Origin: Klebsiella pneumoniae
GTDB taxonomy: Bacteria > Myxococcota_A > UBA9042
Length of the DNA: 64,000 nucleotides
Assembly: GCA_945889325.1 (NCBI GenBank)
Contig: CAMDBH010000002.1
Location: forward strand, 39,242 to 103,241
Direction of reading: 5' to 3'
Within the stretch, counting starts at the first letter, position 1, and each line of letters opens with the position of its first letter. The notes under the pieces were generated by a model. The model was given only the letters and a program-made list of their open reading frames with translations. It had not been told where the DNA came from and ran no database searches. A program made the translations under genes and the position numbers. Of this stretch, positions 1 through 64,000 are shown one piece after another.

Positions 1-148
1 CGACTGCGGAAATGGTTATCGCTCGTCTTAAAGCCAAAATGCAAATGTAACGATGCTTGGGTGCGTTTGGCTGAGCGCAGACACAAGGACTCTTGTTCCG
101 AGCAAATAGCTGCATTATTCTAAATGTTTTGAATGGGCGAGGTGTGCG

Positions 149-547
149 ATGGCAGCCGACTTGGTTCTGACGGACGACACCATTGAAATGATGGCCGACG
201 TCAATATGAACGGCAACACGTTGAATGCACACCAGTTGAACGTGGCTTTGAGTCTGCACGCACACCAGTTGAACGTGAAATCGAGCTTGAATGCACACAA
301 GGTGATTGTGGCTTCAAGTCTCGAAGTTGGAACGTTCTTCATTGGCGGGCAAAGTTTTAATGTTTTTCCAGGACCGATCATTCTGACCGGACCAACTCCA
401 ATTGCTTTACCTAGTCTGTTGCCGGATTCCGCAGTCGATGCGATACAAATGGTCGATAACATTGATCTCATCGAGGAAATTCGAACTCTGCGCGCGGAAA
501 TCAAGGCCTTGAGGTGGCAAATCAGTGTGCTTCTGGTGATTCCTTGA
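149..547 (+). CDS. hypothetical protein in low-GC segment. Contains two copies of an 18-nt DNA repeat (peptide AHQLNV x2) and a C-terminal coiled-coil-like tail. Coding strand uncertain: the 115..582 minus ORF overlaps it.
   Basis: ORF track. Direct repeat gcacaccagttgaacgtg at 229-246 and 265-282. Local GC visibly lower than the bulk. Confidence 0.25.
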   Translation: MAADLVLTDDTIEMMADVNMNGNTLNAHQLNVALSLHAHQLNVKSSLNAHKVIVASSLEVGTFFIGGQSFNVFPGPIILTGPTPIALPSLLPDSAVDAIQMVDNIDLIEEIRTLRAEIKALRWQISVLLVIP

Positions 548-853
548 ACGACGGATCGGCATCGTGCTCGGGATGATGTCAAACGGTGCGATTATCAACC
601 AACTGATTATGCAGATTAAATCATGCGCAACACACCTCTTCCTCTCGTTGTAAATCTGCATCAGGCAACATTTTGGCGAAGTTCGGTTTGGCGGCCCGTA
701 CCAGATGGCGCTCAAACCGAACACAAACACGGAGTTGCCAGACCAAAAACGACCGTTTGGCACCAGAAATCAAAATCTTGAAATGCGGTCGTATTCGACA
801 TTTTGCCCACGATGTAGAAAAAGTCTAATGAAAACTCGGAGTTTGACACAAAC

Positions 854-1714
854 ATGAGCGCAAAATCCATTCGCCAAGGTATGAACTGTTTGCACCCTCA
901 GGTCTCAGGAGACCGAAGCATGCGTCGCGACCTCTTTTCCTTGCCGGATATGCCTGCGGCGCTATTTAGCGGAGGCGCATCAACTTTGGCACCTTCAGGC
1001 ATTGCGCCGACGTTATTGAGTACAAAGGCAATGCAAACTATCCTTACGACAAAAAGCATAGACCTAGTGTGTGTTCTTCTCGGTTTCAGTGACTTAGCAT
1101 TGTACGGTCTGGGCCAGCGGATGAGACGCGCTGTGCGATGCGTGCAGGATGCCCGCGCGATTCTGCATGCCGGCGGGGCCGCCTCTATCGGGAAGGCGAC
1201 TTGGAAATTCTACGACTGGAAATTTATTCATGAAAATATTGGCTACACGCTGCCAGTGTTTCAACAACCGTCTTGCACGCAGGAGGTTCTCGACAACATC
1301 GCTGCGGCAAACCTCACATTTCTCGCACCCAAGGGTACAGAAGTGTTGGTTTTTTTTGTAGAGGCACTCCCTGGATATCAAGGGATCGACATGTATGGCC
1401 CAAATGCGCCAATTTTCGTGGCAATAGGCGGAGGGTGCCAACTGACGATCGTTGCGCCAGTTCCAGGCGAGGACATTCTCGGCGACACCCTCGCGCACGA
1501 ACTAGGACACCGTGCCGGCCTCGATCATGCCGAGTGTGACAATCAGTTCAAACCGCTCTGCGGCGATCCACCAAGCGCGACTTACCACTGTTTGGCCACG
1601 ACCAAACCGTGCTACACCACCAATTTGATGACGGGTGTGAATCCAGGTACCCAACTTGAGCCGTACCAAGCTGCTGCTTTTACAAACATTGCAAATATCG
1701 CCCCATGTTACTGA
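854..1714 (+). CDS. zinc metalloprotease of metzincin type (HEXXHXXGXXH)
   Basis: Motif HELGHRAGLDH in the translation, followed by a possible Met-turn (NLMTG). Lower GC than the window bulk. Confidence 0.55.
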   Translation: MSAKSIRQGMNCLHPQVSGDRSMRRDLFSLPDMPAALFSGGASTLAPSGIAPTLLSTKAMQTILTTKSIDLVCVLLGFSDLALYGLGQRMRRAVRCVQDARAILHAGGAASIGKATWKFYDWKFIHENIGYTLPVFQQPSCTQEVLDNIAAANLTFLAPKGTEVLVFFVEALPGYQGIDMYGPNAPIFVAIGGGCQLTIVAPVPGEDILGDTLAHELGHRAGLDHAECDNQFKPLCGDPPSATYHCLATTKPCYTTNLMTGVNPGTQLEPYQAAAFTNIANIAPCY

Positions 1715-1746
1715 ACGGAACCAGAGCTACTCGCCGTTGTGGCCAA

Positions 1747-2409
1747 ATGTCCGCGGGTATGTTCGGCACATCTCGCTTGCGGTTGTGTTTGGCTTACCTA
1801 ACGCTGGTCATGCTGACTGCTTGCGAAGCCGCCACTTCGCCTGCGGTGCCGTGCAGCTCTACCAACGTTTGCAAGTATGATGGCCTGTGTTCCGGTGTTG
1901 TGCCGGATTGCTTCGCTGCTAGCCGAGACGACTGCAGAATGTCGTCCATTTGTCGACATTCTGCCCGGTGCACAAACGTCGACGGTAAATGCGTGCTTGG
2001 ATCTGACGACTGTCGCGCGTGGGATGATTGCGTGAACGCTGACTACGAATGTCCAACTTGCCCGCCGACCTGCTACGCGTATTGCCGACGGGATGGATTA
2101 TGCACGGTTGTAGGCGGCAAGTGTGCCGCGGCGACGGACAAGGACTGCGCGGGCTCCAAGATTTGCGCTGTTCTTGGCAAATGCACCGCAAAAAGTCAAA
2201 AATGCGTTCCCGGATCCGACACCGATTGTCGCGCCAGCAGCTATTGCAAGGCGTACGGCAACTGCAGTCTCAAAAACGAAGTGTGTCTGCCCGGTTCGCT
2301 GACCGATTGCACCGAATCTGAGGAGTGCCAGGCACCCGCGAAGTGTACGTTCGAGGACGGGGTGTGTTGCAGCGCGGAATTCCGCATTCCGGGCCACGGA
2401 TGCAAGTGA
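1747..2409 (+). CDS. cysteine-rich secreted lipoprotein with repeated GxC...DxDC...C...GxC modules
   Basis: Signal peptide plus lipobox (…LTLVMLTAC). About 40 Cys in regularly spaced modules. Immediately downstream of the metzincin gene. Confidence 0.5.
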   Translation: MSAGMFGTSRLRLCLAYLTLVMLTACEAATSPAVPCSSTNVCKYDGLCSGVVPDCFAASRDDCRMSSICRHSARCTNVDGKCVLGSDDCRAWDDCVNADYECPTCPPTCYAYCRRDGLCTVVGGKCAAATDKDCAGSKICAVLGKCTAKSQKCVPGSDTDCRASSYCKAYGNCSLKNEVCLPGSLTDCTESEECQAPAKCTFEDGVCCSAEFRIPGHGCK

Positions 2410-2753
2410 CCGCTCAAATGTCTAGAAAAATCTGCGACTCCTGTTGAACTAAGCCGCCAACGCGGCGAACCGCCCGCGGCCCAATGCTGTTCGGTTGCAG
2501 CAAATCGACGTGGTAGCCGAAACGCGTCAAACAGGCTGCCTTCACCCAACGCTTCATGCACGATAGCAGCGACTTGTGCGTCCGAGGGCACAACAAGCAG
2601 GTCGGCGTCGCGGGTAAATTCAAGGGGTCCATCGGCATCGCCGAGCGTCGGATCCCACGCCAGCAGCGCGGCGGAACCCGCGACCGTTACTTGCTCGCAG
2701 CCGGTCAACGCGCGCACCGCGTCAATTAGGTGGATCAATGCCGGTAGCCGCAC
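2241..2753 (-). CDS. minimal nucleotidyltransferase (Pol-beta superfamily)-like protein
   Basis: hGS…DxD pattern (VAGSAALLAW…TRDADLLVV). Overlaps the upstream ORF by ~19 nt, suggesting a two-gene cassette. Confidence 0.35.
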   Translation of the reverse strand: MRLPALIHLIDAVRALTGCEQVTVAGSAALLAWDPTLGDADGPLEFTRDADLLVVPSDAQVAAIVHEALGEGSLFDAFRLPRRFAATEQHWAAGGSPRWRLSSTGVADFSRHLSGHLHPWPGMRNSALQHTPSSNVHFAGAWHSSDSVQSVSEPGRHTSFLRLQLPYALQ

Positions 2754-3037
2754 AAATCCCTCGCTTTGCGCCGCACCTCGCGCGGAAGCAGGCCGGCGAG
2801 CGGAGCGAACTCCCGCAGGCGTTGGCTCTGGGCATCAGGGGCGCGCAACACCTGTTGCAGGTGGGCCATACCTTGCGCCGACGCGCGAGCATCCGCCAAC
2901 AACACGTCCCAACAATCAAGCCATTTGTCCCCGTGCGCACCGAGTTGCCGCCAATGCGTGTTGGTCGCCTGCGCGGTTTGCAACAGTGCGGGGTCGGCCA
3001 GAAGCGCGTCGGCCACAAGTTCTGCGAACGTTGACAT
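2735..3037 (-). CDS. small hypothetical protein, partner of the NTase-like gene. Start set at the internal Met MSTFAEL…; the ORF is open to 3241.
   Basis: ORF track. Contains an Rx4H-like motif (RQLGAH). Gene overlap with the downstream NTase-like ORF. Confidence 0.3.
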   Translation of the reverse strand: MSTFAELVADALLADPALLQTAQATNTHWRQLGAHGDKWLDCWDVLLADARASAQGMAHLQQVLRAPDAQSQRLREFAPLAGLLPREVRRKARDLCGYRH

Positions 3038-3786
3038 GGTTTGCTTTGCCCGCAAATGCGCGACTTCTTGGTATTTTACCAAACCGCGGTCGATTTGTCC
3101 ACTGCCGATGGACCCGCCAATCCGTGGCGCCCGCCCACCAAAAACAAAATCACAAACTGCGCGGAACGCGCGGAACGCGCGGGAGCTAAAAATTGCAGAT
3201 TGGGCAAAAATCATCAAACATAACCCTCGATCCGCGCCCATTCATCCACCGCTTGTCCGTGGTTCACCAATCACGTGCGCGATCCCGAGGCCAAAAAATT
3301 TGCGCGGCAAATTTTTTGACGAAAGACGCGCCGGCACGTGCACTTATCGCGGGCCCATCTCTTCTCCGTCCGCTGCCTGCGGCAGGATCCATTTGCGCCG
3401 CGCGCAAATGCAACGGTTAGTGCAGCGGGATAAAAGCATGAATTTAATGGCAAAAGCGCGCGGGGGTGCAGGGGGCCGCCGCGCGAAGCGGCCCCCTGCT
3501 CGCCGATAGGCGAAACCAATCTAAAGATAACAATGTGTTACAACCGCGCGCCGTGAGGCGCAAAACAAGCCTTTGCAAATGAAAGCCGCGCCGTGAGGCG
3601 CAAAACAAGCCTTTGCAAACGCACGCCGCGCCGCTAGGCGCCCAACCTGCCGGAGGCAAAAGCCATGCGCAGCATAATGTTAGCACCGCTACGCAGTCGC
3701 GTAATCGACCTGAAGGTCAGCTATGCCAAACAAAATCCAAATGAAAGCTGGACCGCTCAGGGCAAAACCCGCCGGGAGGCGCCCCA

Positions 3787-4536
3787 TCAATCGATCAAAG
3801 CCTTCAAAGCCTTAGCACTGCGCAACGGCTGATGCACGACTTCAGTTAGCAGCGACGCCAAGTGATCTTCAATAATCCTGAACATTTGGGGCGGCAAGGC
3901 GTCGATCAGATCCAGCGTCGGCGGCGACTGCGTCAAGACCGCCAAAACCAGCAACCACGCGGCGGGCAAACGCGGACCCGACGCACCGGCACATTCCAAA
4001 CAAATCAGACCGTGCGCGGCCTGCGGCCAAACTGCGCCCGCGGCGTTGGTTCTGCCACACTGGGCACATTGTTGAACGTCGGGGAAAAGGCCCAGCGCTT
4101 GCAGAAAACTGACCTCCAAAAGCACGCGGGCGGCGCGAAGTTGCTCATCGCCTACGGCCGACGCGAGTGACAGGGCGGCCTGAAGCCAGTGATACAGCGG
4201 CAAATCCGCATGATCTGGCTGACTTGCTACGATCGCGAGTTCCGTTGCATACGAAGCAAGGGCCAGTTGCGCGTAGGTGACGCCTTCATTTCGCCATTGT
4301 TTTATCGGCTGAACCTCGGCCAATGTGTCAAGGCTGCCGCGGCTGTGTTGAGCGAAAACCGTCAGCTCGGCAAAGGGTTGCAGCAAACCTGCGAAGCGGT
4401 GGCGGCTGGTTTTGGCGCCGCGGGCCAAGACGTCGCGGCGGCCGCTCTGCTCGGTCAACAGGGCCACGATCACGTTGGCGTCCCCCAACGGCTGCAGGCG
4501 CAGGACCAGACAGGCTCCCCAGTCGGCGGCGGGCAT
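3787..4536 (-). CDS. recO: DNA repair protein RecO
   Basis: N-terminal RecO OB-fold pattern (LRLQPLGDANVIVALLTEQSGRRDVLARGAK). Zn-finger CxxC…CxxC (CAQCGR…CLECAG). Length 249 aa. Confidence 0.8.
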   Translation of the reverse strand: MPAADWGACLVLRLQPLGDANVIVALLTEQSGRRDVLARGAKTSRHRFAGLLQPFAELTVFAQHSRGSLDTLAEVQPIKQWRNEGVTYAQLALASYATELAIVASQPDHADLPLYHWLQAALSLASAVGDEQLRAARVLLEVSFLQALGLFPDVQQCAQCGRTNAAGAVWPQAAHGLICLECAGASGPRLPAAWLLVLAVLTQSPPTLDLIDALPPQMFRIIEDHLASLLTEVVHQPLRSAKALKALID

Positions 4537-4545
4537 TTGTTTTTA

Positions 4546-5220
4546 TTAGCGAATCGCGCCCGGCGTCGCGCCCAAAGGCGCGGGACCGGCGTGACTGGCG
4601 GGCGGCGGCAGAGGTCGGCGACTGACGGGTTGCGCAGGCGCCGGGACGAGTTGCGCGGGCGCGGCGGCAGTGGCGGGCGCGACCGTTTGGCCCCTGTTGG
4701 CGGCGGTTTGCACGGCGCGTTTGCCGCGGGCTTGGTAGGCAAAAACGGCGATGATCGCTGCGGTCGCGGCGAGCAGGACCAATTGCGCCGGCGACAGGCC
4801 GCGGATGGGACGGGCATGATCGCGGAAATAATCAGGCATTGTCGCCAGTTGAGGTTCATCAAGCGGCATAATGGCTGCGGTAAGTTCGGCGCGAGCAGCT
4901 GTTTGCGCTTCATAGCCTTCTAGCAACTGTTCGGCATCGATTTCGAGGAACTGGCTGTAAATTCGTATAAATCCACGGACGTAAACCGGCGCAGCCAAGT
5001 CTTCGAAACGGTCCTCCTCCAAAGCGAGCAACACGGCGCGGGTCAAGCGGGTGGCGCGCATGACGGCCTCAAGGCTGACGCCTCGGGTTTCCCGTCTCTG
5101 CCGAAATTTCGCGCCGACTGTGTTCAAACCCTTGCCTCGAAACTTTTGCGTGACATTTTTGCGGTGACGACTTTTGCCCGACGCTGCGCAATTTGTTCGC
5201 ACAACGTCGCAGGATTGCAA
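4546..5220 (-). CDS. RodZ-like cytoskeleton protein with XRE-type HTH domain. True start is probably internal (non-ATG).
   Basis: HTH region (LGAKFRQRRETRGVSLEAVMRATRLTRAVLLALEEDRFEDL…YVRGFIRIY), a TM segment (LVLLAATAAIIAVFAY) and a Pro/Ala-rich tail, as in RodZ. Confidence 0.5.
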   Translation of the reverse strand: MQSCDVVRTNCAASGKSRHRKNVTQKFRGKGLNTVGAKFRQRRETRGVSLEAVMRATRLTRAVLLALEEDRFEDLAAPVYVRGFIRIYSQFLEIDAEQLLEGYEAQTAARAELTAAIMPLDEPQLATMPDYFRDHARPIRGLSPAQLVLLAATAAIIAVFAYQARGKRAVQTAANRGQTVAPATAAAPAQLVPAPAQPVSRRPLPPPASHAGPAPLGATPGAIR

Positions 5221-5461
5221 ATCATGTGCTCAAGGATCCCCGAGATCCGCGGCCAAACGACCGCCGATCGCCGCGCATTGATACCGCGCGGAGCGCTGGG
5301 TTGCAACCCGCCGCGCGGCGCTTGGACCTTCAGGCGTGGGGCGGATAAAATGTTAATTATCATCACATTGCGGATGGGTGGCTGCGTGCGAGCGCAACGT
5401 CGAAAAATATTTGTCAACTATCGCCAAGGGATAGCGATGACCAGTTTTTTGCTTTTTTGCC

Positions 5462-7453
5462 TCAATCCAAGCGCCGCAGGGCGTCCACTGGGGCCCGCGA
5501 CGCGGCGCGTTGCGCGCTGAACCACGCGGCGGCAAAAGCGAGCAGGGTAGCGGCACCGCCGGCCAGGAAAAACGACGCCGGTTCGACGAGAACGGGCAGA
5601 CGTGAAATCAAATAGACTTGCGGATCAAGGGGATATCCGACAGCATCGAGCAGCAGACAACTCAGCCCACCGATCAAAAGACCGATAAAGGTGCCAAAAA
5701 GACCGACGGCCAAGCCCTGAACCAAGAAAATCGCCGCCACTGAACGGCGAGTCGCCCCCATTGCGCGCAAGATCGCGATTTCGCGGGCGCGTTCGTGCAC
5801 AACGACGGCCTGCGTGCCGACGACATTGAGCGCCGCCACCAGCACAATAATAAATGGAAATAATGACATCGCGATCTTTTGCATGCGGGCGGCGTCGAAA
5901 ATGTTGCGGTTCATTTCCTCCCAGTCGATGACGCGGTAATTGCCGACTGGTTTGGTTTTGATCTGGCGACCGACCCGCGAGGCTGAAACCAAGTTGTCGA
6001 CCAAAGCCAGCGAGTCGTCGGCGGCGCGAATTTCTGCGCCCGCCACTTGCGGCTGCCCCAGTTCCAGCAATTTTTGCCGCAGCAGTTGGCTATTGCTCAA
6101 TAGGTCTGACATTTCTGTAGGCTCAAGCGCGGCCTTGAAAACATCGACCTGATTGGCGGCCAAAATCGGATCGACCACGCGCACTTCAATCCAGCGTGCG
6201 ATGTCGCCGCGGGCCAAAAAGCGCTGCGCCGCGGTAAAATCGGTCAGCGCCAAACGTTGATCGTGATCGTGAAAACCGGTGCGCAAGATGGCTGAAACGG
6301 TAAACCGCCCCGATGCGCTGGGCATCGCCTGATCGGTGCCGCGATCAATGCCGCGCATCGGCGACACCGCCCGCACTTCATCGCCGATTTTCACCTGCAG
6401 GCGCTTGGCCAGCCCCTCGCCCAACATCATGGTTGGCAACTCGGCGCCAAACGACTGCCATTCGCTGATATCTTTAACGATTGTGGAAATTTGTTCTGGC
6501 AGAGTCAGGGCCAAAGCCGCTACTTCGACGTTGACAACAGCAACCGCTGCGGCCGAGATCGCCAGGGCGTCGCTCGGCCCTGGGACTCTGAAATTGTTTC
6601 CATTGTGCAAGATGACGCTGGTGGTCTGGCCGTCGAGCACCGTGATTGTTTGTTCTTTTTGTTGGCCCCCGTCAAACCAGCGCAAATTATAGGCGCCTGG
6701 CCCCAGTTCCCAACTGCCCACGACGGCGCAAGGGCTGCGGCTGCCACGGCGCACGGTGTCCTTGCTCTCAATCTGATTGACAAATATCTGCACATCCCCC
6801 GTCAGCGTCGGATCTTTTTGGCCGCAGCCGTTGGCGTCGAACACGAGAATTTGCCCAATCCCGCCGCCGGGAGCGACCACCGCAACGGGCACAAGCCAGC
6901 GTTTTTCCGGCGGTCCGCCGACAACAAGCACATGGCGCGCGCCACTGACGCCACGGCTGACCTGTAGGCCGTTTTTGTTGAGAACGGTCACGGGTAACTC
7001 ACCTTGTTCATCCAAATGTCCTGCGACTATGGCGCCTTCGGGCAAGGCTTTGAGGGTGGTCAAAGGCACGCCGCGCACAATTGCGCCCGCCCGGCCCATG
7101 GCGGCGGAAAGCATCATGTCGTCATAAGTGGCGGGGGAAACGTTACGCACACTTGGAATACTGTTCAGTTTATTTGCGACGTCGCGGTAATCGCGTAGGT
7201 CGACGCCGCGGCGCATGATCACCAGGTGCGGATACGTGGCCAGAATGCGATCTTGAAAAGCTGCTTGAAAACCCGTGTTTACGGCAAGAACCACGATCAA
7301 CGCCGCCACGCCGAGCGCGATCCCCGCGACCGACATCGCCGTCACCAGCGACAGGTGAACGCTGCGCCGCGACCGCAAAAGCCTTGCGGCAATCAACAGT
7401 TCAAAAAAGCGATCTGGCAACGGCGTTCGGGTTTGGTTTTTGGGCAAAGGCAT
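5462..7453 (-). CDS. ABC transporter permease, FtsX/LolC/LolE-like, with large periplasmic domain
   Basis: N-terminal pattern FELLIAARLLRSRRS…TAMSVAGIALGVAALIVVLAVNTGF…YPHLVIM. C-terminal FtsX 3-TM bundle (…ILRAMGATRRSVAAIFLVQGLAVGL…). Start chosen at MPLPKNQ. Confidence 0.7.
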   Translation of the reverse strand: MPLPKNQTRTPLPDRFFELLIAARLLRSRRSVHLSLVTAMSVAGIALGVAALIVVLAVNTGFQAAFQDRILATYPHLVIMRRGVDLRDYRDVANKLNSIPSVRNVSPATYDDMMLSAAMGRAGAIVRGVPLTTLKALPEGAIVAGHLDEQGELPVTVLNKNGLQVSRGVSGARHVLVVGGPPEKRWLVPVAVVAPGGGIGQILVFDANGCGQKDPTLTGDVQIFVNQIESKDTVRRGSRSPCAVVGSWELGPGAYNLRWFDGGQQKEQTITVLDGQTTSVILHNGNNFRVPGPSDALAISAAAVAVVNVEVAALALTLPEQISTIVKDISEWQSFGAELPTMMLGEGLAKRLQVKIGDEVRAVSPMRGIDRGTDQAMPSASGRFTVSAILRTGFHDHDQRLALTDFTAAQRFLARGDIARWIEVRVVDPILAANQVDVFKAALEPTEMSDLLSNSQLLRQKLLELGQPQVAGAEIRAADDSLALVDNLVSASRVGRQIKTKPVGNYRVIDWEEMNRNIFDAARMQKIAMSLFPFIIVLVAALNVVGTQAVVVHERAREIAILRAMGATRRSVAAIFLVQGLAVGLFGTFIGLLIGGLSCLLLDAVGYPLDPQVYLISRLPVLVEPASFFLAGGAATLLAFAAAWFSAQRAASRAPVDALRRLD

Positions 7454-7584
7454 ACAGTGATAGAAGTAGGGTTGGTCTTGACCGGGTGCGACCGGCGATC
7501 GCATCCTGCGCGCACGCCGTGGCGGCCGCACAGTGGCACGCGCACGCGGGCATCGCAAGCCGATCGACAACCCATGAGGCAGAA

Positions 7585-9336
7585 ATGCAACGCAACTTCC
7601 TAATATTCCTGACGCTAAGCGCCGCGCTGATCGGCGGCTGCGGCGACCCGCCCCTGTCAAAGAGCGATGCCACCGCGGCGAGCGACGTCGGTTTGGTCGT
7701 CAATGGCGACGTGTCGGCCGAAGAAGCTGGCGCGGACGGCGGCAGCGACAACGGCGACGACGTTGCGACTGCGGACACGGCAGTTGCCGATTCCGTGCCG
7801 ACTGACGCGCCGGCGGTGGATGCCGCGGCCTCGGACGCACCAGTCGCAGATATACCGATTGTTGATACACTTTCACCTGATGACACGGGCGATGACGTCG
7901 CTCTGCAGACCTTTGAAGTGGTGGGCTCCGTTCCCGCCGACGGATCGGCGGGACTAGCTCAACCATTGATTTTTACGATTGAATTTAATGATGTCGTCAA
8001 GGGGGAATCGTTCACGCCGTATACGGCTTTTGTCAAAACCAGCACCGGCGACGAAGTGGCGGGCAGTTGGCTAACCACTGAAAAGAAAGTCACTTTTACC
8101 GCCAGCGCCAGCGTACCCTTTGCCACGCGCATCAACGTGACTTTGACCAATTTGATTCAAGCGAAGAAAGGCAATTCTTTGCAAGATCAGAAACTTCTGC
8201 ATTTTTATACCATGGCGATGCCCAAGATGGAGCCGTATGCCAAACTGGCTGCGCGTTATGCGCCGACGATCCGGCAAGGCCTCAACGATGGCGGGCCGAA
8301 GTACGATGTGATGCGGGCCATTGACTTCGACGACAATTGGAATTTGTCGGATAACCTCAAGAATACTGCGCTTGTAGATCCCGTGCCGACGGTTGCGTGG
8401 AGCGTCATTGAGTCGCAAAGTCACTTTTACATTTTCTACGTTTTCTATTGGCCCAGCCGTATCGCACTGGATGCCGGTGTGGCTTACGACAATGACAGCG
8501 CGGGAAGCCTTGTAACAATTGAGAAATATCCTGTTGAACGGCCCGTTGCGCTGACGACGTATTTCAAAGCCAAGGGCGACGAGGAAATGTGGACCTGGAT
8601 CACCAGTGAAAGTGGCCTGCCATCGGCGAAAAATCCGTTCATTCGCGGGGTGTTGGCCCAAGATCAACTGTTTCCTAAAGCCGGCGATCCGCTAGACCAG
8701 TTTGGTTGTGAAAGTGTCGCCAACTGTGTGCCGCGGCGGTACCCAGCCTACCTGACCGCGGGAAACCATCAGAGTTGCCTCTGGTTAGACGGCGGCGATG
8801 CCGGGGCCAAGCAGTGCGTCAACAACGCCTTTACCCAAAGCAATCTGATCGCGATCGATTTCAAGCCCAGCGACAAGCCGATTGCGATCAAAGCCAAGGG
8901 CGCCAATCCGCCCTTGACGGCACTTTACGGCTTGCAACATCTGGATGCTTCTTGGTGGCCGCACCGCGATGAGGCTGGAGAGACAGCACTTTTTGCCGAT
9001 AGCACCTTTCAATACGTCGGTCCGCCTGGCCGACCTGCTGGGCCGAAACAATCGATTGGCGGAAAATTTTTCAATAAAAACGCTGATTTCTCGCGTCCGC
9101 CGTGGGCTTGGCGCTGGCTGCCGACCTCGCTTAGCCAGAGTTACTACGACATGCCGCGCGGTACGCCGTTTTACGATCCGGCCTTTGCGCTGTTTGAGCG
9201 TTTGGGCGGCGATGACAAGAAGTTGCCGGTTTGGAATCCGACAACTAAGACAGGATTTTCGCAGGATTATTGCCTGCAAGCGTTTTTTCAGATCGACAAG
9301 CGCGACGAGGCCAACTGCCTGTATAAATGGCCTTGA
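7585..9336 (+). CDS. lipoprotein with Asp/Ala-rich linker, Ig-like domain and large C-terminal domain of unknown function
   Basis: Signal peptide and lipobox (MQRNFLIFLTLSAALIGGC). Beta-sandwich-like segment (QTFEVVGSVPADGS…FTIEFND…VTFTASASVPF). Confidence 0.55.
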   Translation: MQRNFLIFLTLSAALIGGCGDPPLSKSDATAASDVGLVVNGDVSAEEAGADGGSDNGDDVATADTAVADSVPTDAPAVDAAASDAPVADIPIVDTLSPDDTGDDVALQTFEVVGSVPADGSAGLAQPLIFTIEFNDVVKGESFTPYTAFVKTSTGDEVAGSWLTTEKKVTFTASASVPFATRINVTLTNLIQAKKGNSLQDQKLLHFYTMAMPKMEPYAKLAARYAPTIRQGLNDGGPKYDVMRAIDFDDNWNLSDNLKNTALVDPVPTVAWSVIESQSHFYIFYVFYWPSRIALDAGVAYDNDSAGSLVTIEKYPVERPVALTTYFKAKGDEEMWTWITSESGLPSAKNPFIRGVLAQDQLFPKAGDPLDQFGCESVANCVPRRYPAYLTAGNHQSCLWLDGGDAGAKQCVNNAFTQSNLIAIDFKPSDKPIAIKAKGANPPLTALYGLQHLDASWWPHRDEAGETALFADSTFQYVGPPGRPAGPKQSIGGKFFNKNADFSRPPWAWRWLPTSLSQSYYDMPRGTPFYDPAFALFERLGGDDKKLPVWNPTTKTGFSQDYCLQAFFQIDKRDEANCLYKWP

Positions 9337-9481
9337 AGTCGATTTTGACGCAAAAAATGACGCACTGCGTTGACAAACGCGCGTTAGGACCTATTTTGGG
9401 GTCGCGTGCGCGGGTGCGGGCGCATGTAACTTTCGGTTTGCAGCAAAAGTCTGCGCCGCCCCGACAATTCAGGAAATATTC

Positions 9482-10447
9482 ATGTCGCACAAGCAGTTCC
9501 GCATTCTGGTCAGTGATCCCGTGGCCGCCGACGCCGTCGATGTCTTGCGTGAATCCAACATCTGCGACGTCGACGTCAAAACCGGCCTCAAACCCGACGA
9601 ATTCAACGCGATCATCGGCGATTACGACGGTCTGGTTGTGCGCTCAATGACCAAAGTCAAGGCCGACTCTTTTGTTTTTGCCAAGAAACTCAAAGTCATC
9701 GGCCGCGCCGGCGCTGGCGTCGACAACGTCGACGTGCCCGCAGCGACCGCCAACGGCACGATCGTGATGAACACGCCCGGCGGCAACCAAAATGCCGTGG
9801 CTGAACTGGTGCTTGGCTACTTGTTCGCGTTGGCGCGATCGATTCCGGCCGCCAGCGCATCGACCAAGGGCGGCAAGTGGGAAAAATCCAAATTCTTGGG
9901 TCAGGAAATCGAAGGCAAAACGCTGGGCATTGTCGGTTTGGGCGCCATCGGCAAGATCGTCGCGCGCAAAGCCGGCGCATTGGGCATGAAAGTGCTGGGT
10001 TACGATCCAATGCTGACGGCTGAGCAGGCGCAGGACATCGGCGCGCAATACGTGAGTCTGGATGATTTGCTTGCACAATCCGACGCTGTGACGATTCACG
10101 TGCCGCTGATCACGTCGACCAAGGGCCTGTTTGACAAAGCCGCGTTCGCAAAAATGAAAAAGGGCGCGTGGCTTATCGATGCTGCGCGCGGTGGCATTGT
10201 GGTCGAAAGCGATCTGGCCGACGCCCTGCAAAGCGGCCACCTGGGGGCGGCCGCGATGGATGTGTTTGAAGCAGAACCCACGCCTGCCGACAATCCGTTA
10301 TTTTCACAAGTGAATTTGTTGGCTTCGCCGCATATCGGCGCTTCGACGGTGCAGGCCCAGGACAATGTGGGCATCCAGATTGCCCATCAAATCGTGGCGT
10401 TTCTGCGTGACGGTGTGGCACAAAATGCGGTGAACCGACTAGCCTAG
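9482..10447 (+). CDS. serA: D-3-phosphoglycerate dehydrogenase-like (short form) / D-isomer-specific 2-hydroxyacid dehydrogenase
   Basis: KLKVIGRAGAGVDNVDV…, NAD-binding GIVGLGAIGKIVARKA, catalytic R…E…H arrangement (…ARGG…E…PHIGAST). No ACT domain. Confidence 0.75.
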   Translation: MSHKQFRILVSDPVAADAVDVLRESNICDVDVKTGLKPDEFNAIIGDYDGLVVRSMTKVKADSFVFAKKLKVIGRAGAGVDNVDVPAATANGTIVMNTPGGNQNAVAELVLGYLFALARSIPAASASTKGGKWEKSKFLGQEIEGKTLGIVGLGAIGKIVARKAGALGMKVLGYDPMLTAEQAQDIGAQYVSLDDLLAQSDAVTIHVPLITSTKGLFDKAAFAKMKKGAWLIDAARGGIVVESDLADALQSGHLGAAAMDVFEAEPTPADNPLFSQVNLLASPHIGASTVQAQDNVGIQIAHQIVAFLRDGVAQNAVNRLA

Positions 10448-10556
10448 GTTTGTCGGCACTTCGGCACAGCAGGACGCTCCGACTGCCAAACTGGACGACC
10501 GACCGGCGATCAGTAGAGCCGGGGCCGCCCAGTCGAGCGTCGAATCGCAGAGGCCT

Positions 10557-11192
10557 TTAATCACGGGTGCTTACCTCCGCGGTTTGGCGCCGTGCGCGCG
10601 CGATCAGCGCGCCCATGGCAAAGGCCAAGCCGAGCATGGCGCCGCGGTCGACCGCGTCGGTCGGCGAAGCGGTGCACCCGCCCTTGTGCTCGGGCTCAGG
10701 TGCGGTCGCAACGGCGCCCGCATCGGCGACTTCGCCGCTTGCGGCATCGCCACTTGCAGCCGCGTCCGCACTTGCAGCCGCGTCAGCACTTGCCGCCGCG
10801 TCAGCGCCGGCCGCTGCGTCACCACTTGCCGCCGCATCGACGCTCTGTCCCGCATCTGGAGGCGGTGCGACACCCGCGTCCGGCTCGGCAGCCGCATCGC
10901 CACCTGCCGCGATATCGGCGGCAGCCGAAACGTCGTCGGGCGCCGCGACATCGGCGGCGACAGCGGCGTCCGCTTCACTGGGCGTTGGCTCTTTGGGCAG
11001 CGCAACATCGGGATCTGACGCTACATCTGCTGCTGGGGCCACGTCTTCGATGGCAGCGTCGGGGGATCCGTTGCTGGCATCTTCTTCGGCAAAGGCGACC
11101 AACGGCAGCAGGATCGCGCCGACGAAAGTCGCCAAAATACTCAACTGTTGAAAAATTCGACCCTGGGCAATGCTAAAAAATTGGACGCTCAT
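10557..11192 (-). CDS. secreted Ala/Asp-rich low-complexity protein with C-terminal MYXO-CTERM-like sorting signal (GGC + TM helix + RARR)
   Basis: N-terminal signal peptide (MSVQFFSIAQ…LPLVAFAEE). DAAASADAAAS repeats. C-terminus PEPEHKGGCTASP…MLGLAFAMGALIARARR. Confidence 0.5.
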   Translation of the reverse strand: MSVQFFSIAQGRIFQQLSILATFVGAILLPLVAFAEEDASNGSPDAAIEDVAPAADVASDPDVALPKEPTPSEADAAVAADVAAPDDVSAAADIAAGGDAAAEPDAGVAPPPDAGQSVDAAASGDAAAGADAAASADAAASADAAASGDAASGEVADAGAVATAPEPEHKGGCTASPTDAVDRGAMLGLAFAMGALIARARRQTAEVSTRD

Positions 11193-11351
11193 TTGCACAC
11201 TCCAAACGGCCATCAGCGGCCTGTCATCAGAGTGACCCTGCCCCAACGGCTGGGTCAAAATGGCGGTGCAAACCCTGACATTTTTGTCAGTGCCAATTTT
11301 TCAGGCGCTTGTGCTTGGGTGCCGCGACAAATTTGTCGCGTATCAAATCCG

Positions 11352-12188
11352 TCAGCCGAGATCGACGACCTGCCCTTCGGCGGCGGCAAACAGTTCAATC
11401 TTTGTAAGCTCTTGCATGACGAGGACTGACTTTTCAATCAGGGCATCGGTGGCATCGGGCGCGTGATGAAACAGCGCGCAGCGCCGAGCTCCCGCCTGTT
11501 CTGCAACGGATATCGCCTGTTGGGCCGTGGCCTGCCCATGTGCGTACACGCCTGGCGCGCGGTCATCGCCGGACATGTTGTCGTGGATCAGCAGATCGAC
11601 GCCGCGCACAAAATCGACAATCTGCGCAGGCACCGGCGCGACGCCGTAGTCAACAGCCGTAAACACGCCAATGGCTTGATCATCGGCCTGCACGCGAAAG
11701 CCGATCGTCGGCGCATTGCCGTGAGGCAACTGTATGGCGTGAATGGTAAAACCGTTGACTTCGATGGCGTGATTGGCCGCCAATTCGTGAATTTGTACTT
11801 GCGCAAACAAATTCTCAAGTGAGTTTATCGGACTGTAGTGATGATTCAGCAAATCTTCCAAGGTGTTGTGCAGCGGTTGCCCTTCCGACGCGGCACCGTA
11901 AATGTCAATGCGGTTGCCCGGCACGAAAAACGGCACGAAAAACGGCAAACCTTGGGTGTGCTCCAATTGGGTGTGCGACAGCAGAATCGGCAACATGCCT
12001 TGACCTTTAGAGAATTCAGCGGCCATGAGCGCGCGACCCAAGCCGATCGCGCCACTGCCTAGATCGACAAGCAGGCGAAGGCCCGCGCGGTTGGTGAATT
12101 CAAGGGCGCAAGTGTTACCGCCGAAGCGCAAAACGTCCGGACCGGTGACGGGAAAACCGCCGCGGGTGCCCCAAAAACGCACTTTCAC
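11352..12188 (-). CDS. MBL-fold metallo-hydrolase (paralog B)
   Basis: MKVRFWGTRGGFPVTGP…GGNTCALEF…VDLGSG…; HxHxDH-type region (LLSHTQLEHTQGL). Start-stop overlap with the upstream paralog. Confidence 0.7.
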   Translation of the reverse strand: MKVRFWGTRGGFPVTGPDVLRFGGNTCALEFTNRAGLRLLVDLGSGAIGLGRALMAAEFSKGQGMLPILLSHTQLEHTQGLPFFVPFFVPGNRIDIYGAASEGQPLHNTLEDLLNHHYSPINSLENLFAQVQIHELAANHAIEVNGFTIHAIQLPHGNAPTIGFRVQADDQAIGVFTAVDYGVAPVPAQIVDFVRGVDLLIHDNMSGDDRAPGVYAHGQATAQQAISVAEQAGARRCALFHHAPDATDALIEKSVLVMQELTKIELFAAAEGQVVDLG

Positions 12189-13222
12189 AGCGGCGCCCGT
12201 TTTGCGTGAGGTGCCGTTCTGTTGGCTTTTCGCTTGGGTGTCGCAAACGATGCTGGGACCAAACTGGGCGCATTTTTGGCTGTTTTGCGCAATCGATGCT
12301 TCGCCTTGCCCGCAACGACCAAAGTCATGCCCTGCCGCGAAGCGATGACCTCAATGCCGTGTTGAAGCCCCATTTCAGCGTATTTGACGGCCAATTCATC
12401 CATCATTTCATCATGATGAGACGGCGCGTGGTGGTAAAGCACCAGCGTGTGCACGCCGGTGCCAATGCAAGTTTGCAAGGCCTGATCGGGCGTGGAATGA
12501 CCGTAGTGCGGAAATCTTGTGTATTCTTCTTGGGTAAAGTGGGTGTCGTAAATCACGGTGTCGACCCCTTGCAACGCCGCGATCAAGTTTTGCTCCATGG
12601 TGCCCAGCGCCGCCCGATCGGCATCGGTCAGTGGTTCCATGCCTTTGAGGAAATGTCGCTTGTGCAAAATGTCGCAAAAGGGTGCGGTATCACACACGTA
12701 TGCCAGCGCTGCGCCCGCGCCCTGCACGCGATAGCCGACTGCGCCCAGCGGGTGGTTCAGGGATATCGGCAGCAGCGTAAAGTCAAAAATGTCAAACGCT
12801 TGACCCGGATGCACTTCGGAAAAGGTGAATTGCGCCGGGATCGCCGCCAAGGAGGCGGGGAAAAATTCCTTGCGCGCGGCGCCTGCGATCACGTCGTGAA
12901 GCGAATCCTCCGCCGCCCGCAGCATGTGAATCGTCACCCGCGCGCCTGGCAGCCACAAGGGCCGAAAAAACGGCAGACCTTGGATGTGATCCCAATGAAC
13001 GTGAGAGAGCAATATTTCAAATTCTGGAACAAATTTAGGATCTTTGGCGGCTTCTTGCATGATCTGCTCGCCCAGCGCCCGCAGGCCTGTTCCGGCATCG
13101 ATGATGATGCGTTTGCCGGAATTGGCGCGAACTTCGACGCAAGACGTTTCACCGCCGTAACGCACTGTCTGCGGACCTGGTACGGGATGGCTGCCGCGCA
13201 CACCCCAAAACGTCACTTGCAT
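12185..13222 (-). CDS. MBL-fold metallo-hydrolase (paralog A)
   Basis: MQVTFWGVRGSHPVPGP…GGETSCVEV…IDAGTG…LLSHVHWDHIQGLPFF. Confidence 0.7.
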   Translation of the reverse strand: MQVTFWGVRGSHPVPGPQTVRYGGETSCVEVRANSGKRIIIDAGTGLRALGEQIMQEAAKDPKFVPEFEILLSHVHWDHIQGLPFFRPLWLPGARVTIHMLRAAEDSLHDVIAGAARKEFFPASLAAIPAQFTFSEVHPGQAFDIFDFTLLPISLNHPLGAVGYRVQGAGAALAYVCDTAPFCDILHKRHFLKGMEPLTDADRAALGTMEQNLIAALQGVDTVIYDTHFTQEEYTRFPHYGHSTPDQALQTCIGTGVHTLVLYHHAPSHHDEMMDELAVKYAEMGLQHGIEVIASRQGMTLVVAGKAKHRLRKTAKNAPSLVPASFATPKRKANRTAPHAKRAPL

Positions 13223-13526
13223 ACGTGCGTTTCATCTCCTCAAAAGCCGTTACCGCACTCGATTAGGTGTCCGAAGATACCACAGAACCGAGGTTGCGCA
13301 AATAAAACGCAGTGCGCTTCGCGGTCTAGAATCTGCCTCATTGGATGTTTTGGGGGATTCGCCAAAAGCACAAAAAAAATGGGGCGGATTTTGTCTCGGA
13401 AGCCATGTAAAGCTCAATCAGCGCATGGTGCACCGGTTTGATTCCAAGGGCAAGGTCGTCCGAAATTATTTAACAATTGGCCCACACTGAGGGCCGGTTG
13501 GACAAAATGCCAGTCTAGCTCTACGC

Positions 13527-15977
13527 TTGCGCGGCGGCGGTCGGACGCTTTTGACCGCGCTCTCGCTCCTGCAACCGGATGAACAAATGGCCAAAAGCGG
13601 ACTATCTGGCTTGCCGCCGCACCGCCCGGTTGAAACCGCGCTGACGTATTTGCCCGGCGTGAGCCGCTCTCGCGCAAAAGCGTTGCTCGATCGCGCGCGC
13701 ATCGATCCAGACACGACCACCGACGATCTTTCCGATCTCCAAGTCGATTTGCTGCGCCAATTGCTGCGCGCAGAACTGCGCGATGAATCAGGGGAAATTC
13801 CGGCAGATGCCGACAACAACCGGCCATGGCTGCACGGTGCCGGCGTGGAATTTGCGCCGTATCTCGATCGCGTCCGCGCAATGGTGCAGCGCTATTTGGT
13901 GGTGCTGCGGCCGTGGGATCGCTCGACGGAAGATCCGACCAAAAATCCATTGCCTGCAGGTACTTTGCAAACGCTCGACGCCACTTGCCTGCGCTGCTTG
14001 CGCGGTGAAGCGCTGGATGCAGAACGCACAGCTTTTGTCGGGCGTATGGATGCCCGCCTGATCGAACGCTATGATGATATTGCACCTTCTGGCGAAGGAG
14101 GCCAGCGTTTTGATGAAATGCGGGTCATCTTTGGCCTCAACGATCTGGAATGCGATTTGCTGTGGCTGCTGTTGGCGCCAGAGCTAGTCCCTGAATTTCT
14201 CTGGCTTTACCGAGCTTTATGGCGCGACACCGCGCGCAGCCAGTGGCCGCAGGATTTTTTGCAGCACGGCGTTGATCCTTTTGCCGTGCGCGGCAAGGCG
14301 GTCTTGGCCGCGCTGGCGGCAAATTCGACGCTGCGGCGCTACGGTTTGGTGCTGACGTCCGGCGAAGAGCCATCCCAAGTCTATCATAGGGCAGCTCTTT
14401 TTGCCTGTGGGTATCTTCTCGGCTTGGCCGTCAATCTGAGCGATCTGCCCGGCGTCCTGTCGCACGAAGCCCAAGACACCGCCGCCGATCAGCCGCCACC
14501 GGTTGATGCACCGCAAACACCGGCACTGCGGGAGGCGCTACAGCGCGGTTTTCGCGGGCGGCGGCGCTTTTTGGTGCTCGGGCCCGAACGGGCGGGCGCG
14601 CTGCGCATCGCGCGCGAGGCGCTGCAGCTTTTTGGCGAAGGCATTTTGGACGTTCGGCTGGATCTATTGCTGCAACAAGATGTTGCGCGCATTGGCCACG
14701 TGCTTGGCCGGGCGCGCCTTGCCCGCGCGGGGATTTTTTTTGAGCACGCCGAAGTCATTGACGCCGGCGACCACGGCTCAGAGCGACTGGCGCAAGTCGT
14801 GCAAATGTTGAGCCTTGAAACCACCACGATGTTTTTTCACAGCCAAGGTTCGCAGCGACAAGAAGAGAAAAAACTGATGCCTCGAGCGCATTTGGCGCTG
14901 CTGCGCGATTTGGGAGCCATTGAATTGCCGACCAACGCGCCCGGCATAGACGAACGCAAGATCTTGTGGGGCGATCGCCTGTTGCCGCACATGCAACCCA
15001 CTGAAACGGAAGATGTTGTCGCGTCCGTGAGCGTTTTCAAGTTTGGCGTGGACGAAATCGACCTCGCGGTCAATTTGGCGGCGGCGACGGCCAGACAGCG
15101 CAATCCCAACGTGGCCGCCGTGCGTATCGGCGACATTGAAAAAGCGTGCCGCGATGTCGCGAGTTCGCGGCTGGCCGGTCTGGCCACCCGCGTCAACGTG
15201 CGCGGACGCTGGGAGAATACGATTCTGCCTGAGGAAACCCGCGAGACACTGGACGAAATGGTGCGTTTTGGCAAATTCGCCGGCCACGTGCTAGATGATC
15301 AGGGCTATGGCCGAACGATGGGCTATGGTCGTGCATTGACAGCTCTTTTCAGCGGGCCGTCCGGTACGGGCAAGACGCTTTGCGCGGGCCTAGTAGCGCG
15401 CGATCTCGGTCTGGAGTTGTTCCGCGTCGATTTGGCGAGCGTGGTGTCAAAGTACATCGGTGAGACGGAAGAACGCTTGTCAAAACTATTCGATGCTTCG
15501 CAAGATTCTGGTATCGCTTTGCTTTTTGATGAAGCCGACTCCCTTTTTGCCAAACGCACCGATGTGCAGAGTTCTGTCGATCGCTATGCCAATCTGGAAG
15601 TGAATTATTTGTTGCAACGGCTGGAAGACTATGAAGGCTTGGTCATTTTGACCACCAACAACCCAGAAAGCATCGATCAGGCGTTTATGCGGCGCATTCG
15701 CTTTAAGCCCAATTTTCCCAAACCGGAAGTGGCCGAGCGCGAACGCCTGTGGCGCGTCATGATCCCCGAAACGGCCCCGCGCGAACCCGATTTGAAATTC
15801 CGCGACTTGGCCATCGATTACGAACTGACGGGCGGTCAGATTCAAAATGCCGTGATTCGCGCGGCCGTGTGGGCCGCGGAAAAAACGCAACCGATCAATT
15901 ACTTGCTGCTGGCAAAAGCGGGCGAACGCGAATACAAAGACGCCGGACGGGTTGTCCGCGTCTACGCCGACGAATAG
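13527..15977 (+). CDS. AAA+ ATPase family protein with ~560-aa uncharacterised N-terminal region. An alternative start lies at 13587.
   Basis: C-terminal classic AAA module: Walker A GPSGTGKT, Walker B LLFDEADSLF, then SSVDRYANLEVNYLLQRLEDYEGLVILTTNNPESIDQAFMRRIRF. Confidence 0.75.
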   Translation: MRGGGRTLLTALSLLQPDEQMAKSGLSGLPPHRPVETALTYLPGVSRSRAKALLDRARIDPDTTTDDLSDLQVDLLRQLLRAELRDESGEIPADADNNRPWLHGAGVEFAPYLDRVRAMVQRYLVVLRPWDRSTEDPTKNPLPAGTLQTLDATCLRCLRGEALDAERTAFVGRMDARLIERYDDIAPSGEGGQRFDEMRVIFGLNDLECDLLWLLLAPELVPEFLWLYRALWRDTARSQWPQDFLQHGVDPFAVRGKAVLAALAANSTLRRYGLVLTSGEEPSQVYHRAALFACGYLLGLAVNLSDLPGVLSHEAQDTAADQPPPVDAPQTPALREALQRGFRGRRRFLVLGPERAGALRIAREALQLFGEGILDVRLDLLLQQDVARIGHVLGRARLARAGIFFEHAEVIDAGDHGSERLAQVVQMLSLETTTMFFHSQGSQRQEEKKLMPRAHLALLRDLGAIELPTNAPGIDERKILWGDRLLPHMQPTETEDVVASVSVFKFGVDEIDLAVNLAAATARQRNPNVAAVRIGDIEKACRDVASSRLAGLATRVNVRGRWENTILPEETRETLDEMVRFGKFAGHVLDDQGYGRTMGYGRALTALFSGPSGTGKTLCAGLVARDLGLELFRVDLASVVSKYIGETEERLSKLFDASQDSGIALLFDEADSLFAKRTDVQSSVDRYANLEVNYLLQRLEDYEGLVILTTNNPESIDQAFMRRIRFKPNFPKPEVAERERLWRVMIPETAPREPDLKFRDLAIDYELTGGQIQNAVIRAAVWAAEKTQPINYLLLAKAGEREYKDAGRVVRVYADE

Positions 15978-16000
15978 CAAATATTTTTAGGAGGTTCAAG

Positions 16001-16270
16001 ATGGACAAGGCCACTTTTCTCGACATCGTCAATACGATCGTGCAAGGTTTTGAAGACGCCAATTTTCGCGCGCAATTTGCCGCCGCCCAAGCCAGCGGCG
16101 ACGTGGCGCAGATGATGGCCTTGCCAACTTCAGTGCAAGAACGCGCATTTGCCCGCCACGGTCTGACGGGCGCCAGCGGCACCACGGCGTTCAAGGAAGC
16201 TGGGCGCAATTTTGCGCTCGATGCCGACGTCGGACCGCTTTTGACGCGTATGAAGCAAGCGTTGAAGTAA
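16001..16270 (+). CDS. small hypothetical protein (89 aa) co-transcribed with the AAA+ ATPase
   Basis: Strong SD (aggagg at 15988-15993) 7 nt before the ATG. Only 24 nt after the ATPase stop. Confidence 0.55.
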   Translation: MDKATFLDIVNTIVQGFEDANFRAQFAAAQASGDVAQMMALPTSVQERAFARHGLTGASGTTAFKEAGRNFALDADVGPLLTRMKQALK

Positions 16271-16521
16271 TCACGACCGGCAAAAATGAGATTTTTGCCG
16301 GCGTAGGCAGTGCTAGCTGGGTCGCAAGTTCGCGCTTTTTAAGCGACTCACCCCTCCGTTTGACCCGTTCAAAGCAAAGTAATGGCCAAGAAAGTTGTTT
16401 TTGCCGATCCTCAATATTGTTGCGCGCGCAGGCCGGCAGATCGCAGCTAAAGCAAGCAAGGCGTGGCCCTTTTTGCGGCGTTTCGTTGACAGCTTGCGCC
16501 CGCGATTTTAGGCTATCGTTT

Positions 16522-17841
16522 ATGAGCGAGTCCCCCATCGCCAACCACGTGCGACAATTTATGCCCAAACCGCCCCGCGCAGCGCATCCGCGGTTCGGTT
16601 TTTTTGCGGCTATGCTATCGGTATCGCTGCTATTTCTCGGTGGCTGCGGTGCCGCGGCCAACGAGGCGTGGCGCGACACGCAGGTGGAATCGCTAGAGCC
16701 ATCGGGACCGCAGCGTTACGTCGATGCTTTGCGTTCTGCGGCACTTGGCCGTGTGGAAATGCGCGCCGGACAGGATGCCGTTGCCGGTGAACATTTCCGT
16801 CGCGCCTATCGCAGTCACGCCGAAGTCGGATTTTTATTGGCTTATGCCGATGCAGCGGAGCGCGCGGGGCTGTTCGCCGAGAGTTCAGAAGCTGCGCAGC
16901 GCGCGCTCTTGTATCCGCTTGACGACGAGCAGCGGTTGAAGGTTCAGGCGCAAGTGACGCGTCTGCAACCGCAAATCGTACCGGGGCTGATCGCCGTCGC
17001 GGTCAACGTGCGGCCGGAAAATGCCCGGGTCGAACTGAGCCAGAGCGCGTCAGATGGCCAAAAGCGCCTGCGGATTGTCATCGGTCCCAGCCGGGTGTTT
17101 TTGCAGCCCGGAACTTGGTCGGTCGAATCGACTTCCAAAGGTTTCAACAGTGAAATGAGGACGTTCCAAGTCGGCGGCCCGGAAGGTAACCTGTTGGCGA
17201 TTGCGCTGCAGGTGGAGGACAACGGGCCCGCGCTCGTCGGCACGCCGCATCCGGATCAGCCCGAAAAAATTGTCAAAAAGCCGATCGAACCGGAGAAAAA
17301 ACCAGATGTTGTGGTGAAAAAGCCCGATCCGGATGAAGAACCGGATGAAACGCCGCTGGTCAAGGCACCCGACCTCAAACCCACGCCGCGCGACGAAAAA
17401 GGCCCGATCGTGACGTACGAGGACAAAAACGCCCCGCCCAAGCGGAGTTTCCTGCACAAATGGGGGCCGATCGCGACGAGCGCGCTCGGCGTGGCGGCTT
17501 TGGGTGGCGGTGGCTACTTTGGCTACCGAGCAAAGCAAAGTGGCGATACTGCCAACGCGTTATCGCCTTCTGACCCAAAATACTCTAACTTGCTTAATCA
17601 GTATGCGGACAATGCGACCGCTAACGCAAAACTGGCCACTTACAGCTTTATCGGCGGTGGCGTTTTGCTTGCAGCCGGCACTTTGTGGATGTTTTTTGCC
17701 CCAACGGCCGATGTGCCGCCGCCGCCACCGACTGGAAAACCGGCCGTGCGGGTCCCGCCCGCAGCGCCCGCGTTGGCCGAAGTGTTGCTGCCGTCGGTCG
17801 GCGTAACGCCGAGTTCGCTCAGCTTCAGTTGGAAATTCTAG
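16522..17841 (+). CDS. lipoprotein with PEGA-like domain, Lys/Pro-rich linker and C-terminal TM segment
   Basis: Lipobox LLFLGGCG. PEGA-like stretch (GLIAVAVNVRPENARVEL…GTWSVESTSKGFNSEMRTFQV). KKPIEPEKKPDVVVKKPDPDEEPDE. Confidence 0.5.
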   Translation: MSESPIANHVRQFMPKPPRAAHPRFGFFAAMLSVSLLFLGGCGAAANEAWRDTQVESLEPSGPQRYVDALRSAALGRVEMRAGQDAVAGEHFRRAYRSHAEVGFLLAYADAAERAGLFAESSEAAQRALLYPLDDEQRLKVQAQVTRLQPQIVPGLIAVAVNVRPENARVELSQSASDGQKRLRIVIGPSRVFLQPGTWSVESTSKGFNSEMRTFQVGGPEGNLLAIALQVEDNGPALVGTPHPDQPEKIVKKPIEPEKKPDVVVKKPDPDEEPDETPLVKAPDLKPTPRDEKGPIVTYEDKNAPPKRSFLHKWGPIATSALGVAALGGGGYFGYRAKQSGDTANALSPSDPKYSNLLNQYADNATANAKLATYSFIGGGVLLAAGTLWMFFAPTADVPPPPPTGKPAVRVPPAAPALAEVLLPSVGVTPSSLSFSWKF

Positions 17842-17864
17842 ACAGTCGCGTTTTAGGAGTTCTC

Positions 17865-20800
17865 ATGCCCCTGTGTCGCAGCATTGACGTATTTCCGACC
17901 GGCCCAATCGGCCGCTTAGCTGCGATTATGCTTGTGTTATTGGGCGCGGTGACCAGTGCTTGTACGGTCCAGATCAACAACCAGGCGGGCGCTGGCGCGG
18001 GCGATGTCTGCACCCCTAATCCTTGCCAAACCAAGGGCGTTTGTTCTGGCTACACAGGCACTTGCACCGTCGACGCCAAAGACAAAACCAAATACAGCTG
18101 CGGCACTTGGAAACCGGTCGACCCAAAGAACGCAGTCGCCACACCGCTTGGTTATGAAGCGAGCGAAACCAGTTGCGACGGAAAAGACAACGATTGCGAC
18201 GGATTAACCGATGAGACCTACGATGCATCCAAAGCGACCTGCCCGGCTTTGGGCGTGTGCGGCGGCGCTGCTAAAGCGGTAGCCGTGTGCATCGCTGGAA
18301 CTTTACAGTGTAATTTTTCGGTGGTGCCCGCCTATGAAGCTTCGGAGACTACTTGCGACGGCAAGGACAACGACTGCAACGGCCAAACCGATGAAATGAC
18401 GGAAGCGCCGTTCAAAACCTGCAGCCACGCAGGCGTTTGCGCTGGGGCGGCGGCACCTGTCTGCGCGGCGGCCGCGGATAAGCCCGATGAATTTAAATGG
18501 GAATGCGGTTTTGGCGCATTGCCTGACTATGAGGTCGCCGAAACCACGTGCGACGGCAAGGACAACGATTGCGACGGCATCGCGGACGCCAATTTGGTTG
18601 TGGCTGGCCTGACTTGTGCGGCAGAAGGTGCGTGCAGCGCGGGTGTTGCACAGGTGTGCAAGGGCGGCGTGGCCGTTTGCGATTACAGCCAAGTCGTCGA
18701 GTACCAGATTTTTGAAACGAAATGCGATGGAATCGACAATGATTGCGACGGATCGACCGACAATTTTGCCGGGTCCGGCCAAGCGCTCGTGAGCGCCGAC
18801 AATGCCAGTTGCTTGAGCGCGGGCGTGTGCGGGGTGGGCAAAAGCGCAATCGTCAAGGTGTGCAAGAACAAGGAATTTATTTGCGATTACGCGGCTGTAC
18901 CTTCACACGAAACCACAGAAACCACCTGCGATGGCAAGGACAACGACTGCGACGGTATTGCAGACAACATCAGCGTGAAACCCAACCCTTCGCCGTGCGG
19001 CACCCAGGGTGTTTGCAACGGCGGCAAAGTCAGCTGTGAAAGCGGGTTATGGACGTGTAACTACGGCGCACTTGGCGCGCAAGGCTATGAGGCATTTGAA
19101 CTAACCTGCGACGGCAAAGACAATGACTGCGACGGCAAGGTCGATGAAACGCTGGACCCGGCGGCCAACAAGTGCAAGACAACGGGCGCTTGCGGTTACG
19201 GCACGCTGGTCATGTGCGCCGCGAGCAAAGCCAGTTGCGATTACACACATGTGCTTGGATTCCAAGACGTAACTGAAACGCAATGCGATGGCATCGACAA
19301 CAATTGCGATGGCAAGACTGACGAGCCGGAATCGCTTGAAACCAGCAAAAGCGGTTGCACCAAAGGTGTTTGCGAAGGCAAGGTCAAGGTCAGTTGCAAA
19401 GTCGGCAAGTGGGATTGCGATTTTTCGGCGGTTAGCAAAGACGAGCTCAAGTACGAAGCCAAGGAAGCGACCTGCGACGGATTGGATAATGATTGCAATG
19501 GATTAACCGATGAAGGTTTGACCAATGTGATCTTGGCCAAATGCCCCAATGGCGGCGAGTGCAAGGCTGGCGTCACCGCGGCTTGCGCTGGTGGCAAATA
19601 CGTGTGCAATTTCGATGGGATACCGACACATCAAGCCGTTGAATCGCTGTGCGACGGTTTGGACAACGATTGCGACGGCAAGACGGACGTCGGTGCGTGC
19701 GGCGCGGGGTCGCCTTGTGCCAGCAACGACCAATGTGCCAGCAACAACTGCGTCAGCGTGTACGGCGGCAACGGCAATGCCTGCGCAAATAAAGCCAATC
19801 AATGCGCGTTCTTGACCGAGGACAAAAAGGTAACTGCGGTCGACGATGCCGGCACCACCTGCGCGTCAGGGACCCAAGTTTTGACTTGCGGCAAAAGCAA
19901 ATGGAGTGCCGCCGTGAGTTGTCCGCCCAATTTGCCAGCCTGCGTCGGTGGTGGTTGCGCGCTGTGCTTGGCCAACGCCACGACCTGTGACCCAGCCGAC
20001 AACACCAAAGTCGTGCAATGCGCTGCGGACGGAAAAAGCCAGAATGCGGTCAAAAGTTGCAGCGGCGGCCAGCATTGCGCGGGTGCTGGCGCTTGTGTGC
20101 CAGACGCTTTGTTCGCCGTCAGTGAAACCGCATCGGCCACAGCCGCTGTCGGCGTCAAGCTCGCAAGCGGTGGTTTTGCGGTGGCTTGGCTCAATGAAAG
20201 CGCCAAACCGATTGAAGTGCGCGTGCGGATTTTCCAAAACGACGGCACGCCCAAAGGCCCTAGCATTGCTGTACAAAAGACCTTTCCGGCCGCCGCCGGA
20301 TCGCGGTTGGCCATCGCCAACCTTGGGGCCGGCTTTGCACTGGCCTGGGTGACATCCAGCACGCTGGAACCCGGCGATATTGCGTTGCGCATGTTTGACG
20401 TCAACGGCGCGGGCATCGGCAACGGCGCGATCCTCAACGCGACGACGGCGGACGTGCAGAATCAGCCGGCGATAGGCAGCAACGGCACAAGCGCGGTGGT
20501 CGCATGGGCGTCCGATGGCGTGGACACCAGCGGCCGCGGCATCGTGGCCATGCGCATCGACGCCACCGGCGCCGTTGTGGGCACTGAGATCATCGCAAAC
20601 GTCGACGCTAGCAACTCGATCGATCCGACTGAGGACGACGATCAAGTTCAGCCGGCAGTGGCGGTCAAGCCCGATGGCAGTTTTGGCATCGTCTGGCAAC
20701 ACAGCGGCTCCGGGGCGACCAAGGATCGCATCCGCGGCCGAACGTTCAATGCCGATGGCACGACTGTGGGCATCGTGCAAACGATGAGCGCGATCAACGT

Positions 20801-21251
20801 CAATAACCGCCTGCCGACGTTGGCCTTTGGCAAAAGCGAATTCGTCGTCGCTTGGACGGCGTTTAGTTTGGACGGTGCCGGATCAGGGGTCGGCTTGCGT
20901 CATACCGACGGCGCGCTTAAGCCAAGCCCAGCTGCTGCCGTGGCGGCAAACACAATAACCAATGGCGATCAAGATGATACGTCGATAACCACCTTGCTCG
21001 ACGGCAATTATGTGTTGCTGTGGAAATCGCCGGGAGCGGTCAGCGCCGGCGACGGCACTGAGGTCGACGGCCGCGATATCGCCAACACGACCGGCTATGT
21101 CAGCGGTGAAAACATATTGACCAAGGGCAATTCACTCGGCGATCAGGACCAAGGACGCGTCATTGTTTTTGCCGATGGGCGCATCTTGTACCTCTGGCGT
21201 TTCAAAGCCAACGCGACCACGCCGACTGTGGTTCAAGGCCTGTTCCGGTAG
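17865..21251 (+). CDS. giant lipoprotein with ~13 MopE-type putative metal-binding repeats (ETxCDGxDNDCDGxTDE) and a C-terminal ~6-blade repeat (beta-propeller-like) domain
   Basis: SD aggag 7 nt upstream. Lipobox AVTSAC. Repeats CDGKDNDCDG/CDGIDNDCDG/CDGLDNDCNG… C-terminal periodic (VAW…DG…GI…R.F) units. Confidence 0.75.
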   Translation: MPLCRSIDVFPTGPIGRLAAIMLVLLGAVTSACTVQINNQAGAGAGDVCTPNPCQTKGVCSGYTGTCTVDAKDKTKYSCGTWKPVDPKNAVATPLGYEASETSCDGKDNDCDGLTDETYDASKATCPALGVCGGAAKAVAVCIAGTLQCNFSVVPAYEASETTCDGKDNDCNGQTDEMTEAPFKTCSHAGVCAGAAAPVCAAAADKPDEFKWECGFGALPDYEVAETTCDGKDNDCDGIADANLVVAGLTCAAEGACSAGVAQVCKGGVAVCDYSQVVEYQIFETKCDGIDNDCDGSTDNFAGSGQALVSADNASCLSAGVCGVGKSAIVKVCKNKEFICDYAAVPSHETTETTCDGKDNDCDGIADNISVKPNPSPCGTQGVCNGGKVSCESGLWTCNYGALGAQGYEAFELTCDGKDNDCDGKVDETLDPAANKCKTTGACGYGTLVMCAASKASCDYTHVLGFQDVTETQCDGIDNNCDGKTDEPESLETSKSGCTKGVCEGKVKVSCKVGKWDCDFSAVSKDELKYEAKEATCDGLDNDCNGLTDEGLTNVILAKCPNGGECKAGVTAACAGGKYVCNFDGIPTHQAVESLCDGLDNDCDGKTDVGACGAGSPCASNDQCASNNCVSVYGGNGNACANKANQCAFLTEDKKVTAVDDAGTTCASGTQVLTCGKSKWSAAVSCPPNLPACVGGGCALCLANATTCDPADNTKVVQCAADGKSQNAVKSCSGGQHCAGAGACVPDALFAVSETASATAAVGVKLASGGFAVAWLNESAKPIEVRVRIFQNDGTPKGPSIAVQKTFPAAAGSRLAIANLGAGFALAWVTSSTLEPGDIALRMFDVNGAGIGNGAILNATTADVQNQPAIGSNGTSAVVAWASDGVDTSGRGIVAMRIDATGAVVGTEIIANVDASNSIDPTEDDDQVQPAVAVKPDGSFGIVWQHSGSGATKDRIRGRTFNADGTTVGIVQTMSAINVNNRLPTLAFGKSEFVVAWTAFSLDGAGSGVGLRHTDGALKPSPAAAVAANTITNGDQDDTSITTLLDGNYVLLWKSPGAVSAGDGTEVDGRDIANTTGYVSGENILTKGNSLGDQDQGRVIVFADGRILYLWRFKANATTPTVVQGLFR

Positions 21252-21335
21252 CAGCGACTTTCTTGCTTCCTGCGGATTTTGTGCTGCAATGCCCGCGTCG
21301 TAGACCGTTTCGTCTGCGCCAACAAGGGCAAGAAC

Positions 21336-22859
21336 ATGTCATTCATTCCAGGTCCGGCCGAACGAGTCCCCGAAGCGCGTCCGCAGGTCGATTTCACCCA
21401 AGTGCGCCGTGTCCATTTGATCGGCATCGGTGGCTCAGCGATGGGCAATTTCGCGGGCATGCTGCAAGCAAAGGGCCTAGAAGTACGCGGGTCTGACATC
21501 ATGGTGTTTGATCCGATGCGGGCGCAGTTGCTCAAGTGGCAAATCCCTTTTGCCGAAGGTTGGGACGCGCAACACCTGGATTGGAATCCCGATCTTGTGA
21601 TCGTGGGCAACGTGGCGCGGCGCGACAACGTCGAATGCGAAGCGATGCGCCAAAAAAATCTGCCCTACTGTTCCTTTCCCGAGGGGCTTGGGCAATGGTT
21701 GCTGCAAGGGCGCATTCCGACAGTGATTGCCGGCACGCACGGCAAAACTTCGACGACGTCGCTGACGGCTTGGCTGTTGGAAAGTGCTGGCCTCAAGCCC
21801 GGTTTGCTTGTTGGCGGCGTGCCATTGAATTTGGGCACTTCATTTCGCTTGGGCGAAGGTGCGCCGTTTGTCGTTGAAGGCGACGAATACGACACGGCTT
21901 ATTACGACAAGCGCCCGAAATTTGTGCATTATCGCCCGCATCACGGCGTTTTGACCTCGTGTGAATTCGATCACGCGGACATTTACCCCGATTTTGCCGC
22001 CGTGCAACGGGCTTTTGCGCTATATGCAAGCCTATTTCCGCCCGATGGCCTGCTTGTCGCTTGGGGCGAGGATGACCGTGTAACTGCGGTGCTTGACGCG
22101 TGCAGAGGTCGGGTCGCGCGTTACGGTTTTGTCGGATCGCCGGATATCGACGTGCAAATCGATCTGCACTTTATTGAAGCCCGCGGTGCGACGTTTACGC
22201 TTATCAAAGGCCAAGGACCGTTCATCCACGACCGCGATCCGCTGCCTAGCTTTGCAGCGGGACAGGTCATCGGCCGCTTTGAATCGCCAATGGCTGGGCG
22301 CCACAACGTGCTCAACGCCGCTGCCGCACTGACGATTTGTCTGGATCTGGGCGCGACGGTCGGGCAGTTGCAAACGGCGATTCAGCAGTTCAAAGGCATC
22401 AAGAAGCGTCAGGAGTTGCGGGGAGAAGTCAATGGTATCGCGGTGATCGATGATTACGCGCATCATCCGACTGCCGTGCAGGTTACGATTGACGCCATTC
22501 GCGGACAGTGGCCCGGTCGACGGCTGTGGGCGCTGTTTGAGGCAGAGTCGAACACGTCGCGGCGCAAAGTTTTTGAAACCGTGTATCCGGACGTTTTTGC
22601 CGCGGCGGATCAAGTGGTTCTGTGTCAGCCTCTGCACAAAGAAGGCGACAAGCTCAAGCCGGAAGAAATCATGGACGCGCAGCTGGTTTGCGATGCGATT
22701 TGCGCAAAAGGTGTGTCGGCGCGCTTCATTCCGGCTGTGCCGGATATCGTCGCCTACGTTGCGCAGCAGGCGCGCGCGGGCGATGTCATTTTGGCCATGT
22801 CTGGCCGCGATTTTCAGGGCCTGCATGGCCAGTTGCTCGCCGCGCTGCAAAATCGCTGA
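21336..22859 (+). CDS. mpl: UDP-N-acetylmuramate:L-alanyl-gamma-D-glutamyl-meso-diaminopimelate ligase (murein peptide ligase)
   Basis: GIGGSAMGNFAGMLQAKGLEVRGSD; GTHGKTSTTSL; DEYDTAYYDKRPKFVHYRPHHGVLTSCEFDHADIY (Mpl-type). Confidence 0.8.
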   Translation: MSFIPGPAERVPEARPQVDFTQVRRVHLIGIGGSAMGNFAGMLQAKGLEVRGSDIMVFDPMRAQLLKWQIPFAEGWDAQHLDWNPDLVIVGNVARRDNVECEAMRQKNLPYCSFPEGLGQWLLQGRIPTVIAGTHGKTSTTSLTAWLLESAGLKPGLLVGGVPLNLGTSFRLGEGAPFVVEGDEYDTAYYDKRPKFVHYRPHHGVLTSCEFDHADIYPDFAAVQRAFALYASLFPPDGLLVAWGEDDRVTAVLDACRGRVARYGFVGSPDIDVQIDLHFIEARGATFTLIKGQGPFIHDRDPLPSFAAGQVIGRFESPMAGRHNVLNAAAALTICLDLGATVGQLQTAIQQFKGIKKRQELRGEVNGIAVIDDYAHHPTAVQVTIDAIRGQWPGRRLWALFEAESNTSRRKVFETVYPDVFAAADQVVLCQPLHKEGDKLKPEEIMDAQLVCDAICAKGVSARFIPAVPDIVAYVAQQARAGDVILAMSGRDFQGLHGQLLAALQNR

Positions 22860-22875
22860 AAACACCAAAAATCCT

Positions 22876-22905
22876 TTGACAACAAATCGCAAAATCGCGT
22901 ACAAT
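22876..22905 (+). promoter_or_regulatory. sigma70-type promoter of rpsA (TTGACA-18-TACAAT)
   Basis: ttgaca at 22876-22881, tacaat at 22900-22905, ~105 nt upstream of the rpsA ATG. Confidence 0.5.
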
Positions 22906-23012
22906 CTCGGCCCCTAATGGGACCGCGCCGATCTTGCGAACCTGTGAATATCTAAAACGTTTTGTGCCAAATCGGTAACGGACGTGCAAGCGGCGACAGC
23001 AAAAGGATTCAA

Positions 23013-24707
23013 ATGACAGAGAATTTCCAGACCGGTGCTTTTGACGACGATTTTGAAAAACAATTCCTCGAATGGGAAAAACAACAAAACGTCATCGAAG
23101 GCGAGATCGTGCGCGGCACGGTTTTGTCGGTCAACAAAGATTTCGTCATCGTCGACATTTCGTACAAGAGCGAAGGCCAGATTGCCGTTAGTGAATTCAC
23201 CGAACACGATGGCACTGTCAATGTCGCTCCCGGCGACGTGATCGATGTCTACGTTGAAAACCGTGAGAATGACAACGGTTTGGTCGAACTGTCCAAAGAG
23301 AAGGCCGATCGCCTCAAGATTTGGGACGAAATCGCCGAAGCCTGTGAAAATGAAGAACTTGTCGAAGGCATCATCACCGCGCGCGTCAAGGGCGGCTTGA
23401 CTGTCGACATCGGCGTCAAGGCGTTTTTGCCCGGCAGCCAAGTCGATTTGCGCCCCGTGCGCAACTTAGAGAAGTACATCGGCCAGCGTTTCCACTTCAA
23501 AGTCATCAAGTTCAACAAGAAGCGCGGCAACATCGTGCTCTCGCGGCGCGCGCTGCTGGAGAAACAACGCGAGGCCCTCAAAAGCCAGACGTTGGGCAAA
23601 CTGGAAGTCGGTATGGTTGTTGACGGTATCGTCAAGAATATCACCGAGTACGGTGCATTCATCGATCTCGGCGGCATTGACGGCTTGTTGCACATCACGG
23701 ACATGTCGTGGGCCCGCGTCAACCATCCTTCTGAAATGTTTGAGGTTGGCCAGGAAGTCAAAGTTCGCGTGCTCAAGTACGATGCCGATCGCGAGCGCGT
23801 CAGCTTGGGTCTGAAGCAAAACAGTGAAGATCCATGGCTTAACATCGATGCAAAGTTCCAAGTCGGCCAACGCGTCAAGGGCAAAGTCGTCAGTCTGACC
23901 GATTACGGCGCATTTATTGAGATGGATGCAGGCGTGGAAGGCCTGATTCACATTAGTGAAATGTCCTGGACCAAGCGCGTCAAGCACCCCTCCAAGGTGT
24001 TGAGCCTGGGCGACGAGATCGAGGCGCAAATCCTCGAAATCGATCCGCGGGCCAAACGCATTTCGCTCGGCATGAAGCAAATCGAGCAAAATCCGTGGGA
24101 TGTGATGTCCAACACGTATCCGATGAACAGCAAGGTCAAGGGCGTTGTGCGCAACATCACCAATTTCGGTATCTTTATCGGGATTGAAGATGGCATTGAC
24201 GGTCTGTGTCACGTGACGGATTTGTCGTGGTCGCACCGCGTCAAGCATCCGCAGGACATTTACAAGAAAGGCGATGAAGTCGAAGCGATTGTGCTGTCGA
24301 TCGATCCGGAAAAGGAGCGTTTCAGCCTCGGTATCAAGCAGATGATGCCCGATCCGTGGAATGAAATTCACAAGAAATATGCGCGTGGTTCAGTGCATGA
24401 AGGCAAGATCACCAAGCTGTTGGACTTTGGTGCGATCGTCGAACTGGACGAATTCATCGAGGGCTTCTTGCACATTTCTGAAATTGCAGAAGAAAAGATC
24501 GACAACATCCACAATGCCCTCAAAGAAGGCGACACGACCAAGGTCAAGGTGATTTCGATCATCGTCGATGAGCGCAAGCTCGGTCTGTCGATCAAGCGGG
24601 TCGGTCAGGATGACGAAGATTATTCTTACGACAACGCCACGGTCACGGGACCCACGACGATCGGCGATCTGGTGCGTGAGAAGTTTGGCAATATGAACTT
24701 GGGTTAA
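23013..24707 (+). CDS. rpsA: 30S ribosomal protein S1
   Basis: Six S1 domains; N-terminus [23 protein letters not shown]…[29 protein letters not shown]. Confidence 0.9.
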
Positions 24708-24727
24708 GTTCCCAAGGTTTCTAACGC

Positions 24728-24772
24728 AAACAAGCCCAGTCGATGGAAGTCGGCTGGGCTTGTTCGTTTTTG
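24728..24772 (+). terminator. rho-independent terminator after rpsA
   Basis: Stem aacaagcccagtcga / tcggctgggcttgtt followed by cgttttt, ~20 nt after the rpsA stop. Confidence 0.6.
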
Positions 24773-24828
24773 GTTGGCTCTCGCGACAGCTGGGGCGTTG
24801 GCGCTTTTGCCTCTGCCAATTCTGTCGA

Positions 24829-26985
24829 CTAAACCTTAGGTTTCTTCGCCTTGCGCGGTGGCGCATCGCCAGCCAGCGGCTTGGTCGCCTTGGGTGCCTT
24901 GAACCGCGATTCCACCGGTTGCGCGGCCGTCTGCGGCGCTGCGCCGGCTGACTGCGGCTGCGGGAAACCGGCTTCACTGTTTTTCCAGCGCGGCGGCGTC
25001 GGGCGATCTTCGGGCTGGGCCATGCCCAAAATGGGCCCAGTTGCCGACACGCGGATCTGCAGAAAACGCCCGCAGATCATGGCGCGTTTCATCCGCTCGA
25101 GCACTTGTGGCACAAACTGGACCGGCAATTGCACCAGACTGAAATTGTCGCTGATTTCAATGGTGCCCATCGCTTGACCAGGCACACCCGCTTCGTTGGC
25201 GATCGCGCCCACGATGTCCTGTGGCCGCACGCCGTTGCGCCGTCCGACGCCGAGCGACAGCCAAACGCGATCGCCGCCCTGCGGGCGTTCTTCGCGCATC
25301 GGCGGCCGTTCATCGCGCGATGGTCGGTGATCGTCGTAGATCTGCGGGCGCTCGTCTCGCATCTGCGGGCGCTCGTCTCGCATCTGCGGGCGTTCGTCGC
25401 GCATTTGCGGGCGTTCGTCGCGCGTTTGCGGGCGGTCGTCGCGCGCGCGCGCTTGTTCCTCGCGCATCGGATGGGCGCGCGAACGTTCCGCGGGTGGCGG
25501 TTGGGCGGGCAGGGATGGTTGCGGCGGCCGATTGGGCGCCAGCTTCGGCGGTCGCGGGTCGGCAGCGCGAGGCGCCGGTTTGAATTCCGGTCGTTGCTGT
25601 TGCGGCGCAAACAGATCCGCTCCCAAATCCGCCTGCAGCGGCCGATCGCCCCAAGCCAAGTTGGCCAATGCAGCGGCCACGTCCTCCATCGGCGTGCCTT
25701 CGCTCAAAAGCTTGTTCAATAGCGCGCGGTAAGGCCCCAGATCGTCGCGCAAAAGCGTTTTGGCGACAGCGGCTGAAAATCTAGTAATCCTGGACTCTTG
25801 CACGTCGCGCAGCGTGGGCAACGGCATTTGCGCGATCTTTTGGCCGGTGAAGCGTTCCAGATCGCGCAGTTTGCGCTGCTCGCGCGGCGTGACGAACAAG
25901 ACCGACTTGCCGCTGCGCCCGGCGCGACCGGTGCGGCCGATGCGATGGACGTAAACTTCGGATTCACCGGGTAAATCTGCGTTGACAACCAAATTGATCT
26001 TTTCCACATCCAAACCGCGCGCCGCGACGTCGGTTGCAACCACGATGCGCAACTGGCCGTTTTTCAAGCGCCTGATCACGCTTTGACGCGCCGACTGGGC
26101 CATGTCGCCGTGCATCGCTTCGCTCGCGAAACCACGGTTCTCAAGCATTTCCGCCAGTTCCGCACAACCCGAGCGAGTGCGCGCGAAAACCAGCACGGCG
26201 TCGATTTCTTCCACGGTGAGCAACCGAACCAAAGCTTCCAGCTTATGCTGCTGTTCTACAATGATAAAGCGCTGATCGACAGTCGCCACGGTCAGGGCGC
26301 GCCGCTCCACTTCAATCGTTTCCGGATCGCGCAAGTAGCGATGGGCAATGCGCGCGATTTCCGGCGGCATGGTTGCAGAAAACAACGCCATACGCCGAAC
26401 TGGCGGCATTTGCGAAAGAATTTGCTCCACATCGTCGACAAAACCCATGCGCAGCATTTCATCGGCTTCATCGAGCACCGCCATGCGCACTTTGTCTAAC
26501 TTGAGCGATCCACGGCTCAAATGGTCCAAAATGCGCCCAGGCGTGCCGACCACCACGCGGACTGTCCCTTCCAAACGCCGCAGTTGCCGCACGATCGGAT
26601 CGCCACCGAAAATCGCCAGCACACCGACTTGGCCCATGTGTCGCGCATATTCTTCAATATGTTCACAGACTTGTATCGCCAATTCCCGCGTCGGCGCCAA
26701 GATCAGCGCCTGTACGCTGCGATCATTCATATCCAGCAGTTGCAGAAGCGGCAGGGCGAAGGCGCCCGTTTTACCGGTACCCGTCTGCGCCTGACCCAGC
26801 ACATCGCGCCCGTTCAAAAGCGGCGGGATAGTGCGCATTTGGATCGGCGTCGGTGTGACATGGCCTAGGTCTTCAAGCGCGCGCAAAAGCGCCGGGGTTA
26901 GGCCCAAATCACTAAATGTTTGAGTAGGTTCAATCAGGTTGTCGTCATTGATCTGCGGGGTCTGCATCAATTTTTCCAAGGGCAT
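24829..26985 (-). CDS. deaD: DEAD-box ATP-dependent RNA helicase (DeaD/CsdA-like) with Arg/Pro-rich C-terminal tail containing DERPQMR heptad repeats
   Basis: Q-motif region (TFSDLGLTPALLRALEDLGHVTPTPIQ); AQTGTGKT; DEAD box (VLDEADEML); SAT; HRIGRTGRAG. C-terminus RDERPQMRDERPQMRDERPQ…. Confidence 0.85.
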   Translation of the reverse strand: MPLEKLMQTPQINDDNLIEPTQTFSDLGLTPALLRALEDLGHVTPTPIQMRTIPPLLNGRDVLGQAQTGTGKTGAFALPLLQLLDMNDRSVQALILAPTRELAIQVCEHIEEYARHMGQVGVLAIFGGDPIVRQLRRLEGTVRVVVGTPGRILDHLSRGSLKLDKVRMAVLDEADEMLRMGFVDDVEQILSQMPPVRRMALFSATMPPEIARIAHRYLRDPETIEVERRALTVATVDQRFIIVEQQHKLEALVRLLTVEEIDAVLVFARTRSGCAELAEMLENRGFASEAMHGDMAQSARQSVIRRLKNGQLRIVVATDVAARGLDVEKINLVVNADLPGESEVYVHRIGRTGRAGRSGKSVLFVTPREQRKLRDLERFTGQKIAQMPLPTLRDVQESRITRFSAAVAKTLLRDDLGPYRALLNKLLSEGTPMEDVAAALANLAWGDRPLQADLGADLFAPQQQRPEFKPAPRAADPRPPKLAPNRPPQPSLPAQPPPAERSRAHPMREEQARARDDRPQTRDERPQMRDERPQMRDERPQMRDERPQIYDDHRPSRDERPPMREERPQGGDRVWLSLGVGRRNGVRPQDIVGAIANEAGVPGQAMGTIEISDNFSLVQLPVQFVPQVLERMKRAMICGRFLQIRVSATGPILGMAQPEDRPTPPRWKNSEAGFPQPQSAGAAPQTAAQPVESRFKAPKATKPLAGDAPPRKAKKPKV
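25280..25450. repeat. tandem 21-bp repeats (5 good units plus degenerate flanking units) inside the helicase C-terminal coding region
   Basis: ctgcgggcgYtcgtcNcgcat repeated head-to-tail between ~25342 and 25446. Confidence 0.7.
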
Positions 26986-27124
26986 TCGCCGCGGGTCAGG
27001 TCGGCGCAAATCAGCTGCGTCGGCGCCGAAGTGCGGCGAGCGGGGCGACAGCTTAGCACACTTCAGGCCTTGCGTCCGGCAACCCCGCAGGAGTCGCATC
27101 TTGCGTGGACGATTCGCACTGCCG

Positions 27125-27838
27125 TCACTCCTCAGAAAGCGGAGCGCAATCCATACCTTGACTAGCGAGACAGCCACAAGCTACGTCGCCCGTGTTGCAC
27201 AAACCAAATGAGGACAGCGTGCCGTTTGCTTTGGGCAGAGTCGCATGAGCTACAAACGGTGTGGCCGCGTCGCCGTCGACAACGCGGGTGAAACTTGTGG
27301 CAGATCCAGTGGTTTGCTTTGGAAATGTCACATGGGCCCAGACCGTGCCGTCGCGGCCGCGAAATTCAAAATGGCCCCCGGCATCGGGTAGCTTCAGCAG
27401 GTGATCCAAGTGAATAACTGTTGTACCTTCATGCACCTGCAACGGTGAAGCTTGGGCGGCCGTCAGCACAATTAGGCTGCCCGCGCGCAAACACTCGCCG
27501 TCGATGATCGTGCCGTGGCGCTGCAGGCCGGCCCACAACTCGCCGCCGACCAAGCTCACAGGCGATGCATCGGCCGGAAGGGTTAGCTCGATCGCTTCGT
27601 CTAGCGCGTTGGATTCGCCATCGCCATCGACGTCGATGCCGCCTGGCCGCACCAAATATTCATTGATAATAAGCTCATACGGATTTGGTGCGCGACAAAG
27701 GCCGACGGCACCGGCGTCGTCCTTTGTCGCGCCGCCGTCGGCCTGTCCTGCAGCTGGCGGCGTTCTTGATCCGCCCAAGCAGGCATTCAACGTGAGCAAT
27801 AACAGCAAGAAATTCAAACGACCGATCGACTTTTTCAT
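27125..27838 (-). CDS. lipoprotein with Lamin Tail Domain (LTD)
   Basis: Lipobox LLLLTLNAC. LTD signature ELIINEYLVRPGGIDVDGDGESNALDEAIELT. Confidence 0.6.
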   Translation of the reverse strand: MKKSIGRLNFLLLLLTLNACLGGSRTPPAAGQADGGATKDDAGAVGLCRAPNPYELIINEYLVRPGGIDVDGDGESNALDEAIELTLPADASPVSLVGGELWAGLQRHGTIIDGECLRAGSLIVLTAAQASPLQVHEGTTVIHLDHLLKLPDAGGHFEFRGRDGTVWAHVTFPKQTTGSATSFTRVVDGDAATPFVAHATLPKANGTLSSFGLCNTGDVACGCLASQGMDCAPLSEE

Positions 27839-28054
27839 GCAACCCCCGATCCGCAAATTTGCGGCGTGCAGGAGTTGTCGGCAGGTCGGGCAGTTTTGCC
27901 GCACGAAAAAGCGATCTTTTTTTCAGCGGCTGAAAAAAAAATGCGGCGCCGTTAATTTTCAGTGGGTTAGATGAAGCAGATCCGTGGCAGTTGAGACTCA
28001 CGCTTGATCACAGGTCGATCGCGCATCGGACTCTGGGTCTCGGCGACAACGCCC

Positions 28055-29941
28055 CTACTTGGCGGGTTCGCCTGCAGGAGCAGCGGCAGGTGCCGCAGCG
28101 GGCGCGGCTGCCGGAGCAGCAGGCGCGGCGCCGGCGGCCGGCTTGGCGGCGGCCTTGGGCGCAGGCTGATCGCTGCCCAAATTGATCTTTTGCCCGGTCT
28201 TTTCAGCCTCCGTGAGCAAATGGCCGAGCAAGATGTCAAATTCCCAAATCCAAGTTTGCGACGCCGGCAGATCTTGAATCGACAACTGTTGAGCATGGTA
28301 AATGCCCGGAATATGCTGGGGTTTGGCAAAATTCTTCAGGCCGGCCATGATGATTTGGCGCAGCGTAATCGTCAGCGGTTCGGCCACTGGTGCTTTCTCA
28401 AAAGCCATGAGCAGCGGCGCCACGACGTCGGCCCCCTTCACGCCGAGGTGAACTAGGCTAAGCGCAGCTTTTTCCTTGTGAATCGCATCGCCGCTGGTCA
28501 ATTGACCGACATAGCAGCCGATCAAAGCAGTCTGCTTGGCCGCCGGGTCCGCCGCGCGATCTTCTTCGGTCTTGCAGGTGCGCACAACTTCGACTTTGCC
28601 CTTGATCACCGCATCGCCGCTCAGCTTTAGCAAATCCGGATCTTTTTCGTCTTCAATGAGCGTTTTCCACTCATCCAAGTTCTGCGTTTCCAGCGCATAG
28701 ACTAGAGAATTGTAGAATTCTGGCTTTTCGTTCTTCGGTACAGCCTTGTAAACTTTGACGATTTCGCTCCAAGAGTTGGCTGCGCCCGACACGGCCAAGC
28801 CGGTCAGCGGCAAGGTGCGCTGTTCCAGACCTAGGCCCGAATTCTTTGAAATCTCGCCAATTTGCGCAGCAAAATCTTTGGCATCGGCGCCCATTGCGGC
28901 AATCGCCCAGACGGACAATTGCACACGGCTGATGACATAGCCGCCCCACGGCAAGGTTTTTTGCATGGTCAGCTTGTAAGTAGGTGGAATGTCGTTGTCG
29001 CCGACCTTGGCGGCTTTGCTCAGCATGGCGACCATCGGACCCAGCGTCGACTTGTCGTGGATGTCGACAAAAACTTGCATCAACTTGGGACCTTCCTGAT
29101 ATTCCCAGTCAGCCATGCCGCCTTTTTGCGCCCACATGTTAAATTCGACGTCGGTGCCCATGAAAATGCCCAGCATTTTTGCGGCGACTTTGTCGCTCGG
29201 CATGGACGCGAGCGCCAAACGCGCCGGCATGAATGTTTCGGCCCGCGCCGCGTCGTGCGCAAACAGCCCGTGAACATAGGCCTTAAACGCCGCATCACTG
29301 GCCGAACGCATTTCGGTCAAGAATTGCAAAGCGCGAATATTGACCTCAACCGTTTGCAGCGATGGATCCGTGTCGGCCAGCTCAATCAGCAAATCCTCAT
29401 ACTTTGCACGGTCTTTTGGATCAGGCAGCGAAGTAAACAAAGCTTCAACCAGCGTGACGCGCGACGGACCATTGCTCTTCTTGATCGCGGCGGCCAATTT
29501 CTCCGTGGTTTCCTTCATCGGCACCCACGGCTCACGGGTTTCCAGCGATTCGGCGCGCCAAGTACGGATAATACCTGCAATTTGTCCCGCAGCCTCAGGG
29601 ATCCCCAAGCCGCTGGCCAGCAATTTTTCCGACCGCTCGCGCAATTTGGGCCCGCCACGGCCAACATTTTCAACAGCGTCGATGACCAGAGGGCGATAGG
29701 CCTTGTCAGCCATCGATTTGGTCAGACGTTCAAAAACTTTGTCATCGCAGGTCTGCTGATCTTTGACGTTGAGTTTCTTGATCGATTCAATCGCGCTGCG
29801 TTTTTCAGACGCCGACTCCGCCCGTTCCAGCACAATACTGTAGTAACGACAGGTCTTTTCGCCGCGCTGGCAGCCCAAAAGGCCCGTTGCGGTCAATAGC
29901 GTTGCGCAAGCGAAAATGCTTGCTTGCCGGAATTGGAACAT
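28055..29941 (-). CDS. lipoprotein of unknown function with alpha-helical repeat character and Pro/Ala-rich C-terminal tail
   Basis: Signal peptide and lipobox (MFQFRQASIFACATLLTATGLLGC). C-terminus KPAAGAAPAAPAAAPAAAPAAAPAGEPAK. Confidence 0.55.
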   Translation of the reverse strand: MFQFRQASIFACATLLTATGLLGCQRGEKTCRYYSIVLERAESASEKRSAIESIKKLNVKDQQTCDDKVFERLTKSMADKAYRPLVIDAVENVGRGGPKLRERSEKLLASGLGIPEAAGQIAGIIRTWRAESLETREPWVPMKETTEKLAAAIKKSNGPSRVTLVEALFTSLPDPKDRAKYEDLLIELADTDPSLQTVEVNIRALQFLTEMRSASDAAFKAYVHGLFAHDAARAETFMPARLALASMPSDKVAAKMLGIFMGTDVEFNMWAQKGGMADWEYQEGPKLMQVFVDIHDKSTLGPMVAMLSKAAKVGDNDIPPTYKLTMQKTLPWGGYVISRVQLSVWAIAAMGADAKDFAAQIGEISKNSGLGLEQRTLPLTGLAVSGAANSWSEIVKVYKAVPKNEKPEFYNSLVYALETQNLDEWKTLIEDEKDPDLLKLSGDAVIKGKVEVVRTCKTEEDRAADPAAKQTALIGCYVGQLTSGDAIHKEKAALSLVHLGVKGADVVAPLLMAFEKAPVAEPLTITLRQIIMAGLKNFAKPQHIPGIYHAQQLSIQDLPASQTWIWEFDILLGHLLTEAEKTGQKINLGSDQPAPKAAAKPAAGAAPAAPAAAPAAAPAAAPAGEPAK

Positions 29942-30201
29942 CGATAACCTGCCGTGTGGGTTGAATGCTGAAAAAGTTTCGTTGCCAGTTGTGCGTGAAA
30001 ACGCACCGATAAGAACGCCGTGAACGCTGCACGCAACGCCACCTTCGCCACGGGGGCAGCCCGCGACCAGCGCGGGATAATAGTCGCGGCAATCGCGCAC
30101 GTCAAGGCAGCGAAAGCCAAGCGCAATGCGGTGTTATCCGCGGACGCGCGGAGAATTTTCGTGCGCTACCCAAACTTTACACAAAGCGATAGACTTCGGC
30201 C

Positions 30202-30717
30202 ATGATCACACGGCCACCGCAGCGCAGACTGCCGCAGCATCGCCATTTTTTCCTGCTGGCAGCGCTGCAACTGGCGCTTGCGACTACTGCGTATGCACAA
30301 ATGCCGTTGGATGTTTTGCCGACTGCGCCCAAGTCGGCGTTGGAAGCTGCCGTGCACCCCCTGCTCAAACCGGTGCTGCAGCGGTTAACAGTGCGCAACG
30401 ACGCCGGTTCCTACGACTTGTGGTTGGTAAGCGGTTTGGACTTCGATCGGGTCACGGAATATTTTCGCGCCGCGATCAGCGCCAAGAAGCAACTGGGCCC
30501 GAACCTGCGGGTGCAGCCCTGGACCTATCTTGAACCAGATCGTTCCTATCTAATGGATCTAACAGGCGCTTCAAGACCGTACCGGCTGCGTCTGACCCGG
30601 CACCTTTCGGGCACTATGTTGGAAATGCTCGATGCGGGCGAAGCCAGCGACGCCCCAAAGTGGGCACCAGCGTATCGGGCCAAGCCGATTTTATTGCTTC
30701 ACGGTGCTGTTAGGTGA
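30202..30717 (+). CDS. hypothetical secreted protein
   Basis: ORF track. N-terminal hydrophobic signal-like segment (FFLLAALQLALATTAYA). Confidence 0.4.
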   Translation: MITRPPQRRLPQHRHFFLLAALQLALATTAYAQMPLDVLPTAPKSALEAAVHPLLKPVLQRLTVRNDAGSYDLWLVSGLDFDRVTEYFRAAISAKKQLGPNLRVQPWTYLEPDRSYLMDLTGASRPYRLRLTRHLSGTMLEMLDAGEASDAPKWAPAYRAKPILLLHGAVR

Positions 30718-30721
30718 CCAG

Positions 30722-33700
30722 TTACTGGCAAACCAGCACGCTCTGCCAGCGCAGGTCGCTTAGTCTGCCGTCGCCATCGATGGCGCCGTCGATCAAAGCG
30801 CCTTCTGGCCGCGACCCAGCCTGCACCTGCCCTTGCCATGCCGGCAGGGCGCCTTTCCAAGCAAGCATTTGAATTGTCGGCGTAAGTTTAAGCACCCGCC
30901 CCTCAGCGGGTCCGGCGCCGAGCGGCGCAACGGCCACCAGCAAGTGTTGCGTCAAGTTGGCAGTGCCGAAAACCGCCAAACGTGCAGGCGGTTGGGGGTC
31001 ACTGGCCACCAGCGTCCAACCACTGGCTTGCGCCAGATCAAAGCGCCAAATTTGCAAGCCATCGTCGACCACCGCCAAAACCAGCCGATTGTTGAGCGCA
31101 TCGTGAACAAGTGCCGAACCGGCGCGGTAGGCAGGCCCCGGAGACATCGCGGTTTGCCACAGCAATTGCTTGGAATTTTTTAGCAAATTCATGGCCCACA
31201 GCTCAGCAGTTGCAGCGGCATCGCCAGCGCCAAACAAGAAGGCTTGGGGAAATTGTTCGACTTGGGCCACCGCTGGGTCGGACTTGGCACCCGGCATAAA
31301 CGGCAGCAAATCTGCAGGCAATGGCGCCCAAGTGCCTGTGATCAAATTCAAACGCCAACCGCCGGGCGCGGCGGCCTGCACATCCGGCGACAAAAGCTGG
31401 CTGTTATTCGATATTTTTTCAAGGCCGCTCCACATCACGACGTGCTGGCCGTCGTCTTCGACCACGACCGCTGGCAGCGCGCGCCCGCTTTGACCTTGCG
31501 GGTAGGGCAGCGGCTGCCACTTGCCCGCGTGCAGCCGCCAAGACGGCCCGGACAAATCAAAATTTGCGCCGTGGAGCGAGGCACCGCCGATGCGCAAAAG
31601 ATCTTGCCCAACCGCGACCCAGCGCGCGCCAAGCACCGGTTCAGGCGATAAGTCCATATTCTGCCAGGTAAATTTTGTCGCTGCCTGCGCGGTTTGCCAG
31701 ACGCTGGCTTGGGCAATCCCTGCGGCCTGACCGAGCGCCAAAACCACCTCGCCGTCTTTGCCCACGCCGATGGCGGCCCCAATGACCGGCAACGCTGGCC
31801 ATTGCGGCATCGGCTGCCAGATCTTGCTCGCGATCGAATAATTTTGCAGCGCAACGGGCTGACCAACCGCGTCAACGGCGTCGATCAGCCAAACTTGACC
31901 AGCGGCGGCATCGCACAGCAGTTTTCCAGGCGTGTCATTTGCCGCTTGACTGGGCGGCACCGGCAGCGCGGTCCAGGTCTTTTGCCCAAAGGGCAGCACT
32001 GCAAACCAAGCCGCGGCCCCGCCGTGCAAAACGTACAAGTCACCCTTGGCTGTGACGCAGGGGGATGCCACACCGGCGCCGAGCCCGGGCTGTGGCACCG
32101 CGATGGGGGCGTCCCATGTTTGCTTTGCTAAATCATGGCGTTGTGCGATTGGGCCGGAACCGTCGGCGCTGCCGCCAAACAGCCACACGCTGTTGCTTGC
32201 GGCAACGTAGACGGCTTGGGCGTTGACGCGGGGCTGGGGTTGGTTTTTCCAATCTGGGTCGCTGGTTTTTGCCGATATCAAATCCAATTCACGCGCCGGG
32301 GCCGCTGCCGCATTTTCGTCCACACCGCCGATCAACCAAAGCCGAGGGTTGAGCACCGGCCCAGCGCCGCCGGGCACGTACACGGCCGCCGCCTGACGCC
32401 GCCGCAAATCGGCCTGCGATACGACAAGTTTCCATTGAAAATCGCTAAATTGCAAACTCCAAACTTCGCCCAGCGTCACCAATGGCGTGTTGCCGAGCGA
32501 TCCGCCCTGCCCGCCCGCGACAAACAATTGGCCACCGCCGCCGCAACTGGCGAATTGGCTGCGTGCCTGCGGTCTTAAGCCGGCCATGGCTGCAGGCTCG
32601 CTCCACTTGGTGACGATGCCTTCGTCCGTCTTGCCGTCGCAATTGTTGTCCAATTCGTCGCAACTGGATTCGACGGTTTCATAGTTTGCGGTCAGACCGT
32701 AGTCGCACACCCATGCGCCTTCTTGGCACGATTTCAGGACGATACCGGCGCCACAGACGCCCGCGGTGCTGCAGGTAAGCTCACTTGGAGGCGACAGGCC
32801 GTCGTCGGTCATCCCATCGCAATCGTCGTCGATATTGTTGCAACTCTCTGGCTTTGCTTGCGATTTAGTGCCATTGGGATGCGTCGAGCAGGTCGGCGCG
32901 CCGCTGGCGCTGCATTCCACGACACCCACGCCGCAAGCGCCGTAGCCGTCGCAAACGGCGCCCAAACCCTTGCCGTTCCAGTTCTGGTTTTCATCGGTGA
33001 GGCCGTTGCAATTGTCGTCTATGCCGTTGCAAACCTCCGTTTTAGCTTGACTTTGTGGCCCGTCGGCCAACGTCGAACACGTCACGCCACCGGTCTTTGA
33101 ACAAGCAACGCTGCCCGCCGCGCAAATGCCGACGCCCGGGCACGGCGAACCCAGCGGTTTGCCATCGAGCTCAAAGATTTCATCGGTTTTGCCGTTGCAG
33201 TCGTCATCGATCGCGTTGCAAACTTCGGCGCTGAACTTGCTATCGGGCCCGCCGGGTGTCGCCGAACAGACGGCCAAGCCGTTGGCGGCACAAATCACCA
33301 CGCCTGTGCCGCACGCGCCGACGCCCGTGCACGCCGCGCCCAGCGGCAGATTGCCGTCTTTTGTCGCTAAGCCTTCATCGGTGAGGCCGTCGCAATCGTC
33401 GTCAAGGCCGTTGCAAGTTTCCGCACTGGCCTTGCTGTCGGCGCCGCCCGGATCACTGGAACAGATCGATTTGCCTTCTTTGCCGCAACTTACCACGCCC
33501 AAGCCGCATTCACCGGCACCCAAGCACGGCGAACCGATCGCGAGGCCGGCCAGACCGAAGCCTTCATCGGTGTGGCCATCGCAATTGTCATCCAAACCGT
33601 TGCAGATTTCCGGTTGTTTGTTGGTTTTGCTGCCGCCCGGGTTGCTCGAGCACGCGGCTGCGCCGGCGACGCACTCAACCGTGCCAGCGCCGCAAGTGCC

Positions 33701-34378
33701 CACGCCGTTGCAGGCTTGGCCGATGACAGCGCCTTGAAAAGCATAACCTTCATCGGTCGAGCCATCGCAGTCGTTGTCGCGGCCATCGCAGAGTTCGGTG
33801 GCGCCCCAGAAAGGCACCTTGCTGAAATCGCAATGTAATTCTGGGGCGTCCGCAGGGCGGTCGGACTTGATGCAACTGGCAACGACGCTGGCCGCGGCGC
33901 AGACGCCGGCGCTGGGACAAGCCGCTTTTGCCAACGCGATCATGTCGGTATTGGCGGCGTTGTCGTCGCCGTCGCGCTCGTCGGCGATGCAGTCGCGGTC
34001 GCGGTCGGCCAAAAGCGATTCCAGCACGTCGGGTTTGCCGTCGCCATCGACATCGCGGGGATTGTTTGAATCTGCGCCTACTTCGACGCCGTCTGCCTTG
34101 CCATCGCCGTCGCTGTCAGCCCGCAGCGGATCGGTGTGAAGCTTGTGTTCCACGCCGTTGGTCAGGCCGTCGTGATCAGAATCGCTTTCTGCCGCCAAAC
34201 AAAGGTTGGCGTAACACAGGGCGCTTGCGCATTGTGCGGATGCAAGGCAGCTGTCTCCATCCGTTTTTGCCGGATCGCCGCAAGCGCAAAACCACACGAC
34301 GACTGTGCAGGCAAGCAGACGCAACGCTGTGAGGCGCCGATCGGGACATTGGGATTTTGCGGGCGCGCGAACACTCAT
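30722..34378 (-). CDS. giant lipoprotein with N-terminal thrombospondin type-3-like Ca-binding Asp repeats, 7 MopE-type repeats (CxGxDxxCxGxTDE) and Kelch-like beta-propeller region
   Basis: Lipobox (VVWFCAC). DSDGDGKADGVEVGADSNNPRDVDGDGKPD. CDGRDNDCDGSTDEG / CNGLDDNCDGHTDEG etc. ATGA start-stop overlap with nnr. Confidence 0.7.
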   Translation of the reverse strand: MSVRAPAKSQCPDRRLTALRLLACTVVVWFCACGDPAKTDGDSCLASAQCASALCYANLCLAAESDSDHDGLTNGVEHKLHTDPLRADSDGDGKADGVEVGADSNNPRDVDGDGKPDVLESLLADRDRDCIADERDGDDNAANTDMIALAKAACPSAGVCAAASVVASCIKSDRPADAPELHCDFSKVPFWGATELCDGRDNDCDGSTDEGYAFQGAVIGQACNGVGTCGAGTVECVAGAAACSSNPGGSKTNKQPEICNGLDDNCDGHTDEGFGLAGLAIGSPCLGAGECGLGVVSCGKEGKSICSSDPGGADSKASAETCNGLDDDCDGLTDEGLATKDGNLPLGAACTGVGACGTGVVICAANGLAVCSATPGGPDSKFSAEVCNAIDDDCNGKTDEIFELDGKPLGSPCPGVGICAAGSVACSKTGGVTCSTLADGPQSQAKTEVCNGIDDNCNGLTDENQNWNGKGLGAVCDGYGACGVGVVECSASGAPTCSTHPNGTKSQAKPESCNNIDDDCDGMTDDGLSPPSELTCSTAGVCGAGIVLKSCQEGAWVCDYGLTANYETVESSCDELDNNCDGKTDEGIVTKWSEPAAMAGLRPQARSQFASCGGGGQLFVAGGQGGSLGNTPLVTLGEVWSLQFSDFQWKLVVSQADLRRRQAAAVYVPGGAGPVLNPRLWLIGGVDENAAAAPARELDLISAKTSDPDWKNQPQPRVNAQAVYVAASNSVWLFGGSADGSGPIAQRHDLAKQTWDAPIAVPQPGLGAGVASPCVTAKGDLYVLHGGAAAWFAVLPFGQKTWTALPVPPSQAANDTPGKLLCDAAAGQVWLIDAVDAVGQPVALQNYSIASKIWQPMPQWPALPVIGAAIGVGKDGEVVLALGQAAGIAQASVWQTAQAATKFTWQNMDLSPEPVLGARWVAVGQDLLRIGGASLHGANFDLSGPSWRLHAGKWQPLPYPQGQSGRALPAVVVEDDGQHVVMWSGLEKISNNSQLLSPDVQAAAPGGWRLNLITGTWAPLPADLLPFMPGAKSDPAVAQVEQFPQAFLFGAGDAAATAELWAMNLLKNSKQLLWQTAMSPGPAYRAGSALVHDALNNRLVLAVVDDGLQIWRFDLAQASGWTLVASDPQPPARLAVFGTANLTQHLLVAVAPLGAGPAEGRVLKLTPTIQMLAWKGALPAWQGQVQAGSRPEGALIDGAIDGDGRLSDLRWQSVLVCQ

Positions 34379-35982
34379 CCCTGCAAGGTAGCGTTCACCC
34401 GCGGTTGCGGCAAGTTTGCTGCGTTTTCCGCAGCGCCCGCGTTTTCCAGCTTTTGCCACGCGTCACCTAAAAATGCCACCAATTCCGCAGCTGTCGCTGC
34501 CCGCGCGCCGCGCTTTTCGGCCATGGCACGGCCGGCCATGCTGTGCGCCGCCACGCCAAGCTGCGCTGCATCAAACGGCGCCATGCCCTGCGCCAAAAGG
34601 CCGCCGATGGTGCCCGCCAAAACGTCGCCACTGCCCCCTTTGGCCAAGGCCGTGTTGGCACTCAAACAAATCGCCCAATTGCCGTCGGGCGCGGCGACCA
34701 GCGTGTGGTGGCCTTTGAGCACGATCACGGCCTGCCATTTACGCGCTGCTTTGAGCGTGCTGCCTAGGCGATCGCTTTGAATTTGCTCTATCGTCTCACC
34801 GCTTAACGCCGCCATTTCACCGGGATGCGGCGTAAGCACCAAGCGATTGGCTGCGGGCTGGGCGATTTCAGGCTTTTGCGCCAGCGCGTGCAAGGCGTCG
34901 GCATCCAGCAAGATCGGCACATTGGACAATGAAATCAAGCGGGAAACCAGATCAAACTCGGCGGCGCCTGTGCCCAAACCGGGGCCGCAGACGATCGCCG
35001 TTTTTTTCACCACCAATTTTTCAATGCGCTTGATCTCGCTGGCACCGCCGCGGATGGCTTCGACCATCACGTCCGCTATCGATCCTTCCAAATGCGAGCG
35101 AATTTCACCGGATGTGCCCAGCGTGCACAGGCCGACACCGGTGCGCAGCGCCGCGCCTGAGGCCAACATCGCCGCACCGGCCTTGCCCGGCGAACCGGCG
35201 ACGACAAAAACATGGCCAAATGTGCCTTTGTGGCCGTTGGTCGGCCGCACCGGCAAAAGCGCGCGCGCGCGATCGACATCGAGCAATTGCCCAGTCGGTT
35301 GCTGTTTTTGCAGCCAAGCGTTGGGAACGCCGATATCGACAACTTGCAATTTCTGCCAATGATCAGGCCCTTGCGCCAAATACAGCCCAGCTTTGGCCGC
35401 CACCATCGTCACAACCAGATGACACTTCACGGCGGCGCCCAAAATCTGTCCGGTGCCCGCGTGCAGACCGGACGGAATATCCGCCGCCACCGTAAAAGCG
35501 CGGTAGCGGCCGTCCATTTGCGCGGCAAAAGTCTTAAGTGGTTCGCGCAGTTCTGTGTCTGGGCCGATGCCGACCAAAGCGTCGACGATCGCGCAAGCGC
35601 GCCCAAGCGAACGGCGAATGCCCTGCAAAACCTGCCCGTGCGGCGCTTGGTTGTGCCAACGGCATTCGATGCCCTGTGCCAGCATGGCACGGTAGTGCAT
35701 GGCAGTTTCTTCTGTCATTTTAGATGGATCGCCGGCACCGCTGACATCGAGGCGAAAACCGTGGTTGTGCAACACGCGGGCGGCGACAAAGCCGTCGCCA
35801 CCATTGTTGCCGCTGCCACAAAGTACTGCAATAAAGCGATCTTGGGCGGGACCAACTTGGTCAACGATGGCTTGAGCGATGGCCCTGCCCGCCGTCTCCA
35901 TCAAAAGCGCGGGCGGCAAGCCGAGTTCTGCGGTGACGCGGCCATCGAGTTCGCGCACTTGTTGCGGCGTCAAAATCAACAT
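34375..35982 (-). CDS. nnr: bifunctional NAD(P)H-hydrate repair enzyme (epimerase / ADP-dependent dehydratase)
   Basis: YjeF-N (LCGSGNNGGDGFVAARVL) plus C-terminal carbohydrate-kinase-like dehydratase domain (…KGGSGDVLAGTIGGLLAQG). Confidence 0.85.
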   Translation of the reverse strand: MLILTPQQVRELDGRVTAELGLPPALLMETAGRAIAQAIVDQVGPAQDRFIAVLCGSGNNGGDGFVAARVLHNHGFRLDVSGAGDPSKMTEETAMHYRAMLAQGIECRWHNQAPHGQVLQGIRRSLGRACAIVDALVGIGPDTELREPLKTFAAQMDGRYRAFTVAADIPSGLHAGTGQILGAAVKCHLVVTMVAAKAGLYLAQGPDHWQKLQVVDIGVPNAWLQKQQPTGQLLDVDRARALLPVRPTNGHKGTFGHVFVVAGSPGKAGAAMLASGAALRTGVGLCTLGTSGEIRSHLEGSIADVMVEAIRGGASEIKRIEKLVVKKTAIVCGPGLGTGAAEFDLVSRLISLSNVPILLDADALHALAQKPEIAQPAANRLVLTPHPGEMAALSGETIEQIQSDRLGSTLKAARKWQAVIVLKGHHTLVAAPDGNWAICLSANTALAKGGSGDVLAGTIGGLLAQGMAPFDAAQLGVAAHSMAGRAMAEKRGARAATAAELVAFLGDAWQKLENAGAAENAANLPQPRVNATLQG

Positions 35983-35985
35983 GCA

Positions 35986-36711
35986 TTACCTTTGGTTGAT
36001 CGCTGCAATCATTTCGCGCACGGCCCGTTCCAGGCCGACAAACACCGCCCGCGCGACAATGCTGTGGCCGATATTGAGTTCTTCGATGTAGGGCAAACTC
36101 GCAACTGCTTGAACATTATGATAGTCCAGCCCATGACCGGCGGCCACGCGCAGCCCGAGATCGTGGGCCTGCTGCGCCGCGTCGCGCAGCAATTGCAGCC
36201 GTTGACCCGCGATCGCCGCCGATTTCGCGTCGCAGTAATCGCCGGTGTGCAGTTCAACCGTAAACGCACCGAGCTTTTGACTTGCCGCCACTTGCAGCGG
36301 ATCCGGATCGATAAACAGCGAAACTACGATCCCAGCATCGCGCAGCCTTTGCACGCACGGCTGCACGGCGGCGTGCTGGCCGATGACGTCCAAGCCGCCT
36401 TCGGTGGTCCTCTCCTGGCGCTTTTCCGGCACCAGCGTGACGGTATCTGGCATAAATTGCAGAGCAATTGCCGTCATTTCGCCAGTAGCCGCCATTTCAA
36501 GATTGAGCGGCACGCGCAGCGTCTGGCGCAGAATCTGCAGATCGCGGTCCTGAATGTGCCGCCTATCCTCGCGCAAATGAATGGTAATTTGATCCGCGCC
36601 GGCCAGTTCGCACAGACTCGCGGCCAGCACGGGGTCTGGGTAGCGCGTGCCGCGGGCTTGCCGGAGCGTGGCGATGTGATCAACGTTGACGCCCAACTGC
36701 GCGCGATTCAT
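35986..36711 (-). CDS. pdxJ: pyridoxine 5'-phosphate synthase
   Basis: [28 protein letters not shown]…[16 protein letters not shown]. Confidence 0.85.
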
Positions 36712-36727
36712 CCGTTTTTCCTTCGAT

Positions 36728-38092
36728 TTAGACGCCGATCGCCTGCACGACAGCGTCCGCGATGCGTTTGGCGTGCGAATGTACCAACGCTTCATCGCTG
36801 CCTTCGACCATCACGCGGCATTTGCGCTCCGTGCCGCTGTAGCGCACCAAGACGCGGCCAAAACCTGCAAGCTCGCGTTCCGCCTCACCAATTGTGGTAA
36901 CCACCCCGGCCAGCGTGGCAATGGGCGGCTTTTCACGTACCGGCAAATTGATCAGCAACTGCGGCACATTTTGCATCATTTGCGCCAGCTCACTGATGCG
37001 TTTGCCTTCGCGTACGGCGATGGCCGCGACTTGCAGCGCCGCCAACGTGCCGTCGCCGGTGGTGGCGTGATCGAGAAATACCAAATGGCCGCTTTGCTCG
37101 CCGCCCAGCGTAAAGCCACCTTTGCGCATTGCGTCAACGACTTGCCGGTCGCCGACATCGGTGCGCAGAAGAGTAATGCCCGCATCGCGCATCGCAATTT
37201 CAAGACCAAAATTGGACATCACCGTGGCGACAAGGGTGTTATGCCCAAGCGTTCCAGCGGCTTTCATGCGCAGCGCGCACAGGCCCATGACGCGATCGCC
37301 GTCAACGGGCTGGCCTTTTTCATCGATCAAAATCAGCCGATCGGCATCGCCGTCCAACGCCAGACCAAAATCGCACTGCTGTTCCACAACGATTTTAGCT
37401 AGATGCTGCGGATGCAACGCACCCACGCCGTCGTTGATATTGATGCCATCCGGATCGACGCCGACTTTGACAACGATCGCCCCCAGTTCCTCAAAAACCG
37501 CCGGAGCGACGCGGTAGGCAGCCCCATTGCCACAATCGACAGCAATTTTCAGACCATCCAGCGTTAGATCGCCTGGGAACGTGTTTTTGAGCTGAACGAC
37601 GTAACGGCCCCACGCATCATCAACACGATAAGCGCGCCCAATATCGCCACCTTGGGCCAGACCGGCGTGAAGCGGCGCGGGATAGGCGACCAACTGCTCA
37701 ATGCGCGCCTCCATTTCATCGGGCAGCTTGAAACCGTCGTGGCCAAAAATCTTGATGCCGTTGTCTTGAAACGGATTGTGCGACGCGCTGATGACCACGC
37801 CAGCGTCGGCGCGCATGGAATGCGTCATGTACGCGATGCCCGGCGTCGGCAGCACGCCGACCAAGTACGGTTCCGCGCCAACCGAACATAGCCCAGCTAA
37901 CAGCGCATGTTCAAACAGGTAACCGCTGCGGCGCGTGTCTTTGCCGATCATCACGCGCACGCGCGGATGGGTGCGCTTGCACAAAAGCCCGACCGCGCGG
38001 CCGATTTGCAGTGCGTTTTCAACGGTCATCACCCCAGAATTGGCTTGACCGCGCACACCGTCGGTGCCGAATAATTTTGTGCTTGGCATCAA
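36728..38092 (-). CDS. glmM: phosphoglucosamine mutase
   Basis: LFGTDGVRG…; active-site Ser region [16 protein letters not shown]; 454 aa. Confidence 0.9.
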
Positions 38093-38104
38093 GTTCCCTA
38101 TGCT

Positions 38105-39586
38105 CTAACGGACAACTCGCAGCGGAACTTGCTGTTCCCGTTCCGTTTGTCGCGGTGGGTGCATTTCTTGCTGCAGCACTTTCATGATCGTGCGCTCATC
38201 GTAATTCGCGCGCCGAATTAACTCAACGCGTTGCCGCAAACGATCGATATCGGTCTTGATGCCGTAGGTCTTTAGGATGCTGCTGATGCGCAAGTGATGG
38301 CGTTCCAAGGCTTCTGTCGCGCTGACGTAGCCGTGCAAGGCACTTTCTGCGCGCTGCCAAAAGTTGAGCGGATTGATGTTGAAAAATTTCACATCGGTTT
38401 CGCTCGGCTCAAGCAAAATGACGTCACCGTGAAAATCCGGATTGAGCTGTAACTTCTCAATCCCCAACAACAAACGCGTGTGCAACATCGTGCGAAAAGC
38501 TTGGTTGATCACGGTGGCAATGCCCATGTCGCTGATGGACGCCTGCTTGTTCAGCAATTGATCGGCGTTGTAATTCACGAACGGCCGAAAGGGGTTGTAG
38601 GCTATCACCAGCGACGCCCCGCCCTTGACGGCTTGGCTGATGTTGGCCGTGCGGCGCACACCGGCGTCGATGTAATCCTGACCACGAATGCGCGCTGGCT
38701 TGTAAAACCCCGGAATTGCAGCGGATGCCGCTACGGCTTCACTGATCGTGACGCTGTGATCTTCGTCGTGGCCAAAAGTGACGCCTTCCGCTGTGTTTAG
38801 ATTGGTCGCACCGATGTACAGCGTGTTGTTGCGGACCATGTTCAGCAAACGGAAGTCATTGGGCACGTTGTTCTTTTTCAGATTGGAGCGCGTAAACGCC
38901 TCAATGCCAGCCGTGTCAAACAGGCCCGACGGGATGTAAGACAGACCCATGCGCAGGTGCGACTCACGCATCATATCGATAATAAACGGTTTTAGCAGCG
39001 CTTCAGCGCTTTGAAGGCCCGGCTCTTTCACAAAATCGCGCAGGGCATTGATCATCTCGGGGCGGTTGTTGAGCAGTCGGCGCGCCACCGCCAAACTGGC
39101 TTGCGGCAAAAAAGTCGTGGCATCGCGGCCGAGTTGCAGCGGTTTGCGCACAAATTCCCGCCAGTTCGGCCGGTAGAAATCCAGCGGCGTGAAACGATTG
39201 ATGCGGTCGCTGCTGCCGTCCAAAGATTTGAGCAATTCTTCCGGCGCTATACCTGCGGCAAGCGGTGCGGCTAAGAAAGCACCAGCAGAAATGCCGACGT
39301 AGATGTCAAAATCCGTGACGGATTTGTTGGTCAACAAGGTATTGAGCGCGATCAAACCGCCGATTTTGAATGCACCGCCTGAAATCGCGCCACCGGCCAG
39401 CACCAGCGCAATTTTGGCATGAGGCCGAGTTTTGGTGCGATCGCCTTTTTCGACAAACGTGATGCCCACTTTTACCTCTTGCGGCGCGGCAAAAGCCGCA
39501 CTGCATCCAACCACATCCTTGGCCGAGCGACAAACTTTTGCCCGTTTCAAAGCAACAGCAGAGGCATCTGGACCACAGGGTGACAA
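38105..39586 (-). CDS. patatin-like phospholipase family protein. 5' end uncertain: the ORF overlaps the mutY 3' end by ~40 nt.
   Basis: Oxyanion hole LVLAGGAISGGAFKIG; GxSxG lipase motif GISAG; catalytic Asp region (DAGV). Confidence 0.7.
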   Translation of the reverse strand: MSPCGPDASAVALKRAKVCRSAKDVVGCSAAFAAPQEVKVGITFVEKGDRTKTRPHAKIALVLAGGAISGGAFKIGGLIALNTLLTNKSVTDFDIYVGISAGAFLAAPLAAGIAPEELLKSLDGSSDRINRFTPLDFYRPNWREFVRKPLQLGRDATTFLPQASLAVARRLLNNRPEMINALRDFVKEPGLQSAEALLKPFIIDMMRESHLRMGLSYIPSGLFDTAGIEAFTRSNLKKNNVPNDFRLLNMVRNNTLYIGATNLNTAEGVTFGHDEDHSVTISEAVAASAAIPGFYKPARIRGQDYIDAGVRRTANISQAVKGGASLVIAYNPFRPFVNYNADQLLNKQASISDMGIATVINQAFRTMLHTRLLLGIEKLQLNPDFHGDVILLEPSETDVKFFNINPLNFWQRAESALHGYVSATEALERHHLRISSILKTYGIKTDIDRLRQRVELIRRANYDERTIMKVLQQEMHPPRQTEREQQVPLRVVR

Positions 39587-40689
39587 TCCAGTTGCTCTAT
39601 CAAGCGTTGCGCCAGCCGCGACAAGCCTCCCGTTTGCGACAGCGCCCGATCCACGGGCAGCCAGCGTGTCTGCACATAACCCAGCGCCGTCAAATCCGGC
39701 GGCATTTGCAGGTGACAGTGGGCTTGGATCGACGTCGCCTCATAGCGCCGATGGGTCAAAATGTGCACGACCGGCTGCATTTCAAGCTGATCAACCACGC
39801 CTAGGGCGCGCAGCCATTGCTGCATTGCCCTATGTGATCCAGAACCTTCCATCCCGGGCGGCTCCCACAAGCCGGCCCATCGGCCAGTGGCTGGGCGCTG
39901 CCCCAGCAGAATCTCGCCGCCGTCGCTGTCGCGCACGCCGCCGTCATCTACGCGCAGCAGCAGCGCATAACAAGCAGCCACGGTCGGCGATTCTTTACGA
40001 ATTTTCACAGGTGGAATTTGCCCTTGCAGCCCCTGCTGCCGCGCGAGGCAGTCGGCGCTCACGGGACATTGTTGGCATTTTGGCTGTTTGGGCAGACACA
40101 CGGTCGCGCCAAGTTCCATCAGCGCTTGATTCCAATTCGACGGCTGATTTTGTGCAGTTGGCTCGCGCATTTCGCCGTCGGCCAGCGCCCAAATGGCTTT
40201 TTTTCCGGCGGTCGACGCAGGATCGCCGATCACGGCGTGCCAGCGCGCCAACACGCGGGCGACGTTGCCATCGACCAACGCCGCCGGTTGGGCAAACGCG
40301 ATCGAGCGAATCGCGCCAACGGTGTACGGGCCAAGTCCTGGGAGCGCTTGCAAACTCGCGGCATCACTTGGCATCACGCCGTTGTGTCGTGACATCACCG
40401 CGAACGCGGCGGCGTGCAGATTGCGCGCGCGGTTGTAGTAACCCAAGCCCGTCCATTGGGCCAACACGTCGTCAAGCGGTGCCTGGGCCAGATCGGGCAA
40501 AGTCGGCCATTTGGCCATCCAGCGCACAAAATAGTCGATGACGGTGTCCACGCGGGTTTGCTGCAGCATCAGCTCCGACACAACAACAGCATATGGATCA
40601 ATCGGTCGACCGTCAGGCGCGGCGCGCCACGGCAGCTTGCGGTGGTGCAATACGTACCAAGCCAGCAGGTTCCGTTGCCTACTTTGCAC
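39547..40689 (-). CDS. mutY: A/G-specific adenine DNA glycosylase
   Basis: LLAWYVLHHRKLPWR…PYAVVVSELMLQQTRV; HhH-GPD region; 4Fe-4S Cys cluster (CLPKQPKCQQCPVSADC); C-terminal NUDIX-like domain. Confidence 0.85.
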   Translation of the reverse strand: MQSRQRNLLAWYVLHHRKLPWRAAPDGRPIDPYAVVVSELMLQQTRVDTVIDYFVRWMAKWPTLPDLAQAPLDDVLAQWTGLGYYNRARNLHAAAFAVMSRHNGVMPSDAASLQALPGLGPYTVGAIRSIAFAQPAALVDGNVARVLARWHAVIGDPASTAGKKAIWALADGEMREPTAQNQPSNWNQALMELGATVCLPKQPKCQQCPVSADCLARQQGLQGQIPPVKIRKESPTVAACYALLLRVDDGGVRDSDGGEILLGQRPATGRWAGLWEPPGMEGSGSHRAMQQWLRALGVVDQLEMQPVVHILTHRRYEATSIQAHCHLQMPPDLTALGYVQTRWLPVDRALSQTGGLSRLAQRLIEQLDCHPVVQMPLLLL

Positions 40690-41629
40690 GGGTTGCCACG
40701 GCAGCCGCGCTGGTCAAACGCGCGTCGAAACAGGCTTGGCGCCAAATGATCGACGGCGTGCTGAATTCGAAACTGATCGGTTTGCCGCGATCGCTTGCCA
40801 CCAACGGCACATCAAAGGGCAGCCACGTGCTGTCGGCGCGGGGATATTTCTTCTCAAACAGAAACTTCTCACCGACCTTGATTTTCATTGTCAGATCAAT
40901 GCCATCGTCGTGGCGCACGGCCCACAGGCGATTGCCGAAATGCCCTTGCAGCCTGTCGGCCATCGGCGTTTCAGGCCAAGTCAGTTTGGCGATGCTTGCA
41001 TCCTTGTGCGGCTGAACGTAAATGCAGCGGTGACGAGAATTGCCTACCTCATTGAAATCTTGCCAGACATCGGCCCAAGTTTCACCGCCGCAGCTGTGGC
41101 GATCGTTGCGCCAAGGGCAAAGTTTGAACGTATGGTCCGGCTGTTCCTGTTCAAATTTGGCCAGCGCCAACTGCTTGCGAAAATCGAAAACACTCGATGT
41201 TTCAATGGCGATTAGCTGCACATCGGTGCCATGGCCGACCTCGACACGTTTGAGCAGCTTGCCAAGCGCTGGCAATTGGGCGGCGTAGCCGTGGGTCGAA
41301 ACGACCCAAAGGCGCGAAAAACCATCGGCATCCCAAAGTTCGATCGGATAGGCCGGCATGTACGCGGCATTGAAATCAAATCCCTTTTTTTGCCAAACCA
41401 GCGCAAAACGCCAGCGCTGCGCCGCCGACCAGCCTGGGTTAAAGGCAATGGCGTCAGCGGCCTGAATTTCTTTGGCAATGACTTCAGCGGCTGCCGCCAG
41501 ACTGATGTCGCTTGGCTCGGTCGCCATGTGCCTCACGCGCTGAACGTAATACCAACCTGCGCTGGTCAAAATCAGAATAAGTCCAGCGATTGCAGCAATA
41601 TAACGCAGATTGGTCGGGGCAACGCGCAA
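40679..41629 (-). CDS. hypothetical membrane-anchored protein
   Basis: ORF track. N-terminal TM helix (IAAIAGLILILTSAGWYYV). Confidence 0.45.
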   Translation of the reverse strand: MRVAPTNLRYIAAIAGLILILTSAGWYYVQRVRHMATEPSDISLAAAAEVIAKEIQAADAIAFNPGWSAAQRWRFALVWQKKGFDFNAAYMPAYPIELWDADGFSRLWVVSTHGYAAQLPALGKLLKRVEVGHGTDVQLIAIETSSVFDFRKQLALAKFEQEQPDHTFKLCPWRNDRHSCGGETWADVWQDFNEVGNSRHRCIYVQPHKDASIAKLTWPETPMADRLQGHFGNRLWAVRHDDGIDLTMKIKVGEKFLFEKKYPRADSTWLPFDVPLVASDRGKPISFEFSTPSIIWRQACFDARLTSAAAVATRAK

Positions 41630-41646
41630 AGTGTTTGGTCCTTTTC

Positions 41647-42963
41647 CTAAAAGTCGTGGTGCAGCGCCAAGGCCAAGTGAATACTGTCGCCGCTGAGCGA
41701 TGTTGCACCAATTGGGTCGGCCGCGTCGCGTTTTTGCACAGTGCGCCGCGACATGACCGTATAGCCCAGCGTGGCATCCAAATGAAGCGGTTTGCGCGAT
41801 AAATTCAATGGATCTGCCAATGTCAGCCCCGCGCCGACAGCCAACGTTGTGGCCGGCGCATCCAAGTACGTCGCCGCACCGTCAGCGCGCGGCAAGAAAG
41901 TCGGACGGTACTGCACACCGGCGCGCCAGACCAGCCCCTCACTGAACTGCCACTCGACACCGGCGCGCGGTTGCACGATGTCCTTGGCGGCCATGGCGAT
42001 CGGCACATTGTTGACGTAGAGCAGTTGATCTGGCGGATTGCCGCGTTGTTTGAGCTGACCGTCGTCGAGCACCAACCGCACATCCGGCGCCTGCGGCGGC
42101 AGTTGCGACCAACGCGCGTACGCCGCGCCGGCGGTGAACAGCCAAGCGCCGCGGTGAAAGGAGGTCGCCAGCGCAATCGTGTCAGGCAACCACAAGCCCA
42201 CGCCGGCAATGCGAAAATTGAGGTTGCCCACGTCTTCCAGCCGCACCGCGAGCGGCAAGGCGTAGCGCACGTAACTCTCCATGCGGTAAACAAGGCCGAT
42301 GCGAAAATCTTCATTTGGCAGCAGCGTTACGCCAAAAATACCATAGGGTTTGGTCAATAATTGCACGTCGAGGGATTTTTGCGTCACGCGGTGATCGAGA
42401 ATCGACAAGTCGATGTCGGCGCGACCGTCCAAGGTCGTGAGCAGCTGCGCACTGGCACCAAGGGACAGCCAAGGCACTGGACGCACAGCGATTCCCGCCA
42501 CTAGGACCAAGCGATCGGCCAAAGTATCGTACAGCGTCACTTGCGGCGTGCGGTAGTCGTGGGCGTCCAAGCGCGTCGAATTGCCAAAAGGCAGTTGGAT
42601 CGCCACCCCCAGCGCTGCTTTATCTTTAAGAAATCCACCAAGCGGCGTTGAAATGCCGACGTGCGCCAGTTGGTTGTTTACCGGCAACTGCGATGGATAC
42701 CTTTGCGTTCCCGCCGTTCTGTCGATGGCAAAACGGTTCCAAATGGCTTCGCCGCCAAAGCCGAAATGAATATGGCTGGCGAGCGCTAAATTGGCAGGGT
42801 TGGCATAAAGGGCGAAATAATCGTCAGCCACGGCCTCACCGGTATTGCCCAGAGCCGCAATTCGCGGACCAAAACCATATAATTCCATGGTATTGGCTGT
42901 AGCAAAGCTGGGGGCCAGCACGAGCAATGTCGCAAGCGCGCGGGCAAACGGAAGCGCTGTCAC
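41647..42963 (-). CDS. outer-membrane beta-barrel protein, FadL/TodX-like
   Basis: Signal peptide; alternating amphipathic beta-strand character; C-terminal aromatic (…LALALHHDF). Confidence 0.55.
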   Translation of the reverse strand: MTALPFARALATLLVLAPSFATANTMELYGFGPRIAALGNTGEAVADDYFALYANPANLALASHIHFGFGGEAIWNRFAIDRTAGTQRYPSQLPVNNQLAHVGISTPLGGFLKDKAALGVAIQLPFGNSTRLDAHDYRTPQVTLYDTLADRLVLVAGIAVRPVPWLSLGASAQLLTTLDGRADIDLSILDHRVTQKSLDVQLLTKPYGIFGVTLLPNEDFRIGLVYRMESYVRYALPLAVRLEDVGNLNFRIAGVGLWLPDTIALATSFHRGAWLFTAGAAYARWSQLPPQAPDVRLVLDDGQLKQRGNPPDQLLYVNNVPIAMAAKDIVQPRAGVEWQFSEGLVWRAGVQYRPTFLPRADGAATYLDAPATTLAVGAGLTLADPLNLSRKPLHLDATLGYTVMSRRTVQKRDAADPIGATSLSGDSIHLALALHHDF

Positions 42964-43853
42964 TCGGTCACCCCGACGTGGACCGGCCGATCGCGCGGCG
43001 TGTTGGCTGCGACGTCAGACAGGGTCCCGAAAGCAAAGCGAGAAAATAGCCGTTCGATCTTCTGTTCCACACCTGCCAGACCGACATAGTATTTGAATCG
43101 GCGCTTGAACGGCAGATCCATGCGCGGCTGATCGGCCACCAATTCGCGCGGATGAATGTACGCGATCACAGGCTGTTGCGCGTTTTCGGCGGCAGCAAAA
43201 CTTTGTTCGATAAACCAAGAAGGCAGCAGTCGCAAATAACCGCCGCCTTGAAAAACCAGCTGCTGACCGGCGAAATTGCGCGGCACCGTCGGCACTTCGA
43301 CAATCGTTTGGCCGTTGGGCAAAATCAAGTCAAATGGGCGGTTGCGCTGCAACAACAAGCCGCCATGGGCGCGGTTGGCTAAAAATAGGGAAGCATCGAG
43401 CGCAATCCCGCGCGAGGCCAAAACGCCAAACGCCCACGTGTCGGCATCGCCGATCGAAAAGCCAGGCGCGCGAAAGGCTTTGACATCTTTGCCTATAGCT
43501 CGGCTGATTGCGGCAAGCGACAGATCCAGGTCGCGGGCAAAACCGTCGCGGCCCAACTGCGGCACCAATTGGTGCAGGTGCCCGTGCGATCCGATTTCAT
43601 GGCCGCGTTCGGCAATCTGCGCCAAAAGTTCCGGAAAACGTTCGGCAATCCAACCCAGCGCAAAAAACGTGCCGCTAAACCGGTGTTTTTGCAGCAGGTC
43701 CAACATTTTTTCAGTGCCCGCAACCACGTGCGACGGCAATTTGTCCCAAGCGGCGAGGTCCGGCGCGGCGGCGTATTCCAAGATGTGAAACCAATCTTCG
43801 ACGTCGACGCTCCAGCCGTGAACAACCCGATGGTTTTGTGCAGCAGTTGGCAT
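42960..43853 (-). CDS. polysaccharide deacetylase family protein (NodB homology domain)
   Basis: VDVEDWFH…; FSGTFFALGWIAERFPEL…GHEIGSHGHLH. Confidence 0.75.
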   Translation of the reverse strand: MPTAAQNHRVVHGWSVDVEDWFHILEYAAAPDLAAWDKLPSHVVAGTEKMLDLLQKHRFSGTFFALGWIAERFPELLAQIAERGHEIGSHGHLHQLVPQLGRDGFARDLDLSLAAISRAIGKDVKAFRAPGFSIGDADTWAFGVLASRGIALDASLFLANRAHGGLLLQRNRPFDLILPNGQTIVEVPTVPRNFAGQQLVFQGGGYLRLLPSWFIEQSFAAAENAQQPVIAYIHPRELVADQPRMDLPFKRRFKYYVGLAGVEQKIERLFSRFAFGTLSDVAANTPRDRPVHVGVTE

Positions 43854-43898
43854 TGGCGCAGTGTCGGCTGCGCATCGCGCGAGCGCAAGCGAGGCGGC

Positions 43899-45269
43899 CT
43901 AAGACTCGGAATCCACACCCGCAGAAAGGGCTTGCATGCGCACGGTTTCCGTGAATTCCTTTTGCCCGAGCAAGGGCAAGCGCAATTCGATGATCAGTCC
44001 GCCGCCGGGGCGCGGCAATGCGCGGGCAGTGCCGCCATGGGCTTCTGTGATGCGCTTGACCAAGTACAGGCCCAAGCCGGTGCCGCCGGTGTTGGCGTTG
44101 CGCGAGGCATCGGTGCGAAAAAATGCTTCAAATACACGGGTACATTGTTCAATCGTCAAACCAGGACCGCGATCCATAATCCGATAGACGCCGCCCAGCG
44201 GATCGCGTTCCGATTCAATGCGCAGCGCCTTTTCGATCACATAGCCATCCGCCGCGTCACCGTCGCCAGCGTGTTGCACAGAATTCTCCACCAGCGTTGA
44301 AATCACGCGGTCCAACGCATTTTCATCGCCAGACACGATAGCGTAGTCGCTTTTCAAGTCGAGTTCGACGGTAAACCCTTGTTTTTCCAAACGATGACGC
44401 TCTCGGTGCAAGACGTTGTCGATCAATTCATCGATGCAAACTTCCGCGCGCTGCAGCAACACGCGGTCCACGCCGACGCGCTGCGCTTCAAGCAGCCGAG
44501 AAATGTGCCGTTCGAGCAGGGCCGTTTCTTCATGAATATCATTGAGTAACTGTTCGCCTTCGCTGGGTTTGCGCCGGTCGCGGCCCGCAGGGGCAGCTGC
44601 GCGCGCCGCCTCAAGTTCAATGCGGATGAGCTCAAGCGCAACGGCGATACGCGCCAAAGGCGAACGCAATTCATGCGATACACCGGCCAGCAAATCCTTT
44701 TGCGCTTGTAGCACCCGCGAAATGCGATCGGCCATCGCGTTCAAGCCGCTGCCGAGTTGGCCCAGGTCGTCAGGTGGATCGACCGGCGCACGGGCCGAAA
44801 GGTCGCCCATGCCCAGTTCCGACGCGACTTCACGCAGTTGACTGAGACGGGCGTTGAAGCGTTGCGACAGAGAAAGCGAAAGCGCCATCAGGCCAGCCAC
44901 CGCAACACCGGCGATCACAAGGGGAATCACCACCAGAAGCGCCTCAGCGCTGGTACCTTCGCGCGCCAATAGGACGCCTGCGACCGCGATGGCCAACAGG
45001 CCGACAATGCCAACGCCGACCACGCCGCGCTCGCCCCGCGTCAGCCCCACCGCCGTGCGAGCGGGGTGCGCGTCAAGCGTCGGTCGTTCAGCCACCGACT
45101 GCCGCGGTCGATTCGGCCGAAAGCATATAGCCGGTGCCCCAAATCGTCTTGATGTATTTGGGACTCCGCGAATCTTCTTCGATTTTTGCCCGCAGATTCT
45201 TGACGTGCACGTCGATCGAACGGTCGTAAGCCGCGTAGCCAACGCCGCGCAGCATGTCCATGAGCGCAT
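43899..45269 (-). CDS. two-component sensor histidine kinase (TM-HAMP-HisKA-HATPase). True start is probably near 45100, since the ORF overlaps the response-regulator gene.
   Basis: HAMP (…LGQLGSGLNAMADRISRVL); H-box VSHELRSPLARI; G-boxes (DRGPGL…GTGLGLYLV). Confidence 0.75.
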   Translation of the reverse strand: MRSWTCCAALATRLTTVRSTCTSRICGQKSKKIRGVPNTSRRFGAPAICFRPNRPRQSVAERPTLDAHPARTAVGLTRGERGVVGVGIVGLLAIAVAGVLLAREGTSAEALLVVIPLVIAGVAVAGLMALSLSLSQRFNARLSQLREVASELGMGDLSARAPVDPPDDLGQLGSGLNAMADRISRVLQAQKDLLAGVSHELRSPLARIAVALELIRIELEAARAAAPAGRDRRKPSEGEQLLNDIHEETALLERHISRLLEAQRVGVDRVLLQRAEVCIDELIDNVLHRERHRLEKQGFTVELDLKSDYAIVSGDENALDRVISTLVENSVQHAGDGDAADGYVIEKALRIESERDPLGGVYRIMDRGPGLTIEQCTRVFEAFFRTDASRNANTGGTGLGLYLVKRITEAHGGTARALPRPGGGLIIELRLPLLGQKEFTETVRMQALSAGVDSES

Positions 45270-45822
45270 CGCGGCTCAGCACTTGGCCTGGATAGCGCAA
45301 AAAGCAGCGCAAAAGGTCGAATTCTGTGGTCGTCAGCAGTACGGTTCGCCCAGCGACAATCACATCGCGGCGCGCGCAATCCATGCTGATATCGGCGATT
45401 TTCAGCATCTCGGCTGCGCCGGTGGCTACGCCACCTTCACTGCGCCGCAGCACGGCTTTGATGCGCGCAACCAACTCCCGAGGATTAAATGGTTTTGCCA
45501 AGTAATCGTCGGCACCCAGTTCCAAGCCGACAATCCGATCGTTGTCCGTGCCTTTTGCCGTGAGCATCACCACCGGTACCTTGGAGGTCGCGCGCACGCG
45601 GCGCAGGACTTCAAAGCCGTCCATGCCGGGCAGCATAACATCCAACACCAGAAGATCAAACACTTCTGACGTCGCGCGCCGCACCCCCTGCAAGCCATCG
45701 GTCACCGTGAAAACTTGAAAGCCTTCTGGCTTCAACAGCCGTTCCAGCAAAGCGCCCAAGCGCACATCGTCGTCAATAATGAGGATTCGAGCCAAGGTGT
45801 CTCCATTTCGCAGCTGCTGCAC
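45088..45822 (-). CDS. OmpR-family response regulator
   Basis: Receiver domain (ILIIDDD…DLLVLDVMLPGMDGFEV…) plus winged-helix output (…YIKTIWGTGYML). Confidence 0.85.
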   Translation of the reverse strand: MQQLRNGDTLARILIIDDDVRLGALLERLLKPEGFQVFTVTDGLQGVRRATSEVFDLLVLDVMLPGMDGFEVLRRVRATSKVPVVMLTAKGTDNDRIVGLELGADDYLAKPFNPRELVARIKAVLRRSEGGVATGAAEMLKIADISMDCARRDVIVAGRTVLLTTTEFDLLRCFLRYPGQVLSRDALMDMLRGVGYAAYDRSIDVHVKNLRAKIEEDSRSPKYIKTIWGTGYMLSAESTAAVGG

Positions 45823-46015
45823 CGCGGACCGCCGACTTCTGCGGCGCTGTGATCAAGGTTCTAGCATAAGCCGCACGATTGGGCGCATTTCACGGAGCAA
45901 GTTCACATTTCTACTAATTCTGTTCGCTGCGAATGATTTTTTTTGTAATATCTTCAGGACTTTCTGCCGCTGTCCCGCGCGACGATACCTGCAACAGTGG
46001 CGTGCAACCGCATGA

Positions 46016-46918
46016 TCAGCGCGGTTTTAGCTCCAACGTGCGCTGCGAGGCTTTGGGGGCGCGCAGTTCATCCGCACCCGCGGCGGCGCGCATCGATAGC
46101 GGTCCGTTGACCCACTGCACCTGCATCGCAATTTGCTTTGCAGCATCCCACGTTGCAAAACCAACGTCGGTAAGTTGATCCAAGCGCGTGGACGCATTGG
46201 CCAGATCCACGCCAGCGACAATTTTGCCGCGAAGTTGTTCAATTTCATCTTGAATCTTCTGCTCTTCTACATCATCTGGCGCCACGGTCGCCGCGGGTAG
46301 AAAACCCGAAGGATCGACCTTGCGGCGCTCGATCTTGCGCGCAATTCGGCCCGCGGCCCAAGCCAGCAGTAGCTGTTCATGCCCATGATTTTTAGGCACA
46401 AGTTGCAGCAGCTTTTCGGCGTCCGCTTGTTCGCCAATCACGCCGAGCACAACAATGGCCTTGAAGCGGAAAAATTCATCTGGGCGCTCAAGCAACTGCC
46501 ACACTGCCGCAACGGCCTCGGGCGCCTTGGTGCGAGAAATACCTGCCAGCGCCCCGAGTTGCACACCGAGGTCGCGATCTTTCAACGCGTCAATCAGCGC
46601 CGGAACCACGCGCGGATCCTCAATTTGTGCCAGTAGTTCCGTAGCTTTGCGCCGTTCGTCGTTGCTGCCGCCGTGCAGGTCGCCCATCAACGTCGGCACG
46701 GCTTCAGCGCCCAAATGCACCACTTTGACCGTAGCGATGCCCGGCGTGCCCGGCGCATCTGCAAAGCGATCGGCAAGCAGGCGCGGATTCTCAACTTTTT
46801 GCTGATACACCACAATGGACGCGTAAACGATGCCCGCCAAGCCAGCCAGCCCGACTGCCACGAGTGCCAAACGAGCCCAAGCCGTTGGATTAAAAGAGCG
46901 ATCGTTTAGAGCAGGCAT
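46016..46918 (-). CDS. membrane-anchored HEAT/PBS-lyase-repeat protein
   Basis: N-terminal TM helix; repeated ~30-aa motifs (AVPTLMGDLHGGSNDERRKATELLAQIEDPRVVPALIDALKDRD…). Confidence 0.55.
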   Translation of the reverse strand: MPALNDRSFNPTAWARLALVAVGLAGLAGIVYASIVVYQQKVENPRLLADRFADAPGTPGIATVKVVHLGAEAVPTLMGDLHGGSNDERRKATELLAQIEDPRVVPALIDALKDRDLGVQLGALAGISRTKAPEAVAAVWQLLERPDEFFRFKAIVVLGVIGEQADAEKLLQLVPKNHGHEQLLLAWAAGRIARKIERRKVDPSGFLPAATVAPDDVEEQKIQDEIEQLRGKIVAGVDLANASTRLDQLTDVGFATWDAAKQIAMQVQWVNGPLSMRAAAGADELRAPKASQRTLELKPR

Positions 46919-46927
46919 CGTCGCTGG

Positions 46928-49900
46928 CTATTTGCAAGGCTCTGTTACCTGAATGTCATCGAGGTAAATGCCGCTGTATTTGTCATTGCCTTTGGCGTCA
47001 AACGAATCAAAAGAAAAGGTTATCTGGATCGTCTGGCCTTTGTACTTGGTCAAATCGAGCTTGTACGACTTCTTGACCTTGAAATCACCGGCCTTCATGT
47101 CTTTTTCCTTGTTGTCCTGCGTGCTTTTGGCGAAGATGACTTCTTTGCCGGCCGCCGTGGCAACCGTGATGTGAAAGTCCTCAAACAGCGGTTCGATGTC
47201 GATCCAAGCGTCAAATTGCAACCAGGCGCTTTTCTTCACGTCAGCCGAAAGCAAGATGTTGTTGGCGATCAAGGTACCGGCCACGCTTTTGCCGGGGTCG
47301 TCGTAATTGGTCTGCGCCGCATTGCCAAAATAGGCTTCATGGCCGCCGTTCAGGTATTTGTGCAATACGATCTGCCACTTGACCGCACCGGAAATCGGGG
47401 ATGCGGTCCAACTGACAAATTTGCTGGCCTCAAAAGTCTCCGACGGCAAGGCGTTGCCAGGTACACAGCAGGTCGGTCCGGGCGTTGCAGCCTCGTTGCA
47501 TTTGAACGTTTTTGGCTCAGAGAAGCTGCAGAAATACTTCTTACACACGTCCGGATTGACCGGCGCACATTTCGCGTCCTCAAGGCATTCGATCGGGCTG
47601 CAGAGAGTTTGCACGAGCAACTTGTCGACGTATGCGCCCTCAAAGTTGTTGTTGGTGTCGGTGCCGGCGTCGAACTCGAATTGCAGTTTGACGGTTTTGC
47701 CTTTCAGGCTGTCGGGTACGGCGACGACTACAGACTGGTATTTGCCGTTGGTGCTGCCGCCGATGCCATACGAAGACCAAGTCCAAACAGAATTTGTCTT
47801 GTCGTTGCTATCGGCCGGATTGTAAAAGCCGACGCGCATGCGATCGATCACCAGCCCAAGGGGCGGCAAATTGAACACGGTCGGATCGTTCCACTCTGTC
47901 GACAGTTTCAATTGAAAAGTCAGCACTGTCGTGCCGTTGGCCGGAATTGCAACGTTGCCGCTGCGCACGATCGCGCCTGGAACGGTGGTGCCGGCATTGT
48001 AGGTGCCGTCCTTGCCGAAGTTGAGCGAATAGGTGCCCTCGTTGGAGCTAAGCGCCGTCGCGTTCCATGTGATCGTGGCGTTGTACGGTTTGCCCACGCC
48101 GCCTTGCGCGTTGCCCTTGAGCGTGGTGGCGACCCAGCCTTCTGGCAATTTGCCCCCGTTTTCAAAGTTTTCAGCCGCCACCGATGGGTTGTCCGAGCAG
48201 CATTTGGGGTCCGTCAGCGTGTGCGTGCAAGACTGGGCGGCAGCATCGCATTTGTCGGTCGTGCAGCTGCTGCCGTCGTCGCAACCGGCGTCGTTGAGGC
48301 AGCAATCTTTTTTCGGCGTCCAAAAGCATTTCTTGTCGGCCGTGCAACCGGCAACCTGACAAGGTTTTGCGGGGCCGCAATCGTTGTCGGGACTTGGATC
48401 TTCGCACACGATGCCGCTACAAGCGACATCGACTTTGAAGTCGTCGATCGCGACACCCTTGTTGGTGTTGGCGTTGGCGTCGCCCGCATCAAATGCGAAG
48501 CAAACTTGGACCTTTTTGCCAGCGTATTTGTCCAAGTTCACTTTGATGGAGGTAAATTTGCCTTCGGTGGTGCCCTTGATCGCGTCTGAGGACCAGATCG
48601 TGTCGGTATTGAAGCCGCTGACCTTCAAATACACGCGCAACTCGTCGAGTTTTGGCATGTATCCGCACTTGCCCTTGTAGCAGTCCTCGCCGGGGTTGCA
48701 GTCTTTGGCGGCGGTGGCGATCGTGCATGCTTTGGCGCTGCCCGGCGGATTGACGTACTTGCTCGGATCCTGACCCGACCATTCCGTGGCCATATTCACC
48801 TGAAATTGCAGCAGGTTGTACAGCGTACCGACGCTCAACTGCACTTCTTGGCTGCAAACAGTCTCGGCCGGACCTTTGGTTTTCGGCAAAACCAAGGGAT
48901 CGTCGTAGCTGGTGCCCGACGCGTTGCCGAAGTAGAGCGCGCCGCTGCCTTTGGTGCCGCCCGATGCCGAGGCGTGCCACTGCACTGCTTTGGAATTAGA
49001 GTCAAAATGCGTCCATGAAGAAATGCCGGCGTCAAAAGTGTCGCTGGCGGCATTTTTGGCGGTGCAGCACGTCGGATTCTTGTCGTCCGGCACGTTGGTG
49101 CAGGCGCCTTTTTCAGCGCCTACGATGTTGCATTGGTCAACTGTGCAGTCGTTGTTGTCGTTGCAGTCGGGGCTGGCCAAGCAGCACCCCGGCTCCTTGT
49201 CGAAAAAGCACACGCCCTTGCCGGACAAGTTGTCGTAAAATGTACAGGAGTCCGGCGTGCAGCTGCTGGCGTCGGCCTTGCACGGCGTCGCGGCGTCGCA
49301 TTGTTGGAAACCGGCAGATTCCGGCTTGTCCGGTTCGGCAATGCACAGCGATTCCAGAGAGATGTCGTCGATGTACACGCCTTCATAGTTGTTCTTGGCG
49401 CCATTGTTGGTGTCAAAAATCCACTGGAATTTGAAGCTGTTGCCAAAGCCTGCCAAATTCACGATGTGGTGCTGCCAGCCGCCGGTCGATTTGCCAATCA
49501 CAATCGAGTCCCAAGCGACCTTGTCGTTGACCTTGAGCGTCAACAGATCTTTTTCCTTCACGCAGGCCATGCCGGCCTTTTGCTCGCTAAGGTCCAAACA
49601 ACTTTCACCTTGCTTGCAGCCCACGCAGCCGACGCCGACCTTCAAACCGCTGGCAACGAAAGTCGGCTCAGCCGCGACCCACAGCCAGTAATGCAAAATG
49701 AATTGCTTATTTTCGGAACCGGCCGGTACGTTGATCGAGGGTGAATCCAAGGTCGCGAAAATCGTCGCGCCCTGGCCGCCGCTGATGCATTGATTGGCAC
49801 CGACGGACGACGAATCGTAATTGTAGCATTCGTTACCCAAGTACATGGAAGTTTTGCCGTTGTGTGCGCGCTTGTTTTCCAAATGCCAACTGATGTTGGT

Positions 49901-50473
49901 GCCGGCCGGATTGACCTTGCCGGCAAAATTCTCCATAGAATTCTGCTCAAAACCCAAGTTGAGCAAGGTGACCTGACCGGGGCACGCGCCGACGATCGGT
50001 GCGTATTCGCAAGCGCCTTTGGCGACATCGCAACTGTTGGTGGTCAATGGATTCTTGTCATCGCAATCCTTGTTTTCACAGCATTTGTCCGGGTTTTTTT
50101 CCAGAACGCACTGTTTGTCCGCGTTGCAAGTGGCTGTTTCGCAGATCTTGGGTGAAAGTTTGGCGATGCAAAACGCGTTATCGGGGCATACGTCGTTGGG
50201 GCCAGTATCCTTTGGCACATCAGGGATTTTGGCGTCGTCCTTGGTTTCGATGGCGGGGCCGGTGTCAGTGGTCGCAGGCCCGCTATCGACGCCGGTGTCG
50301 TCGGTGTTGTTGACTTGTGTGTCGACGGCATCGCCTTCCGTGTCCCCGGCCGGCGCCGGGGCCGGCTCCACCGGCGTGCTGCAGCTAGCGCAACTCAACG
50401 CGGCGGCACTGGCCGCGATGGCCAAAAAATTGCAAAATAATTCATTTTTTTGATAGATTGAGCGCGACATCAT
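46928..50473 (-). CDS. giant lipoprotein paralog 1 (1181 aa): Dictyostelium-type CTDC cysteine-knot repeats alternating with MAM-like domains
   Basis: Lipobox (ALSCASC). Knots CC…DCDDKNPLTTNSC…, DCNDNNDCTVDQC…, GCDDGSSCTTDKC… Domain ends such as VYIDDISLESLC / AYVDKLLVQTLC / IYLDDIQVTEPC (MAM-like). Confidence 0.75.
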   Translation of the reverse strand: MMSRSIYQKNELFCNFLAIAASAAALSCASCSTPVEPAPAPAGDTEGDAVDTQVNNTDDTGVDSGPATTDTGPAIETKDDAKIPDVPKDTGPNDVCPDNAFCIAKLSPKICETATCNADKQCVLEKNPDKCCENKDCDDKNPLTTNSCDVAKGACEYAPIVGACPGQVTLLNLGFEQNSMENFAGKVNPAGTNISWHLENKRAHNGKTSMYLGNECYNYDSSSVGANQCISGGQGATIFATLDSPSINVPAGSENKQFILHYWLWVAAEPTFVASGLKVGVGCVGCKQGESCLDLSEQKAGMACVKEKDLLTLKVNDKVAWDSIVIGKSTGGWQHHIVNLAGFGNSFKFQWIFDTNNGAKNNYEGVYIDDISLESLCIAEPDKPESAGFQQCDAATPCKADASSCTPDSCTFYDNLSGKGVCFFDKEPGCCLASPDCNDNNDCTVDQCNIVGAEKGACTNVPDDKNPTCCTAKNAASDTFDAGISSWTHFDSNSKAVQWHASASGGTKGSGALYFGNASGTSYDDPLVLPKTKGPAETVCSQEVQLSVGTLYNLLQFQVNMATEWSGQDPSKYVNPPGSAKACTIATAAKDCNPGEDCYKGKCGYMPKLDELRVYLKVSGFNTDTIWSSDAIKGTTEGKFTSIKVNLDKYAGKKVQVCFAFDAGDANANTNKGVAIDDFKVDVACSGIVCEDPSPDNDCGPAKPCQVAGCTADKKCFWTPKKDCCLNDAGCDDGSSCTTDKCDAAAQSCTHTLTDPKCCSDNPSVAAENFENGGKLPEGWVATTLKGNAQGGVGKPYNATITWNATALSSNEGTYSLNFGKDGTYNAGTTVPGAIVRSGNVAIPANGTTVLTFQLKLSTEWNDPTVFNLPPLGLVIDRMRVGFYNPADSNDKTNSVWTWSSYGIGGSTNGKYQSVVVAVPDSLKGKTVKLQFEFDAGTDTNNNFEGAYVDKLLVQTLCSPIECLEDAKCAPVNPDVCKKYFCSFSEPKTFKCNEAATPGPTCCVPGNALPSETFEASKFVSWTASPISGAVKWQIVLHKYLNGGHEAYFGNAAQTNYDDPGKSVAGTLIANNILLSADVKKSAWLQFDAWIDIEPLFEDFHITVATAAGKEVIFAKSTQDNKEKDMKAGDFKVKKSYKLDLTKYKGQTIQITFSFDSFDAKGNDKYSGIYLDDIQVTEPCK

Positions 50474-50684
50474 TCCCCCTGACCAAAAGTCGAAACAGCC
50501 CGTTGCAGGCGTTTGGTTCAAACCATTCAACGCGCTCCCGCGCCGCTCAAGCGCCACTCCCATGGCGTTCAGACGGCGCCCCCGGGGCGCACCCTTTAAG
50601 TCTAACCCTGTCACAGCGAGGATGCAATTGTATAAGCCGCATAAATGTTCGCTGAATCGCAGCGCCAAAGGACCGCGGGCAGCG

Positions 50685-52997
50685 TTAAGGCGGGCAACCT
50701 TCCGCGCCGCTAAGCACGTAAAAACACTTGCCATTTGCGGCGCAAGTGTCGGTCGTGCACACGTCTTTGTCGTCGCAATCGCTGTCGACGGCACAGCAAG
50801 CCGGTATCTTGCCGCAGGCACAAGCGTTGTCCAAACACACGGGCGCCTCACAGGCACCGCAGACCTCGGCCTTGCACAAATCGATGCAAGCACAGCCGGT
50901 TGCGGTGCACTGCGGCGTTTGGCACGGGCCGCAGTTCAGATTTTTGCATTCGCCGTCCAAATAACAAGGCTTTTTGCTGCAGGCGATTTTGACGACAAAG
51001 TTGTCGACGATCGGGCCCAATTTGTCATTGACCTCGCCGTCGCCCGCGTCAAAGCTCAAGCAAACTTGAACGGTTTTGCCTTTCCAAGTATCCAAACTGA
51101 CCACAATGGGCATCCACGCCCCTTCGGTGGTGCCGGAAATGACGTCGCTGCTCCAAGCTTCATGAAAAGCGTTTTCAAAATAGACCTGTACAGCAAAATA
51201 GTCGAACTTGTTCTTGCCGACCAAAGGCGGATTCTTGTAATTGGCGGGCAACATGCCGGTCCATTCGGTTTCCAAAAACAGGTCAAATTGCACTAAGTTG
51301 AACAGAGTCCCTTCTTTGAGCTTGAGCTGAGGCGTGCACAAGGTGCCTTTGGGGCCAACTTCTTTGCCCAACGCAGCATCGTCGTATTTGCCAAAAGTTT
51401 CATCAGAAAATTGCAGCGCTTGCGAAGGCGGCGTCTCCGGCCCTCCCTTTGGATGCAAACGCCATTTGACCACGCCGCTGTTGCTGCCCAGCGCCGTCCA
51501 CAAATCGATGGCTGCGCCCTCAAAATCGTTGTTTTCCAGAATTTCTGACTTGCAGCACGCGGGTTTGGAGGCATCGGGCGTTTGGTTGCATTGGCCAGCC
51601 GTGCAGGTGTCGATTGTGCAGGCGATGCCGTCGTCACATTCCGAATTCAGCGTGCAACAGCCCGGTTTCTTATCAAAAAAGCACACGCCGCCGTTGGAAT
51701 TCTGGTATTGCGTGCACACGTCGGCGCTGCAGCCGTTGTTGTCGTCTGGGCACGGCGTTTGATCGTCGCAGACTGTGCCGGCCGTGGCGCAAATGGTTTC
51801 TACAACCACGTCGTCGAGATACACACCTTCGTAGGCATTTTTCAAGCCCGTTCCCGTACTAAAAAGCCATTGTAATTTGATGGTTTGTCCCGAATAGGCC
51901 GACAAATCGATGGCCATATGCTGCCACGCGTTCTTGGTCGTCTTGCCGATTTGCGTCGAATAAAACACCGCTTTGGCCGGCTGATTTGCCGTAAGCACCT
52001 GCAGCGACAACACATCTTTTTCAGGCAAGCATTGCGACGTGCCGTTGATGTTGACGCAGGCGCTAATCGCGTTGCACGGGGTTTTGCACACGCCCTTGGG
52101 CAAGGTGTCGGCATAAGGCGGCTCAGCGTCAAGGAAAAGCCAAAAGTGCAGTTCAGCCTTCTTGTCCTTGGGCAGTGCGTAGTCGGCCGTCGTCAACTGG
52201 GTGGACACCGCCATGGCGTCCTTGCTGGATTTGCAGCCGTTGTCGGGCGACATTGAATTGTCATAGGTATGACAGGCATTGCCAAAATACAGTGAAGTTT
52301 TGCCGCCATGTGCGCGGTACGTACTCGCCTGCCAGTGCACGCCCAAGTTGGTCGGCCCTTCGAGCGGTGTGAGCGACTCAAGGGTCCCGTCTTCAAAACC
52401 TGCTTTAGAAAACGTAACTTTGCCGCTGCAACAGTTGACCAGCGGCGTGTTGATGCACAAATGGCTGATGTTGTCGCATTTGTCGGTCGTGCATTCCTTG
52501 ATGTCGTCGCAATCGGCATCGCTGCAACAAGCGTCGGGTTTGGGCACCGCTTTGCAAACACCTTTGTCACAAGCTGCTTGTTGGCAGGGCGTCAATACCA
52601 ATTGATCCACGCAAGTTGTGGCGGTGACGCATTTGCCGATGTCCAACGGCTGTACTTCAAGACCGACGTCCTTGACGGCGTCGACTGGCACGACAATGTC
52701 GATGACATCCTTAACGGTTGTATCCAGTGTTTCGACCGCTTTGCTGTCTTGTTCGTCCGGCTGATCGGTGTCCTCTGACGGCAATTCCTCGTCGGTTGCG
52801 TCGCTATCGTCCTCTACGTCGGCCAAATCTGTACCGTCATCAATGACTTCGGCCGGCGGCGGCGTTTCCGCCGCTGGACTGCAGGCCAACATCAAAGTCC
52901 ACGAAAATAGGAAAATGGCCAACAGCGCCCAGCGCGGCGCTGGATTCACAGCTGACAGCATGGCACACAATCCCGTGTATTTCTTCATTAATCGCAC
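50685..52997 (-). CDS. giant lipoprotein paralog 2 (770 aa): CTDC cysteine-knot repeats plus MAM-like domains
   Basis: Lipobox (TLMLACS). DCDDIKECTTDKC, ECDDGIACTIDTC, DCDDKDVCTTDTC; YLDDVVVETIC. Start overlaps the stop of paralog 3 by 10 nt. Confidence 0.75.
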   Translation of the reverse strand: MRLMKKYTGLCAMLSAVNPAPRWALLAIFLFSWTLMLACSPAAETPPPAEVIDDGTDLADVEDDSDATDEELPSEDTDQPDEQDSKAVETLDTTVKDVIDIVVPVDAVKDVGLEVQPLDIGKCVTATTCVDQLVLTPCQQAACDKGVCKAVPKPDACCSDADCDDIKECTTDKCDNISHLCINTPLVNCCSGKVTFSKAGFEDGTLESLTPLEGPTNLGVHWQASTYRAHGGKTSLYFGNACHTYDNSMSPDNGCKSSKDAMAVSTQLTTADYALPKDKKAELHFWLFLDAEPPYADTLPKGVCKTPCNAISACVNINGTSQCLPEKDVLSLQVLTANQPAKAVFYSTQIGKTTKNAWQHMAIDLSAYSGQTIKLQWLFSTGTGLKNAYEGVYLDDVVVETICATAGTVCDDQTPCPDDNNGCSADVCTQYQNSNGGVCFFDKKPGCCTLNSECDDGIACTIDTCTAGQCNQTPDASKPACCKSEILENNDFEGAAIDLWTALGSNSGVVKWRLHPKGGPETPPSQALQFSDETFGKYDDAALGKEVGPKGTLCTPQLKLKEGTLFNLVQFDLFLETEWTGMLPANYKNPPLVGKNKFDYFAVQVYFENAFHEAWSSDVISGTTEGAWMPIVVSLDTWKGKTVQVCLSFDAGDGEVNDKLGPIVDNFVVKIACSKKPCYLDGECKNLNCGPCQTPQCTATGCACIDLCKAEVCGACEAPVCLDNACACGKIPACCAVDSDCDDKDVCTTDTCAANGKCFYVLSGAEGCPP

Positions 52998-55900
52998 TTG
53001 TTGAGTACCTTGACGTCGTCCACGAATACACCCTTGGTTCCGTTGGCGATGCTGTCACCCGTATTGAAGAGGAACTCGATCTGAATTTCTTTGTCTTTAT
53101 AGGGACTCAAGTCGAATTTCATTTCTTGCCAGTTGTTCATTTGGAACCCAGCGCTGGATTTTTTCCACAGCTGCGCCTTGCCGCCATTGGCGATAATTGA
53201 AACGGTCAGGTCGTCGTACGTGCCGCCTTCGGTGTCCATGTACAAATAAAATTGCAGGGTTGCGACGGTTGTGCTCGGCAACGTCAATTTGCCCCAAGTG
53301 GCGGTACCGTTGCTGGCACCAAAGTCATAATTTCCCGCACCGGGATCGCCGTAATACAGCGCGCCCGGCGGCGTTTTGCTCTCACTGGCGCTGCCCCACA
53401 ACTGCCAGCCCTTGGCCGCGCCGGCGCTGTTGCTGAAAACAAAGCCTTTTGGGTCGCCCTTGTCAAAGTCGTTGCTGTACAACTCTGCGGTGCAACAGCC
53501 GGGCGCACCTGTGCTTTTGTGCACGCAGGCCTTGTTCACGCAGGTGTCGATGCTGCATTTCACTTCGCCGTCGTCGCAATCTTTGTCGGCCGCGCAGCAA
53601 GTGTTGGCGTTGCTGCAGACGTTTTTGCTGCAAGTGTCTACGGTGCAAGCGTTTTTGTCGTCGCACTGGGCCGAACTCAAGCAACAGCCGCCAATCGGGC
53701 TGAACACGCATTTGCCGCCTGGTCCTGAACAAGTATCGATGGTGCAAGCATTATTGTCGTTGCAATCGCCATTGCCCATGCAGCAACCGACAATGGGTGA
53801 GAAGGGGCAAAATCCGTTGCTGCAAGCATCCGAAGTGCACAAGTTGCCGTCGCTGCAATCAGCCGCCGTTTTGCAGCAGTTGTTTGGGTAGACGCAAAGG
53901 CCGTCGCTACAGACAGTTGCCGTGCATTTGACGTTGTAGCCGGGGTTGCAGTTGATCGTCGGCGAACATTTTTTGGCTTGGCAAGAACTGCTCACGATCA
54001 CGTCGTCCAAATAAATCTGCGTGTTGGTCACGTTGCCGTTAAAAGCTAGTGTCACTTCAAAGAAAACCTGAATCGCCTTACCGGCCAGCGGCGACAGATC
54101 GATGGAGCTCGCGACCCAATTGTTGACCAAGACGTTGGAATTTTTGGTCGCCGTCAGGTTGAGCTGCGCGCCGTCGATAACCGTGTAAATTCGGACGTTT
54201 AAAGCAGCATTTGGCGTCACCGCCTGCAACTGAAACGTCAATGTCGCGTCTTTGCCGGACATCAAATTGAAAAAACCAGTCGCGGCCGTGGCCACAAATT
54301 TGGGCGAATTGGACACCGAATAACTTTCCAACTTGGCATGGCCAAACGCTAAAACCCCAATGTCGCCGTTCTGCCCCTTGACTGCTTTGTAGTGCCAGCC
54401 CACGCCCGGATCGGCGTTGGTGCTGGTCAGGGTAAACCCTTCGTCGCTGCCGCCAAACGTCGCGCTCATCGGTGTGGGCGAACAGCAGCCGGGTGAGGAC
54501 GACGAAGTGTAAACGCATTTGCCTTTGCTGCAGGCGTCTTTGGTGCAAGGGTTGAAGTCGTCGCAATCGCCGTCGCCGCTGCAGCAGCTGTTGTTGAAGC
54601 TACAAGCGCCGTCATTGCAGCTGCCAATCATGCATGGATCCGATGACTTGCATTCCGCATCGCCCTTGCAGCAGGTGTTGCCGTGCAGGCATTGGCCGCC
54701 GGGTTTGGGGCAAACATCGGCTGTGCAAGGGTTTTTGTCGTCGCAGTCGGTTTCCGACAGGCAGCAGTCCGGTTTGTTGGAATGCACGCACGCGCCACCG
54801 GCAACTGGGCATAAGTCCAATGTGCAAGCTTGCTTATCGTCACAATCCGCCGCTGACGCGCAGCAATCCGCTTTGAGCTTGTGGCTGCAAACGGGCAAAC
54901 CGGCAGGCGCTGCGGCGCAGGAATCTGTGGAACAGGCATTGCCGTCGTCGCAATCGCTCACATCGCCGCAACACCCGGAAGACACGGACACATCGTCGAT
55001 GTAAGCGCCTTCAAACGAGTTGGCCACCGCGTCCTTGCTGTCAAAGGCGAACAAAAGTTGAACTGATTTGCCGGCATACGCAGCGGCGTCGACTTCCACG
55101 TGTTGCCAAACGCCGTGGGTGCTGCCTTTGATCGTGCCGCTGGACCAGATTTCCTTGCTCGCCGCGCCGTCGACCACCGTGAGGGTAAGCACGTCTTGAT
55201 CGGGTGTTTCTTCGGTGTCCAACCAGAGCCAAAACGCGATATGCGGCAACACGCCGACATTGCTTGGCACTGCGAGTGGCGGCAAAGTCGCCGTCGCCGC
55301 GACTTTCTTGTTGTTGAAATAGTTGTGGGTCAGCGGATCGCCAAAATACAAGCTTTTGCCGCCGGAGATGTTGCGCGCGCCGTCAAAATTCCAACTGATG
55401 CCGGACTTGTAGACGTCGACAATCGCCACCCCGTCAGCCGTGCTGTCCAGGCCGATAATCCCAGTAACACTGCTGAGTTTGGTCTGCGCGACGTTGGGCA
55501 GGCAGGCCAGACAGCTGTACTTGTCACTGCTGCCGCCGGCTGGGAAGCAGCCAACTTGATCCGCACCCAAATCGACCGCACACACGTTGGCTTTGGCGGT
55601 CCAACTGCATTTTCCTTGATCACAGGTGCCGGTAGCGCACGGAATTTTGCAGTCAGCGGAAACCTTGCACAACGAACTGTGGACGGTTTTGCTTATAGGT
55701 CCGGTGTCTTGCACGATATCTGGGCTATCGATTGGCGTGTCCGGTGGTGTTGCGACGTCTTCTGGTGCATCTTCCGGCGCCACATCGGGCGGCGCGGCGT
55801 CGACCGCGCTGTCTGCCAAGATGTCGCTAAGCGAGTCTGCTGGGGTGTCGGCCACTTCTTGGACGCCCGTATCGCTGACTTTACTGTCTTTTTCTGAATC

Positions 55901-56044
55901 GGCCGCTGGGATGTCCGTGGCGACAGCGTCGTCGGGCGCTTGGGTCACTTCGGCGGTGCCACAGCCGCAAACGCTCAGGCAGGATAGTGCCAGTGCAATC
56001 ACAAGGTTCTGCTGATTGACCCAAGACAAGGGGCGCATCTTCAT
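52988..56044 (-). CDS. giant lipoprotein paralog 3 (1018 aa): 10 CTDC cysteine-knot repeats plus MAM-like domains
   Basis: Lipobox (LSCLSVCGC). DCDDGNACSTDSC, DCDDKQACTLDLC, DCDDKNPCTADVC, DCDDFNPCTKDAC, CSDGNLCTSDAC, DCNDNNACTIDTC, QCDDKNACTVDTC…; AYIDDVSVSSGC, VFVDDVKVLNKC. Confidence 0.75.
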   Translation of the reverse strand: MKMRPLSWVNQQNLVIALALSCLSVCGCGTAEVTQAPDDAVATDIPAADSEKDSKVSDTGVQEVADTPADSLSDILADSAVDAAPPDVAPEDAPEDVATPPDTPIDSPDIVQDTGPISKTVHSSLCKVSADCKIPCATGTCDQGKCSWTAKANVCAVDLGADQVGCFPAGGSSDKYSCLACLPNVAQTKLSSVTGIIGLDSTADGVAIVDVYKSGISWNFDGARNISGGKSLYFGDPLTHNYFNNKKVAATATLPPLAVPSNVGVLPHIAFWLWLDTEETPDQDVLTLTVVDGAASKEIWSSGTIKGSTHGVWQHVEVDAAAYAGKSVQLLFAFDSKDAVANSFEGAYIDDVSVSSGCCGDVSDCDDGNACSTDSCAAAPAGLPVCSHKLKADCCASAADCDDKQACTLDLCPVAGGACVHSNKPDCCLSETDCDDKNPCTADVCPKPGGQCLHGNTCCKGDAECKSSDPCMIGSCNDGACSFNNSCCSGDGDCDDFNPCTKDACSKGKCVYTSSSSPGCCSPTPMSATFGGSDEGFTLTSTNADPGVGWHYKAVKGQNGDIGVLAFGHAKLESYSVSNSPKFVATAATGFFNLMSGKDATLTFQLQAVTPNAALNVRIYTVIDGAQLNLTATKNSNVLVNNWVASSIDLSPLAGKAIQVFFEVTLAFNGNVTNTQIYLDDVIVSSSCQAKKCSPTINCNPGYNVKCTATVCSDGLCVYPNNCCKTAADCSDGNLCTSDACSNGFCPFSPIVGCCMGNGDCNDNNACTIDTCSGPGGKCVFSPIGGCCLSSAQCDDKNACTVDTCSKNVCSNANTCCAADKDCDDGEVKCSIDTCVNKACVHKSTGAPGCCTAELYSNDFDKGDPKGFVFSNSAGAAKGWQLWGSASESKTPPGALYYGDPGAGNYDFGASNGTATWGKLTLPSTTVATLQFYLYMDTEGGTYDDLTVSIIANGGKAQLWKKSSAGFQMNNWQEMKFDLSPYKDKEIQIEFLFNTGDSIANGTKGVFVDDVKVLNKCD

Positions 56045-56248
56045 CACTCCAAAGCAACAAGACACAACTGGGAACTTTTGGCTCCGCGCCCATGCGAGGT
56101 CAAGCCCAAGCTACGGTTCACCCCCACCGCCACGCGCTTTCAAGCGCAGCCGGACGCTGCACTGTAGCATGCCAGCGCCCCGTGTATCAAATCGGCGGAC
56201 GGCCGCAAATATGGGCGCGAGGTATGCCGATCGCCGGCCCGCAACCTT

Positions 56249-57952
56249 TCAAAATCCAAAGCGAACTGCGCCTTCGACCCGCCACGCATTGTCGGCCGCC
56301 AGGCCTTGGGGCGTGGCCAGCGCGCCGCCCGGAAACAAGTACGTCGCTCGCAGCAATGCGCCGGTGCCGCTGGGCTGGCGGTATTCTAAGCTCAATTCGG
56401 GCTCGAAGCCGAGCAAGTTGCCCTTGCCCGGTGTGGCTTCCGAAGACGCCGCTACTGCCGCTAACAAGCCGAGTTCGAGCGCCAAGCTATCGCCGTGGCC
56501 CTTGTCCAGCAGTTCATAGCGATACGCGGGCTTCAAATACCAGGCATTGGCCACGGCACCAATAAGGTCGCGAAATAACAGACCATCCACGCGGTAATTG
56601 CGGTGGAAGTGAAAGCCCGAGGAAAACGTTTTGGGCGAGGCGCTGAGTTCTGCCCCGTTGCGCAGATTGTCGGTGTCCAACACGCCAAAACCGCCGCTGC
56701 GATCGCCGCTTGCAAAGCCCGCGTCGACCAAAACGTCGCCCAATCCCCGTTGCCATTTTGCCTTGAAAGCGGCACCGGCAGACAGCAAAAGTAGCGGCGA
56801 TTCTGTGCCCGATCGCGGGTCGGTTCGGCCAAAACTGCCGTAAATACCGGCCGATTCTCCCTGCAATCGCAGGGGCGATCCGCCGAGGGTTCCGTTCCAA
56901 TCCAACGCCAGTTGCGCGATGATCAAGCGGCCATTGCGTGGAACTAGCTGATCGCATGACGCATTGGCGATGCAGTCTTCATGGTCCGCCCGACTCGCCA
57001 CATCCTGTGTCTGGTATTGCGCGGCGGCTGACCATTTCAGGCCGGGTTCGCCGTTCAATTTACCGCCTGTGATTTCAGCCACCCAGCGTGTGACATCGGC
57101 CGCGTCCTCCAAGCCATAGGCAATCGAACCAGTGCCGGTTTGGACGATCCGAGATTCAGCTTTATGATCAAAAGCATTCGGCAGTGTGCTGGCAAATGGC
57201 AACGTGCCAAGTGAATCGCGCGCCAACATCAGGCGCAGGCCGAACAAGTCGCCGCGCAGCGACACGCGGTCGACGTCGGACTGAAAATCGCCCAGCAAGT
57301 CGCCGCCTGCGTTGCGCAACATCCCCAAGCCGAAGTGATCGCCTGTGCGGCCGATTTCCAGTTCCGCCAGCCCAAACAAGCGCGCGTGCACCCAAAGTCG
57401 GCGAACGGCGGCCGCATTGCGCACGTCGCCTTGGCTGGGCATGCCGCTCAGGTTTTCAACAGCGCGCGCTTCTCTGTCCGCGATCGTCGGGTTGTTGTCG
57501 CCGCCAAGCACAGTTGCGCCTGCCAAGTCGATTTGGCTATTGATGTCAAACCATTCACCGATATGCAGCGTCGGATCGATGCGCAAGCGCAGGTCGGCTG
57601 TGGCCATTTTGCCGCCGCTGGCACCTGGCAGCACGCTGTCGCTGCCGTGGCGCAGGTCCAAACGCGGCGGCAATTGCTGAACATCTTTGACCAAACGGAT
57701 GCCGCTCAGCATTTCAGTACGCGAGCGAAAGTGGCCGTGCAGGTCCAGAGATACCAGCGGCGAAATGCTGGGCAGGGAGGCCGGCAGCAGGATTTCGGCT
57801 GGACTTGCTGTGTTGGTTGGCGCGGTTGCAAGGGGTGACGGGGCGGCCTCGCCAGCCAGCGCGACGCGCGCGCACAGCGCAGTCGCGACCGCGAGCACGA
57901 CGCGTACCTGTGCGCTGGGGCGGGTGGAAAAAGCCGAGAAGAACAGGGGCAT
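56249..57952 (-). CDS. outer-membrane beta-barrel protein of unknown function
   Basis: Signal peptide (…VLAVATALCARVALAGE). C-terminal …GAVRFGF. Gly/aromatic-rich alternating pattern. Confidence 0.5.
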   Translation of the reverse strand: MPLFFSAFSTRPSAQVRVVLAVATALCARVALAGEAAPSPLATAPTNTASPAEILLPASLPSISPLVSLDLHGHFRSRTEMLSGIRLVKDVQQLPPRLDLRHGSDSVLPGASGGKMATADLRLRIDPTLHIGEWFDINSQIDLAGATVLGGDNNPTIADREARAVENLSGMPSQGDVRNAAAVRRLWVHARLFGLAELEIGRTGDHFGLGMLRNAGGDLLGDFQSDVDRVSLRGDLFGLRLMLARDSLGTLPFASTLPNAFDHKAESRIVQTGTGSIAYGLEDAADVTRWVAEITGGKLNGEPGLKWSAAAQYQTQDVASRADHEDCIANASCDQLVPRNGRLIIAQLALDWNGTLGGSPLRLQGESAGIYGSFGRTDPRSGTESPLLLLSAGAAFKAKWQRGLGDVLVDAGFASGDRSGGFGVLDTDNLRNGAELSASPKTFSSGFHFHRNYRVDGLLFRDLIGAVANAWYLKPAYRYELLDKGHGDSLALELGLLAAVAASSEATPGKGNLLGFEPELSLEYRQPSGTGALLRATYLFPGGALATPQGLAADNAWRVEGAVRFGF

Positions 57953-58103
57953 TCGGGAAGGACTCCGGCGGCGCCGTGCTGCAAAAGCAGGAGAAAAATA
58001 GGACTTTTTCGCTTTGTCGGCGTCCAGCGCTGCACACGTGGCGGCGGAGTTTACGGCCCAAGCGCCGATCGTTCAAGCCGATTTGGCAACAAATCGGCCA
58101 GCG

Positions 58104-58147
58104 GCGCTCAGAGGCTGTGAAATATTCATTTCACAGCGTCTGAGCGG
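58104..58147. promoter_or_regulatory. 44-bp near-perfect palindrome: 20-nt arms with 2 mismatches and a 4-nt spacer. Candidate operator or RNA hairpin upstream of the OM beta-barrel gene.
   Basis: gcgctcagaGGCTGTGAAAT attc ATTTCACAGCgtctgagcgg. Core 10-bp arms are perfect. Confidence 0.5.
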
Positions 58148-58302
58148 GGTCAGGTATTAGCAGTTTCTGCATGGACGCTTCGTAAGATAATAATATTACT
58201 GGAACCAGAAATTTGAATCCGAGCCCACTTTGGGTCGATTGGCAGAAATTGCCAATACCAGACCCCAATCGAGAGCGTGAAAAAAGGATTTTTCACACGC
58301 GC

Positions 58303-60567
58303 TCAGCGCGGCCGCAGGATCTCTTGCGGTCGTTGGTAAACGCTCAGGATCGGTACACCGTCGATCGCCGATTGATCAACCGGCACCGTGGATTGATAGC
58401 TTTGCCACAACTCGAGTTCATAATCGTCGTGATCTTTTTGATGGTGGTACGTTCCGAGCGCTGAATGTTCGCTCGCTTCTGTCGTGTAGCGCAGGTCGCG
58501 GCGCAGCCAGCCTTCGCGCAGGTACATCGCGTAGGCGCCCCAAGCCGATTTGTGAAACCATATCGTGCTGTTAGGCGGTGCGCGTTTGTTGATTTCGGCC
58601 AAACCTTCGCGCGTGGATCCACCCCAAAATTGCCGCTGCATTTGCGCTTGCGCCGCACCGCGCACGCCGCCAATCAATTCATTGTAGTACGCGCTGCCGT
58701 CGGGGTGGACGTCCGCCGTCGCTTGCGCCGCCGGAAGCAGCACGATCAAGATCAACAGCAGCGAGGCAAAAGCGGGAACCAGGGTTTGCCGCCACCACGC
58801 CGGGCGGTTGTTCGGCAAAAGTGGCACCCAATGGCCGCTGACCGGATCGACGGCGCTCAAATCGGGAGGGGCAAAAAGCGCAGCCCAAACAAAATGCAAC
58901 CCGCGCGCCGCGATGAGCAACATGAATGGATACGCGACCATCCAATGCTTGGTGCCGCCAAAAATGGGCGTGCCGGGCAAAGAGATCAACGCCATGGGCC
59001 ACACAACCGACAGCACAAGCAGGCGATCAAACGACCGCTGCTCGGCGCCCAGATCGGCCACGGCTGTGCGGGCGGCGTCTGGCGGCACAACCGCGCGCTC
59101 GCGGCGAAAATGGGCCACCGATCGCGCGGCAAACACGCACAGGCCAAGGACAAAAGGTGCCAACAGCGTAATGGGCCAAGTAAGGGCCGTCATCACCCAT
59201 GAGAACGAAGTCGGAAACGGCGGGTAGGCCAAAATCCGCCCGAAATACTGCTGCATGTAATGTTCATGGTGCAAATGGAATTCGATCCAGTGCAGCAAAT
59301 TGTCCAGCGTGTCGACCCACAACAGCGGCCAACCAACCACCAAGATGACGGCACCTACAGGCAACATAAGGAAAAAAGCGGTCGGTACCGGCGGCAGACA
59401 CAAGCTGAAAACCTGAGCCATGACCAGCACACCAACGGCCAGCGCGGCGAGCGGATGCACAAGCCACCCCAAGATCGCCGCCAAAAGCACAAGCAGAACA
59501 AGCCTTTTTAGCTGCTGGCGCTCGATTTTGGCCATCGCCAATTGGATTCTACCCTCAGCGGCCGCGTCCCAGAGCCAGTGCAGTAGCAAAGGCACCGGCA
59601 AGAATAGGGCGTTGTGCTTGGCCAACAGGGAAATACCCCACAATATCGCTGTAGGCCACAGCCAAGCCCGCGAACGCAGGGCGCGATGCCACATCAGCGT
59701 AGTCACAAACAGCAGCGCCGTGATCGTTGTGTCAAAGGCGCACAAATGTGCGTGCCAAAACGGTTGAGGAATGCACAGATAGCCCACACCAGCGGCGACC
59801 GCGAATGGGCGAGCGACTTGGCCGTAACCCGTTGACGTTTCGCGGCTCGCGAACAACAAGCGCGCCGCCAAATACAAAAATGCGACGAGCAAGCTGGCAA
59901 AAACCGCATTTGGAAAGCGCAACGCCGCGGATTCAGACAGGACGTAACTCAAGCGCGTTTCGACAAATTCGCAACCGGTGCGCAAATACAGTTCGCCGTC
60001 CAAGGTGCCGGGGGCCTGGCAACGTGCGGTAAGTTTGGCTAAATCGGTGCCGCCCTCCAATCGGATGCTCGCGCGGCCGGAAGTACGCTCGACGACTTCA
60101 CCCTGCGCGAGGCGGCGGTTTTTGGGGTCCGGCGACAGATCGCCGAGCTGCGGTTTGAGCAGCGCGACTTTGGCACCGACCGCAAAACCATGTGTCGGCG
60201 CCAGCTGTTGCACGTCGGCGAATACTTCCTGATCGTCCAAGTGGAAATTGGCCGCCGGGCGCAGTTTGCGGCCCAGCGTGCGCCAAGACAGCCCAAAAAG
60301 GATTTTGTCCAGAGGTGGATGTTCGGCATTCTGATGCCAAGTGCCCAGAATTTCAGCGCGTTGCAGGGCGAGCTTGCGCTCGGATTTGCCGGCAGTTAGG
60401 CGATAAAACCACTCCGAATACGTTTCGGCGTGGCCGAAATAGAAGGCTTCATCGCGCACAAAGCCCATGTCGTTGGTCGCGACCAAAACGCTGAGCGACG
60501 CGACAAAAAGGGCCGCGGCGACGAGATAATCTGTGAAATTGTTGCGCTCGACATGCGCCATCCGCAT
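58303..60567 (-). CDS. GT-C glycosyltransferase of the protein O-mannosyltransferase (PMT/GT39) family, 754 aa, polytopic
   Basis: Loop-1 acidic motif FVRDEAFYF; downstream AEHPPLDKILFGL (compare PMT DVHPPLAKML). At least 10 predicted TM helices and a C-terminal soluble domain. Confidence 0.65.
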   Translation of the reverse strand: MRMAHVERNNFTDYLVAAALFVASLSVLVATNDMGFVRDEAFYFGHAETYSEWFYRLTAGKSERKLALQRAEILGTWHQNAEHPPLDKILFGLSWRTLGRKLRPAANFHLDDQEVFADVQQLAPTHGFAVGAKVALLKPQLGDLSPDPKNRRLAQGEVVERTSGRASIRLEGGTDLAKLTARCQAPGTLDGELYLRTGCEFVETRLSYVLSESAALRFPNAVFASLLVAFLYLAARLLFASRETSTGYGQVARPFAVAAGVGYLCIPQPFWHAHLCAFDTTITALLFVTTLMWHRALRSRAWLWPTAILWGISLLAKHNALFLPVPLLLHWLWDAAAEGRIQLAMAKIERQQLKRLVLLVLLAAILGWLVHPLAALAVGVLVMAQVFSLCLPPVPTAFFLMLPVGAVILVVGWPLLWVDTLDNLLHWIEFHLHHEHYMQQYFGRILAYPPFPTSFSWVMTALTWPITLLAPFVLGLCVFAARSVAHFRRERAVVPPDAARTAVADLGAEQRSFDRLLVLSVVWPMALISLPGTPIFGGTKHWMVAYPFMLLIAARGLHFVWAALFAPPDLSAVDPVSGHWVPLLPNNRPAWWRQTLVPAFASLLLILIVLLPAAQATADVHPDGSAYYNELIGGVRGAAQAQMQRQFWGGSTREGLAEINKRAPPNSTIWFHKSAWGAYAMYLREGWLRRDLRYTTEASEHSALGTYHHQKDHDDYELELWQSYQSTVPVDQSAIDGVPILSVYQRPQEILRPR

Positions 60568-60589
60568 TTGCTCCAGAAGATGAGATCAA

Positions 60590-62017
60590 TCAAGGTTCTT
60601 CGGCGTCGGGCTCGTCGTCTTCACCCGGTTTGGGCGCAATGAGGCTGTATTTTCTGGCCAAGCGCCTAAAATGCTTGCGATCGACTTCCGCCTCGCGCGC
60701 CGCTTGACTCAAGTTACCGGAATGTCGGGTCAAAAGTGCTGCTAGGTATTCTTTCTCAAACGCACCAAGCCAAGTCTCCTTGGCCACTTTGAACGTCGAG
60801 TCCGACATCAGCGGCGCAGCGGTGTTGCCGCGCACCGGTTCGGTGGGGTGAAATTCGGCCTTGCGCGCGCGTGCCGGCCCATAACCTGCGATGTGATCTG
60901 GCAAATCTTCCAGCTGAATCAAATCACCTTCGGCAAACGAGCAGGCCCTCTCGATGACGTTGCCCAGTTCTCGCACATTGCCCGGCCAATCGTAGGCCAT
61001 GAGCGCATTGTTGGTATCGGACGCTATGCCTTTGACACGTTGGGCATTTTCACTGGCAGCACCGATGCGGTTGAAAGGCGCCGTTTTGAGCATGTGATGC
61101 ACAAGTAGCTGAATATCCTGCTTGCGTTCGCGCAGCGGCGGCAACTTGAGGCGCACAACGCCCAGACGGTAAAACAGATCTTCGCGAAATCGCCCTGCTT
61201 TGACTTCCGCCACCAGATCGCGGTTGGTCGCGGCGATCACGCGCACGTCGATCTTGATCGGCCGGTTGCCGCCGACGCGGCGCACCTCACGTTGTTCAAG
61301 CGCGCGCAACAGCTTGGGCTGCAAATCCAAAGCCAATTCGCCGATTTCATCCAAAAATATGGTGCCGCCCTGGGCCATTTCAAACAGGCCCTGACGCGAG
61401 GCCAGCGCGCCGGTGAAACTGCCCTTTTCATGGCCAAATAGCTCAGATTCGATCAGATTTTGTTGGACGGCGCCGCAGTCGAACACGATAAATGTCTGGT
61501 TTGCCCGCTGCGAGCACTGGTGAATCGTGCGCGCCACGACCTCCTTGCCAGTGCCGGTTTCACCTTCAAGAACAACAGTCGCCCCCGTCGGCGCGATTTT
61601 TTCAATCACGGCCATCATGCGCCGCATCGATTCCGATCGCCCGACGATGCCGCGCAAGCTTTCACTGGAACTGGGTTGAATATCTACTTTTTCGCTGACA
61701 ACGGAGAAGCGAAACTGGGTATTGCCCAAGCGAATCGGCGTGCCGCTTTTAAGCCACGCATCGCGTACCCGCACGCCTTTGACCCAAGTGCCCGTGGCCG
61801 ACTTGAGATCTTCAATGTGAAAGTCGTCACCTTCCATAAAAATTCTGGCGTGATAGCGACTGACACGGTCGTCGTCGACCACCAGATCGTTGTCTTCCAT
61901 CGCGCCCAAAGTAACGCTGGGCGTATCAAAAATGTACTCAGCGACCGTGCCATCGGCATCTGTGCGGATCAGACGGCTGCGGCGAATGGTGACGGAAGTA
62001 GTAAAGGTTTCCGACAC
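60590..62017 (-). CDS. sigma54-dependent transcriptional activator with N-terminal FHA domain
   Basis: FHA ([33 protein letters not shown]); AAA+ EBP core ([18 protein letters not shown]…GAFTGA…[15 protein letters not shown]); C-terminal HTH. Confidence 0.85.
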
Positions 62018-62057
62018 TTAACCTCTTGAACTCACTGTAGGCGCTCGCGTTGCTCGA

Positions 62058-62097
62058 CACCATCTGGCGTTACTTTTAAGCATCTGGCGTTACTTTT
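62058..62097. repeat. perfect 20-bp tandem direct repeat (catctggcgttacttttaag x2) in the 96-bp dksA / sigma54-activator intergenic region
   Basis: Exact duplication visible at 62058-62077 and 62078-62097. Confidence 0.7.
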
Positions 62098-62113
62098 AAG
62101 CCGGGCTTTGGCC

Positions 62114-62536
62114 CTACATTTCGAACGAAGTCATGCGCTGGCGACGTTTTTCGTACATTTTTTCAACGTGTTCCTGCTTTTCTTTGCAGTCGATGCACAA
62201 ATTGGCTTCAGGTCTGGCGACCAATCGCGCAGAACCGATGTAATTTTCGCACTCTTCGCACAAATTGTAGTCACCGCTTTCAATGCGCCGCAGGGCCTTG
62301 TCGATTTTCTTGAGCAATGTCGCGTCGCGGTCGCGCAGCCGAAATTCAAACGCCTGATCGTAGCCGACAGACGACAAATCCATTTCATCGGCCACGCGCA
62401 ATTCATCGGGATCTTGGTTGTGTTCGGCGCTGCGCACCGCCTGCAGGATGCGCTCGCGCTTCTCAACCAGCGACAAACGTTGCAGTTCAATCTCTGGTTC
62501 TGTCAGCGGTACCAATTCTAATGTTGATTCTGGCAT
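62114..62536 (-). CDS. dksA: DksA/TraR-family C4 zinc-finger transcription factor
   Basis: Coiled-coil N-terminus. CxxC-N17-CxxC (CEECENYIGSARLVARPEANLCIDC). Confidence 0.8.
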   Translation of the reverse strand: MPESTLELVPLTEPEIELQRLSLVEKRERILQAVRSAEHNQDPDELRVADEMDLSSVGYDQAFEFRLRDRDATLLKKIDKALRRIESGDYNLCEECENYIGSARLVARPEANLCIDCKEKQEHVEKMYEKRRQRMTSFEM

Positions 62537-62636
62537 GACGGCCTCCTACGCACACTTTGAATGTTGAAGCACTTTTGCGGTCAACTATATGATATTGCAA
62601 ACTGTTCCCGCACAGCCCGCGGCAAACCCGTGGGGC

Positions 62637-62660
62637 AGAAAAATAGCAGCGCCCCCTGCT
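62637..62660 (-). terminator. rho-independent terminator (minus strand) after the CPBP protease gene
   Basis: Minus-strand reading: AGCAG-ggggcg-CTGCT followed by ATTTTTCT. Confidence 0.45.
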
Positions 62661-62774
62661 TTATTCCGCGCCGGGTGCCGTTTGCGATTCAAATTGATGC
62701 GGCACCGGTGTTGGCGATTGTAGGGCCGCGGACCGCTTAGGGTCAATAGCAAGTTGCAGCCGAAATCTCGGGCA

Positions 62775-63671
62775 CTACAACCCGTGCGGCGTAGATTTAT
62801 GCCATACCGCGGCCAAATCCATGGCCCAAGCCACCGCAACGTGAATGGTTACGCCACCCCAGATGCTGCGGGTATCCATGGCCAGCGTGCCCAAAACCAT
62901 GCCGGCAACAATGGAGCCGAGGCATTCCGGCAGCGGTTTGCCAAAATGAATCATGCAGTACGGGATCATCATGACCAAAGTCGCCATCGAGCCGAATTCA
63001 CCCGCCATGCCGCGCAGCATGAAACCGCGAAAAAAGAATTCGAGCGAAAAGAATTGCAAGCCATAACCCAGCTCCCAGATGAGCAAATCCGGCCAACCTT
63101 GGTGCGGATCGTAAAATGGATACTGGCGCAAAAACTCGGGCGTGTTGGCGACCAACAGCACCAGCAGGCCGACAGGCAGGAAAAGCAAAGCATAAACAGG
63201 CAGATGACTTAGGTACTCGCGCGGCGCTAGATAGGCATCGCGCAAACGCTCGCCAAAAACGGTGCGCATCACCAGGGCGGGGACGGCAAAATAACAGGCA
63301 AAACAGCCCAGCGACCACGACAAATTGACCAACAAACGCTGGTAGCGCGTCAGAATTTCCGCCAGATGGCTGGAAAACATCGCCGCGACATCTATGAAAG
63401 TACGCGCAACACCGTTTTGAACCTCATGATCCATCACGATAAAACGCAGCATGACCAGCATGAGCGCAGCCGTGAGCGAAGTGACAATCGCGGCTTGGCG
63501 CGCGGGCATCCGCCCCACCGGCTGCCCGCGATCGCGCGCGTCGACGCGCTGCCACGCCTGCACAAAAAACGTTTGCAGCAGCCAGTGCAGCCACTGCCCG
63601 GGCGATCGCCGCGGCGGTGTTGGCTCAGGCGGGTCCAGCGGCAGTTCATCGGGCGTGGAAAAATCGGTCAT
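62775..63671 (-). CDS. CPBP-family intramembrane metalloprotease (CAAX protease / Abi-like)
   Basis: Motif 1 LEFFFRGFM (EExxxR); multiple TM helices; downstream His motif (VTIHVAVAW). Confidence 0.6.
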
Positions 63672-63732
63672 CGTTTCTTTTGTGCAAGTGTCACATGTTG
63701 TGGCGCAGGCGCTTTACAAAGAATTCGCGGCG

Positions 63733-64000
63733 ATGTCCATCGCTGGGTTGTTTGGGCTGGCAACGCAGCGGCGGCAGCGCTATGATTCGCGCAGGCGGCA
63801 GGCGCCGACGTTGGCAACTACCGTGCAAATTCATAGTGATAGCGGCGCGCACCCGCTCATTGCCCCGCTCAACGCCGACCAGCGGCAGGCGGTTTTGCAA
63901 ACGGACGGGCCGATTTTGGTTCTTGCGGGCGCGGGATCGGGCAAAACTCGGGTGATCACGCACAAGATCGCGTGGCTGATCGAACAGTGCGGCGTGCCGG
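63733..64000 (+). CDS. uvrD: UvrD/Rep/PcrA-family DNA helicase, N-terminal fragment running off the window
   Basis: [38 protein letters not shown] (Walker A). Confidence 0.7.

Follow-up and report, generated by a model that had tools for sequence, protein, structure and literature searches.

Positions 13587-16270 of the window, the whole 64-kb stretch of DNA analysed here, form a bicistronic operon whose two genes are inherited together within a single uncultured Myxococcota lineage ("Myxococcales"/"Deltaproteobacteria" MAG). By sequence comparison, its first gene encodes a full-length AAA+ ATPase of the Afp15/Pvc15 type and its second an 89-aa protein remotely homologous to eukaryotic Protein C10 (C12orf57), as recognised at the profile level across the whole domain. 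Most of its family are encoded in contractile-injection (CIS) gene clusters; this ATPase is not. We regard it as an even call that the pair is a free-standing unfoldase with a dedicated C10-like cofactor, acting as a lineage-specific housekeeping remodeller and not as a component of defence or injection.

Both ORFs are real genes, with conservation far beyond chance. The ATPase family comprises about 46 full-length homologue clusters (60-81% identity) and the small-protein family 123 clusters (45-72% identity); in the latter, 12 columns are invariant among 55 sampled members. An ORF of 816 aa does run from TTG 13527 to 15977 on the + strand, as the earlier note described. However, translation almost certainly starts at ATG 13587 (CDS 13587..15977, + strand, 796 aa), because a 100% identical database protein (P0001) is 796 aa long and the clade homologues all start MA(K/R)SGL. 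The small gene follows on the same strand (16001..16270). Its Shine-Dalgarno sequence AGGAGG, which the earlier note had also picked out, can be read at 15989..15994 (+ strand), six nt ahead of the ATG. The distance from the TAG of the ATPase to this ATG is 23 nt, one fewer than first counted.

In homologous loci the two genes lie 3-67 nt apart or overlap by 4 nt. This spacing supports co-transcription of the pair and, in some loci, the translational coupling originally proposed. Just 3' of the small gene a stem-loop is predicted (16273..16304, + strand; 14 bp with a perfect 11-bp run, -21.2 kcal/mol, z = -2.2). It has no T-tail and was not called in a terminator scan, but may mark the operon end. 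No Rfam match was found within or around the operon, and a sigma-70 promoter scan found none.

The active AAA module of the ATPase (D2) spans residues 584-785 (15336..15941, + strand) and matches PF00004 with 91.5 bits (E 7.6e-26). Its Walker A motif GPSGTGKT (15354-15377), pore loop 1 KYIG (15450-15461) and Walker B motif LLFDEAD (15519-15539), all on the + strand, were read directly from the sequence, as were a sensor-1 TTNN and Arg fingers within MRRIRF. The canonical classic-clade module previously noted at the C-terminus is thus confirmed. By contrast, the roughly 560 aa in front of it, which had been described as devoid of recognisable motifs, can be resolved into known parts. Residues 138-261 match PF22977 above the Pfam cutoff (31.2 bits, cutoff 27), within a helical/winged-helix N region of the Afp15/Pvc15 type that the AlphaFold2 (AF2) model places at residues ~85-293 (13839..14465, + strand), with a low-confidence loop at 109-132. 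The model (pLDDT 84.6) has a tandem AAA arrangement, in which residues 312-529 (14520..15173, + strand) make up a degenerate first AAA module (D1) with an alpha/beta core (312-447) and a lid (454-529). At the Walker A and Walker B positions D1 reads GPERAGAL and FFEH. Sequence and model together outline a plan in which a uS13 N-domain and the winged-helix N region precede a catalytically dead D1, followed by the active D2 and its aromatic pore loop.

The uS13 N-terminal-domain-like module occupies residues 8-67 (13608..13787, + strand), is modelled with a pLDDT of about 90 and has 19 invariant columns across 22 clade sequences. A profile of the clade N-termini searched against PDB sequences found uS13/eS18 chains only, among the 60 matches listed (best E 1.1e-8), and residues 8-67 align in register with uS13 8-67. 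At the level of profiles, the homology of this segment to the uS13 N-domain is therefore significant. We rejected the idea of a full-length ribosomal protein uS13, since only N-domain positions are matched (7-65 of the uS13 profile) and scores fall below the model cutoffs, with 26.2 bits for Pfam PF00416 (Ribosomal_S13; cutoff 31) and 28.7 bits for NCBIfam TIGR03631 (uS13_bact; cutoff 130). The module also differs from uS13 in lacking the basic C-terminal tail and in being fused to an ATPase.

In overall build the ATPase resembles the tandem unfoldases Cdc48/p97/VAT, NVL/Rix7 and Drg1/AFG2, with which it shares classic-clade motifs and the pore loop. Foldseek superposed about 545 columns of the model on the D1-D2 cassette of Cdc48/p97/NVL/Drg1 (E 1e-18, TM 0.65 on target). 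A PDB sequence search with the ATPase matched VAT/Cdc48 in D2 (best single stretch about E 1e-14) and nothing outside D2. Several Cdc48/NVL/Drg1-type tandem unfoldases remodel (pre-)ribosomal particles, and in such machines N-terminal domains and small cofactors set target specificity, as we propose for the ATPase here. It differs from Cdc48/p97, however, in having no double-psi-barrel N domain and a nucleotide-dead D1, and its putative cofactor is unrelated to UBX, SHP or Npl4-type adaptors. Membership of Cdc48/p97 was rejected on account of the low score against NCBIfam CDC48 (TIGR01243; 65 bits, cutoff 803) and the uS13-like and winged-helix N region, leaving only the D1-D2 fold in common.

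The closest known relatives are instead the ATPases of extracellular, phage-tail-like contractile injection systems, namely Afp15 of Serratia Afp and Pvc15 of Photorhabdus PVC. BLASTP aligned ATPase residues 476-789, from the D1 lid to the C-terminus, with Afp15 at 38% identity over 316 residues (E 3e-61), and hhalign of the two gave E 2e-44. This similarity is specific, reaching past the common AAA core and far exceeding that of the best VAT/Cdc48 stretch. Afp15 of pADAP has the same domain order, PF22977 (72 bits) followed by AAA (95 bits), and PF22977 scores 72-129 bits in Afp15 and the CIS-linked ATPases. Beyond this pairing of a PF22977 winged-helix domain with a PF00004 module, the proteins share a DEAD Walker B, a K-Y pore loop and paired Arg fingers. 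Pvc15 has been described as having an N domain that resembles a winged helix, then a deviant D1 followed by an active D2, and its motifs match those of our ATPase (PMC11495950). The earlier note counted a known N-terminal family, such as CbbX/FtsH, together with an unconserved small ORF against its proposal. The N-terminal region does match a known family, Afp15/Pvc15 and not CbbX/FtsH, but the small ORF is strongly conserved.

The genomic setting of the ATPase sets it apart from these relatives. Among loci of relatives with at least 18 kb of sequence, 57 of 70 lie beside contractile-injection genes. Conversely, neither the 64-kb window nor five other clade loci examined as DNA showed any CIS hallmark, and none are annotated in three further clade loci; in all, the nine clade loci contain no CIS gene within 10 kb. 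Afp16, tape-measure, sheath and tube genes are all missing from the surroundings of the ATPase, which also carries the extra ~70-residue uS13-like N-terminal domain. A further difference is its obligate C10-like partner gene: in 159/159 other family loci neither a C10-like ORF nor a uS13-N domain was found. A metagenome scan returned, among the matches listed, the wider family rather than added clade members and served as a negative control.

The ATPase could still act in trans, as the loader of a CIS encoded elsewhere in the genome, with the C10-like protein as cargo chaperone, adaptor or payload. The family is predominantly CIS-linked, payload genes lie downstream of the ATPase in afp/pvc loci, and one relative adjoins only an eCIS_core-domain protein. 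Pvc15 itself loads payloads and is required for loading only, not for particle assembly (PMC11495950). We nevertheless consider a trans-acting loader unlikely given the lack of CIS genes around the clade loci and in the window, and the location of the pair in a syntenic housekeeping region. Furthermore, the uS13-N fusion is unique to the clade and has no counterpart in the CIS-linked ATPases examined, and the small protein is fully folded in its model, without the disordered N-terminal signal that PVC payloads carry (PMC11495950).

The small protein was assigned by profile comparison. Searched against 1.8 billion proteins, the family profile found PF14974 members at E 2e-9 to 1e-5. Its hhalign comparison with a profile seeded from human C10 gave 97.9% and E 6.5e-13 over 87/89 columns, and in the reverse direction a eukaryote-seeded HMM matched the 89-aa ORF of the window (E 4.5e-6). 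Taken singly, the protein falls below the Pfam threshold: the window's sequence alone had no match to P_C10 (PF14974, gathering score 27 bits) at E <= 1, and 16 of 55 family members matched it, all below threshold (best E 7e-4). A PDB sequence search with the small protein gave no match. The resemblance to Protein C10 (human C12orf57, mouse GRCC10) extends end to end and includes size and the common pattern F-E/S ... VQ ... (H/Y)G ... FK ... DP(D/E)(V/I). The AF2 model (pLDDT 93.2) has helices at 3-18, 20-32, 35-51, 57-71 and 78-88, and the human protein, whose fold we take from its published description, is likewise a five-helix bundle (PMC13478489). The protein here differs in being bacterial and in sharing an operon with an AAA+ ATPase.

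The literature describes C12orf57, which causes Temtamy syndrome, as having no recognisable domain or homology. The reported or predicted partners of eukaryotic C10 are CAMK4 and ANKRD50, with no ATPase link reported (PMC13478489, PMC11838199). No papers were found under the family ids PF22977 or PF14974. A possible link of C12orf57 to AAA+ ribosome biogenesis was dropped, since its mention in the 55LCC/AIRIM paper is incidental and concerns TOP-mRNA translation.

The two genes were consistently found together. The small gene directly follows the ATPase gene in all nine clade loci, and the pair is kept in L003 and the P0008 locus despite their differing downstream context. For at least 22 ATPase clusters, the longest contig is of exactly the same size as that of a small-protein cluster. 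This bears out the earlier suggestion of a two-gene module made of an AAA+ ATPase and a small partner. The association is confined to this clade and does not characterise the C10 family as a whole, because free-standing C10-like genes in a Planctomycetota MAG and in another bacterium have no AAA+ neighbour; a general C10-AAA+ association was rejected for the same reason. Homotypic docking of the small protein on the ATPase also appears unlikely, as hhalign found no C10-like segment inside the ATPase.

Around the two genes, the clade loci carry conserved housekeeping genes (ftsZ, purA, a serA-like gene, a Mur ligase, rpsA and rpsB-tsf-frr), placing the pair in a syntenic core-genome region and not in a variable island. 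The translation genes nearby may reflect plain synteny within one lineage. In the window, the pair is flanked by MBL-fold hydrolases, an envelope protein and a MopE-repeat protein. In several loci it is packed tightly with a ~500-aa envelope protein, a MopE-repeat protein and a Mur ligase, and because of this packing the role of the pair could instead be envelope-related.

Strict co-occurrence and co-translation could also mean that the C10-like protein is a substrate or held client of the ATPase, for instance with the unfoldase governing its folding state or its release. The pore loop that would thread a substrate is intact in the ATPase, and Pvc15 binds and stabilises its clients (PMC11495950). 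A 796-aa machine for one stable 89-aa bundle (pLDDT 93) would be uneconomical, however, and the bundle has no conserved disordered tail from which threading could start. Such a role would also leave the uS13-like and winged-helix targeting modules unexplained, and we think it improbable.

The earlier note had pointed to conflict or quality-control systems. Of these, quality control is plausible for an unfoldase with a cofactor, whereas the conflict reading is unsupported. In its anti-phage form, the ATPase would be an IetA-like AAA+ protein whose small partner is an effector or sensor. Among defence-library models, IetA/IteA of IetAS does score best on the AAA module, being the top match in both PADLOC and NCBIfam, and one free-standing C10-like protein (P0206) has a weak match to the 'effector-associated domain' EAD1 (E 1.3e-3). 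Yet IteA scores only 84.6 bits against a cutoff of 510 and over residues 544-765 alone, a generic AAA module match in a protein of other N-terminal architecture; the IetA matches in PADLOC are likewise confined to this module. No IetS-like subtilisin-like protease is adjacent, and the small protein has no PADLOC match and its family no EAD1 match. The pair keeps its place in the core genome and is confined to one lineage with vertical-looking divergence, and the GC content at the pair is unremarkable, without anomaly. We therefore judge an anti-phage or conflict module very unlikely indeed.

In the reading we favour, a free-standing unfoldase with its own cofactor, the ATPase would form a hexamer held together by D1, and ATP hydrolysis in D2 would drive a protein substrate through the pore, unfolding or extracting it. 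The C10-like protein would be made in step with the ATPase and act as its dedicated cofactor, predicted to be an adaptor or regulator bound to the N-terminal region of the ATPase. Such a role is in keeping with human C10, a small protein that acts by binding a regulatory segment (PMC11838199). The uS13-like and winged-helix modules would direct the machine to its target. Judging only from the homology of a 60-residue domain, this target may be associated with nucleic acid or with the small ribosomal subunit.

A bolder version makes the ATPase a ribosome- or RNP-directed AAA+ remodeller. Here, the hexamer would be brought to the 30S head, or to a uS13 partner, through mimicry by its uS13-like domain, with the C10-like protein serving as specificity cofactor. 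By extension, the ancestral biochemical role of C10/C12orf57 would be that of cofactor or regulator of an ATP-driven remodelling enzyme. We rate this full scheme as quite unlikely. If true, Bacteria would gain their first described classic-clade AAA+ ribosome remodeller, and the ancestral-cofactor component of the scheme would provide a testable hypothesis for a human neurodevelopmental-disease protein.

Three consequences follow, in decreasing order of certainty: the existence of free-living family members, the genomic association of C10 and the hint towards the ribosome or RNPs. It is unusual to see an unfoldase carry a ribosomal-protein domain, and the fusion hints that Bacteria may have an AAA+ machine directed at RNPs or ribosomes, of a kind that is well known from eukaryotes. 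With this operon, the Protein C10 superfamily gains its first conserved genomic association and its first prokaryotic genomic context, and the obligate operonic tie to an AAA+ unfoldase gives a concrete, testable functional lead for C12orf57. To our knowledge, the Afp15/Pvc15 family is currently studied only as the payload loader of engineerable protein-delivery devices. Our results indicate that it also has free-living descendants with new domains and partners, and therefore that its unfoldase activity is not tied to the syringe.

Both ORFs of the ATPase and small-gene pair (13587-16270, + strand of the window) are genuine genes. About 46 full-length homologue clusters of the ATPase were found, at 60-81% identity, and 123 of the small protein, every one 85-107 aa long. 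In its longest form the ATPase ORF runs from a TTG at 13527 to 15977 (+), and the earlier note had put its product at 816 aa. The homologue search returned a 100% identical database protein of 796 aa, and every close homologue starts with MA(K/R)SGL. Translation thus almost certainly begins at ATG 13587 rather than at the TTG farther upstream. All the motifs quoted previously (GPSGTGKT, LLFDEAD and TTNN...MRRIRF) were present in this ORF. The 89-aa small-protein ORF (16001-16270, +) was also as described, with its AGGAGG Shine-Dalgarno sequence at 15989-15994 (+), six nt upstream of the ATG, but it begins 23 nt past the TAG of the ATPase ORF rather than 24.

The N-terminal ~560 residues of the ATPase, in which the earlier note recognised no motif, proved to hold a uS13 N-domain, a winged-helix domain and a first AAA module (D1). 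Pfam placed PF22977 ('winged helix domain, variant') at residues 138-261 with 31.2 bits, over its cutoff. The AlphaFold2 model, built on an alignment of 54 homologues (mean pLDDT 84.6, confident), comprised a small helical domain (residues ~10-68), a helical/winged-helix region (~85-293) with an internal disordered loop (109-132), an alpha/beta domain of five parallel strands (312-447), the helical lid of the first module (454-529) and a canonical AAA module, D2 (584-785). In Foldseek, ~545 columns of the model aligned with the tandem D1-D2 cassette of Cdc48/p97, NVL, Rix7 and Drg1 (E 1e-18), indicating that residues 312-529 are the first AAA module. Its motifs are degenerate, with GPERAGAL in place of GPPGTGKT and FFEH in place of hhhhDE, and D1 is nucleotide-dead. 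The D2 motif set is complete and its pore loop 1 reads KYIG.

At residues 9-67, Pfam gave a Ribosomal_S13 match under threshold. We compared a profile of the first ~110 residues of the clade (the window ATPase and its close homologues) with all PDB sequences. Only uS13/eS18 chains appeared among the 60 matches listed, the best at E 1.1e-8, with ATPase residues 8-67 in register with uS13 residues 8-67. Thus, the N-terminus is a genuine uS13 N-domain. Within the clade it is conserved as strongly as D2, with 19 invariant columns.

The WHD+AAA architecture is common to more distant homologues, which sit in contractile injection system (CIS) loci beside Pvc16_N, sheath, tube, VgrG and PAAR genes; one adjoins an eCIS_core-domain protein instead. 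Afp15 of Serratia pADAP, whose gene is flanked by tape-measure and DUF4255 genes, has a Pfam architecture identical to that of the window ATPase. The two proteins are 38% identical across 316 residues, a stretch reaching from the D1 lid to the C-terminus (E 3e-61; hhalign E 2e-44), and the window ATPase is far closer to Afp15 than to any Cdc48-type module. In Pvc15, which is required for payload loading, a winged-helix-like N domain is combined with a deviant D1, and the active D2 carries DEAD, a K-Y pore loop and RR fingers (PMC11495950). The window ATPase matches these features point by point. It is therefore a uS13 N-domain joined to a complete Afp15-like protein that starts at about residue 85. 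A sister protein (L096), which has no uS13-like domain, begins exactly at this boundary.

Genes of the CIS were sought iteratively, with the Afp16, sheath, tube, VgrG and gp25 proteins of three reference loci as seeds. Considering loci for which 18 kb of sequence or more was available, they were found in 43 of 47 relatives' loci from GTDB genomes and, among the matches listed, in 14 of 23 metagenome loci of relatives. None was found in the six clade loci whose DNA was searched, the whole 64-kb window included, and none is annotated in three further clade loci. The hallmark genomic setting of the Afp15/Pvc15 family is thus absent around the window ATPase, although the protein may be the loader for a CIS encoded elsewhere in the genome. 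The nearest non-clade Myxococcota relatives (L016, L019) are likewise free-standing but have different neighbours, so Myxococcota seem to hold several 'escaped' Afp15-like ATPases. In the two sister lineages closest to the clade, the gene after the Afp15-like ATPase is not C10-like but an AAA-like paralogue that appears degenerate (L015:12366-14618; L096:11869-13365), a different two-gene solution. A free-standing WHD+AAA ATPase (P0058; L009:12266-13321) has an eCIS_core (PF13699) domain protein and a Ser/Thr kinase-TPR gene as neighbours, and no CIS structural genes occur within 10 kb of it. P0058 and the eCIS_core protein may be another pair of the 'ATPase plus client' kind that is not part of a CIS locus.

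The pair occupies a syntenic core-genome region across clade loci, ordered rpsB-tsf-pyrH-frr ... recO ... FtsX ... Big_5 protein, serA-like dehydrogenase, (purA), ATPase, small gene, ~500-aa envelope protein, MopE-repeat protein, Mur ligase, rpsA. In L001, ftsW-murG-ftsQ-ftsA-ftsZ immediately precede this region. The pair's GC content resembles its surroundings. It is undisturbed in changed contexts: in L003 its upstream neighbour is a TPR protein and its downstream neighbour ClpB, with a transposase/toxin-antitoxin insert replacing the ~500-aa and MopE genes at the P0008 locus. The earlier suggestion of a conflict system, with the pair as a defence module, is not supported, given this core-genome context and the lack of support from defence models.

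A protein of ~440-550 aa with no Pfam match (16360-17841, +; homologues at L001:10692-12341, L004:10803-12314, L006:8201-9712, L176:12973-14286) is encoded 3' of the pair in six of nine clade loci, at times just 7-10 nt past the small gene, though not at L003 or the P0008 locus. Its features are a lipobox-like LLFLGGC, a linker rich in Pro and Lys, and hydrophobic segments at the C-terminal end, and the gene may share an operon with the pair. Many MopE-type Cys-rich repeats ('CDGxDNDCDG') occur in two giant proteins of 1188 and 1245 aa (17685-21251, +; 30722-34459, -), the latter of which has Kelch repeats as well; the former shows synteny with the pair in most clade loci and is followed by the Mur ligase. 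Tandem MBL-fold (Lactamase_B_2) paralogues (11352-12188 and 12185-13222, -; 4-nt overlap) form an opposite-strand insert that separates the serA-like gene from the ATPase and is missing from this position in the other clade loci. Beyond them lies a 233-aa Ala/Asp-rich low-complexity ORF (10557-11258, -) with repeated 'DAAAS(G/A)' units, no Pfam match and a hydrophobic and basic, anchor-like C-terminal end. Three adjacent very large proteins of 1321, 770 and 1025 aa (46928-56065, -), with InhA-like MAM domains and Dictyostelium-type CTDC repeats, look like a secreted-protein array. Translation-related genes also cluster near the pair (window 22962-24707, +, and 24829-27177, -; L176:1-3065). The window has rpsA and deaD, other clade loci have rpsB, tsf, pyrH and frr on the upstream side, and one has RNase E/G. 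Synteny may be all there is to this, but it is noteworthy beside a uS13-like domain.

The small protein shows 45-72% identity among homologues, with 12 invariant columns in a 55-sequence sample, and its high-confidence model (pLDDT 93.2) is a bundle of five helices. Neither sequence nor fold search found a PDB relative. An exhaustive profile search over 1.8 billion representative proteins gave remote matches at E 2e-9 to 1e-5, which Pfam independently places in PF14974 (Protein C10), several over cutoff and one at 104 bits. The human C10 query was confirmed as such (137 bits across the full PF14974 profile). Between the human-seeded C10 profile and the small-protein family, 87 of 89 columns aligned (hhalign, 97.9% probability, E 6.5e-13), and the same eukaryote-seeded HMM matched the window ORF directly (E 4.5e-6). 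Searched singly, 16 of 55 family members matched P_C10, all under threshold; it was the sole recurrent family.

Human C10 is C12orf57, the Temtamy syndrome protein. One source describes it as a bundle of five helices whose function is unknown and for which an interface with ANKRD50 is predicted (PMC13478489). Another reports that it binds the autoinhibitory segment of CAMK4 and has no recognised domain or homology (PMC11838199). The portions of the C10/C12orf57 literature examined mention neither a prokaryotic homologue nor an ATPase link, and a literature search by accession PF14974 gave no result. Seven multi-domain, presumably eukaryotic proteins (P0200, P0205, P0209, P0211, P0220, P0221, P0223) contain 3-7 tandem C10 domains; the domain is therefore also a repeat module, beyond the single-domain human protein. 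In P0196, a huge repetitive Glu/Lys-rich coiled-coil of 3527 aa, the first half of the small-protein profile matched 14 times (104 bits in total), which may reflect either a genuine repeat derived from C10 or an artefact of composition.

The pair was confirmed as a real two-gene module by the co-occurrence analysis that had been proposed. A C10-like ORF lies immediately 3' of the ATPase in all nine independent clade loci, with spacing from a 4-nt overlap to 67 nt, whereas in the 159 other family loci examined we found none within 10 kb. The uS13-like domain was likewise absent from all 159. For at least 22 ATPase clusters, the longest contig has exactly the length of that of a small-protein cluster. 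Free-standing C10-like genes of a Planctomycetota MAG and another bacterium have no AAA+ neighbour, and no internal C10-like segment was found in the ATPase. The ATPase-C10 link is thus confined to this clade, whose defining traits are the uS13-N fusion and the small partner.

The established framework is one of two N-terminal modules, a dead D1, an intact D2 motor and pore loop, an obligate operonic partner and a non-CIS core-genome site. By extension from the classic-clade AAA+ mechanism and the Pvc15 work, a hexamer scaffolded by D1 would thread polypeptide through D2, and the N-terminal modules and small partner would select targets. The C10-like protein would, by analogy, most likely be a stoichiometric adaptor or regulator of the ATPase. 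That it is instead a substrate or client is a weaker alternative because its bundle is stable and has no disordered tail that is conserved. By homology, the uS13-like domain suggests a nucleic-acid- or 30S-subunit-associated target.

The locus thus encodes an ATPase of the Afp15/Pvc15 type that stands apart from any injection system, is fused to a uS13 domain and has a partner from the C10 family. The chief value of the locus is the unexpected tie of an AAA+ unfoldase to a bacterial protein homologous to a human disease protein whose mechanism is unknown.

Follow-up and report, generated by a model that had tools for sequence, protein, structure and literature searches.

Separately transcribed modules, among them a sigma-54 activator-glycosyltransferase gene pair and giant lipoprotein genes, as a probable reading of a syntenic Myxococcota chromosome stretch

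Glycosyltransferases of the GT-C fold modify lipids and proteins in several described systems. ArnT (GT83; PDB 5f15/5ezm) transfers 4-amino-4-deoxy-L-arabinose to lipid A and, in the E. coli operon, has arnBCADEF-type neighbours. The protein mannosyltransferases (PMTs; GT39) comprise yeast Pmt1/2/4 and actinobacterial Pmt, and the importance of an acidic motif in their first loop is cited in PMC7801869 (its reference 78). In multi-component periplasmic systems, such as Gtr and the GT136 system, a polyprenyl-phosphate sugar synthase, a flippase and the GT-C enzyme usually occur together (PMC11127046). Campylobacter MOMP, the OprD/Occ family and AlgE are 18-strand monomeric channels of the outer membrane. 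Sigma-54 activators with an FHA domain were reportedly described in Myxococcus xanthus by Jelsbak, Givskov and Kaiser in 2005.

The window analysed here, the whole stretch of 64,000 nucleotides, comes from a metagenome-assembled genome of an uncultured lake (freshwater) Myxococcota lineage. The initial annotation had read part of it as one sigma-54-controlled surface-protein modification unit of eight genes. The eight minus-strand ORFs are present at the coordinates claimed and their gene-level names are essentially right: the polytopic GT-C glycosyltransferase, the outer-membrane barrel, the FHA-domain enhancer-binding protein (EBP), DksA and the giant Cys-rich lipoproteins (G1-G3) all keep their designations. 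The features are as follows.

62717..62746, minus strand: candidate sigma-70-like promoter upstream of dksA, TTGACC-18-TACAAT, matching the consensus at 10/12 positions in the promoter scan
62114..62536, minus strand: DksA/TraR-family C4 zinc-finger protein, 140 aa, with Pfam DksA_N and zf-dskA_traR above their cut-offs
60590..62017, minus strand: sigma-54 EBP of 475 aa, its N-terminal FHA domain non-canonical (Sigma54_activat E 8e-71, FHA E 6e-17, AAA_lid_14)
58303..60567, minus strand: divergent polytopic glycosyltransferase of the GT-C fold, 754 aa, separated from the EBP gene upstream by 22 nt
58105..58266, no strand: inverted-repeat-rich part of the GT-C/barrel spacer, with a hairpin and inverted arms
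58048..58076, minus strand: candidate sigma-70-like promoter of the barrel gene, TTGAAC-17-TAAACT, with the -35 identical in relative L088
56249..57952, minus strand: porin-like, TIGR04551-like outer-membrane beta-barrel of 18 strands, 567 aa
56161..56190, minus strand: sigma-70-like promoter upstream of G1 from the promoter scan, TTGATA-18-TACAGT, with TG before the -10
52988..56044, minus strand: giant lipoprotein G1, 1018 aa, 77 Cys, with CTDC repeats and MAM-like/choice-of-anchor-J domains
50685..52988, minus strand: giant lipoprotein G2, 767 aa from the ATG of a TAATG overlap (InhA-like_MAM E 6e-9)
50599..50627, minus strand: candidate sigma-70-like promoter upstream of G3, TTGCAT-17-TAGACT, with the hexamers the same in L088 and the spacer different
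46928..50473, minus strand: giant lipoprotein G3, 1181 aa (InhA-like_MAM E 1e-12, Dicty_CTDC E 3e-7)
46016..46918, minus strand: HEAT-repeat protein of 300 aa whose N-terminus has a hydrophobic segment (HEAT_2 E 1e-13), 9 nt downstream of G3
45088-45822, minus strand: OmpR-type response regulator (Pfam Response_reg and Trans_reg_C)
43899 to ~45107, minus strand: HAMP histidine kinase (HAMP, HisKA, HATPase_c)

The 754-aa protein has the GT-C fold with confidence. It gave zero Pfam matches even at E = 10, and so carries no PF02366 (PMT), PMT_4TMC or MIR; among its relatives PMT_2 is the commonest match (13/35), followed by PMT (5/35). Its earlier label, GT39/PMT-like, thus stands on the fold and on the Pfam matches of relatives, but not on any Pfam match of the protein itself. 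Pfam PMT_2 also covers ArnT-like enzymes. The nearest solved structure is ArnT, but its lead over AglB, Pmt4 and STT3 is too narrow to indicate an acceptor. No PDB chain matched at the sequence level, and E. coli ArnT was a weak match by profile (E 0.015, probability 3%). Like ArnT, the protein spans the membrane with about 12-13 helices, carries juxtamembrane helices in its first periplasmic loop and ends in a periplasmic domain; two of its residues, D279 and K317, can be weakly aligned with E. coli ArnT in the 86-195 region. Unlike ArnT, to which it is only 13% identical, it bears in its first loop a conserved beta-barrel insert of ~100 aa with a Cys pair, it has no arnBCADEF-type or other donor-synthesis genes near it among the larger window ORFs scanned, and it is predicted to be co-transcribed with a sigma-54 activator. 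The first periplasmic loop also holds an invariant R-D-E motif, whose acidic Asp-Glu pair is shared with the PMTs; however, the PMTs are not its nearest structures, and the window organism is a diderm. As in the multi-component systems, the enzyme presumably uses a lipid-linked monosaccharide donor at the periplasmic face, but the scan of the larger window ORFs found no polyprenyl-phosphate sugar synthase or flippase gene, and likewise no Ser/Thr kinase gene or rpoN. All catalytic-looking invariant residues are retained, and the protein is therefore an enzyme whatever else its role. The same architecture is found in every Myxococcota homologue, with giants nearby or not, and this GT-C is of a generic PMT_2 type.

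The EBP resembles the M. xanthus activators in combining FHA, an AAA+ sigma-54 interaction domain and HTH, with Walker A at residue 152, the GAFTGA-type loop as GSFTGA at 199 and DEIGE at 223. It differs from them in its pairing with a GT-C gene, in that no cognate -24/-12 promoter was found near it, and in the FHA 'GR' motif, where the phosphate-binding Arg has given way to Ala in this protein and to A, S or G in 29/29 orthologues; in the sub-clade of the window protein the FHA Asn is also missing. The suggestion that Ser/Thr phosphorylation gates transcription through this domain is thereby weakened. Sigma-54 control of the locus fares no better: no -24/-12 site above chance or shuffle expectation lies upstream of any locus gene. 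Upstream of the EBP gene, dksA and G3 the best scores averaged 14.7-15.8, where one shuffled 250-nt spacer gave 14.3 +/- 1.2, and there is no conserved element, the top-scoring sites in orthologous spacers differing in position. One -24/-12-like match, TGGCCGATTTGTTGCC (58085..58100, minus strand; 17.0 of 20.5), was rejected. It is an ordinary match because 27 sites across the window score at least 17.5; in the 89%-identical relative L088 its TGGCC has become TAGCT, the GG being lost and reading AG, and none of 28 further orthologous spacers has the site at the corresponding position.

Sigma-70-like promoters were found within the cluster. Upstream of G1 both hexamers are the same in L088 with many spacer positions changed; for the barrel gene, L088 differs by one base in the -10 (TAAACT vs TAGACT) and by three in the spacer, and this is a weak call because 8/12 falls under the reporting threshold of the scan. 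Since the promoter calls rest on consensus matches and on a comparison with a single close relative, read-through transcription across modules may occur. The GT-C/barrel spacer contains a hairpin with 19-nt arms (58105-58146) and 25-nt inverted arms (58146-58170 / 58242-58266); L088, the closest relative, lacks about 175 nt of the spacer, and the window holds no second copy of the segment. Besides these promoters, two further observations speak against the eight genes as a distinct unit: the co-directional minus-strand run spans ~24.8 kb to 63.7 kb, and the conserved order in relatives runs well past both ends.

Of the three giants, annotated as paralogous lipoproteins, G2 and G3 are paralogues with 35% identity over 756 aa, G1 is built of the same modules, and all have lipobox-like signal peptides. 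In G1 the lipobox-like motifs are ALSC and VCGC, and the motif C..D..C..D.C occurs 8 times; its matches are Dicty_CTDC (PF00526, as anticipated; E 1e-14), InhA-like_MAM (E 9e-10) and choice_anch_J (E 7e-11), and the MAM-type match of the giants is to InhA-like_MAM PF20773, not to PF00629. For G1 and G2, a 1-nt overlap of stop and start (TAATG at 52988) is more probable than the 10-nt overlap given earlier, and a 1-nt overlap also occurs in L005 and L088; the alternative GTG start of G2 at 52997 would give 770 aa, and the L088 orthologue has 767 aa. The G3 start at 50473 was also chosen by gene callers. A longer G3 ORF from a GTG (to 50893) is unlikely to be coding, as every difference from L088 in the extension changes an amino acid (alignment reading). 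Behind the lipobox of each giant lies a low-complexity linker of 67-98 aa (S+T 13-19%, P 10-13%, D+E 22-33%). The 567-aa barrel scores under the model cut-off of TIGR04551, an uncharacterised group; it is 10-13% identical to MOMP, OprD/Occ and AlgE, and differs from them by an N-terminus extended by 65 aa and by long loops of low confidence. The DksA/TraR protein scores 93.7 against TIGR02420, under the cut-off of 115.5.

Only the near clade (GT-C homologues of at least 44% identity) repeats the order EBP, GT-C, barrel, giants. Adjacency was found for EBP in 28/31, DksA (upstream of EBP) in 15/30, Rce1 in 16/28, the barrel in 27/33 and G1 in 21/30 near-clade loci, and for none of the five in the far clade (50 homologues of at most 38% identity). 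The initial annotation had set against its own reading a generic PMT_2- or ArnT-like enzyme without synteny to the giant genes; the enzyme is of that kind, and in the near clade the synteny exists. The order EBP, GT-C, barrel, G1, G2, G3 is ancestral in the whole near clade and has survived divergence that left the giants 40-50% identical. Near-clade synteny is nevertheless no stronger over the locus than over the flanking housekeeping genes from PyrG to YjeF: PyrG, TP_methylase, MoaE, UvrD and Rce1 are conserved upstream, and RR, HK, deacetylase, FadL-like, MutY, patatin, GlmM, PdxJ and YjeF downstream. Five loci (L019, L024, L032, L033, L051) have the locus order without the upstream housekeeping block. 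The exceptions to the order form about five sub-clades in a neighbour-joining tree, with breakpoints at every junction. L004 keeps DksA, EBP and GT-C only, L013-L018 keep EBP, GT-C and barrel with the giants lost, and in L017 and L021 2-oxoacid dehydrogenase genes precede GT-C; a CTDC giant lies within 10 kb in the rearranged loci L004, L016, L017 and L021. The HEAT gene comes next after the last giant in L020, L089, L090, L093, L096, L097 and L098. The regulator and kinase pair (43899..45822) lies outside the span first annotated and is syntenic with the locus, its order after the HEAT gene being identical in L089 and L090. The best-conserved junction of the region is that of the EBP gene directly upstream of GT-C (gaps of 22-300 nt), and the robust unit is this regulator-GT-C pair.

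What the GT-C acts on can be read in several ways. A PMT acting on the giants, as first proposed, finds no specific support: the enzyme is generic, ArnT is its nearest structure and the partners are absent in the far clade. In its fullest form, a dedicated cassette in which an actinobacterial-Pmt-like periplasmic O-glycosyltransferase would modify the Asp/Thr/Pro-rich giant linkers after Sec export and before outer-membrane sorting, glycosylation of the giants is a minority reading that we consider unlikely. It draws on the R-D-E motif in the first periplasmic loop, the PMT and PMT_2 matches of relatives, the linker behind each lipobox and the position of GT-C upstream of G1 in most near-clade loci, and L007 and L029 (45-46% identity) have EBP, GT-C and then directly a different CTDC/MAM giant of 1,500 aa. 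ArnT as best structure is no argument against a protein acceptor, because TMTC proteins, which are assigned to an O-mannosylation pathway, likewise have ArnT as best template (PMC7801869). However, the PMT, PMT_4TMC and MIR domains are lacking, the linkers are acidic more than Ser/Thr-rich, unrelated housekeeping genes are equally syntenic, and enzyme and giants occur apart: the same architecture is seen in 50 distant Myxococcota homologues with giants not nearby, near-clade GT-C genes stand without giants in L004, L013-L018, L021 and L022, and giant clusters without GT-C occur in L092, L094, L095 and L098. Nor is it likely that GT-C works in the manner of ArnT on an envelope molecule with a lipid anchor, be it lipid A, LPS core or some other glycolipid or glycan of the outer membrane, as partner of the AlgE/OprD-like barrel in envelope remodelling and with the giants as bystanders. 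This reading would fit PMT_2 as the commonest match and a barrel that follows GT-C in 27/33 near-clade loci and is retained in L013-L018 after giant loss; yet the structural margin and the profile match to ArnT are slight, the donor-synthesis or flippase genes usual in known periplasmic GT-C systems (PMC11127046) were not found nearby, and the barrel accompanies giants without GT-C in L092 and stands beside none of the far-clade homologues.

The conserved junction also allows a signalling role, which we regard as quite improbable: GT-C might serve as membrane sensor or tether for the degenerate FHA domain, so that the glycosylation status of the envelope or the availability of polyprenyl-phosphate-sugar would set distant sigma-54 transcription. 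The pair is kept where all else is lost (L004), the missing phosphate-binding Arg suggests a ligand other than phospho-Thr, and in a deep far-clade sub-clade (L046, L048, L055, L060, L083) a Ser/Thr kinase gene lies directly upstream of GT-C instead. Against this, gene order is the sole basis of the proposal, each association goes back to a single ancestral event, and the retained catalytic-looking residues make GT-C an enzyme anyway. Myxococcota encode many kinases and FHA-EBPs, and therefore chance adjacency is not negligible.

We consider it somewhat probable that the locus is a vertically inherited chromosome stretch of one uncultured freshwater Myxococcota lineage, holding several separately transcribed envelope and regulatory modules and not one sigma-54 operon. 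These modules would be dksA under its own sigma-70-like promoter; a two-gene operon of the sigma-54 activator with degenerate FHA and the divergent GT-C; the porin-like barrel; G1 with G2, probably coupled in translation by their overlap; G3 with the HEAT protein; and the OmpR/HK two-component pair. The targets of the sigma-54 activator would lie elsewhere in the genome, and the giants may be lipoproteins resembling adhesins, located at the surface or in the periplasm and transcribed from ordinary promoters, with the neighbouring OmpR-type regulator as a possible controller. GT-C would sit in the inner membrane, its invariant Asp-Glu loop facing the periplasm, and move a sugar from a polyprenyl-phosphate carrier onto an envelope acceptor. 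Because Myxococcota homologues share its architecture with or without giants nearby, their distribution suggests that this acceptor is most likely a general envelope component, such as a glycolipid, LPS, a glycan or proteins of many kinds, and not specifically the three giants.

This locus is best read as a stretch of chromosome whose gene neighbourhood is conserved and which is made up of separate modules. Nine genes follow one another on the minus strand between 46.0 and 63.7 kb of the window, and the ORF listing, together with Pfam and NCBIfam searches, confirmed the gene content proposed in the initial annotation, with corrections. The source is a lake-metagenome contig, and every relative is likewise a MAG of uncultured Myxococcota, in most cases recovered from a freshwater lake.

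Genes of the locus, in window coordinates, with domain matches
46016-46918, minus strand: HEAT-repeat protein; HEAT_2 (Pfam/NCBIfam)
46928-50473, minus strand: G3, predicted giant lipoprotein, 1181 aa; InhA-like_MAM (PF20773), Dicty_CTDC, choice-of-anchor-J
50685-52997, minus strand: G2, predicted giant lipoprotein, about 767 aa; InhA-like_MAM, choice-of-anchor-J
52988-56044, minus strand: G1, predicted giant lipoprotein, 1018 aa; InhA-like_MAM, Dicty_CTDC, choice-of-anchor-J
56249-57952, minus strand: outer-membrane beta-barrel protein (barrel), 567 aa; no Pfam match; TIGR04551 aligned end to end, E 2e-55, under its cut-off
58303-60567, minus strand: polytopic glycosyltransferase (GT-C), 754 aa; no Pfam match, even at E = 10
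60590-62017, minus strand: FHA + Sigma54_activat regulator, the sigma-54 enhancer-binding protein (EBP) (Pfam)
62114-62536, minus strand: DksA/TraR protein (Pfam)
62775-63671, minus strand: Rce1-like protease (Pfam)

Beyond the HEAT gene and its immediate neighbours, a DUF3473 polysaccharide deacetylase adjoins a FadL/Toluene_X-type outer-membrane protein (41647-43853), and both are syntenic in the relative L090. At the far end of the window, G+C is 51% over the first 2 kb and 55-62% elsewhere, and Pfam matched none of three ORFs within 1-3509 (854-1714, 1705-2409 and 2766-3509).

Scanning a single genome for each GTDB species gave 80 loci, which tblastn with the window proteins divided cleanly into two clades. 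The near clade comprises 34 loci in which GT-C is at least 44% identical to that of the window, and the far clade comprises 50 loci at 30-38% identity, including Lujinxingia vulgaris.

Neighbours of GT-C in the two clades
EBP directly upstream: near clade 28/31, far clade 0
DksA as neighbour: near clade 15/30, far clade 0
Rce1 as neighbour: near clade 16/28, far clade 0
Barrel directly downstream: near clade 27/33, far clade 0
G1 downstream: near clade 21/30, far clade 0

A neighbour-joining tree indicates that the near clade had the full gene order ancestrally, with the exceptions in about five sub-clades: L004 holds only DksA, EBP and GT-C; L013-L018 keep EBP, GT-C and barrel; GT-C lies behind 2-oxoacid dehydrogenase genes in L017 and L021, and in L022 it is also outside the EBP context; and in L007 and L029, EBP and GT-C are followed by a different 1,500-aa CTDC/MAM protein, with the barrel absent. 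The giants also occur without GT-C. A reciprocal search of metagenomes with the G2 alignment gave 8 loci, 4 of which have neither GT-C nor EBP: in L092 (5662-13085) an amidohydrolase precedes a TIGR04551-like barrel, G1 and G2, in L094 and L095 the G1-G2 pair stands behind unrelated genes, and in L098 a G3-like gene and HEAT follow thymidine phosphorylase. Therefore, every junction can break, and the one between EBP and GT-C breaks least. In the loci that keep the order, conservation also extends past the locus, to PyrG, TP_methylase, MoaE and UvrD upstream and, downstream of HEAT, to the response regulator, histidine kinase, DUF3473 deacetylase, FadL-like protein, MutY, patatin, GlmM, PdxJ and YjeF. 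Because conservation runs into unrelated genes and giants occur without GT-C, synteny is weakened as functional evidence. In favour of the proposal of one coherent unit, the order recurs in the near clade; against it, none of the partners accompanies GT-C in the far clade and the order continues into genes of unrelated function.

GT-C itself has the polytopic fold of the GT-C superfamily and the conserved acidic pair in the first extracytoplasmic loop. All 65 homologues found are in Myxococcota-type MAGs, and NCBI gives a few of them the name "glycosyltransferase family 39". The initial annotation regarded the protein as GT39/PMT-like, and the window protein matches none of PF02366, PMT_4TMC and MIR. 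When 35 relatives were scanned individually, PMT_2 matched 13, PMT 5 (best E 1.7e-6) and STT3 2, and PMT_4TMC and MIR matched none. AlphaFold, supplied with the family alignment, produced a confident model (pLDDT 88, pTM 0.90), and Foldseek with this model returned STT3, AglB, Pmt4, ArnT and DPY19 with similar and weak TM-scores. No PDB chain was detectable from the sequence, and an hhalign profile comparison with E. coli ArnT was marginal; therefore, GT-C is a divergent enzyme in the neighbourhood of PMT_2, and it cannot be assigned to GT39 or GT83. ArnT is also the best template for the TMTC proteins, which are assigned to an O-mannosylation pathway (PMC7801869), so ArnT as the nearest structure tells little about the acceptor of GT-C. 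A literature search for PMT or GT39 in Myxococcus found nothing.

Among the residues that the family alignment shows as invariant are R38-D39-E40 of the first loop, E82-H83-P84, D279 and K317-H318-N319, and they are consistent with an active enzyme. The first periplasmic loop also carries a beta-barrel insert (residues ~100-205) that is conserved family-wide, holds a conserved Cys pair (Cys183 and Cys199) and gave partial fold matches to helicase 1B, MFP and MreC-type barrels. What is new here is modest: GT-C represents a divergent sub-family in which both the insert and the operon partner are unusual.

The CTDC/MAM giants and the TIGR04551-like barrel are putative surface proteins of a sort typical for the lineage, and not unusual in kind. 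G2 and G3 are paralogues (35% identity over 756 aa) whose modules are common to G1, and pattern matching found signal peptides ending in lipobox-like Cys motifs within the first 40 residues of G1 (ALSC/VCGC), G2 (MLAC) and G3 (ALSC), so that all three are predicted lipoproteins. The G1/G2 junction is a TAATG stop/start overlap, which was seen in relatives too. Upstream of G3, the leader (50474-50640) is 88% identical to L088 (the closest relative, with GT-C 89% identical) over 159 nt. A long GTG ORF reaching 50893 is probably not coding, because in the alignment the L088 differences in the in-frame extension all alter the amino acid. The leader was rejected as an RNA element: beyond this 89% relative its conservation is lost, and it has no Rfam match. 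Two further proteins of ~1,200 aa with Cu-binding_MopE repeats, one of them also with Kelch and TSP3, are encoded at 17685-21251 (plus strand) and 30722-34459 (minus strand), and giant Cys-rich secreted proteins are abundant in the source genome. The barrel aligned to the whole TIGR04551 model at 188.7 bits, below the curated cut-off of 300, and a literature search on TIGR04551 found nothing. Slam is a 14-strand DUF560 barrel that adjoins its lipoprotein substrates. As a Slam-type translocon for surface lipoproteins the barrel was rejected: it has a beta-barrel fold whose best matches are 18-strand porins and not Slam, and no Pfam family matched.

The regulatory part of the initial annotation held that some part of the locus is transcribed by sigma-54 under the control of Ser/Thr phosphorylation, and the tests that could be applied speak against both elements. 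EBP is a real sigma-54 activator, with PF00158 (Sigma54_activat) at E 8e-71, Walker motifs and GSFTGA, and no target-like site was found for it in the locus. A weighted consensus scan (TGGCACG-N4-TTGCW, maximum score 20.5) gave 27 sites of at least 17.5 in the window. The only plausible -24/-12 candidate in the locus, TGGCCGATTTGTTGCC at 58100-58085, ~130 nt upstream of the barrel gene, has an ordinary score (17.0/20.5) and a position that is not conserved, and L088 reads TAG for TGG. In front of G1, a TGGCATGC...TGCA site is wrongly spaced, and L088 does not keep its GG. The top sites showed no positional conservation in 28 other orthologous GT-C/barrel spacers or 22 other barrel/G1 spacers, and the mean best scores upstream of EBP, dksA and G3 were 14.7-15.8 against 14.3 +/- 1.2 for one shuffled 250-nt spacer. 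No conserved -24 GG/-12 GC promoter was thus found in the locus, and the scores are those expected by chance.

Footprinting against L088 instead gave sigma-70-type candidates. Both hexamers of TTGATA-18-TACAGT upstream of G1 and of TTGCAT-17-TAGACT upstream of G3 are kept while the spacer varies; TTGAAC-17-TAAACT upstream of the barrel gene is a weaker candidate, and dksA has a 10/12 match to the sigma-70 type. Directly 3' of the HEAT gene, and in the same order in L089 and L090, lie genes for a response regulator of the OmpR type and a histidine kinase with HAMP (43899-45822), which may regulate the sigma-70-type promoters of the giants. The 96-nt dksA/EBP spacer contains, at 62061-62101, a 20-nt sequence repeated perfectly in tandem (CATCTGGCGTTACTTTTAAG). 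L088 lacks about 175 nt of the GT-C/barrel spacer (58105-58266 region); this segment contains a hairpin with 19-nt arms and 25-nt inverted arms and is possibly a MITE-like element or another small insertion, with no second copy in the window. TGTGAAA...TTTCACA palindromes, considered as activator sites and rejected, lie inside the missing segment. A GCCGATTTG-N4-CAAATCGGC palindrome that precedes the barrel gene was also rejected: its 9-mer is over-represented in the window (7 matches against 1.7 expected), but the palindrome is degraded in L088.

In a canonical FHA domain, Gly-Arg, Ser-x-x-His and Asn contact the phosphate, and mutation of the Arg abolishes binding in Rad53 and EmbR. Alignment of the EBP FHA domain with GarA and EmbR placed, within residues 35-80, Ala at the Arg of Gly-Arg and Thr at the conserved Asn. 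The Arg position is A, S or G in 29/29 EBP orthologues, Asn is Thr throughout the window sub-clade, and SRxH is kept. Because the phosphate-contacting Arg is absent, and Asn is replaced, the domain is FHA-like and non-canonical, which speaks against gating by Ser/Thr phosphorylation. A scan of the larger window ORFs gave no Ser/Thr kinase gene for such gating.

What GT-C acts on has to be weighed against this background. We propose that GT-C, which has one architecture across Myxococcota irrespective of its neighbours, would most likely serve a general envelope acceptor, with a polyprenyl-phosphate sugar as donor. The genes for donor synthesis and the flippase would then be placed elsewhere. 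A polyprenyl-phosphate glycosyltransferase and a flippase were absent among the larger window ORFs scanned and the called genes of L001-L007, and arnBCADEF-like donor-synthesis and flippase genes were absent among the same window ORFs. This differs from the three-component periplasmic glycosylation system, in which GT-C is encoded with both the synthase and the flippase (PMC11127046), and from the E. coli arn operon, which has donor-synthesis genes and a flippase alongside ArnT. The initial annotation instead suggested GT-C as the candidate O-glycosylating enzyme of the giants. The ancestral linkage of GT-C and giants would fit this, as would the L007/L029 arrangement, the CTDC giants that turn up again close to GT-C genes in rearranged loci, and the linkers after the lipobox of all three giants (67-98 aa, Pro-containing, D+E 22-33%, S+T 13-19%); however, these linkers are acidic and only moderately rich in Thr/Ser, nothing supports the model specifically, and there are several counter-examples, so that it is disfavoured. 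A reading in which GT-C is paired with the barrel and, like ArnT, modifies a lipid or a glycan has about the same probability as this enzyme-plus-substrates model.

A further possibility is that GT-C is wired to regulators of the Ser/Thr-signalling type and not to a dedicated substrate, as a sensor or tether coupling envelope glycosylation or lipid-carrier status to transcription. In a deep far-clade sub-clade (L046, L048, L055, L060 and L083) GT-C is directly downstream of a same-strand Ser/Thr kinase gene (~575-733 aa), with UvrA further upstream, a PP2C-type protein is near GT-C in a few loci, and the near clade encodes GT-C right after an FHA-EBP unable to bind phosphate canonically. Gene order thus suggests a possible partnership with signalling proteins, and we consider the sensor or tether role itself improbable. 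As clues to the acceptor, the recurrent far-clade neighbours (UvrA, Ser/Thr kinase, BamB-like propeller and TrmD) all failed. Our preferred reading keeps GT-C as a probable general envelope enzyme among separate modules, and the system-level interpretation of the initial annotation is mostly unsupported.

In a diderm, a cassette dedicated to the O-glycosylation of proteins would be notable, but the evidence does not favour it. Of interest is a well-conserved, uncharacterised GT-C family throughout Myxococcota, which has an unusual beta-barrel insert in the catalytic loop and which, in one lineage, shares a fixed operon with a sigma-54 activator that has lost the phosphate-binding Arg of its FHA domain. 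The giants and the barrel are of interest for the ecology of planktonic Myxococcota. Identifying the acceptor of GT-C would add a missing piece to the biology of the myxobacterial envelope and would test whether a glycosyltransferase can act as a signalling partner.

Follow-up and report, generated by a model that had tools for sequence, protein, structure and literature searches.

Three tandem genes in the 64,000-nucleotide window (the whole stretch of DNA that we analysed) encode large, cysteine-rich lipoproteins, referred to here as A, B and C, that form an old, conserved and fixed set under purifying selection, not a recent expansion. The reading that we favor, with modest confidence, is that the locus is a conserved cell-envelope set of one uncultured Myxococcota clade, whose products would be non-enzymatic, multivalent outer-membrane binding lipoproteins of the adhesin or lectin type, probably associated with a beta-barrel encoded next to them.

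Gene organization

The three open reading frames occupy positions 46928-56065 and all lie on the minus strand. Gene A is found at 52988-56038 (minus strand; 1016 aa with the gene-caller start, the start of 56044 given originally being an ATG two codons upstream), gene B at 50685-52988 (minus strand; 767 aa), and gene C at 46928-50470 (minus strand; 1180 aa). The longest open reading frame for C reaches 50893; we used the 50470 start, at which the protein begins with MSRSIYQ, the same start as in ortholog P0001. The start ATG of B shares bases with the A stop TAA (TAATG), and because A and B are translationally coupled in this way, the three proteins probably act as a set. A promoter and terminator scan found no intergenic terminator and no sigma-70 promoter above shuffled controls. 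An FHA/sigma-54 activator gene is located at 60590-62017 and prompted a scan for the sigma-54 consensus, which returned 62 matches (56.6 expected) and none in the relevant minus-strand intergenic regions.

Protein A consists, in order, of a lipobox signal peptide, an acidic Asp/Pro/Thr-rich linker (aa 27-123), a Cys-rich N-module, MAM1, five CTDC knots, MAM2, a degenerate pre-knot with four CTDC knots, and MAM3. Protein B has a lipobox signal peptide, an acidic linker, a pre-knot and knot, MAM1 (with an inserted Cys loop), another pre-knot and knot, MAM2, and finally a Cys-rich stretch with a knot. In protein C, the lipobox signal peptide and linker are followed by three units of pre-knot, knot and MAM, and then by a pre-knot and MAM4. 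The C-terminus of each protein is the end of its last domain, which is MAM-like in A and C and a knot in B.

CTDC knots and MAM-like domains

The literal knot pattern of the original prediction matched a single site, and the knots were instead counted with a relaxed pattern together with an HMM trained on the window's own knot copies. This count gave 15 canonical CTDC knots, nine in A (5+4) and three each in B and C, all with the six-cysteine spacing CC-x(4,5)-C-x5-C-x4-C-x(4-9)-C in tandem. The four to ten knots per protein proposed earlier thus became 9, 3 and 3, and the proposed total of 25 or more is attained only when some 9-10 degenerate cysteine-rich pre-knot modules are added. The Pfam model Dicty_CTDC (PF00526; gathering threshold 27 bits) matched A with 54.3 bits over six stretches (1.2e-14) and C with 30.1 bits, so that the CTDC assignment is upheld by Pfam for these two proteins but not for B, which had no Pfam CTDC match at E<=1. 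The three B knots scored i-E values of 1e-9 to 1e-10 against the window-built HMM, which includes these same copies. The first array of A, five tandem knots (aa 356-518; 54485..54973, minus strand; i-E 3.5e-13 to 7.7e-8 with our HMM), was found in 48 of the 48 A orthologs examined, where the HMM sees 3-5 copies. The second array, recognized by the pattern and our HMM, comprises the degenerate pre-knot and four knots (aa 686-848; 53495..53983, minus strand). Across the C orthologs, the cysteines are invariant.

The MAM-like domains number nine (three in A, two in B, four in C), are 167-216 aa long, and are all mutually homologous (leave-one-out HMM, E 5e-13 to 1e-41). Pfam InhA-like_MAM (PF20773; gathering threshold 26.9 bits) was recovered above threshold in all three proteins, with 38.8 bits in A (9.3e-10), 36.2 bits in B (5.6e-9), and 47.5 bits in C. 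Only A (42.5 bits) exceeded the cutoff of 30 for the NCBIfam model choice_anch_J (NF038128), with 25.4 bits for C and 17.5 bits for B; one A ortholog is already called a "choice-of-anchor J domain-containing protein" by NCBI. The C-terminal signature [VIA]YhDDhxhxxxC that had been proposed for these domains was read by eye: its [VIA]Y-h-DD core is present in about seven of the nine, and variant ends occur in A-MAM3 (VFVDDV), B-MAM2 (PIVDNF) and C-MAM3 (AYVDKL). At E<=1, neither the animal MAM family model of Pfam, nor any other Pfam domain, nor any peptidase or other catalytic family matched A, B or C, and a sequence search of A and C against PDB chains returned nothing significant.

We modelled one unit of C comprising a pre-knot, a CTDC knot and MAM2 (309 aa; 48416..49342, minus strand). 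Fold comparison recovered the jelly-roll, MAM-type beta-sandwich that the original prediction had anticipated, with the MAM domains of the receptor phosphatases PTPRM and PTPRK as best matches. The knot part of this model is of low confidence (pLDDT 55-66), and it is thus from the cysteine pattern alone that we infer a role for the CTDC knots, probably as rigid, protease-resistant spacers.

The CTDC repeat is not specific to Dictyostelium: a Chitinophagales MAG protein carries 59 copies (1409 bits), and T9SS cargo carries the repeat too. It is also one of the N-terminal modules listed for teneurin-like proteins of bacteria (bioRxiv 10.1101/2025.11.11.687626), and a 2021 survey counted it with the families without known structure (PMC8078820). 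Because both CTDC and MAM are ordinary in bacterial surface proteins, their co-occurrence alone is no sign of eukaryote-like biology or gene transfer. The Dictyostelium extracellular proteins on which PF00526 was founded use the same six-cysteine repeat as a tandem extracellular module; compared with these and with other bacterial CTDC proteins, the arrays here are short (1-5 knots) and placed between MAM-like domains. The likeness to the animal MAM domain is one of fold only; identity to animal MAM domains (PTPRM/PTPRK, neuropilin, enteropeptidase) and to the Porphyromonas gingipain K1 "cleaved adhesin" is 14-21% and the domain context is different. The proteins covered by NF038128 and PF20773 include the Bacillus immune inhibitor A metalloproteases. 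Immune inhibitor A has an M6 peptidase, whereas A, B and C have no M6 or other catalytic domain, and we rejected their identification as InhA proteases despite the domain in common. Unlike choice-of-anchor J and InhA-like proteins, A, B and C carry the domain two to four times per protein, interleaved with CTDC knots, and have an N-terminal lipid anchor in place of a C-terminal sorting signal.

Lipoprotein signals and predicted location

A lipobox is present in all three proteins, as had been predicted. The PROSITE-type pattern [LIVMFWSTAG](2)-[LIVMFYSTAGCQ]-[AGS]-C, with six uncharged preceding residues and a basic n-region (1-2 Lys/Arg within the first 8 residues of A, B and C), places the predicted lipid-modified cysteine at Cys20 or Cys26 in A, Cys36 in B, and Cys27 in C; among the orthologs, it was also found in 11 of the 12 for C and 37 of the 48 for A. 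Cys26 is favored over Cys20 because C-G-T is kept in the A orthologs. The residues at position +2 after this cysteine are Gly, Ser and Ala, and those at +7 are Thr, Thr and Pro. In M. xanthus, Lys at +2 sorts lipoproteins to the inner membrane and Ala at +7 to the matrix (PMC3222651). Since A, B and C lack Lys at +2, an outer-membrane or surface location is most likely for them by these M. xanthus rules, which are here extrapolated to a distant lineage. The tethers are 70-100 residues long, acidic, Pro/Thr-rich, and poorly conserved.

The barrel and neighboring genes

Immediately upstream of A is the gene for OMP567 (56249..57952, minus strand), an outer-membrane, 18-stranded beta-barrel related to TIGR04551. 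It aligned to positions 1-513 of the 519 in the NCBIfam model TIGR04551 (188.7 bits, E 1.9e-55; cutoff 300) and is a clear homolog lying outside the curated family boundary. JGI calls several OMP567 homologs "TIGR04551 family", a myxobacterial family for which the sources searched gave no assigned function. TIGR04551 was the only match from Pfam and NCBIfam at E<=10, and a PDB chain search gave nothing significant. By fold match, OMP567 is an 18-stranded barrel of the OprD/Occ/AlgE type; identity to the OprD/Occ, MOMP, AlgE and E. coli ChiP channels is 7-13%, and it is about 150 residues longer than these, with long low-confidence loops.

Beyond C, a gene for a 300-aa HEAT-repeat protein with a hydrophobic N-terminal segment (46016..46918, minus strand; HEAT_2 1.3e-13) starts 9 bp past the C stop, and it also comes after C in L001-L005, L015 and the P0086 locus. 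Downstream of it are genes for an OmpR-family response regulator (RR) and a HAMP/HisKA sensor kinase (HK) (43899..45822, minus strand; NCBIfam), the closest models for the kinase being BaeS, CpxA and EnvZ. The order OMP-A-B-C-HEAT-RR-HK is kept in L001, L002, L015 and the P0086 locus, and two more MAGs have neighboring NCBI locus tags for OMP and A (KC502_02945/02940 and CMH53_10575/10570). The link between OMP and A is not universal: L014 has a distant A homolog alone, without OMP, B or C genes, and in L003, where C-HEAT-RR is present, the 10 kb upstream contain no homolog of A or OMP. Synteny in the clade reaches housekeeping genes (MutY, patatin, PGM), and gene order alone is therefore weak proof of an operon or functional link.

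Upstream of OMP567 lies the gene for TM754 (58303..60567, minus strand), a polytopic membrane protein identified only indirectly, via its homologs, as a divergent GT-C (PMT_2/ArnT-like) glycosyltransferase. Of these homologs, 37 of 40 match PF13231 PMT_2, and the family profile matches ArnT (5ezm) at E 0.005; TM754 itself had no direct Pfam or NCBIfam match at E<=10 and nothing significant in a PDB chain search. Its gene precedes the OMP gene in L002, L015 and the P0086 locus; in L001 this position lacks it, which makes its connection with the cluster weaker.

Age of the paralogs and selection

Pairwise alignment confirmed that the three proteins are paralogs. B aligns collinearly with the first ~760 aa (the N-terminal two-thirds) of C (35% identity, E 3e-116), and A is 25-36% identical to B and C. 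For each of the three, other Myxococcota MAGs contain 1:1 orthologs arranged in the same order. Full-length orthologs number about 60 for A (40-56% identity) and 12 for C (33-83% identity), and identity is lower among paralogs (25-35%) than among orthologs (38-56%). In the 48 A orthologs examined, length is near-constant and the knot layout is near-fixed (one block, then the second).

Gene-wide dN/dS of A, B and C against a close relative was 0.08-0.13, inside the span of the neighboring genes (0.014-0.138), as estimated from one close pair with dS of ~0.8-0.9, near saturation. Most folded segments were at 0.02-0.10, including the MAM-like domains (0.04-0.10), the first knot array of A (0.044), and its pre-knot and second array (0.033), and three cysteine modules of C were at 0.13-0.25. 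The only relaxed parts were signal peptides and linkers (0.15-0.96), where all of the top-scoring 40-codon windows were located, none being in a folded domain. Between MAGs, A, B, C, the barrel and the HEAT protein are 38-50% identical, as against 74-83% for the response regulator, 69-77% for PGM, and 64-74% for patatin. Recent duplication and diversifying selection were rejected on the basis of the 1:1 orthologs, the low identity among paralogs, the near-fixed layout and the low dN/dS.

Proposed function

On the reading that we favor, A, B and C would be exported by Sec, lipidated at the lipobox cysteine, and held in the outer membrane, each hung on its acidic tether. Beyond the tether, disulfide-knotted CTDC modules would alternate with MAM/CBM-type beta-sandwich domains. 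The proteins would most likely be multivalent binders, adhesin- or lectin-like, whose binding modules number 3, 2 and 4, respectively. They probably cooperate with the 18-stranded OprD/AlgE-like barrel encoded just upstream, and the adjacent OmpR-type two-component system may control their expression. To our knowledge, 18-stranded porins are not known as partners of such lipoproteins. The putative ligand may be a conserved polymer, either a glycan or exopolysaccharide or some other polymer of a surface or of prey; given how strongly the binding domains are constrained, this fits better than a self-recognition partner that is polymorphic.

A narrower form of this explanation, possible but distinctly less probable, is an exopolysaccharide or matrix module in which an AlgE/Wzi-like barrel exports or holds an anionic polysaccharide and the lipoproteins tether or organize the polymer through CBM-like domains. 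Some barrel homologs match Pfam Alginate_exp, the invariant arginines at i and i+2 on OMP567 strands (R76/R78, R122/R124) are compatible with a basic pore lining, and the conserved neighborhood includes a DUF3473-type polysaccharide deacetylase and a GT-C glycosyltransferase. However, the proximity of the deacetylase may just mirror general synteny, no polymerase, flippase, PCP/OPX or sugar-nucleotide genes occur among the neighbors scanned, and the barrel fits the Occ/OprD and MOMP uptake porins equally well or better than AlgE. Another alternative is nutrient capture, in which the lipoproteins at the surface would catch a polymer or oligomer and pass it to a substrate-specific Occ/ChiP-like channel, much as lipoprotein and transporter are paired in Sus-type systems. 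We consider this unlikely. The CBM-like domains on the lipoproteins are consistent with it, as is purifying selection on the binding domains, which is expected with a fixed ligand, but the cluster is without a hydrolase, periplasmic binding protein or inner-membrane transporter, and we are aware of no Occ-type porin that has surface lipoproteins dedicated to it.

Comparison with TraA/TraB

The closest analogue, by architecture only, is the outer-membrane-exchange receptor TraA/TraB of M. xanthus; the defining features of TraA were not found. TraA combines a lectin-like beta-sandwich with nine Cys-rich repeats, five of them in tandem, and a lipid-type anchor, and its envelope partner, TraB, is co-transcribed with it; the repeats were proposed as a rigid stalk, and the TraA authors noted their resemblance to PF00526 of Dictyostelium PsiA and PsiF (PMC3325183). 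The system described here is likewise myxobacterial and combines a beta-sandwich, a Cys-rich repeat array, a predicted lipid-type anchor and a putative envelope partner, and the number of repeats in protein A is also nine. It differs in having MAM/CBM-like binding domains where TraA has PA14, repeats that match PF00526 and not TIGR04201, an N-terminal lipobox and not a C-terminal MYXO-CTERM tag, an 18-stranded porin-like barrel as putative partner in place of an OmpA-domain protein, and three paralogs with alternating, repeated binding domains. With no match to the PA14, TIGR04201 or MYXO-CTERM models at E<=1 (Pfam, NCBIfam), membership of the TraA family was rejected.

The same parallels could speak for homotypic cell-cell adhesion or kin recognition, in which the MAM-like domains bind themselves between cells as animal MAM domains and TraA do. 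The MAM domains of PTPRM and PTPRK, the best fold matches, are homophilic adhesion domains. We nevertheless regard this role as improbable given the missing TraA models, the different partner, and proteins that stop at their last domain with no space for a sorting tag. In addition, the recognition domain of TraA is reported to be highly polymorphic (PMC6372800), whereas the MAM-like domains here are constrained (dN/dS 0.04-0.10). Least probable of all is the recently expanded, diversifying surface or secreted family of the original prediction, which would suit three paralogs in tandem and the faster divergence between MAGs of A, B, C, the barrel and the HEAT protein than of most neighbors, but is largely refuted by 1:1 orthologs more alike than the paralogs, by the near-constant length and knot layout in ~48 A orthologs, and by dN/dS values that peak outside the folded domains.

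Implications

The names "Dictyostelium" and "MAM" mislead in this context, as CTDC and MAM belong to the ordinary repertoire of bacterial surface proteins. Tandem paralogs that bear repeats need not be diversifying either; the three examined here are old, keep a fixed layout, and evolve under purifying selection. More speculatively, the TIGR04551-like barrel and the three CTDC/MAM lipoproteins (their tethers perhaps O-glycosylated by the GT-C enzyme) might together make up one undescribed outer-membrane surface complex, a porin-anchored, multivalent lectin or adhesin organelle for contact with prey, cells or matrix. Such a complex, if real, would be a functional parallel to TraAB or Sus-like systems built from unrelated parts. 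If the reading that we favor holds, the locus would represent a conserved, unstudied envelope module of an uncultured Myxococcota lineage, comprising a barrel, three binding lipoproteins, a HEAT protein and a two-component system, and would be the second case, after TraA, of myxobacterial lectin-like domains carried on cysteine-rich repeats.

Domain composition of the three predicted lipoproteins

An ORF search of the window showed that 46928-56065 is occupied by three minus-strand ORFs, which encode the paralogous putative lipoproteins A (52988-56038; 1016 aa with the start used by gene callers), B (50685-52988; 767 aa), and C (46928-50470; 1180 aa with the MSRSIYQ start of its 83%-identical ortholog P0001). 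The G+C content of this region (55-58%) is similar to that of the remainder of the window. The ATG of B overlaps the TAA stop of A (TAATG), which suggests that the two genes are translationally coupled.

The original prediction called CTDC and MAM-like domains in these proteins, and this was correct: Pfam Dicty_CTDC scored above threshold in A (54.3 bits, six stretches) and C (30.1 bits), and InhA-like_MAM did so in all three. The NCBIfam choice-of-anchor J cutoff was exceeded only by A, and no catalytic or further domain was found in scans against Pfam and NCBIfam. The architecture was also as described, but the knots had been overcounted at 25 or more, or 4 to 10 per protein. The literal pattern proposed for the knot matched one site; a relaxed pattern combined with an HMM trained on the window's own copies was needed, and by this definition there are 15 canonical six-cysteine knots, nine in A (5+4) and three each in B and C. 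About 9-10 additional degenerate cysteine-rich "pre-knot" modules lie mostly before a canonical knot. In leave-one-out searches, each of the nine MAM-like segments (167-216 aa; three in A, two in B, four in C) was recovered by an HMM of the remaining eight (E 5e-13 to 1e-41).

A unit of C comprising a pre-knot, a CTDC knot (modelled with low confidence), and the second MAM-like domain was used for fold comparison. Its best matches were the PTPRK and PTPRM MAM domains (scores of 14.6 and 14.3), the gingipain K1 adhesin domain (14.2), the neuropilin MAM domain and reelin (both 13.4), many carbohydrate-binding modules (12-13), and InhA2 (10.4). The predicted structure bears out the MAM-like jelly roll, but bacterial adhesin and carbohydrate-binding modules have this fold too. 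Dicty_CTDC was among the repeat families without known structure in a 2021 survey (PMC8078820).

Lipoprotein signal peptides had been proposed for all three proteins, and each has a PROSITE-type lipobox and a basic n-region, features shared by 11 of 12 orthologs of C and 37 of 48 of A. The lipobox is followed by a linker of 67-97 residues that is rich in Asp, Pro, Thr, and Ala and lacks Arg. In Myxococcus xanthus lipoproteins, Lys at +2 marks the inner membrane and Ala at +7 marks the matrix (PMC3222651). Since both residues are absent from A, B, and C, we infer by analogy that these proteins are sorted to the outer membrane.

Gene neighborhood

The order of barrel, A, B, C, HEAT, response regulator, and kinase genes is the same in the window and four homologous loci (L001, L002, L015, P0086). 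The barrel gene OMP567 (56249-57952, minus strand), directly upstream of A, encodes a predicted 18-stranded outer-membrane protein that gives a full-length alignment to NCBIfam TIGR04551 (E 1.9e-55; 188.7 bits, below the 300-bit cutoff) and has no Pfam match. The literature and databases searched describe no function for this family. Its homologs conserve a DHFGxG motif (D205-G210) and arginines at alternating strand positions (R76/R78, R122/R124, R184/R185); these arginines may form a basic pore lining as in AlgE or Occ channels.

Directly after C in every locus examined, starting 9 bp away in the window, is a gene for a HEAT-repeat protein with a hydrophobic N-terminal segment (46016-46918, minus strand), followed by genes for an OmpR-type regulator and a BaeS/CpxA/EnvZ-like kinase. 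The HEAT protein matches NCBIfam models only weakly, the nearest being those of phycobilin lyase and NblB-type HEAT proteins. Downstream of the kinase gene, both on the minus strand, are a DUF3473 polysaccharide deacetylase (42960-43853), conserved in L001, L002, and L015, and a FadL/TodX-type outer-membrane transporter (41647-42963), present in L002 and L015 and not found in L001.

Upstream of the barrel gene, and absent from this position in L001, is TM754 (58303-60567, minus strand), a polytopic membrane protein of 754 aa. It had no direct match in Pfam, NCBIfam, or PDB. PMT_2 was matched by 37 of 40 homologs, and the family profile matches ArnT (E 0.005). The family has 1233 relatives in the representative library, with D39, E82, K88, R217, and D279 invariant and E40 nearly so. 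By these profile matches, TM754 is a divergent GT-C glycosyltransferase; that it glycosylates the Thr/Pro-rich lipoprotein tethers is speculation. An FHA-domain sigma-54 activator (60590-62017, minus strand) lies upstream of the cluster and is conserved there in the P0086 locus too. The intergenic regions of the cluster contain no sigma-54 promoter consensus.

Synteny in this clade is long-range, extending to MutY, patatin, and PGM, so gene order taken alone is a weak guide to function. In L014, a distant A homolog (34% identity) is solitary; in L003, C is accompanied by HEAT and response regulator genes, and the 10 kb upstream contain no homolog of A or of the barrel. Locally, co-function is best supported by the A/B overlap, the 9-bp C-HEAT gap, and NCBI locus tags that place the barrel and A genes side by side in other MAGs.

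Orthology and selection

Pairwise alignment supported the paralogy proposed for the three proteins. B aligns collinearly with the N-terminal ~760 residues of C (35% identity, E 3e-116), and A is 25-36% identical to both. These values are lower than those between orthologs in the window and L001 and L002 (A 41-50%, B 48-49%, C 38-39%), which indicates that the duplications predate the split of these lineages. C has 12 full-length relatives (33-83% identity) and A has ~60 full-length orthologs (40-56%) out of at least 152 matches; every named source is a MAG labelled Myxococcales, Myxococcota, "Deltaproteobacteria," or "Pseudomonadota," and a genome-collection scan found more Myxococcota MAGs with relatives.

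The 48 A orthologs compared vary little in length (1016-1092 aa), cysteine content (7.1-7.9%), and two-block knot layout. Nei-Gojobori dN/dS against L015, a single close pair with dS near saturation (~0.8-0.9), was 0.082 for A, 0.080 for B, and 0.130 for C, and 0.014-0.138 for neighboring genes. In the same comparison, all MAM-like domains and most knots gave 0.02-0.10 and three cysteine modules of C gave 0.13-0.25, with relaxed values (0.15-0.96) confined to signal peptides and linkers. As envelope proteins usually do, A-B-C, the barrel, and the HEAT protein change more quickly from MAG to MAG than most neighbors. The one-to-one orthologs, fixed layout, and low dN/dS largely refute the diversifying tandem expansion that had been suggested; A-B-C is an ancient, fixed set.

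Known systems and potential function

At the domain level, A, B, and C belong with the choice-of-anchor J/InhA-like-MAM proteins, the name NCBI already gives to one A ortholog; the InhA peptidase is absent from them. Among known systems, TraA/TraB of M. xanthus is the nearest functional analogue. TraA combines a lectin-like PA14 domain with nine Cys-rich TIGR04201 repeats, for which a rigid-stalk role has been proposed, and is anchored through MYXO-CTERM; its gene is co-transcribed with that of TraB, and the authors of the TraA study noted that the repeats resemble Pfam PF00526 of Dictyostelium PsiA and PsiF (PMC3325183). Pfam and NCBIfam scans of A, B, and C found none of the defining features of TraA, which rules out membership in that family and leaves A-B-C as an analogue.

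We propose that A, B, and C have no enzymatic activity and are attached through a lipid anchor, probably to the outer membrane and with surface exposure. Flexible acidic tethers would carry the MAM/CBM-like binding modules (three in A, two in B, four in C) and the disulfide-knotted CTDC modules separating them. The three proteins probably act as a set with the co-encoded barrel as partner. The strong constraint on the binding modules points to a conserved ligand, for instance a glycan, an exopolysaccharide, or another polymer that is conserved, and away from a polymorphic partner in self-recognition. Candidate roles are AlgE-like polysaccharide export with tethering by the lipoproteins and Occ/ChiP-like nutrient capture by barrel and lipoproteins; TraA-like homotypic adhesion is a further candidate.

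Cysteine-rich repeats are not confined to this cluster. Two more large Cys-rich proteins in the window have Cu-binding_MopE (PF11617) repeats, one of 1245 aa (30722-34459, minus strand) with a Kelch beta-propeller and a bacterial TSP3 repeat and one of 1188 aa (17685-21251, plus strand); in the P0086 locus, a 1191-aa MopE-motif protein is close to the cluster. Bacteria use CTDC repeats widely: they co-occur with NHL or TSP3 repeats, P0173 joins them to VWA, DUF11, and a T9SS tail, and they are listed among the N-terminal modules of bacterial teneurin-like proteins (bioRxiv 10.1101/2025.11.11.687626). A 3138-aa ORF in a Chitinophagales MAG (JAHDEE010000001.1, locus L010:7454-16870, plus strand) has 59 Dicty_CTDC repeats (1409 bits), far more than any window protein. 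This "Dictyostelium" repeat is thus used heavily in Bacteroidota, which poses the question of the direction in which CTDC repeats moved between bacteria and dictyostelids. Rather than a eukaryote-like oddity or a diversifying family, A-B-C is a conserved, uncharacterized envelope module of known bacterial domain types.

Follow-up and report, generated by a model that had tools for sequence, protein, structure and literature searches.

Sigma-54 enhancer-binding proteins (EBPs) with an FHA domain are known from Myxococcus xanthus (Jelsbak, Givskov & Kaiser 2005, PNAS 102:3010, a source met here as reference 91 of PMC12288465). The stretch of 64,000 nucleotides that we analysed (hereafter the window) encodes a protein of the same build. 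Like the M. xanthus proteins, it has an N-terminal FHA domain (PF00498, residues 35-98, E = 6.4e-17), a central sigma-54 interaction AAA+ domain (Sigma54_activat, PF00158, residues 124-290, E = 8.4e-71) with its lid (AAA_lid_14, E = 1e-22), and, putatively, a C-terminal DNA-binding region. The likeness extends to the phylum (Myxococcota) and to a Ser/Thr kinase gene found near one of the orthologous loci. The translation contains the Walker A motif GETGTGKE, the loop GSFTGA and the Walker B motif IFLDEI. Two points set the window protein apart from the M. xanthus class: its loop reads GSFTGA, one substitution away from GAFTGA, and it reaches no NCBIfam equivalog cut-off, the NCBIfam matches being to generic enhancer-binding proteins only. 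The C-terminus reads by eye as a Fis-like helix-turn-helix; PF02954 (HTH_8) gives no match to the window protein at E<=0.001, and several of its orthologues have a precomputed match to that family. The original prediction that FHA takes the place of a receiver or GAF domain holds, as Pfam finds neither Response_reg nor GAF in the protein. By its domains the protein belongs to the FHA-EBP class, and its architecture is not unusual: at least 120 close homologues in public data share it, at 56-96% identity, and this large group of orthologues belongs to uncultured Myxococcota.

In this part of the window every gene is encoded on the minus strand (Table 1). The cluster of Rce1-like protease, dksA, FHA-EBP and large membrane protein genes beside a divergent uvrD is kept in most of the orthologous loci, and the pair of EBP and membrane-protein genes in all of them. 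The protein encoded upstream of the EBP is a member of the DksA/TraR family that scores 93.7 bits against TIGR02420, below the equivalog cut-off of 115.5. The membrane protein on the other side has no Pfam or NCBIfam match. Across the loci a membrane protein of 750-800 aa is always encoded 3' of the FHA-EBP, often so close that the stop and start codons overlap or abut, and the two form a conserved regulator-partner pair; the orthologue in locus L168 (4513-6855) shows a weak match to PMT_2, a GT-C glycosyltransferase-like family. Of the EBP's immediate neighbours in the window (the Rce1-like protease, DksA and the membrane protein), none has a kinase domain by Pfam. In locus L172, positions 3-1927, immediately upstream of dksA and the FHA-EBP, encode a Ser/Thr protein kinase (Pkinase) as well as an ECF sigma factor that carries a zf-HC2 anti-sigma-like domain; the kinase gene stands two genes upstream, and its product could plausibly signal to the FHA domain.

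Table 1. Features of the dksA-EBP cluster in the window
Feature	Position	Strand	Evidence or remark
Rce1-like / CPBP intramembrane protease gene, first in the conserved cluster	62775-63671	-	Pfam PF02517, synteny
Candidate sigma-70-like promoter TTGACC-18-TACAAT, upstream of dksA	62717..62746	-	promoter scan
DksA/TraR-family protein, 140 aa, four-Cys zinc finger	62114-62536	-	Pfam PF21157 (DksA_N), PF01258 (zf-dskA_traR)
dksA-to-EBP spacer, 96 bp	62018-62113	-	between the two ORFs
Copy 2 of the 20-mer with one extra periodic base (62101)	62081..62101	-	Tandem Repeats Finder, exact search
Copy 1 of the 20-mer	62061..62080	-	exact match; CATCTGGCGTTACTTTTAAG on + strand, CTTAAAAGTAACGCCAGATG on coding strand
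FHA-domain sigma-54 enhancer-binding protein, 475 aa, GTG start	60590-62017	-	Pfam
Polytopic membrane protein, 754 aa	58303-60567	-	starts 22 bp after EBP stop

As originally described, a region of 96 bp separates the EBP gene from dksA, and it contains an exact head-to-tail duplication of 20 bp. An exact search finds CATCTGGCGTTACTTTTAAG twice on the plus strand, with the two copies abutting at 62061-62080 and 62081-62100, three bases higher than the range of 62058-62097 given earlier. Tandem Repeats Finder reports a period of 20 with 2.0 copies and 100% matches over 62061-62101. The periodicity covers 41 bases, and the extra periodic base at 62101 constitutes 1 nt of microhomology at the duplication junction. 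A general repeat scan did not list the abutting copies; as both Tandem Repeats Finder and the exact search do, we take this to be a quirk of the tool. Chance identity over a 20-bp repeat is of the order of 1e-7 per window. The repeat is a genuine duplication event, far beyond chance, and it belongs to a common mutational class: 1.10 Mb of other fetched bacterial loci contained 13 perfect tandem duplications with periods of 15-60, or about 1 per 85 kb.

Metagenome-assembled sequence can hold local errors, and the contig of the related locus L163 ends just upstream of the spacer, inside the 3' end of dksA. Both facts would suit an assembly or sequencing artefact. However, contigs from two different runs in the Logan assemblies (ERR5863107 and ERR3719144) match the window at 100% identity, the first across 5.7 kb and the second across 4.8 kb, and contain both copies of the 20-mer, so that three assemblies, the window and the two Logan contigs, agree base for base. 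A periodic stretch of 41 nt should also be unambiguous at the usual assembly k-mer sizes. The presence of the same duplication in two independent public assemblies makes an artefact very unlikely, to the point of being scarcely credible. The Logan contigs represent the same strain as the window and are silent on the age of the duplication; contigs that encode the identical protein are 99.98-100% identical and carry no population information.

Orthologous loci were collected by a genome contig scan with the EBP (L003-L005) and by exact-protein look-ups (L163-L172, L175 and L176). The genome scan contributed three true orthologues. The same scan of metagenome contigs returned only paralogues of at most 55% identity, which are of no use for a comparison of spacers. 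The nearest relatives, L163 and L175/L176, share about 83% nucleotide identity with the window in coding DNA; the L163 EBP is 96% identical to the window EBP at the protein level, and DksA of L175/L176 falls into the same 90%-identity cluster as the window DksA. The spacers of L163 and L175/L176 are 55 and 52 bp long, against 96 bp in the window, and hold no recognisable trace of the 20-mer. The alignment is confined to about 13 nt that precede the GTG start codon and include the ribosome-binding site. In six further orthologous loci (L164, L165, L168, L172, L003 and L005) the spacer is 74-298 bp long and unrelated in sequence. In all, the 20-mer occurs in none of the eight orthologous spacers, not even as a single copy. 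Judged by this comparison, the sequence of the window spacer appears to be unconstrained save for its last ~13 nt with the AGAGG ribosome-binding site (62026-62022). One of the relatives, L003 (CAYHHL010000022.1), is titled 'uncultured Enterobacteriaceae bacterium'; because its FHA-EBP locus is syntenic with this myxobacterial cluster, at 80% protein identity, the record is probably mislabelled.

The original prediction offered two readings of the duplication, one as a recent event and the other as a dimeric binding site, and held that a 20-mer occurring only once in all relatives and bound by no protein would speak for neutral slippage. The relatives go further than that, as they carry zero copies. 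The first reading is borne out by the identity of the two copies together with the absence of the 20-mer from the orthologous spacers examined. The 90%-identity clusters of the EBP and of DksA hold no one-copy sister strain; they consist of the window's strain and the relatives at 83% identity only. The ancestral spacer presumably had one copy.

DNA of the same cluster serves as a control for constraint. The intergenic region between the Rce1-like gene and dksA (62537-62774) was compared at the same evolutionary distance as the repeat-bearing spacer, that is, at 83% coding identity. Here the window and L175/L176 are 85% identical, with long invariant blocks. This degree of identity implies that noncoding constraint is detectable in the cluster. 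Such constraint is apparent upstream of dksA and absent from the spacer with the repeat. The control region contains the sigma-70-like site TTGACC-18-TACAAT, which was also found independently in L175 and is kept in the window, L175, L168 and L005. This site is likely to be the promoter of a transcript that spans dksA and the EBP gene. The constrained, promoter-like sequence upstream of dksA and the lack of a terminator-like site after dksA together suggest that dksA and the EBP gene share a transcript. Within the cluster, it is the DNA upstream of dksA that holds the conserved regulatory sequence, and we advise against annotating the repeat as a regulatory site.

The stretch that follows the promoter-like site has features of its own. 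Within the intergenic region 62537-62774, minus strand (2740-3000 in L175), it forms a leader of ~190 nt that contains the hairpin CCGGTGCCG...CGGCACCCGG, another, terminator-like one with a T-run (62660-62645), and a second TTGACC. The leader has no Rfam match. Its predicted fold is not significant (z = -0.64), and only two distinct sequences are at hand for covariation. The dksA-EBP operon may thus have a conserved leader or an attenuator here.

The spacer with the repeat presents a different picture from this neighbouring region. Neither strand contains a sigma-70-like promoter or an intrinsic terminator, and the spacer has no sigma-54 site of the form TGGCAC-N5-TTGC. With one mismatch allowed, this sigma-54 pattern occurs 5 times in the whole window, against 11.8 expected, and 0 times in the spacer. 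No Rfam family matches the spacer at E<=1, its RNA folds no better than shuffled sequences (z = +0.22), and it contains no inverted repeat or dyad. These results give no indication of a structured cis-regulatory RNA or a terminator in the spacer. Three candidate signals were considered and rejected. A sigma-54 promoter read from TGGCGTTAC...AAGC in the repeat has a GG-to-GC spacing of 12 instead of 10, on a strand that points into dksA. A promoter created by the duplication itself, TTAAAA ... TAAAAG, would have a spacer of 14-15 nt, and the promoter scan was negative. A terminator at GGGCcaaaGCCC after the dksA stop codon would have a stem of 4 bp, lacks a T-run and is missing in the relatives.

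The second of the original readings, a dimeric binding site, would make the pair of 20-mers a direct-repeat operator or enhancer, at which a dimeric regulator contacts sites two helical turns apart and controls the activator gene. Candidate binders would be the FHA-EBP, by way of its C-terminal helix-turn-helix, and a response regulator of the kind that binds direct repeats. With a centre-to-centre spacing of 20 bp the copies face much the same side of the helix, and their location 43-83 nt upstream of the EBP start codon fits an operator. In having two identical direct units upstream of a regulator gene, the locus resembles direct-repeat operators, iterons and the upstream activating sequences of EBPs. 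It differs from them in lacking conservation, extra copies, a promoter and a dyad. The 20-mer is missing from every one of the eight orthologous spacers, while the neighbouring intergenic region is 85% identical between the window and L175/L176. Nor is there recurrence elsewhere or a fixed distance to a promoter: the 64-kb window contains no third copy with up to 3 mismatches allowed (0 of 100 shuffled sequences gave any match in the control), the 13-nt core of the repeat is not enriched in the window, and the exact 20-mer has no match in viral contigs. The original proposal had asked for other copies across the genome, and the answer holds for the 64 kb covered. An EBP enhancer site normally takes the form of an inverted repeat that lies upstream of a GG-N10-GC promoter, an arrangement absent from the spacer. 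Both copies are perfect even at positions that a protein would not read, which speaks for recency and not for selection. Every comparative test speaks against the binding-site reading, which we regard as distinctly improbable. The non-conservation of the 20-mer may still be compatible with a function specific to the strain.

Taken with the comparison to the region upstream of dksA, the evidence leads us to consider it most likely that the 20-bp repeat is a recent, lineage-specific duplication of the slippage type, lying in unconstrained DNA and having no function. The locus shares with known short slippage duplications the lack of a gap between the copies, their perfect identity, a noncoding position, absence from relatives and a frequency like the background, and it lies in DNA that tolerates insertions. 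It departs from them in having only 1 nt of microhomology and a one-copy ancestor that is reconstructed and not seen. Replication slippage or misalignment with one base of microhomology at the junction would most likely have made the repeat and lengthened the spacer from 76 to 96 bp. A single transcript, begun at the conserved promoter-like site ahead of dksA, would cover the dksA and EBP genes, the EBP would be translated from its own AGAGG ribosome-binding site, and the duplication would play no regulatory role. Both the protein and the repeat are within known kinds. As the FHA-EBP architecture has been described since 2005 and the repeat behaves as an ordinary neutral indel, we attach low importance to their combination.

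Similar duplications are found at the same place in other members of the clade. The spacer of L164 (2391-2424) contains a perfect duplication of 17 bp, CTTCCTTCGAAATGTAG, and that of L003 (3803-3858) a repeat of 27 nt at period 29 with 81% identity; each includes the last dksA codons and the stop codon, and both are unrelated in sequence to the 20-mer of the window. These two cases indicate that insertions of this type are apparently tolerated in the dksA-EBP spacer. Counting the window, three of nine orthologous spacers (window, L164 and L003) have a tandem duplication no more than ~50 nt away from the stop codon of dksA. This exceeds the background rate and hints weakly, and only in hindsight, at a local hotspot or at selection for spacer length.

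An alternative is that the duplication is adaptive, tuning the expression of the EBP by altering how far its start lies from the dksA stop and by means of an upstream ORF that could couple or attenuate EBP translation. The recurrent duplications in relatives would then stem either from a mutational hotspot or from spacer length having been selected repeatedly. In the window, copy 2 adds a second ATG (62083-62081), which opens an upstream ORF of 21 codons, MLKSNARWCRATRAPTVSSRG* (62018-62083, minus strand), whose TAA stop (62020-62018) directly abuts the GTG of the EBP. The one-copy state has a single ATG, in another frame that runs into the EBP gene. The independent tandem duplications beside the dksA stop in L164 and L003 and the range of spacer lengths among the orthologues, from 52 to 298 bp, are also in keeping with tuning. 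However, neither ATG has anything resembling a Shine-Dalgarno sequence ahead of it (the bases there read AAAGTAACGCCAG), and the upstream ORF is not conserved, since the relatives lack the sequence itself. Duplications that follow or include the stop codon are expected to survive because they leave the protein unchanged; they are the very ones expected to be neutral and hence retained. The excess at the spacer was noticed after the fact and comprises 2-3 events. We find adaptive tuning unlikely. A broader proposal has the 3' flank of dksA as a site of recurrent short duplication in this clade, owing to selection or to a hotspot of replication or transcription, at which the upstream ORF of the window could tune the FHA-EBP relative to DksA; to this we give slightly less credence still. 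If tuning did occur, the locus would be a small case in which duplication within a spacer tunes expression, here in an operon that joins DksA to a sigma-54 activator responsive to Ser/Thr phosphorylation. Neutral slippage remains the reading that we prefer.

The window has other tandem repeats. A second perfect tandem duplication, of 21 bp, lies at 25340-25392, within an array of about 8 copies of a 21-bp repeat (25279-25467), and about 5 copies of an 18-bp repeat are found at 10751-10835. Because their periods are divisible by three, these two arrays are probably repetitive protein-coding segments. An intergenic array of a 40-bp unit (3547-3641; 2.4 copies, 90% matches) is located between the ORFs 2766-3509 (plus strand) and 3787-4536 (minus strand), and each of its units comprises the hairpin GCGCCgtgaGGCGC followed by AAAACAAGCCTTTGCAAA.
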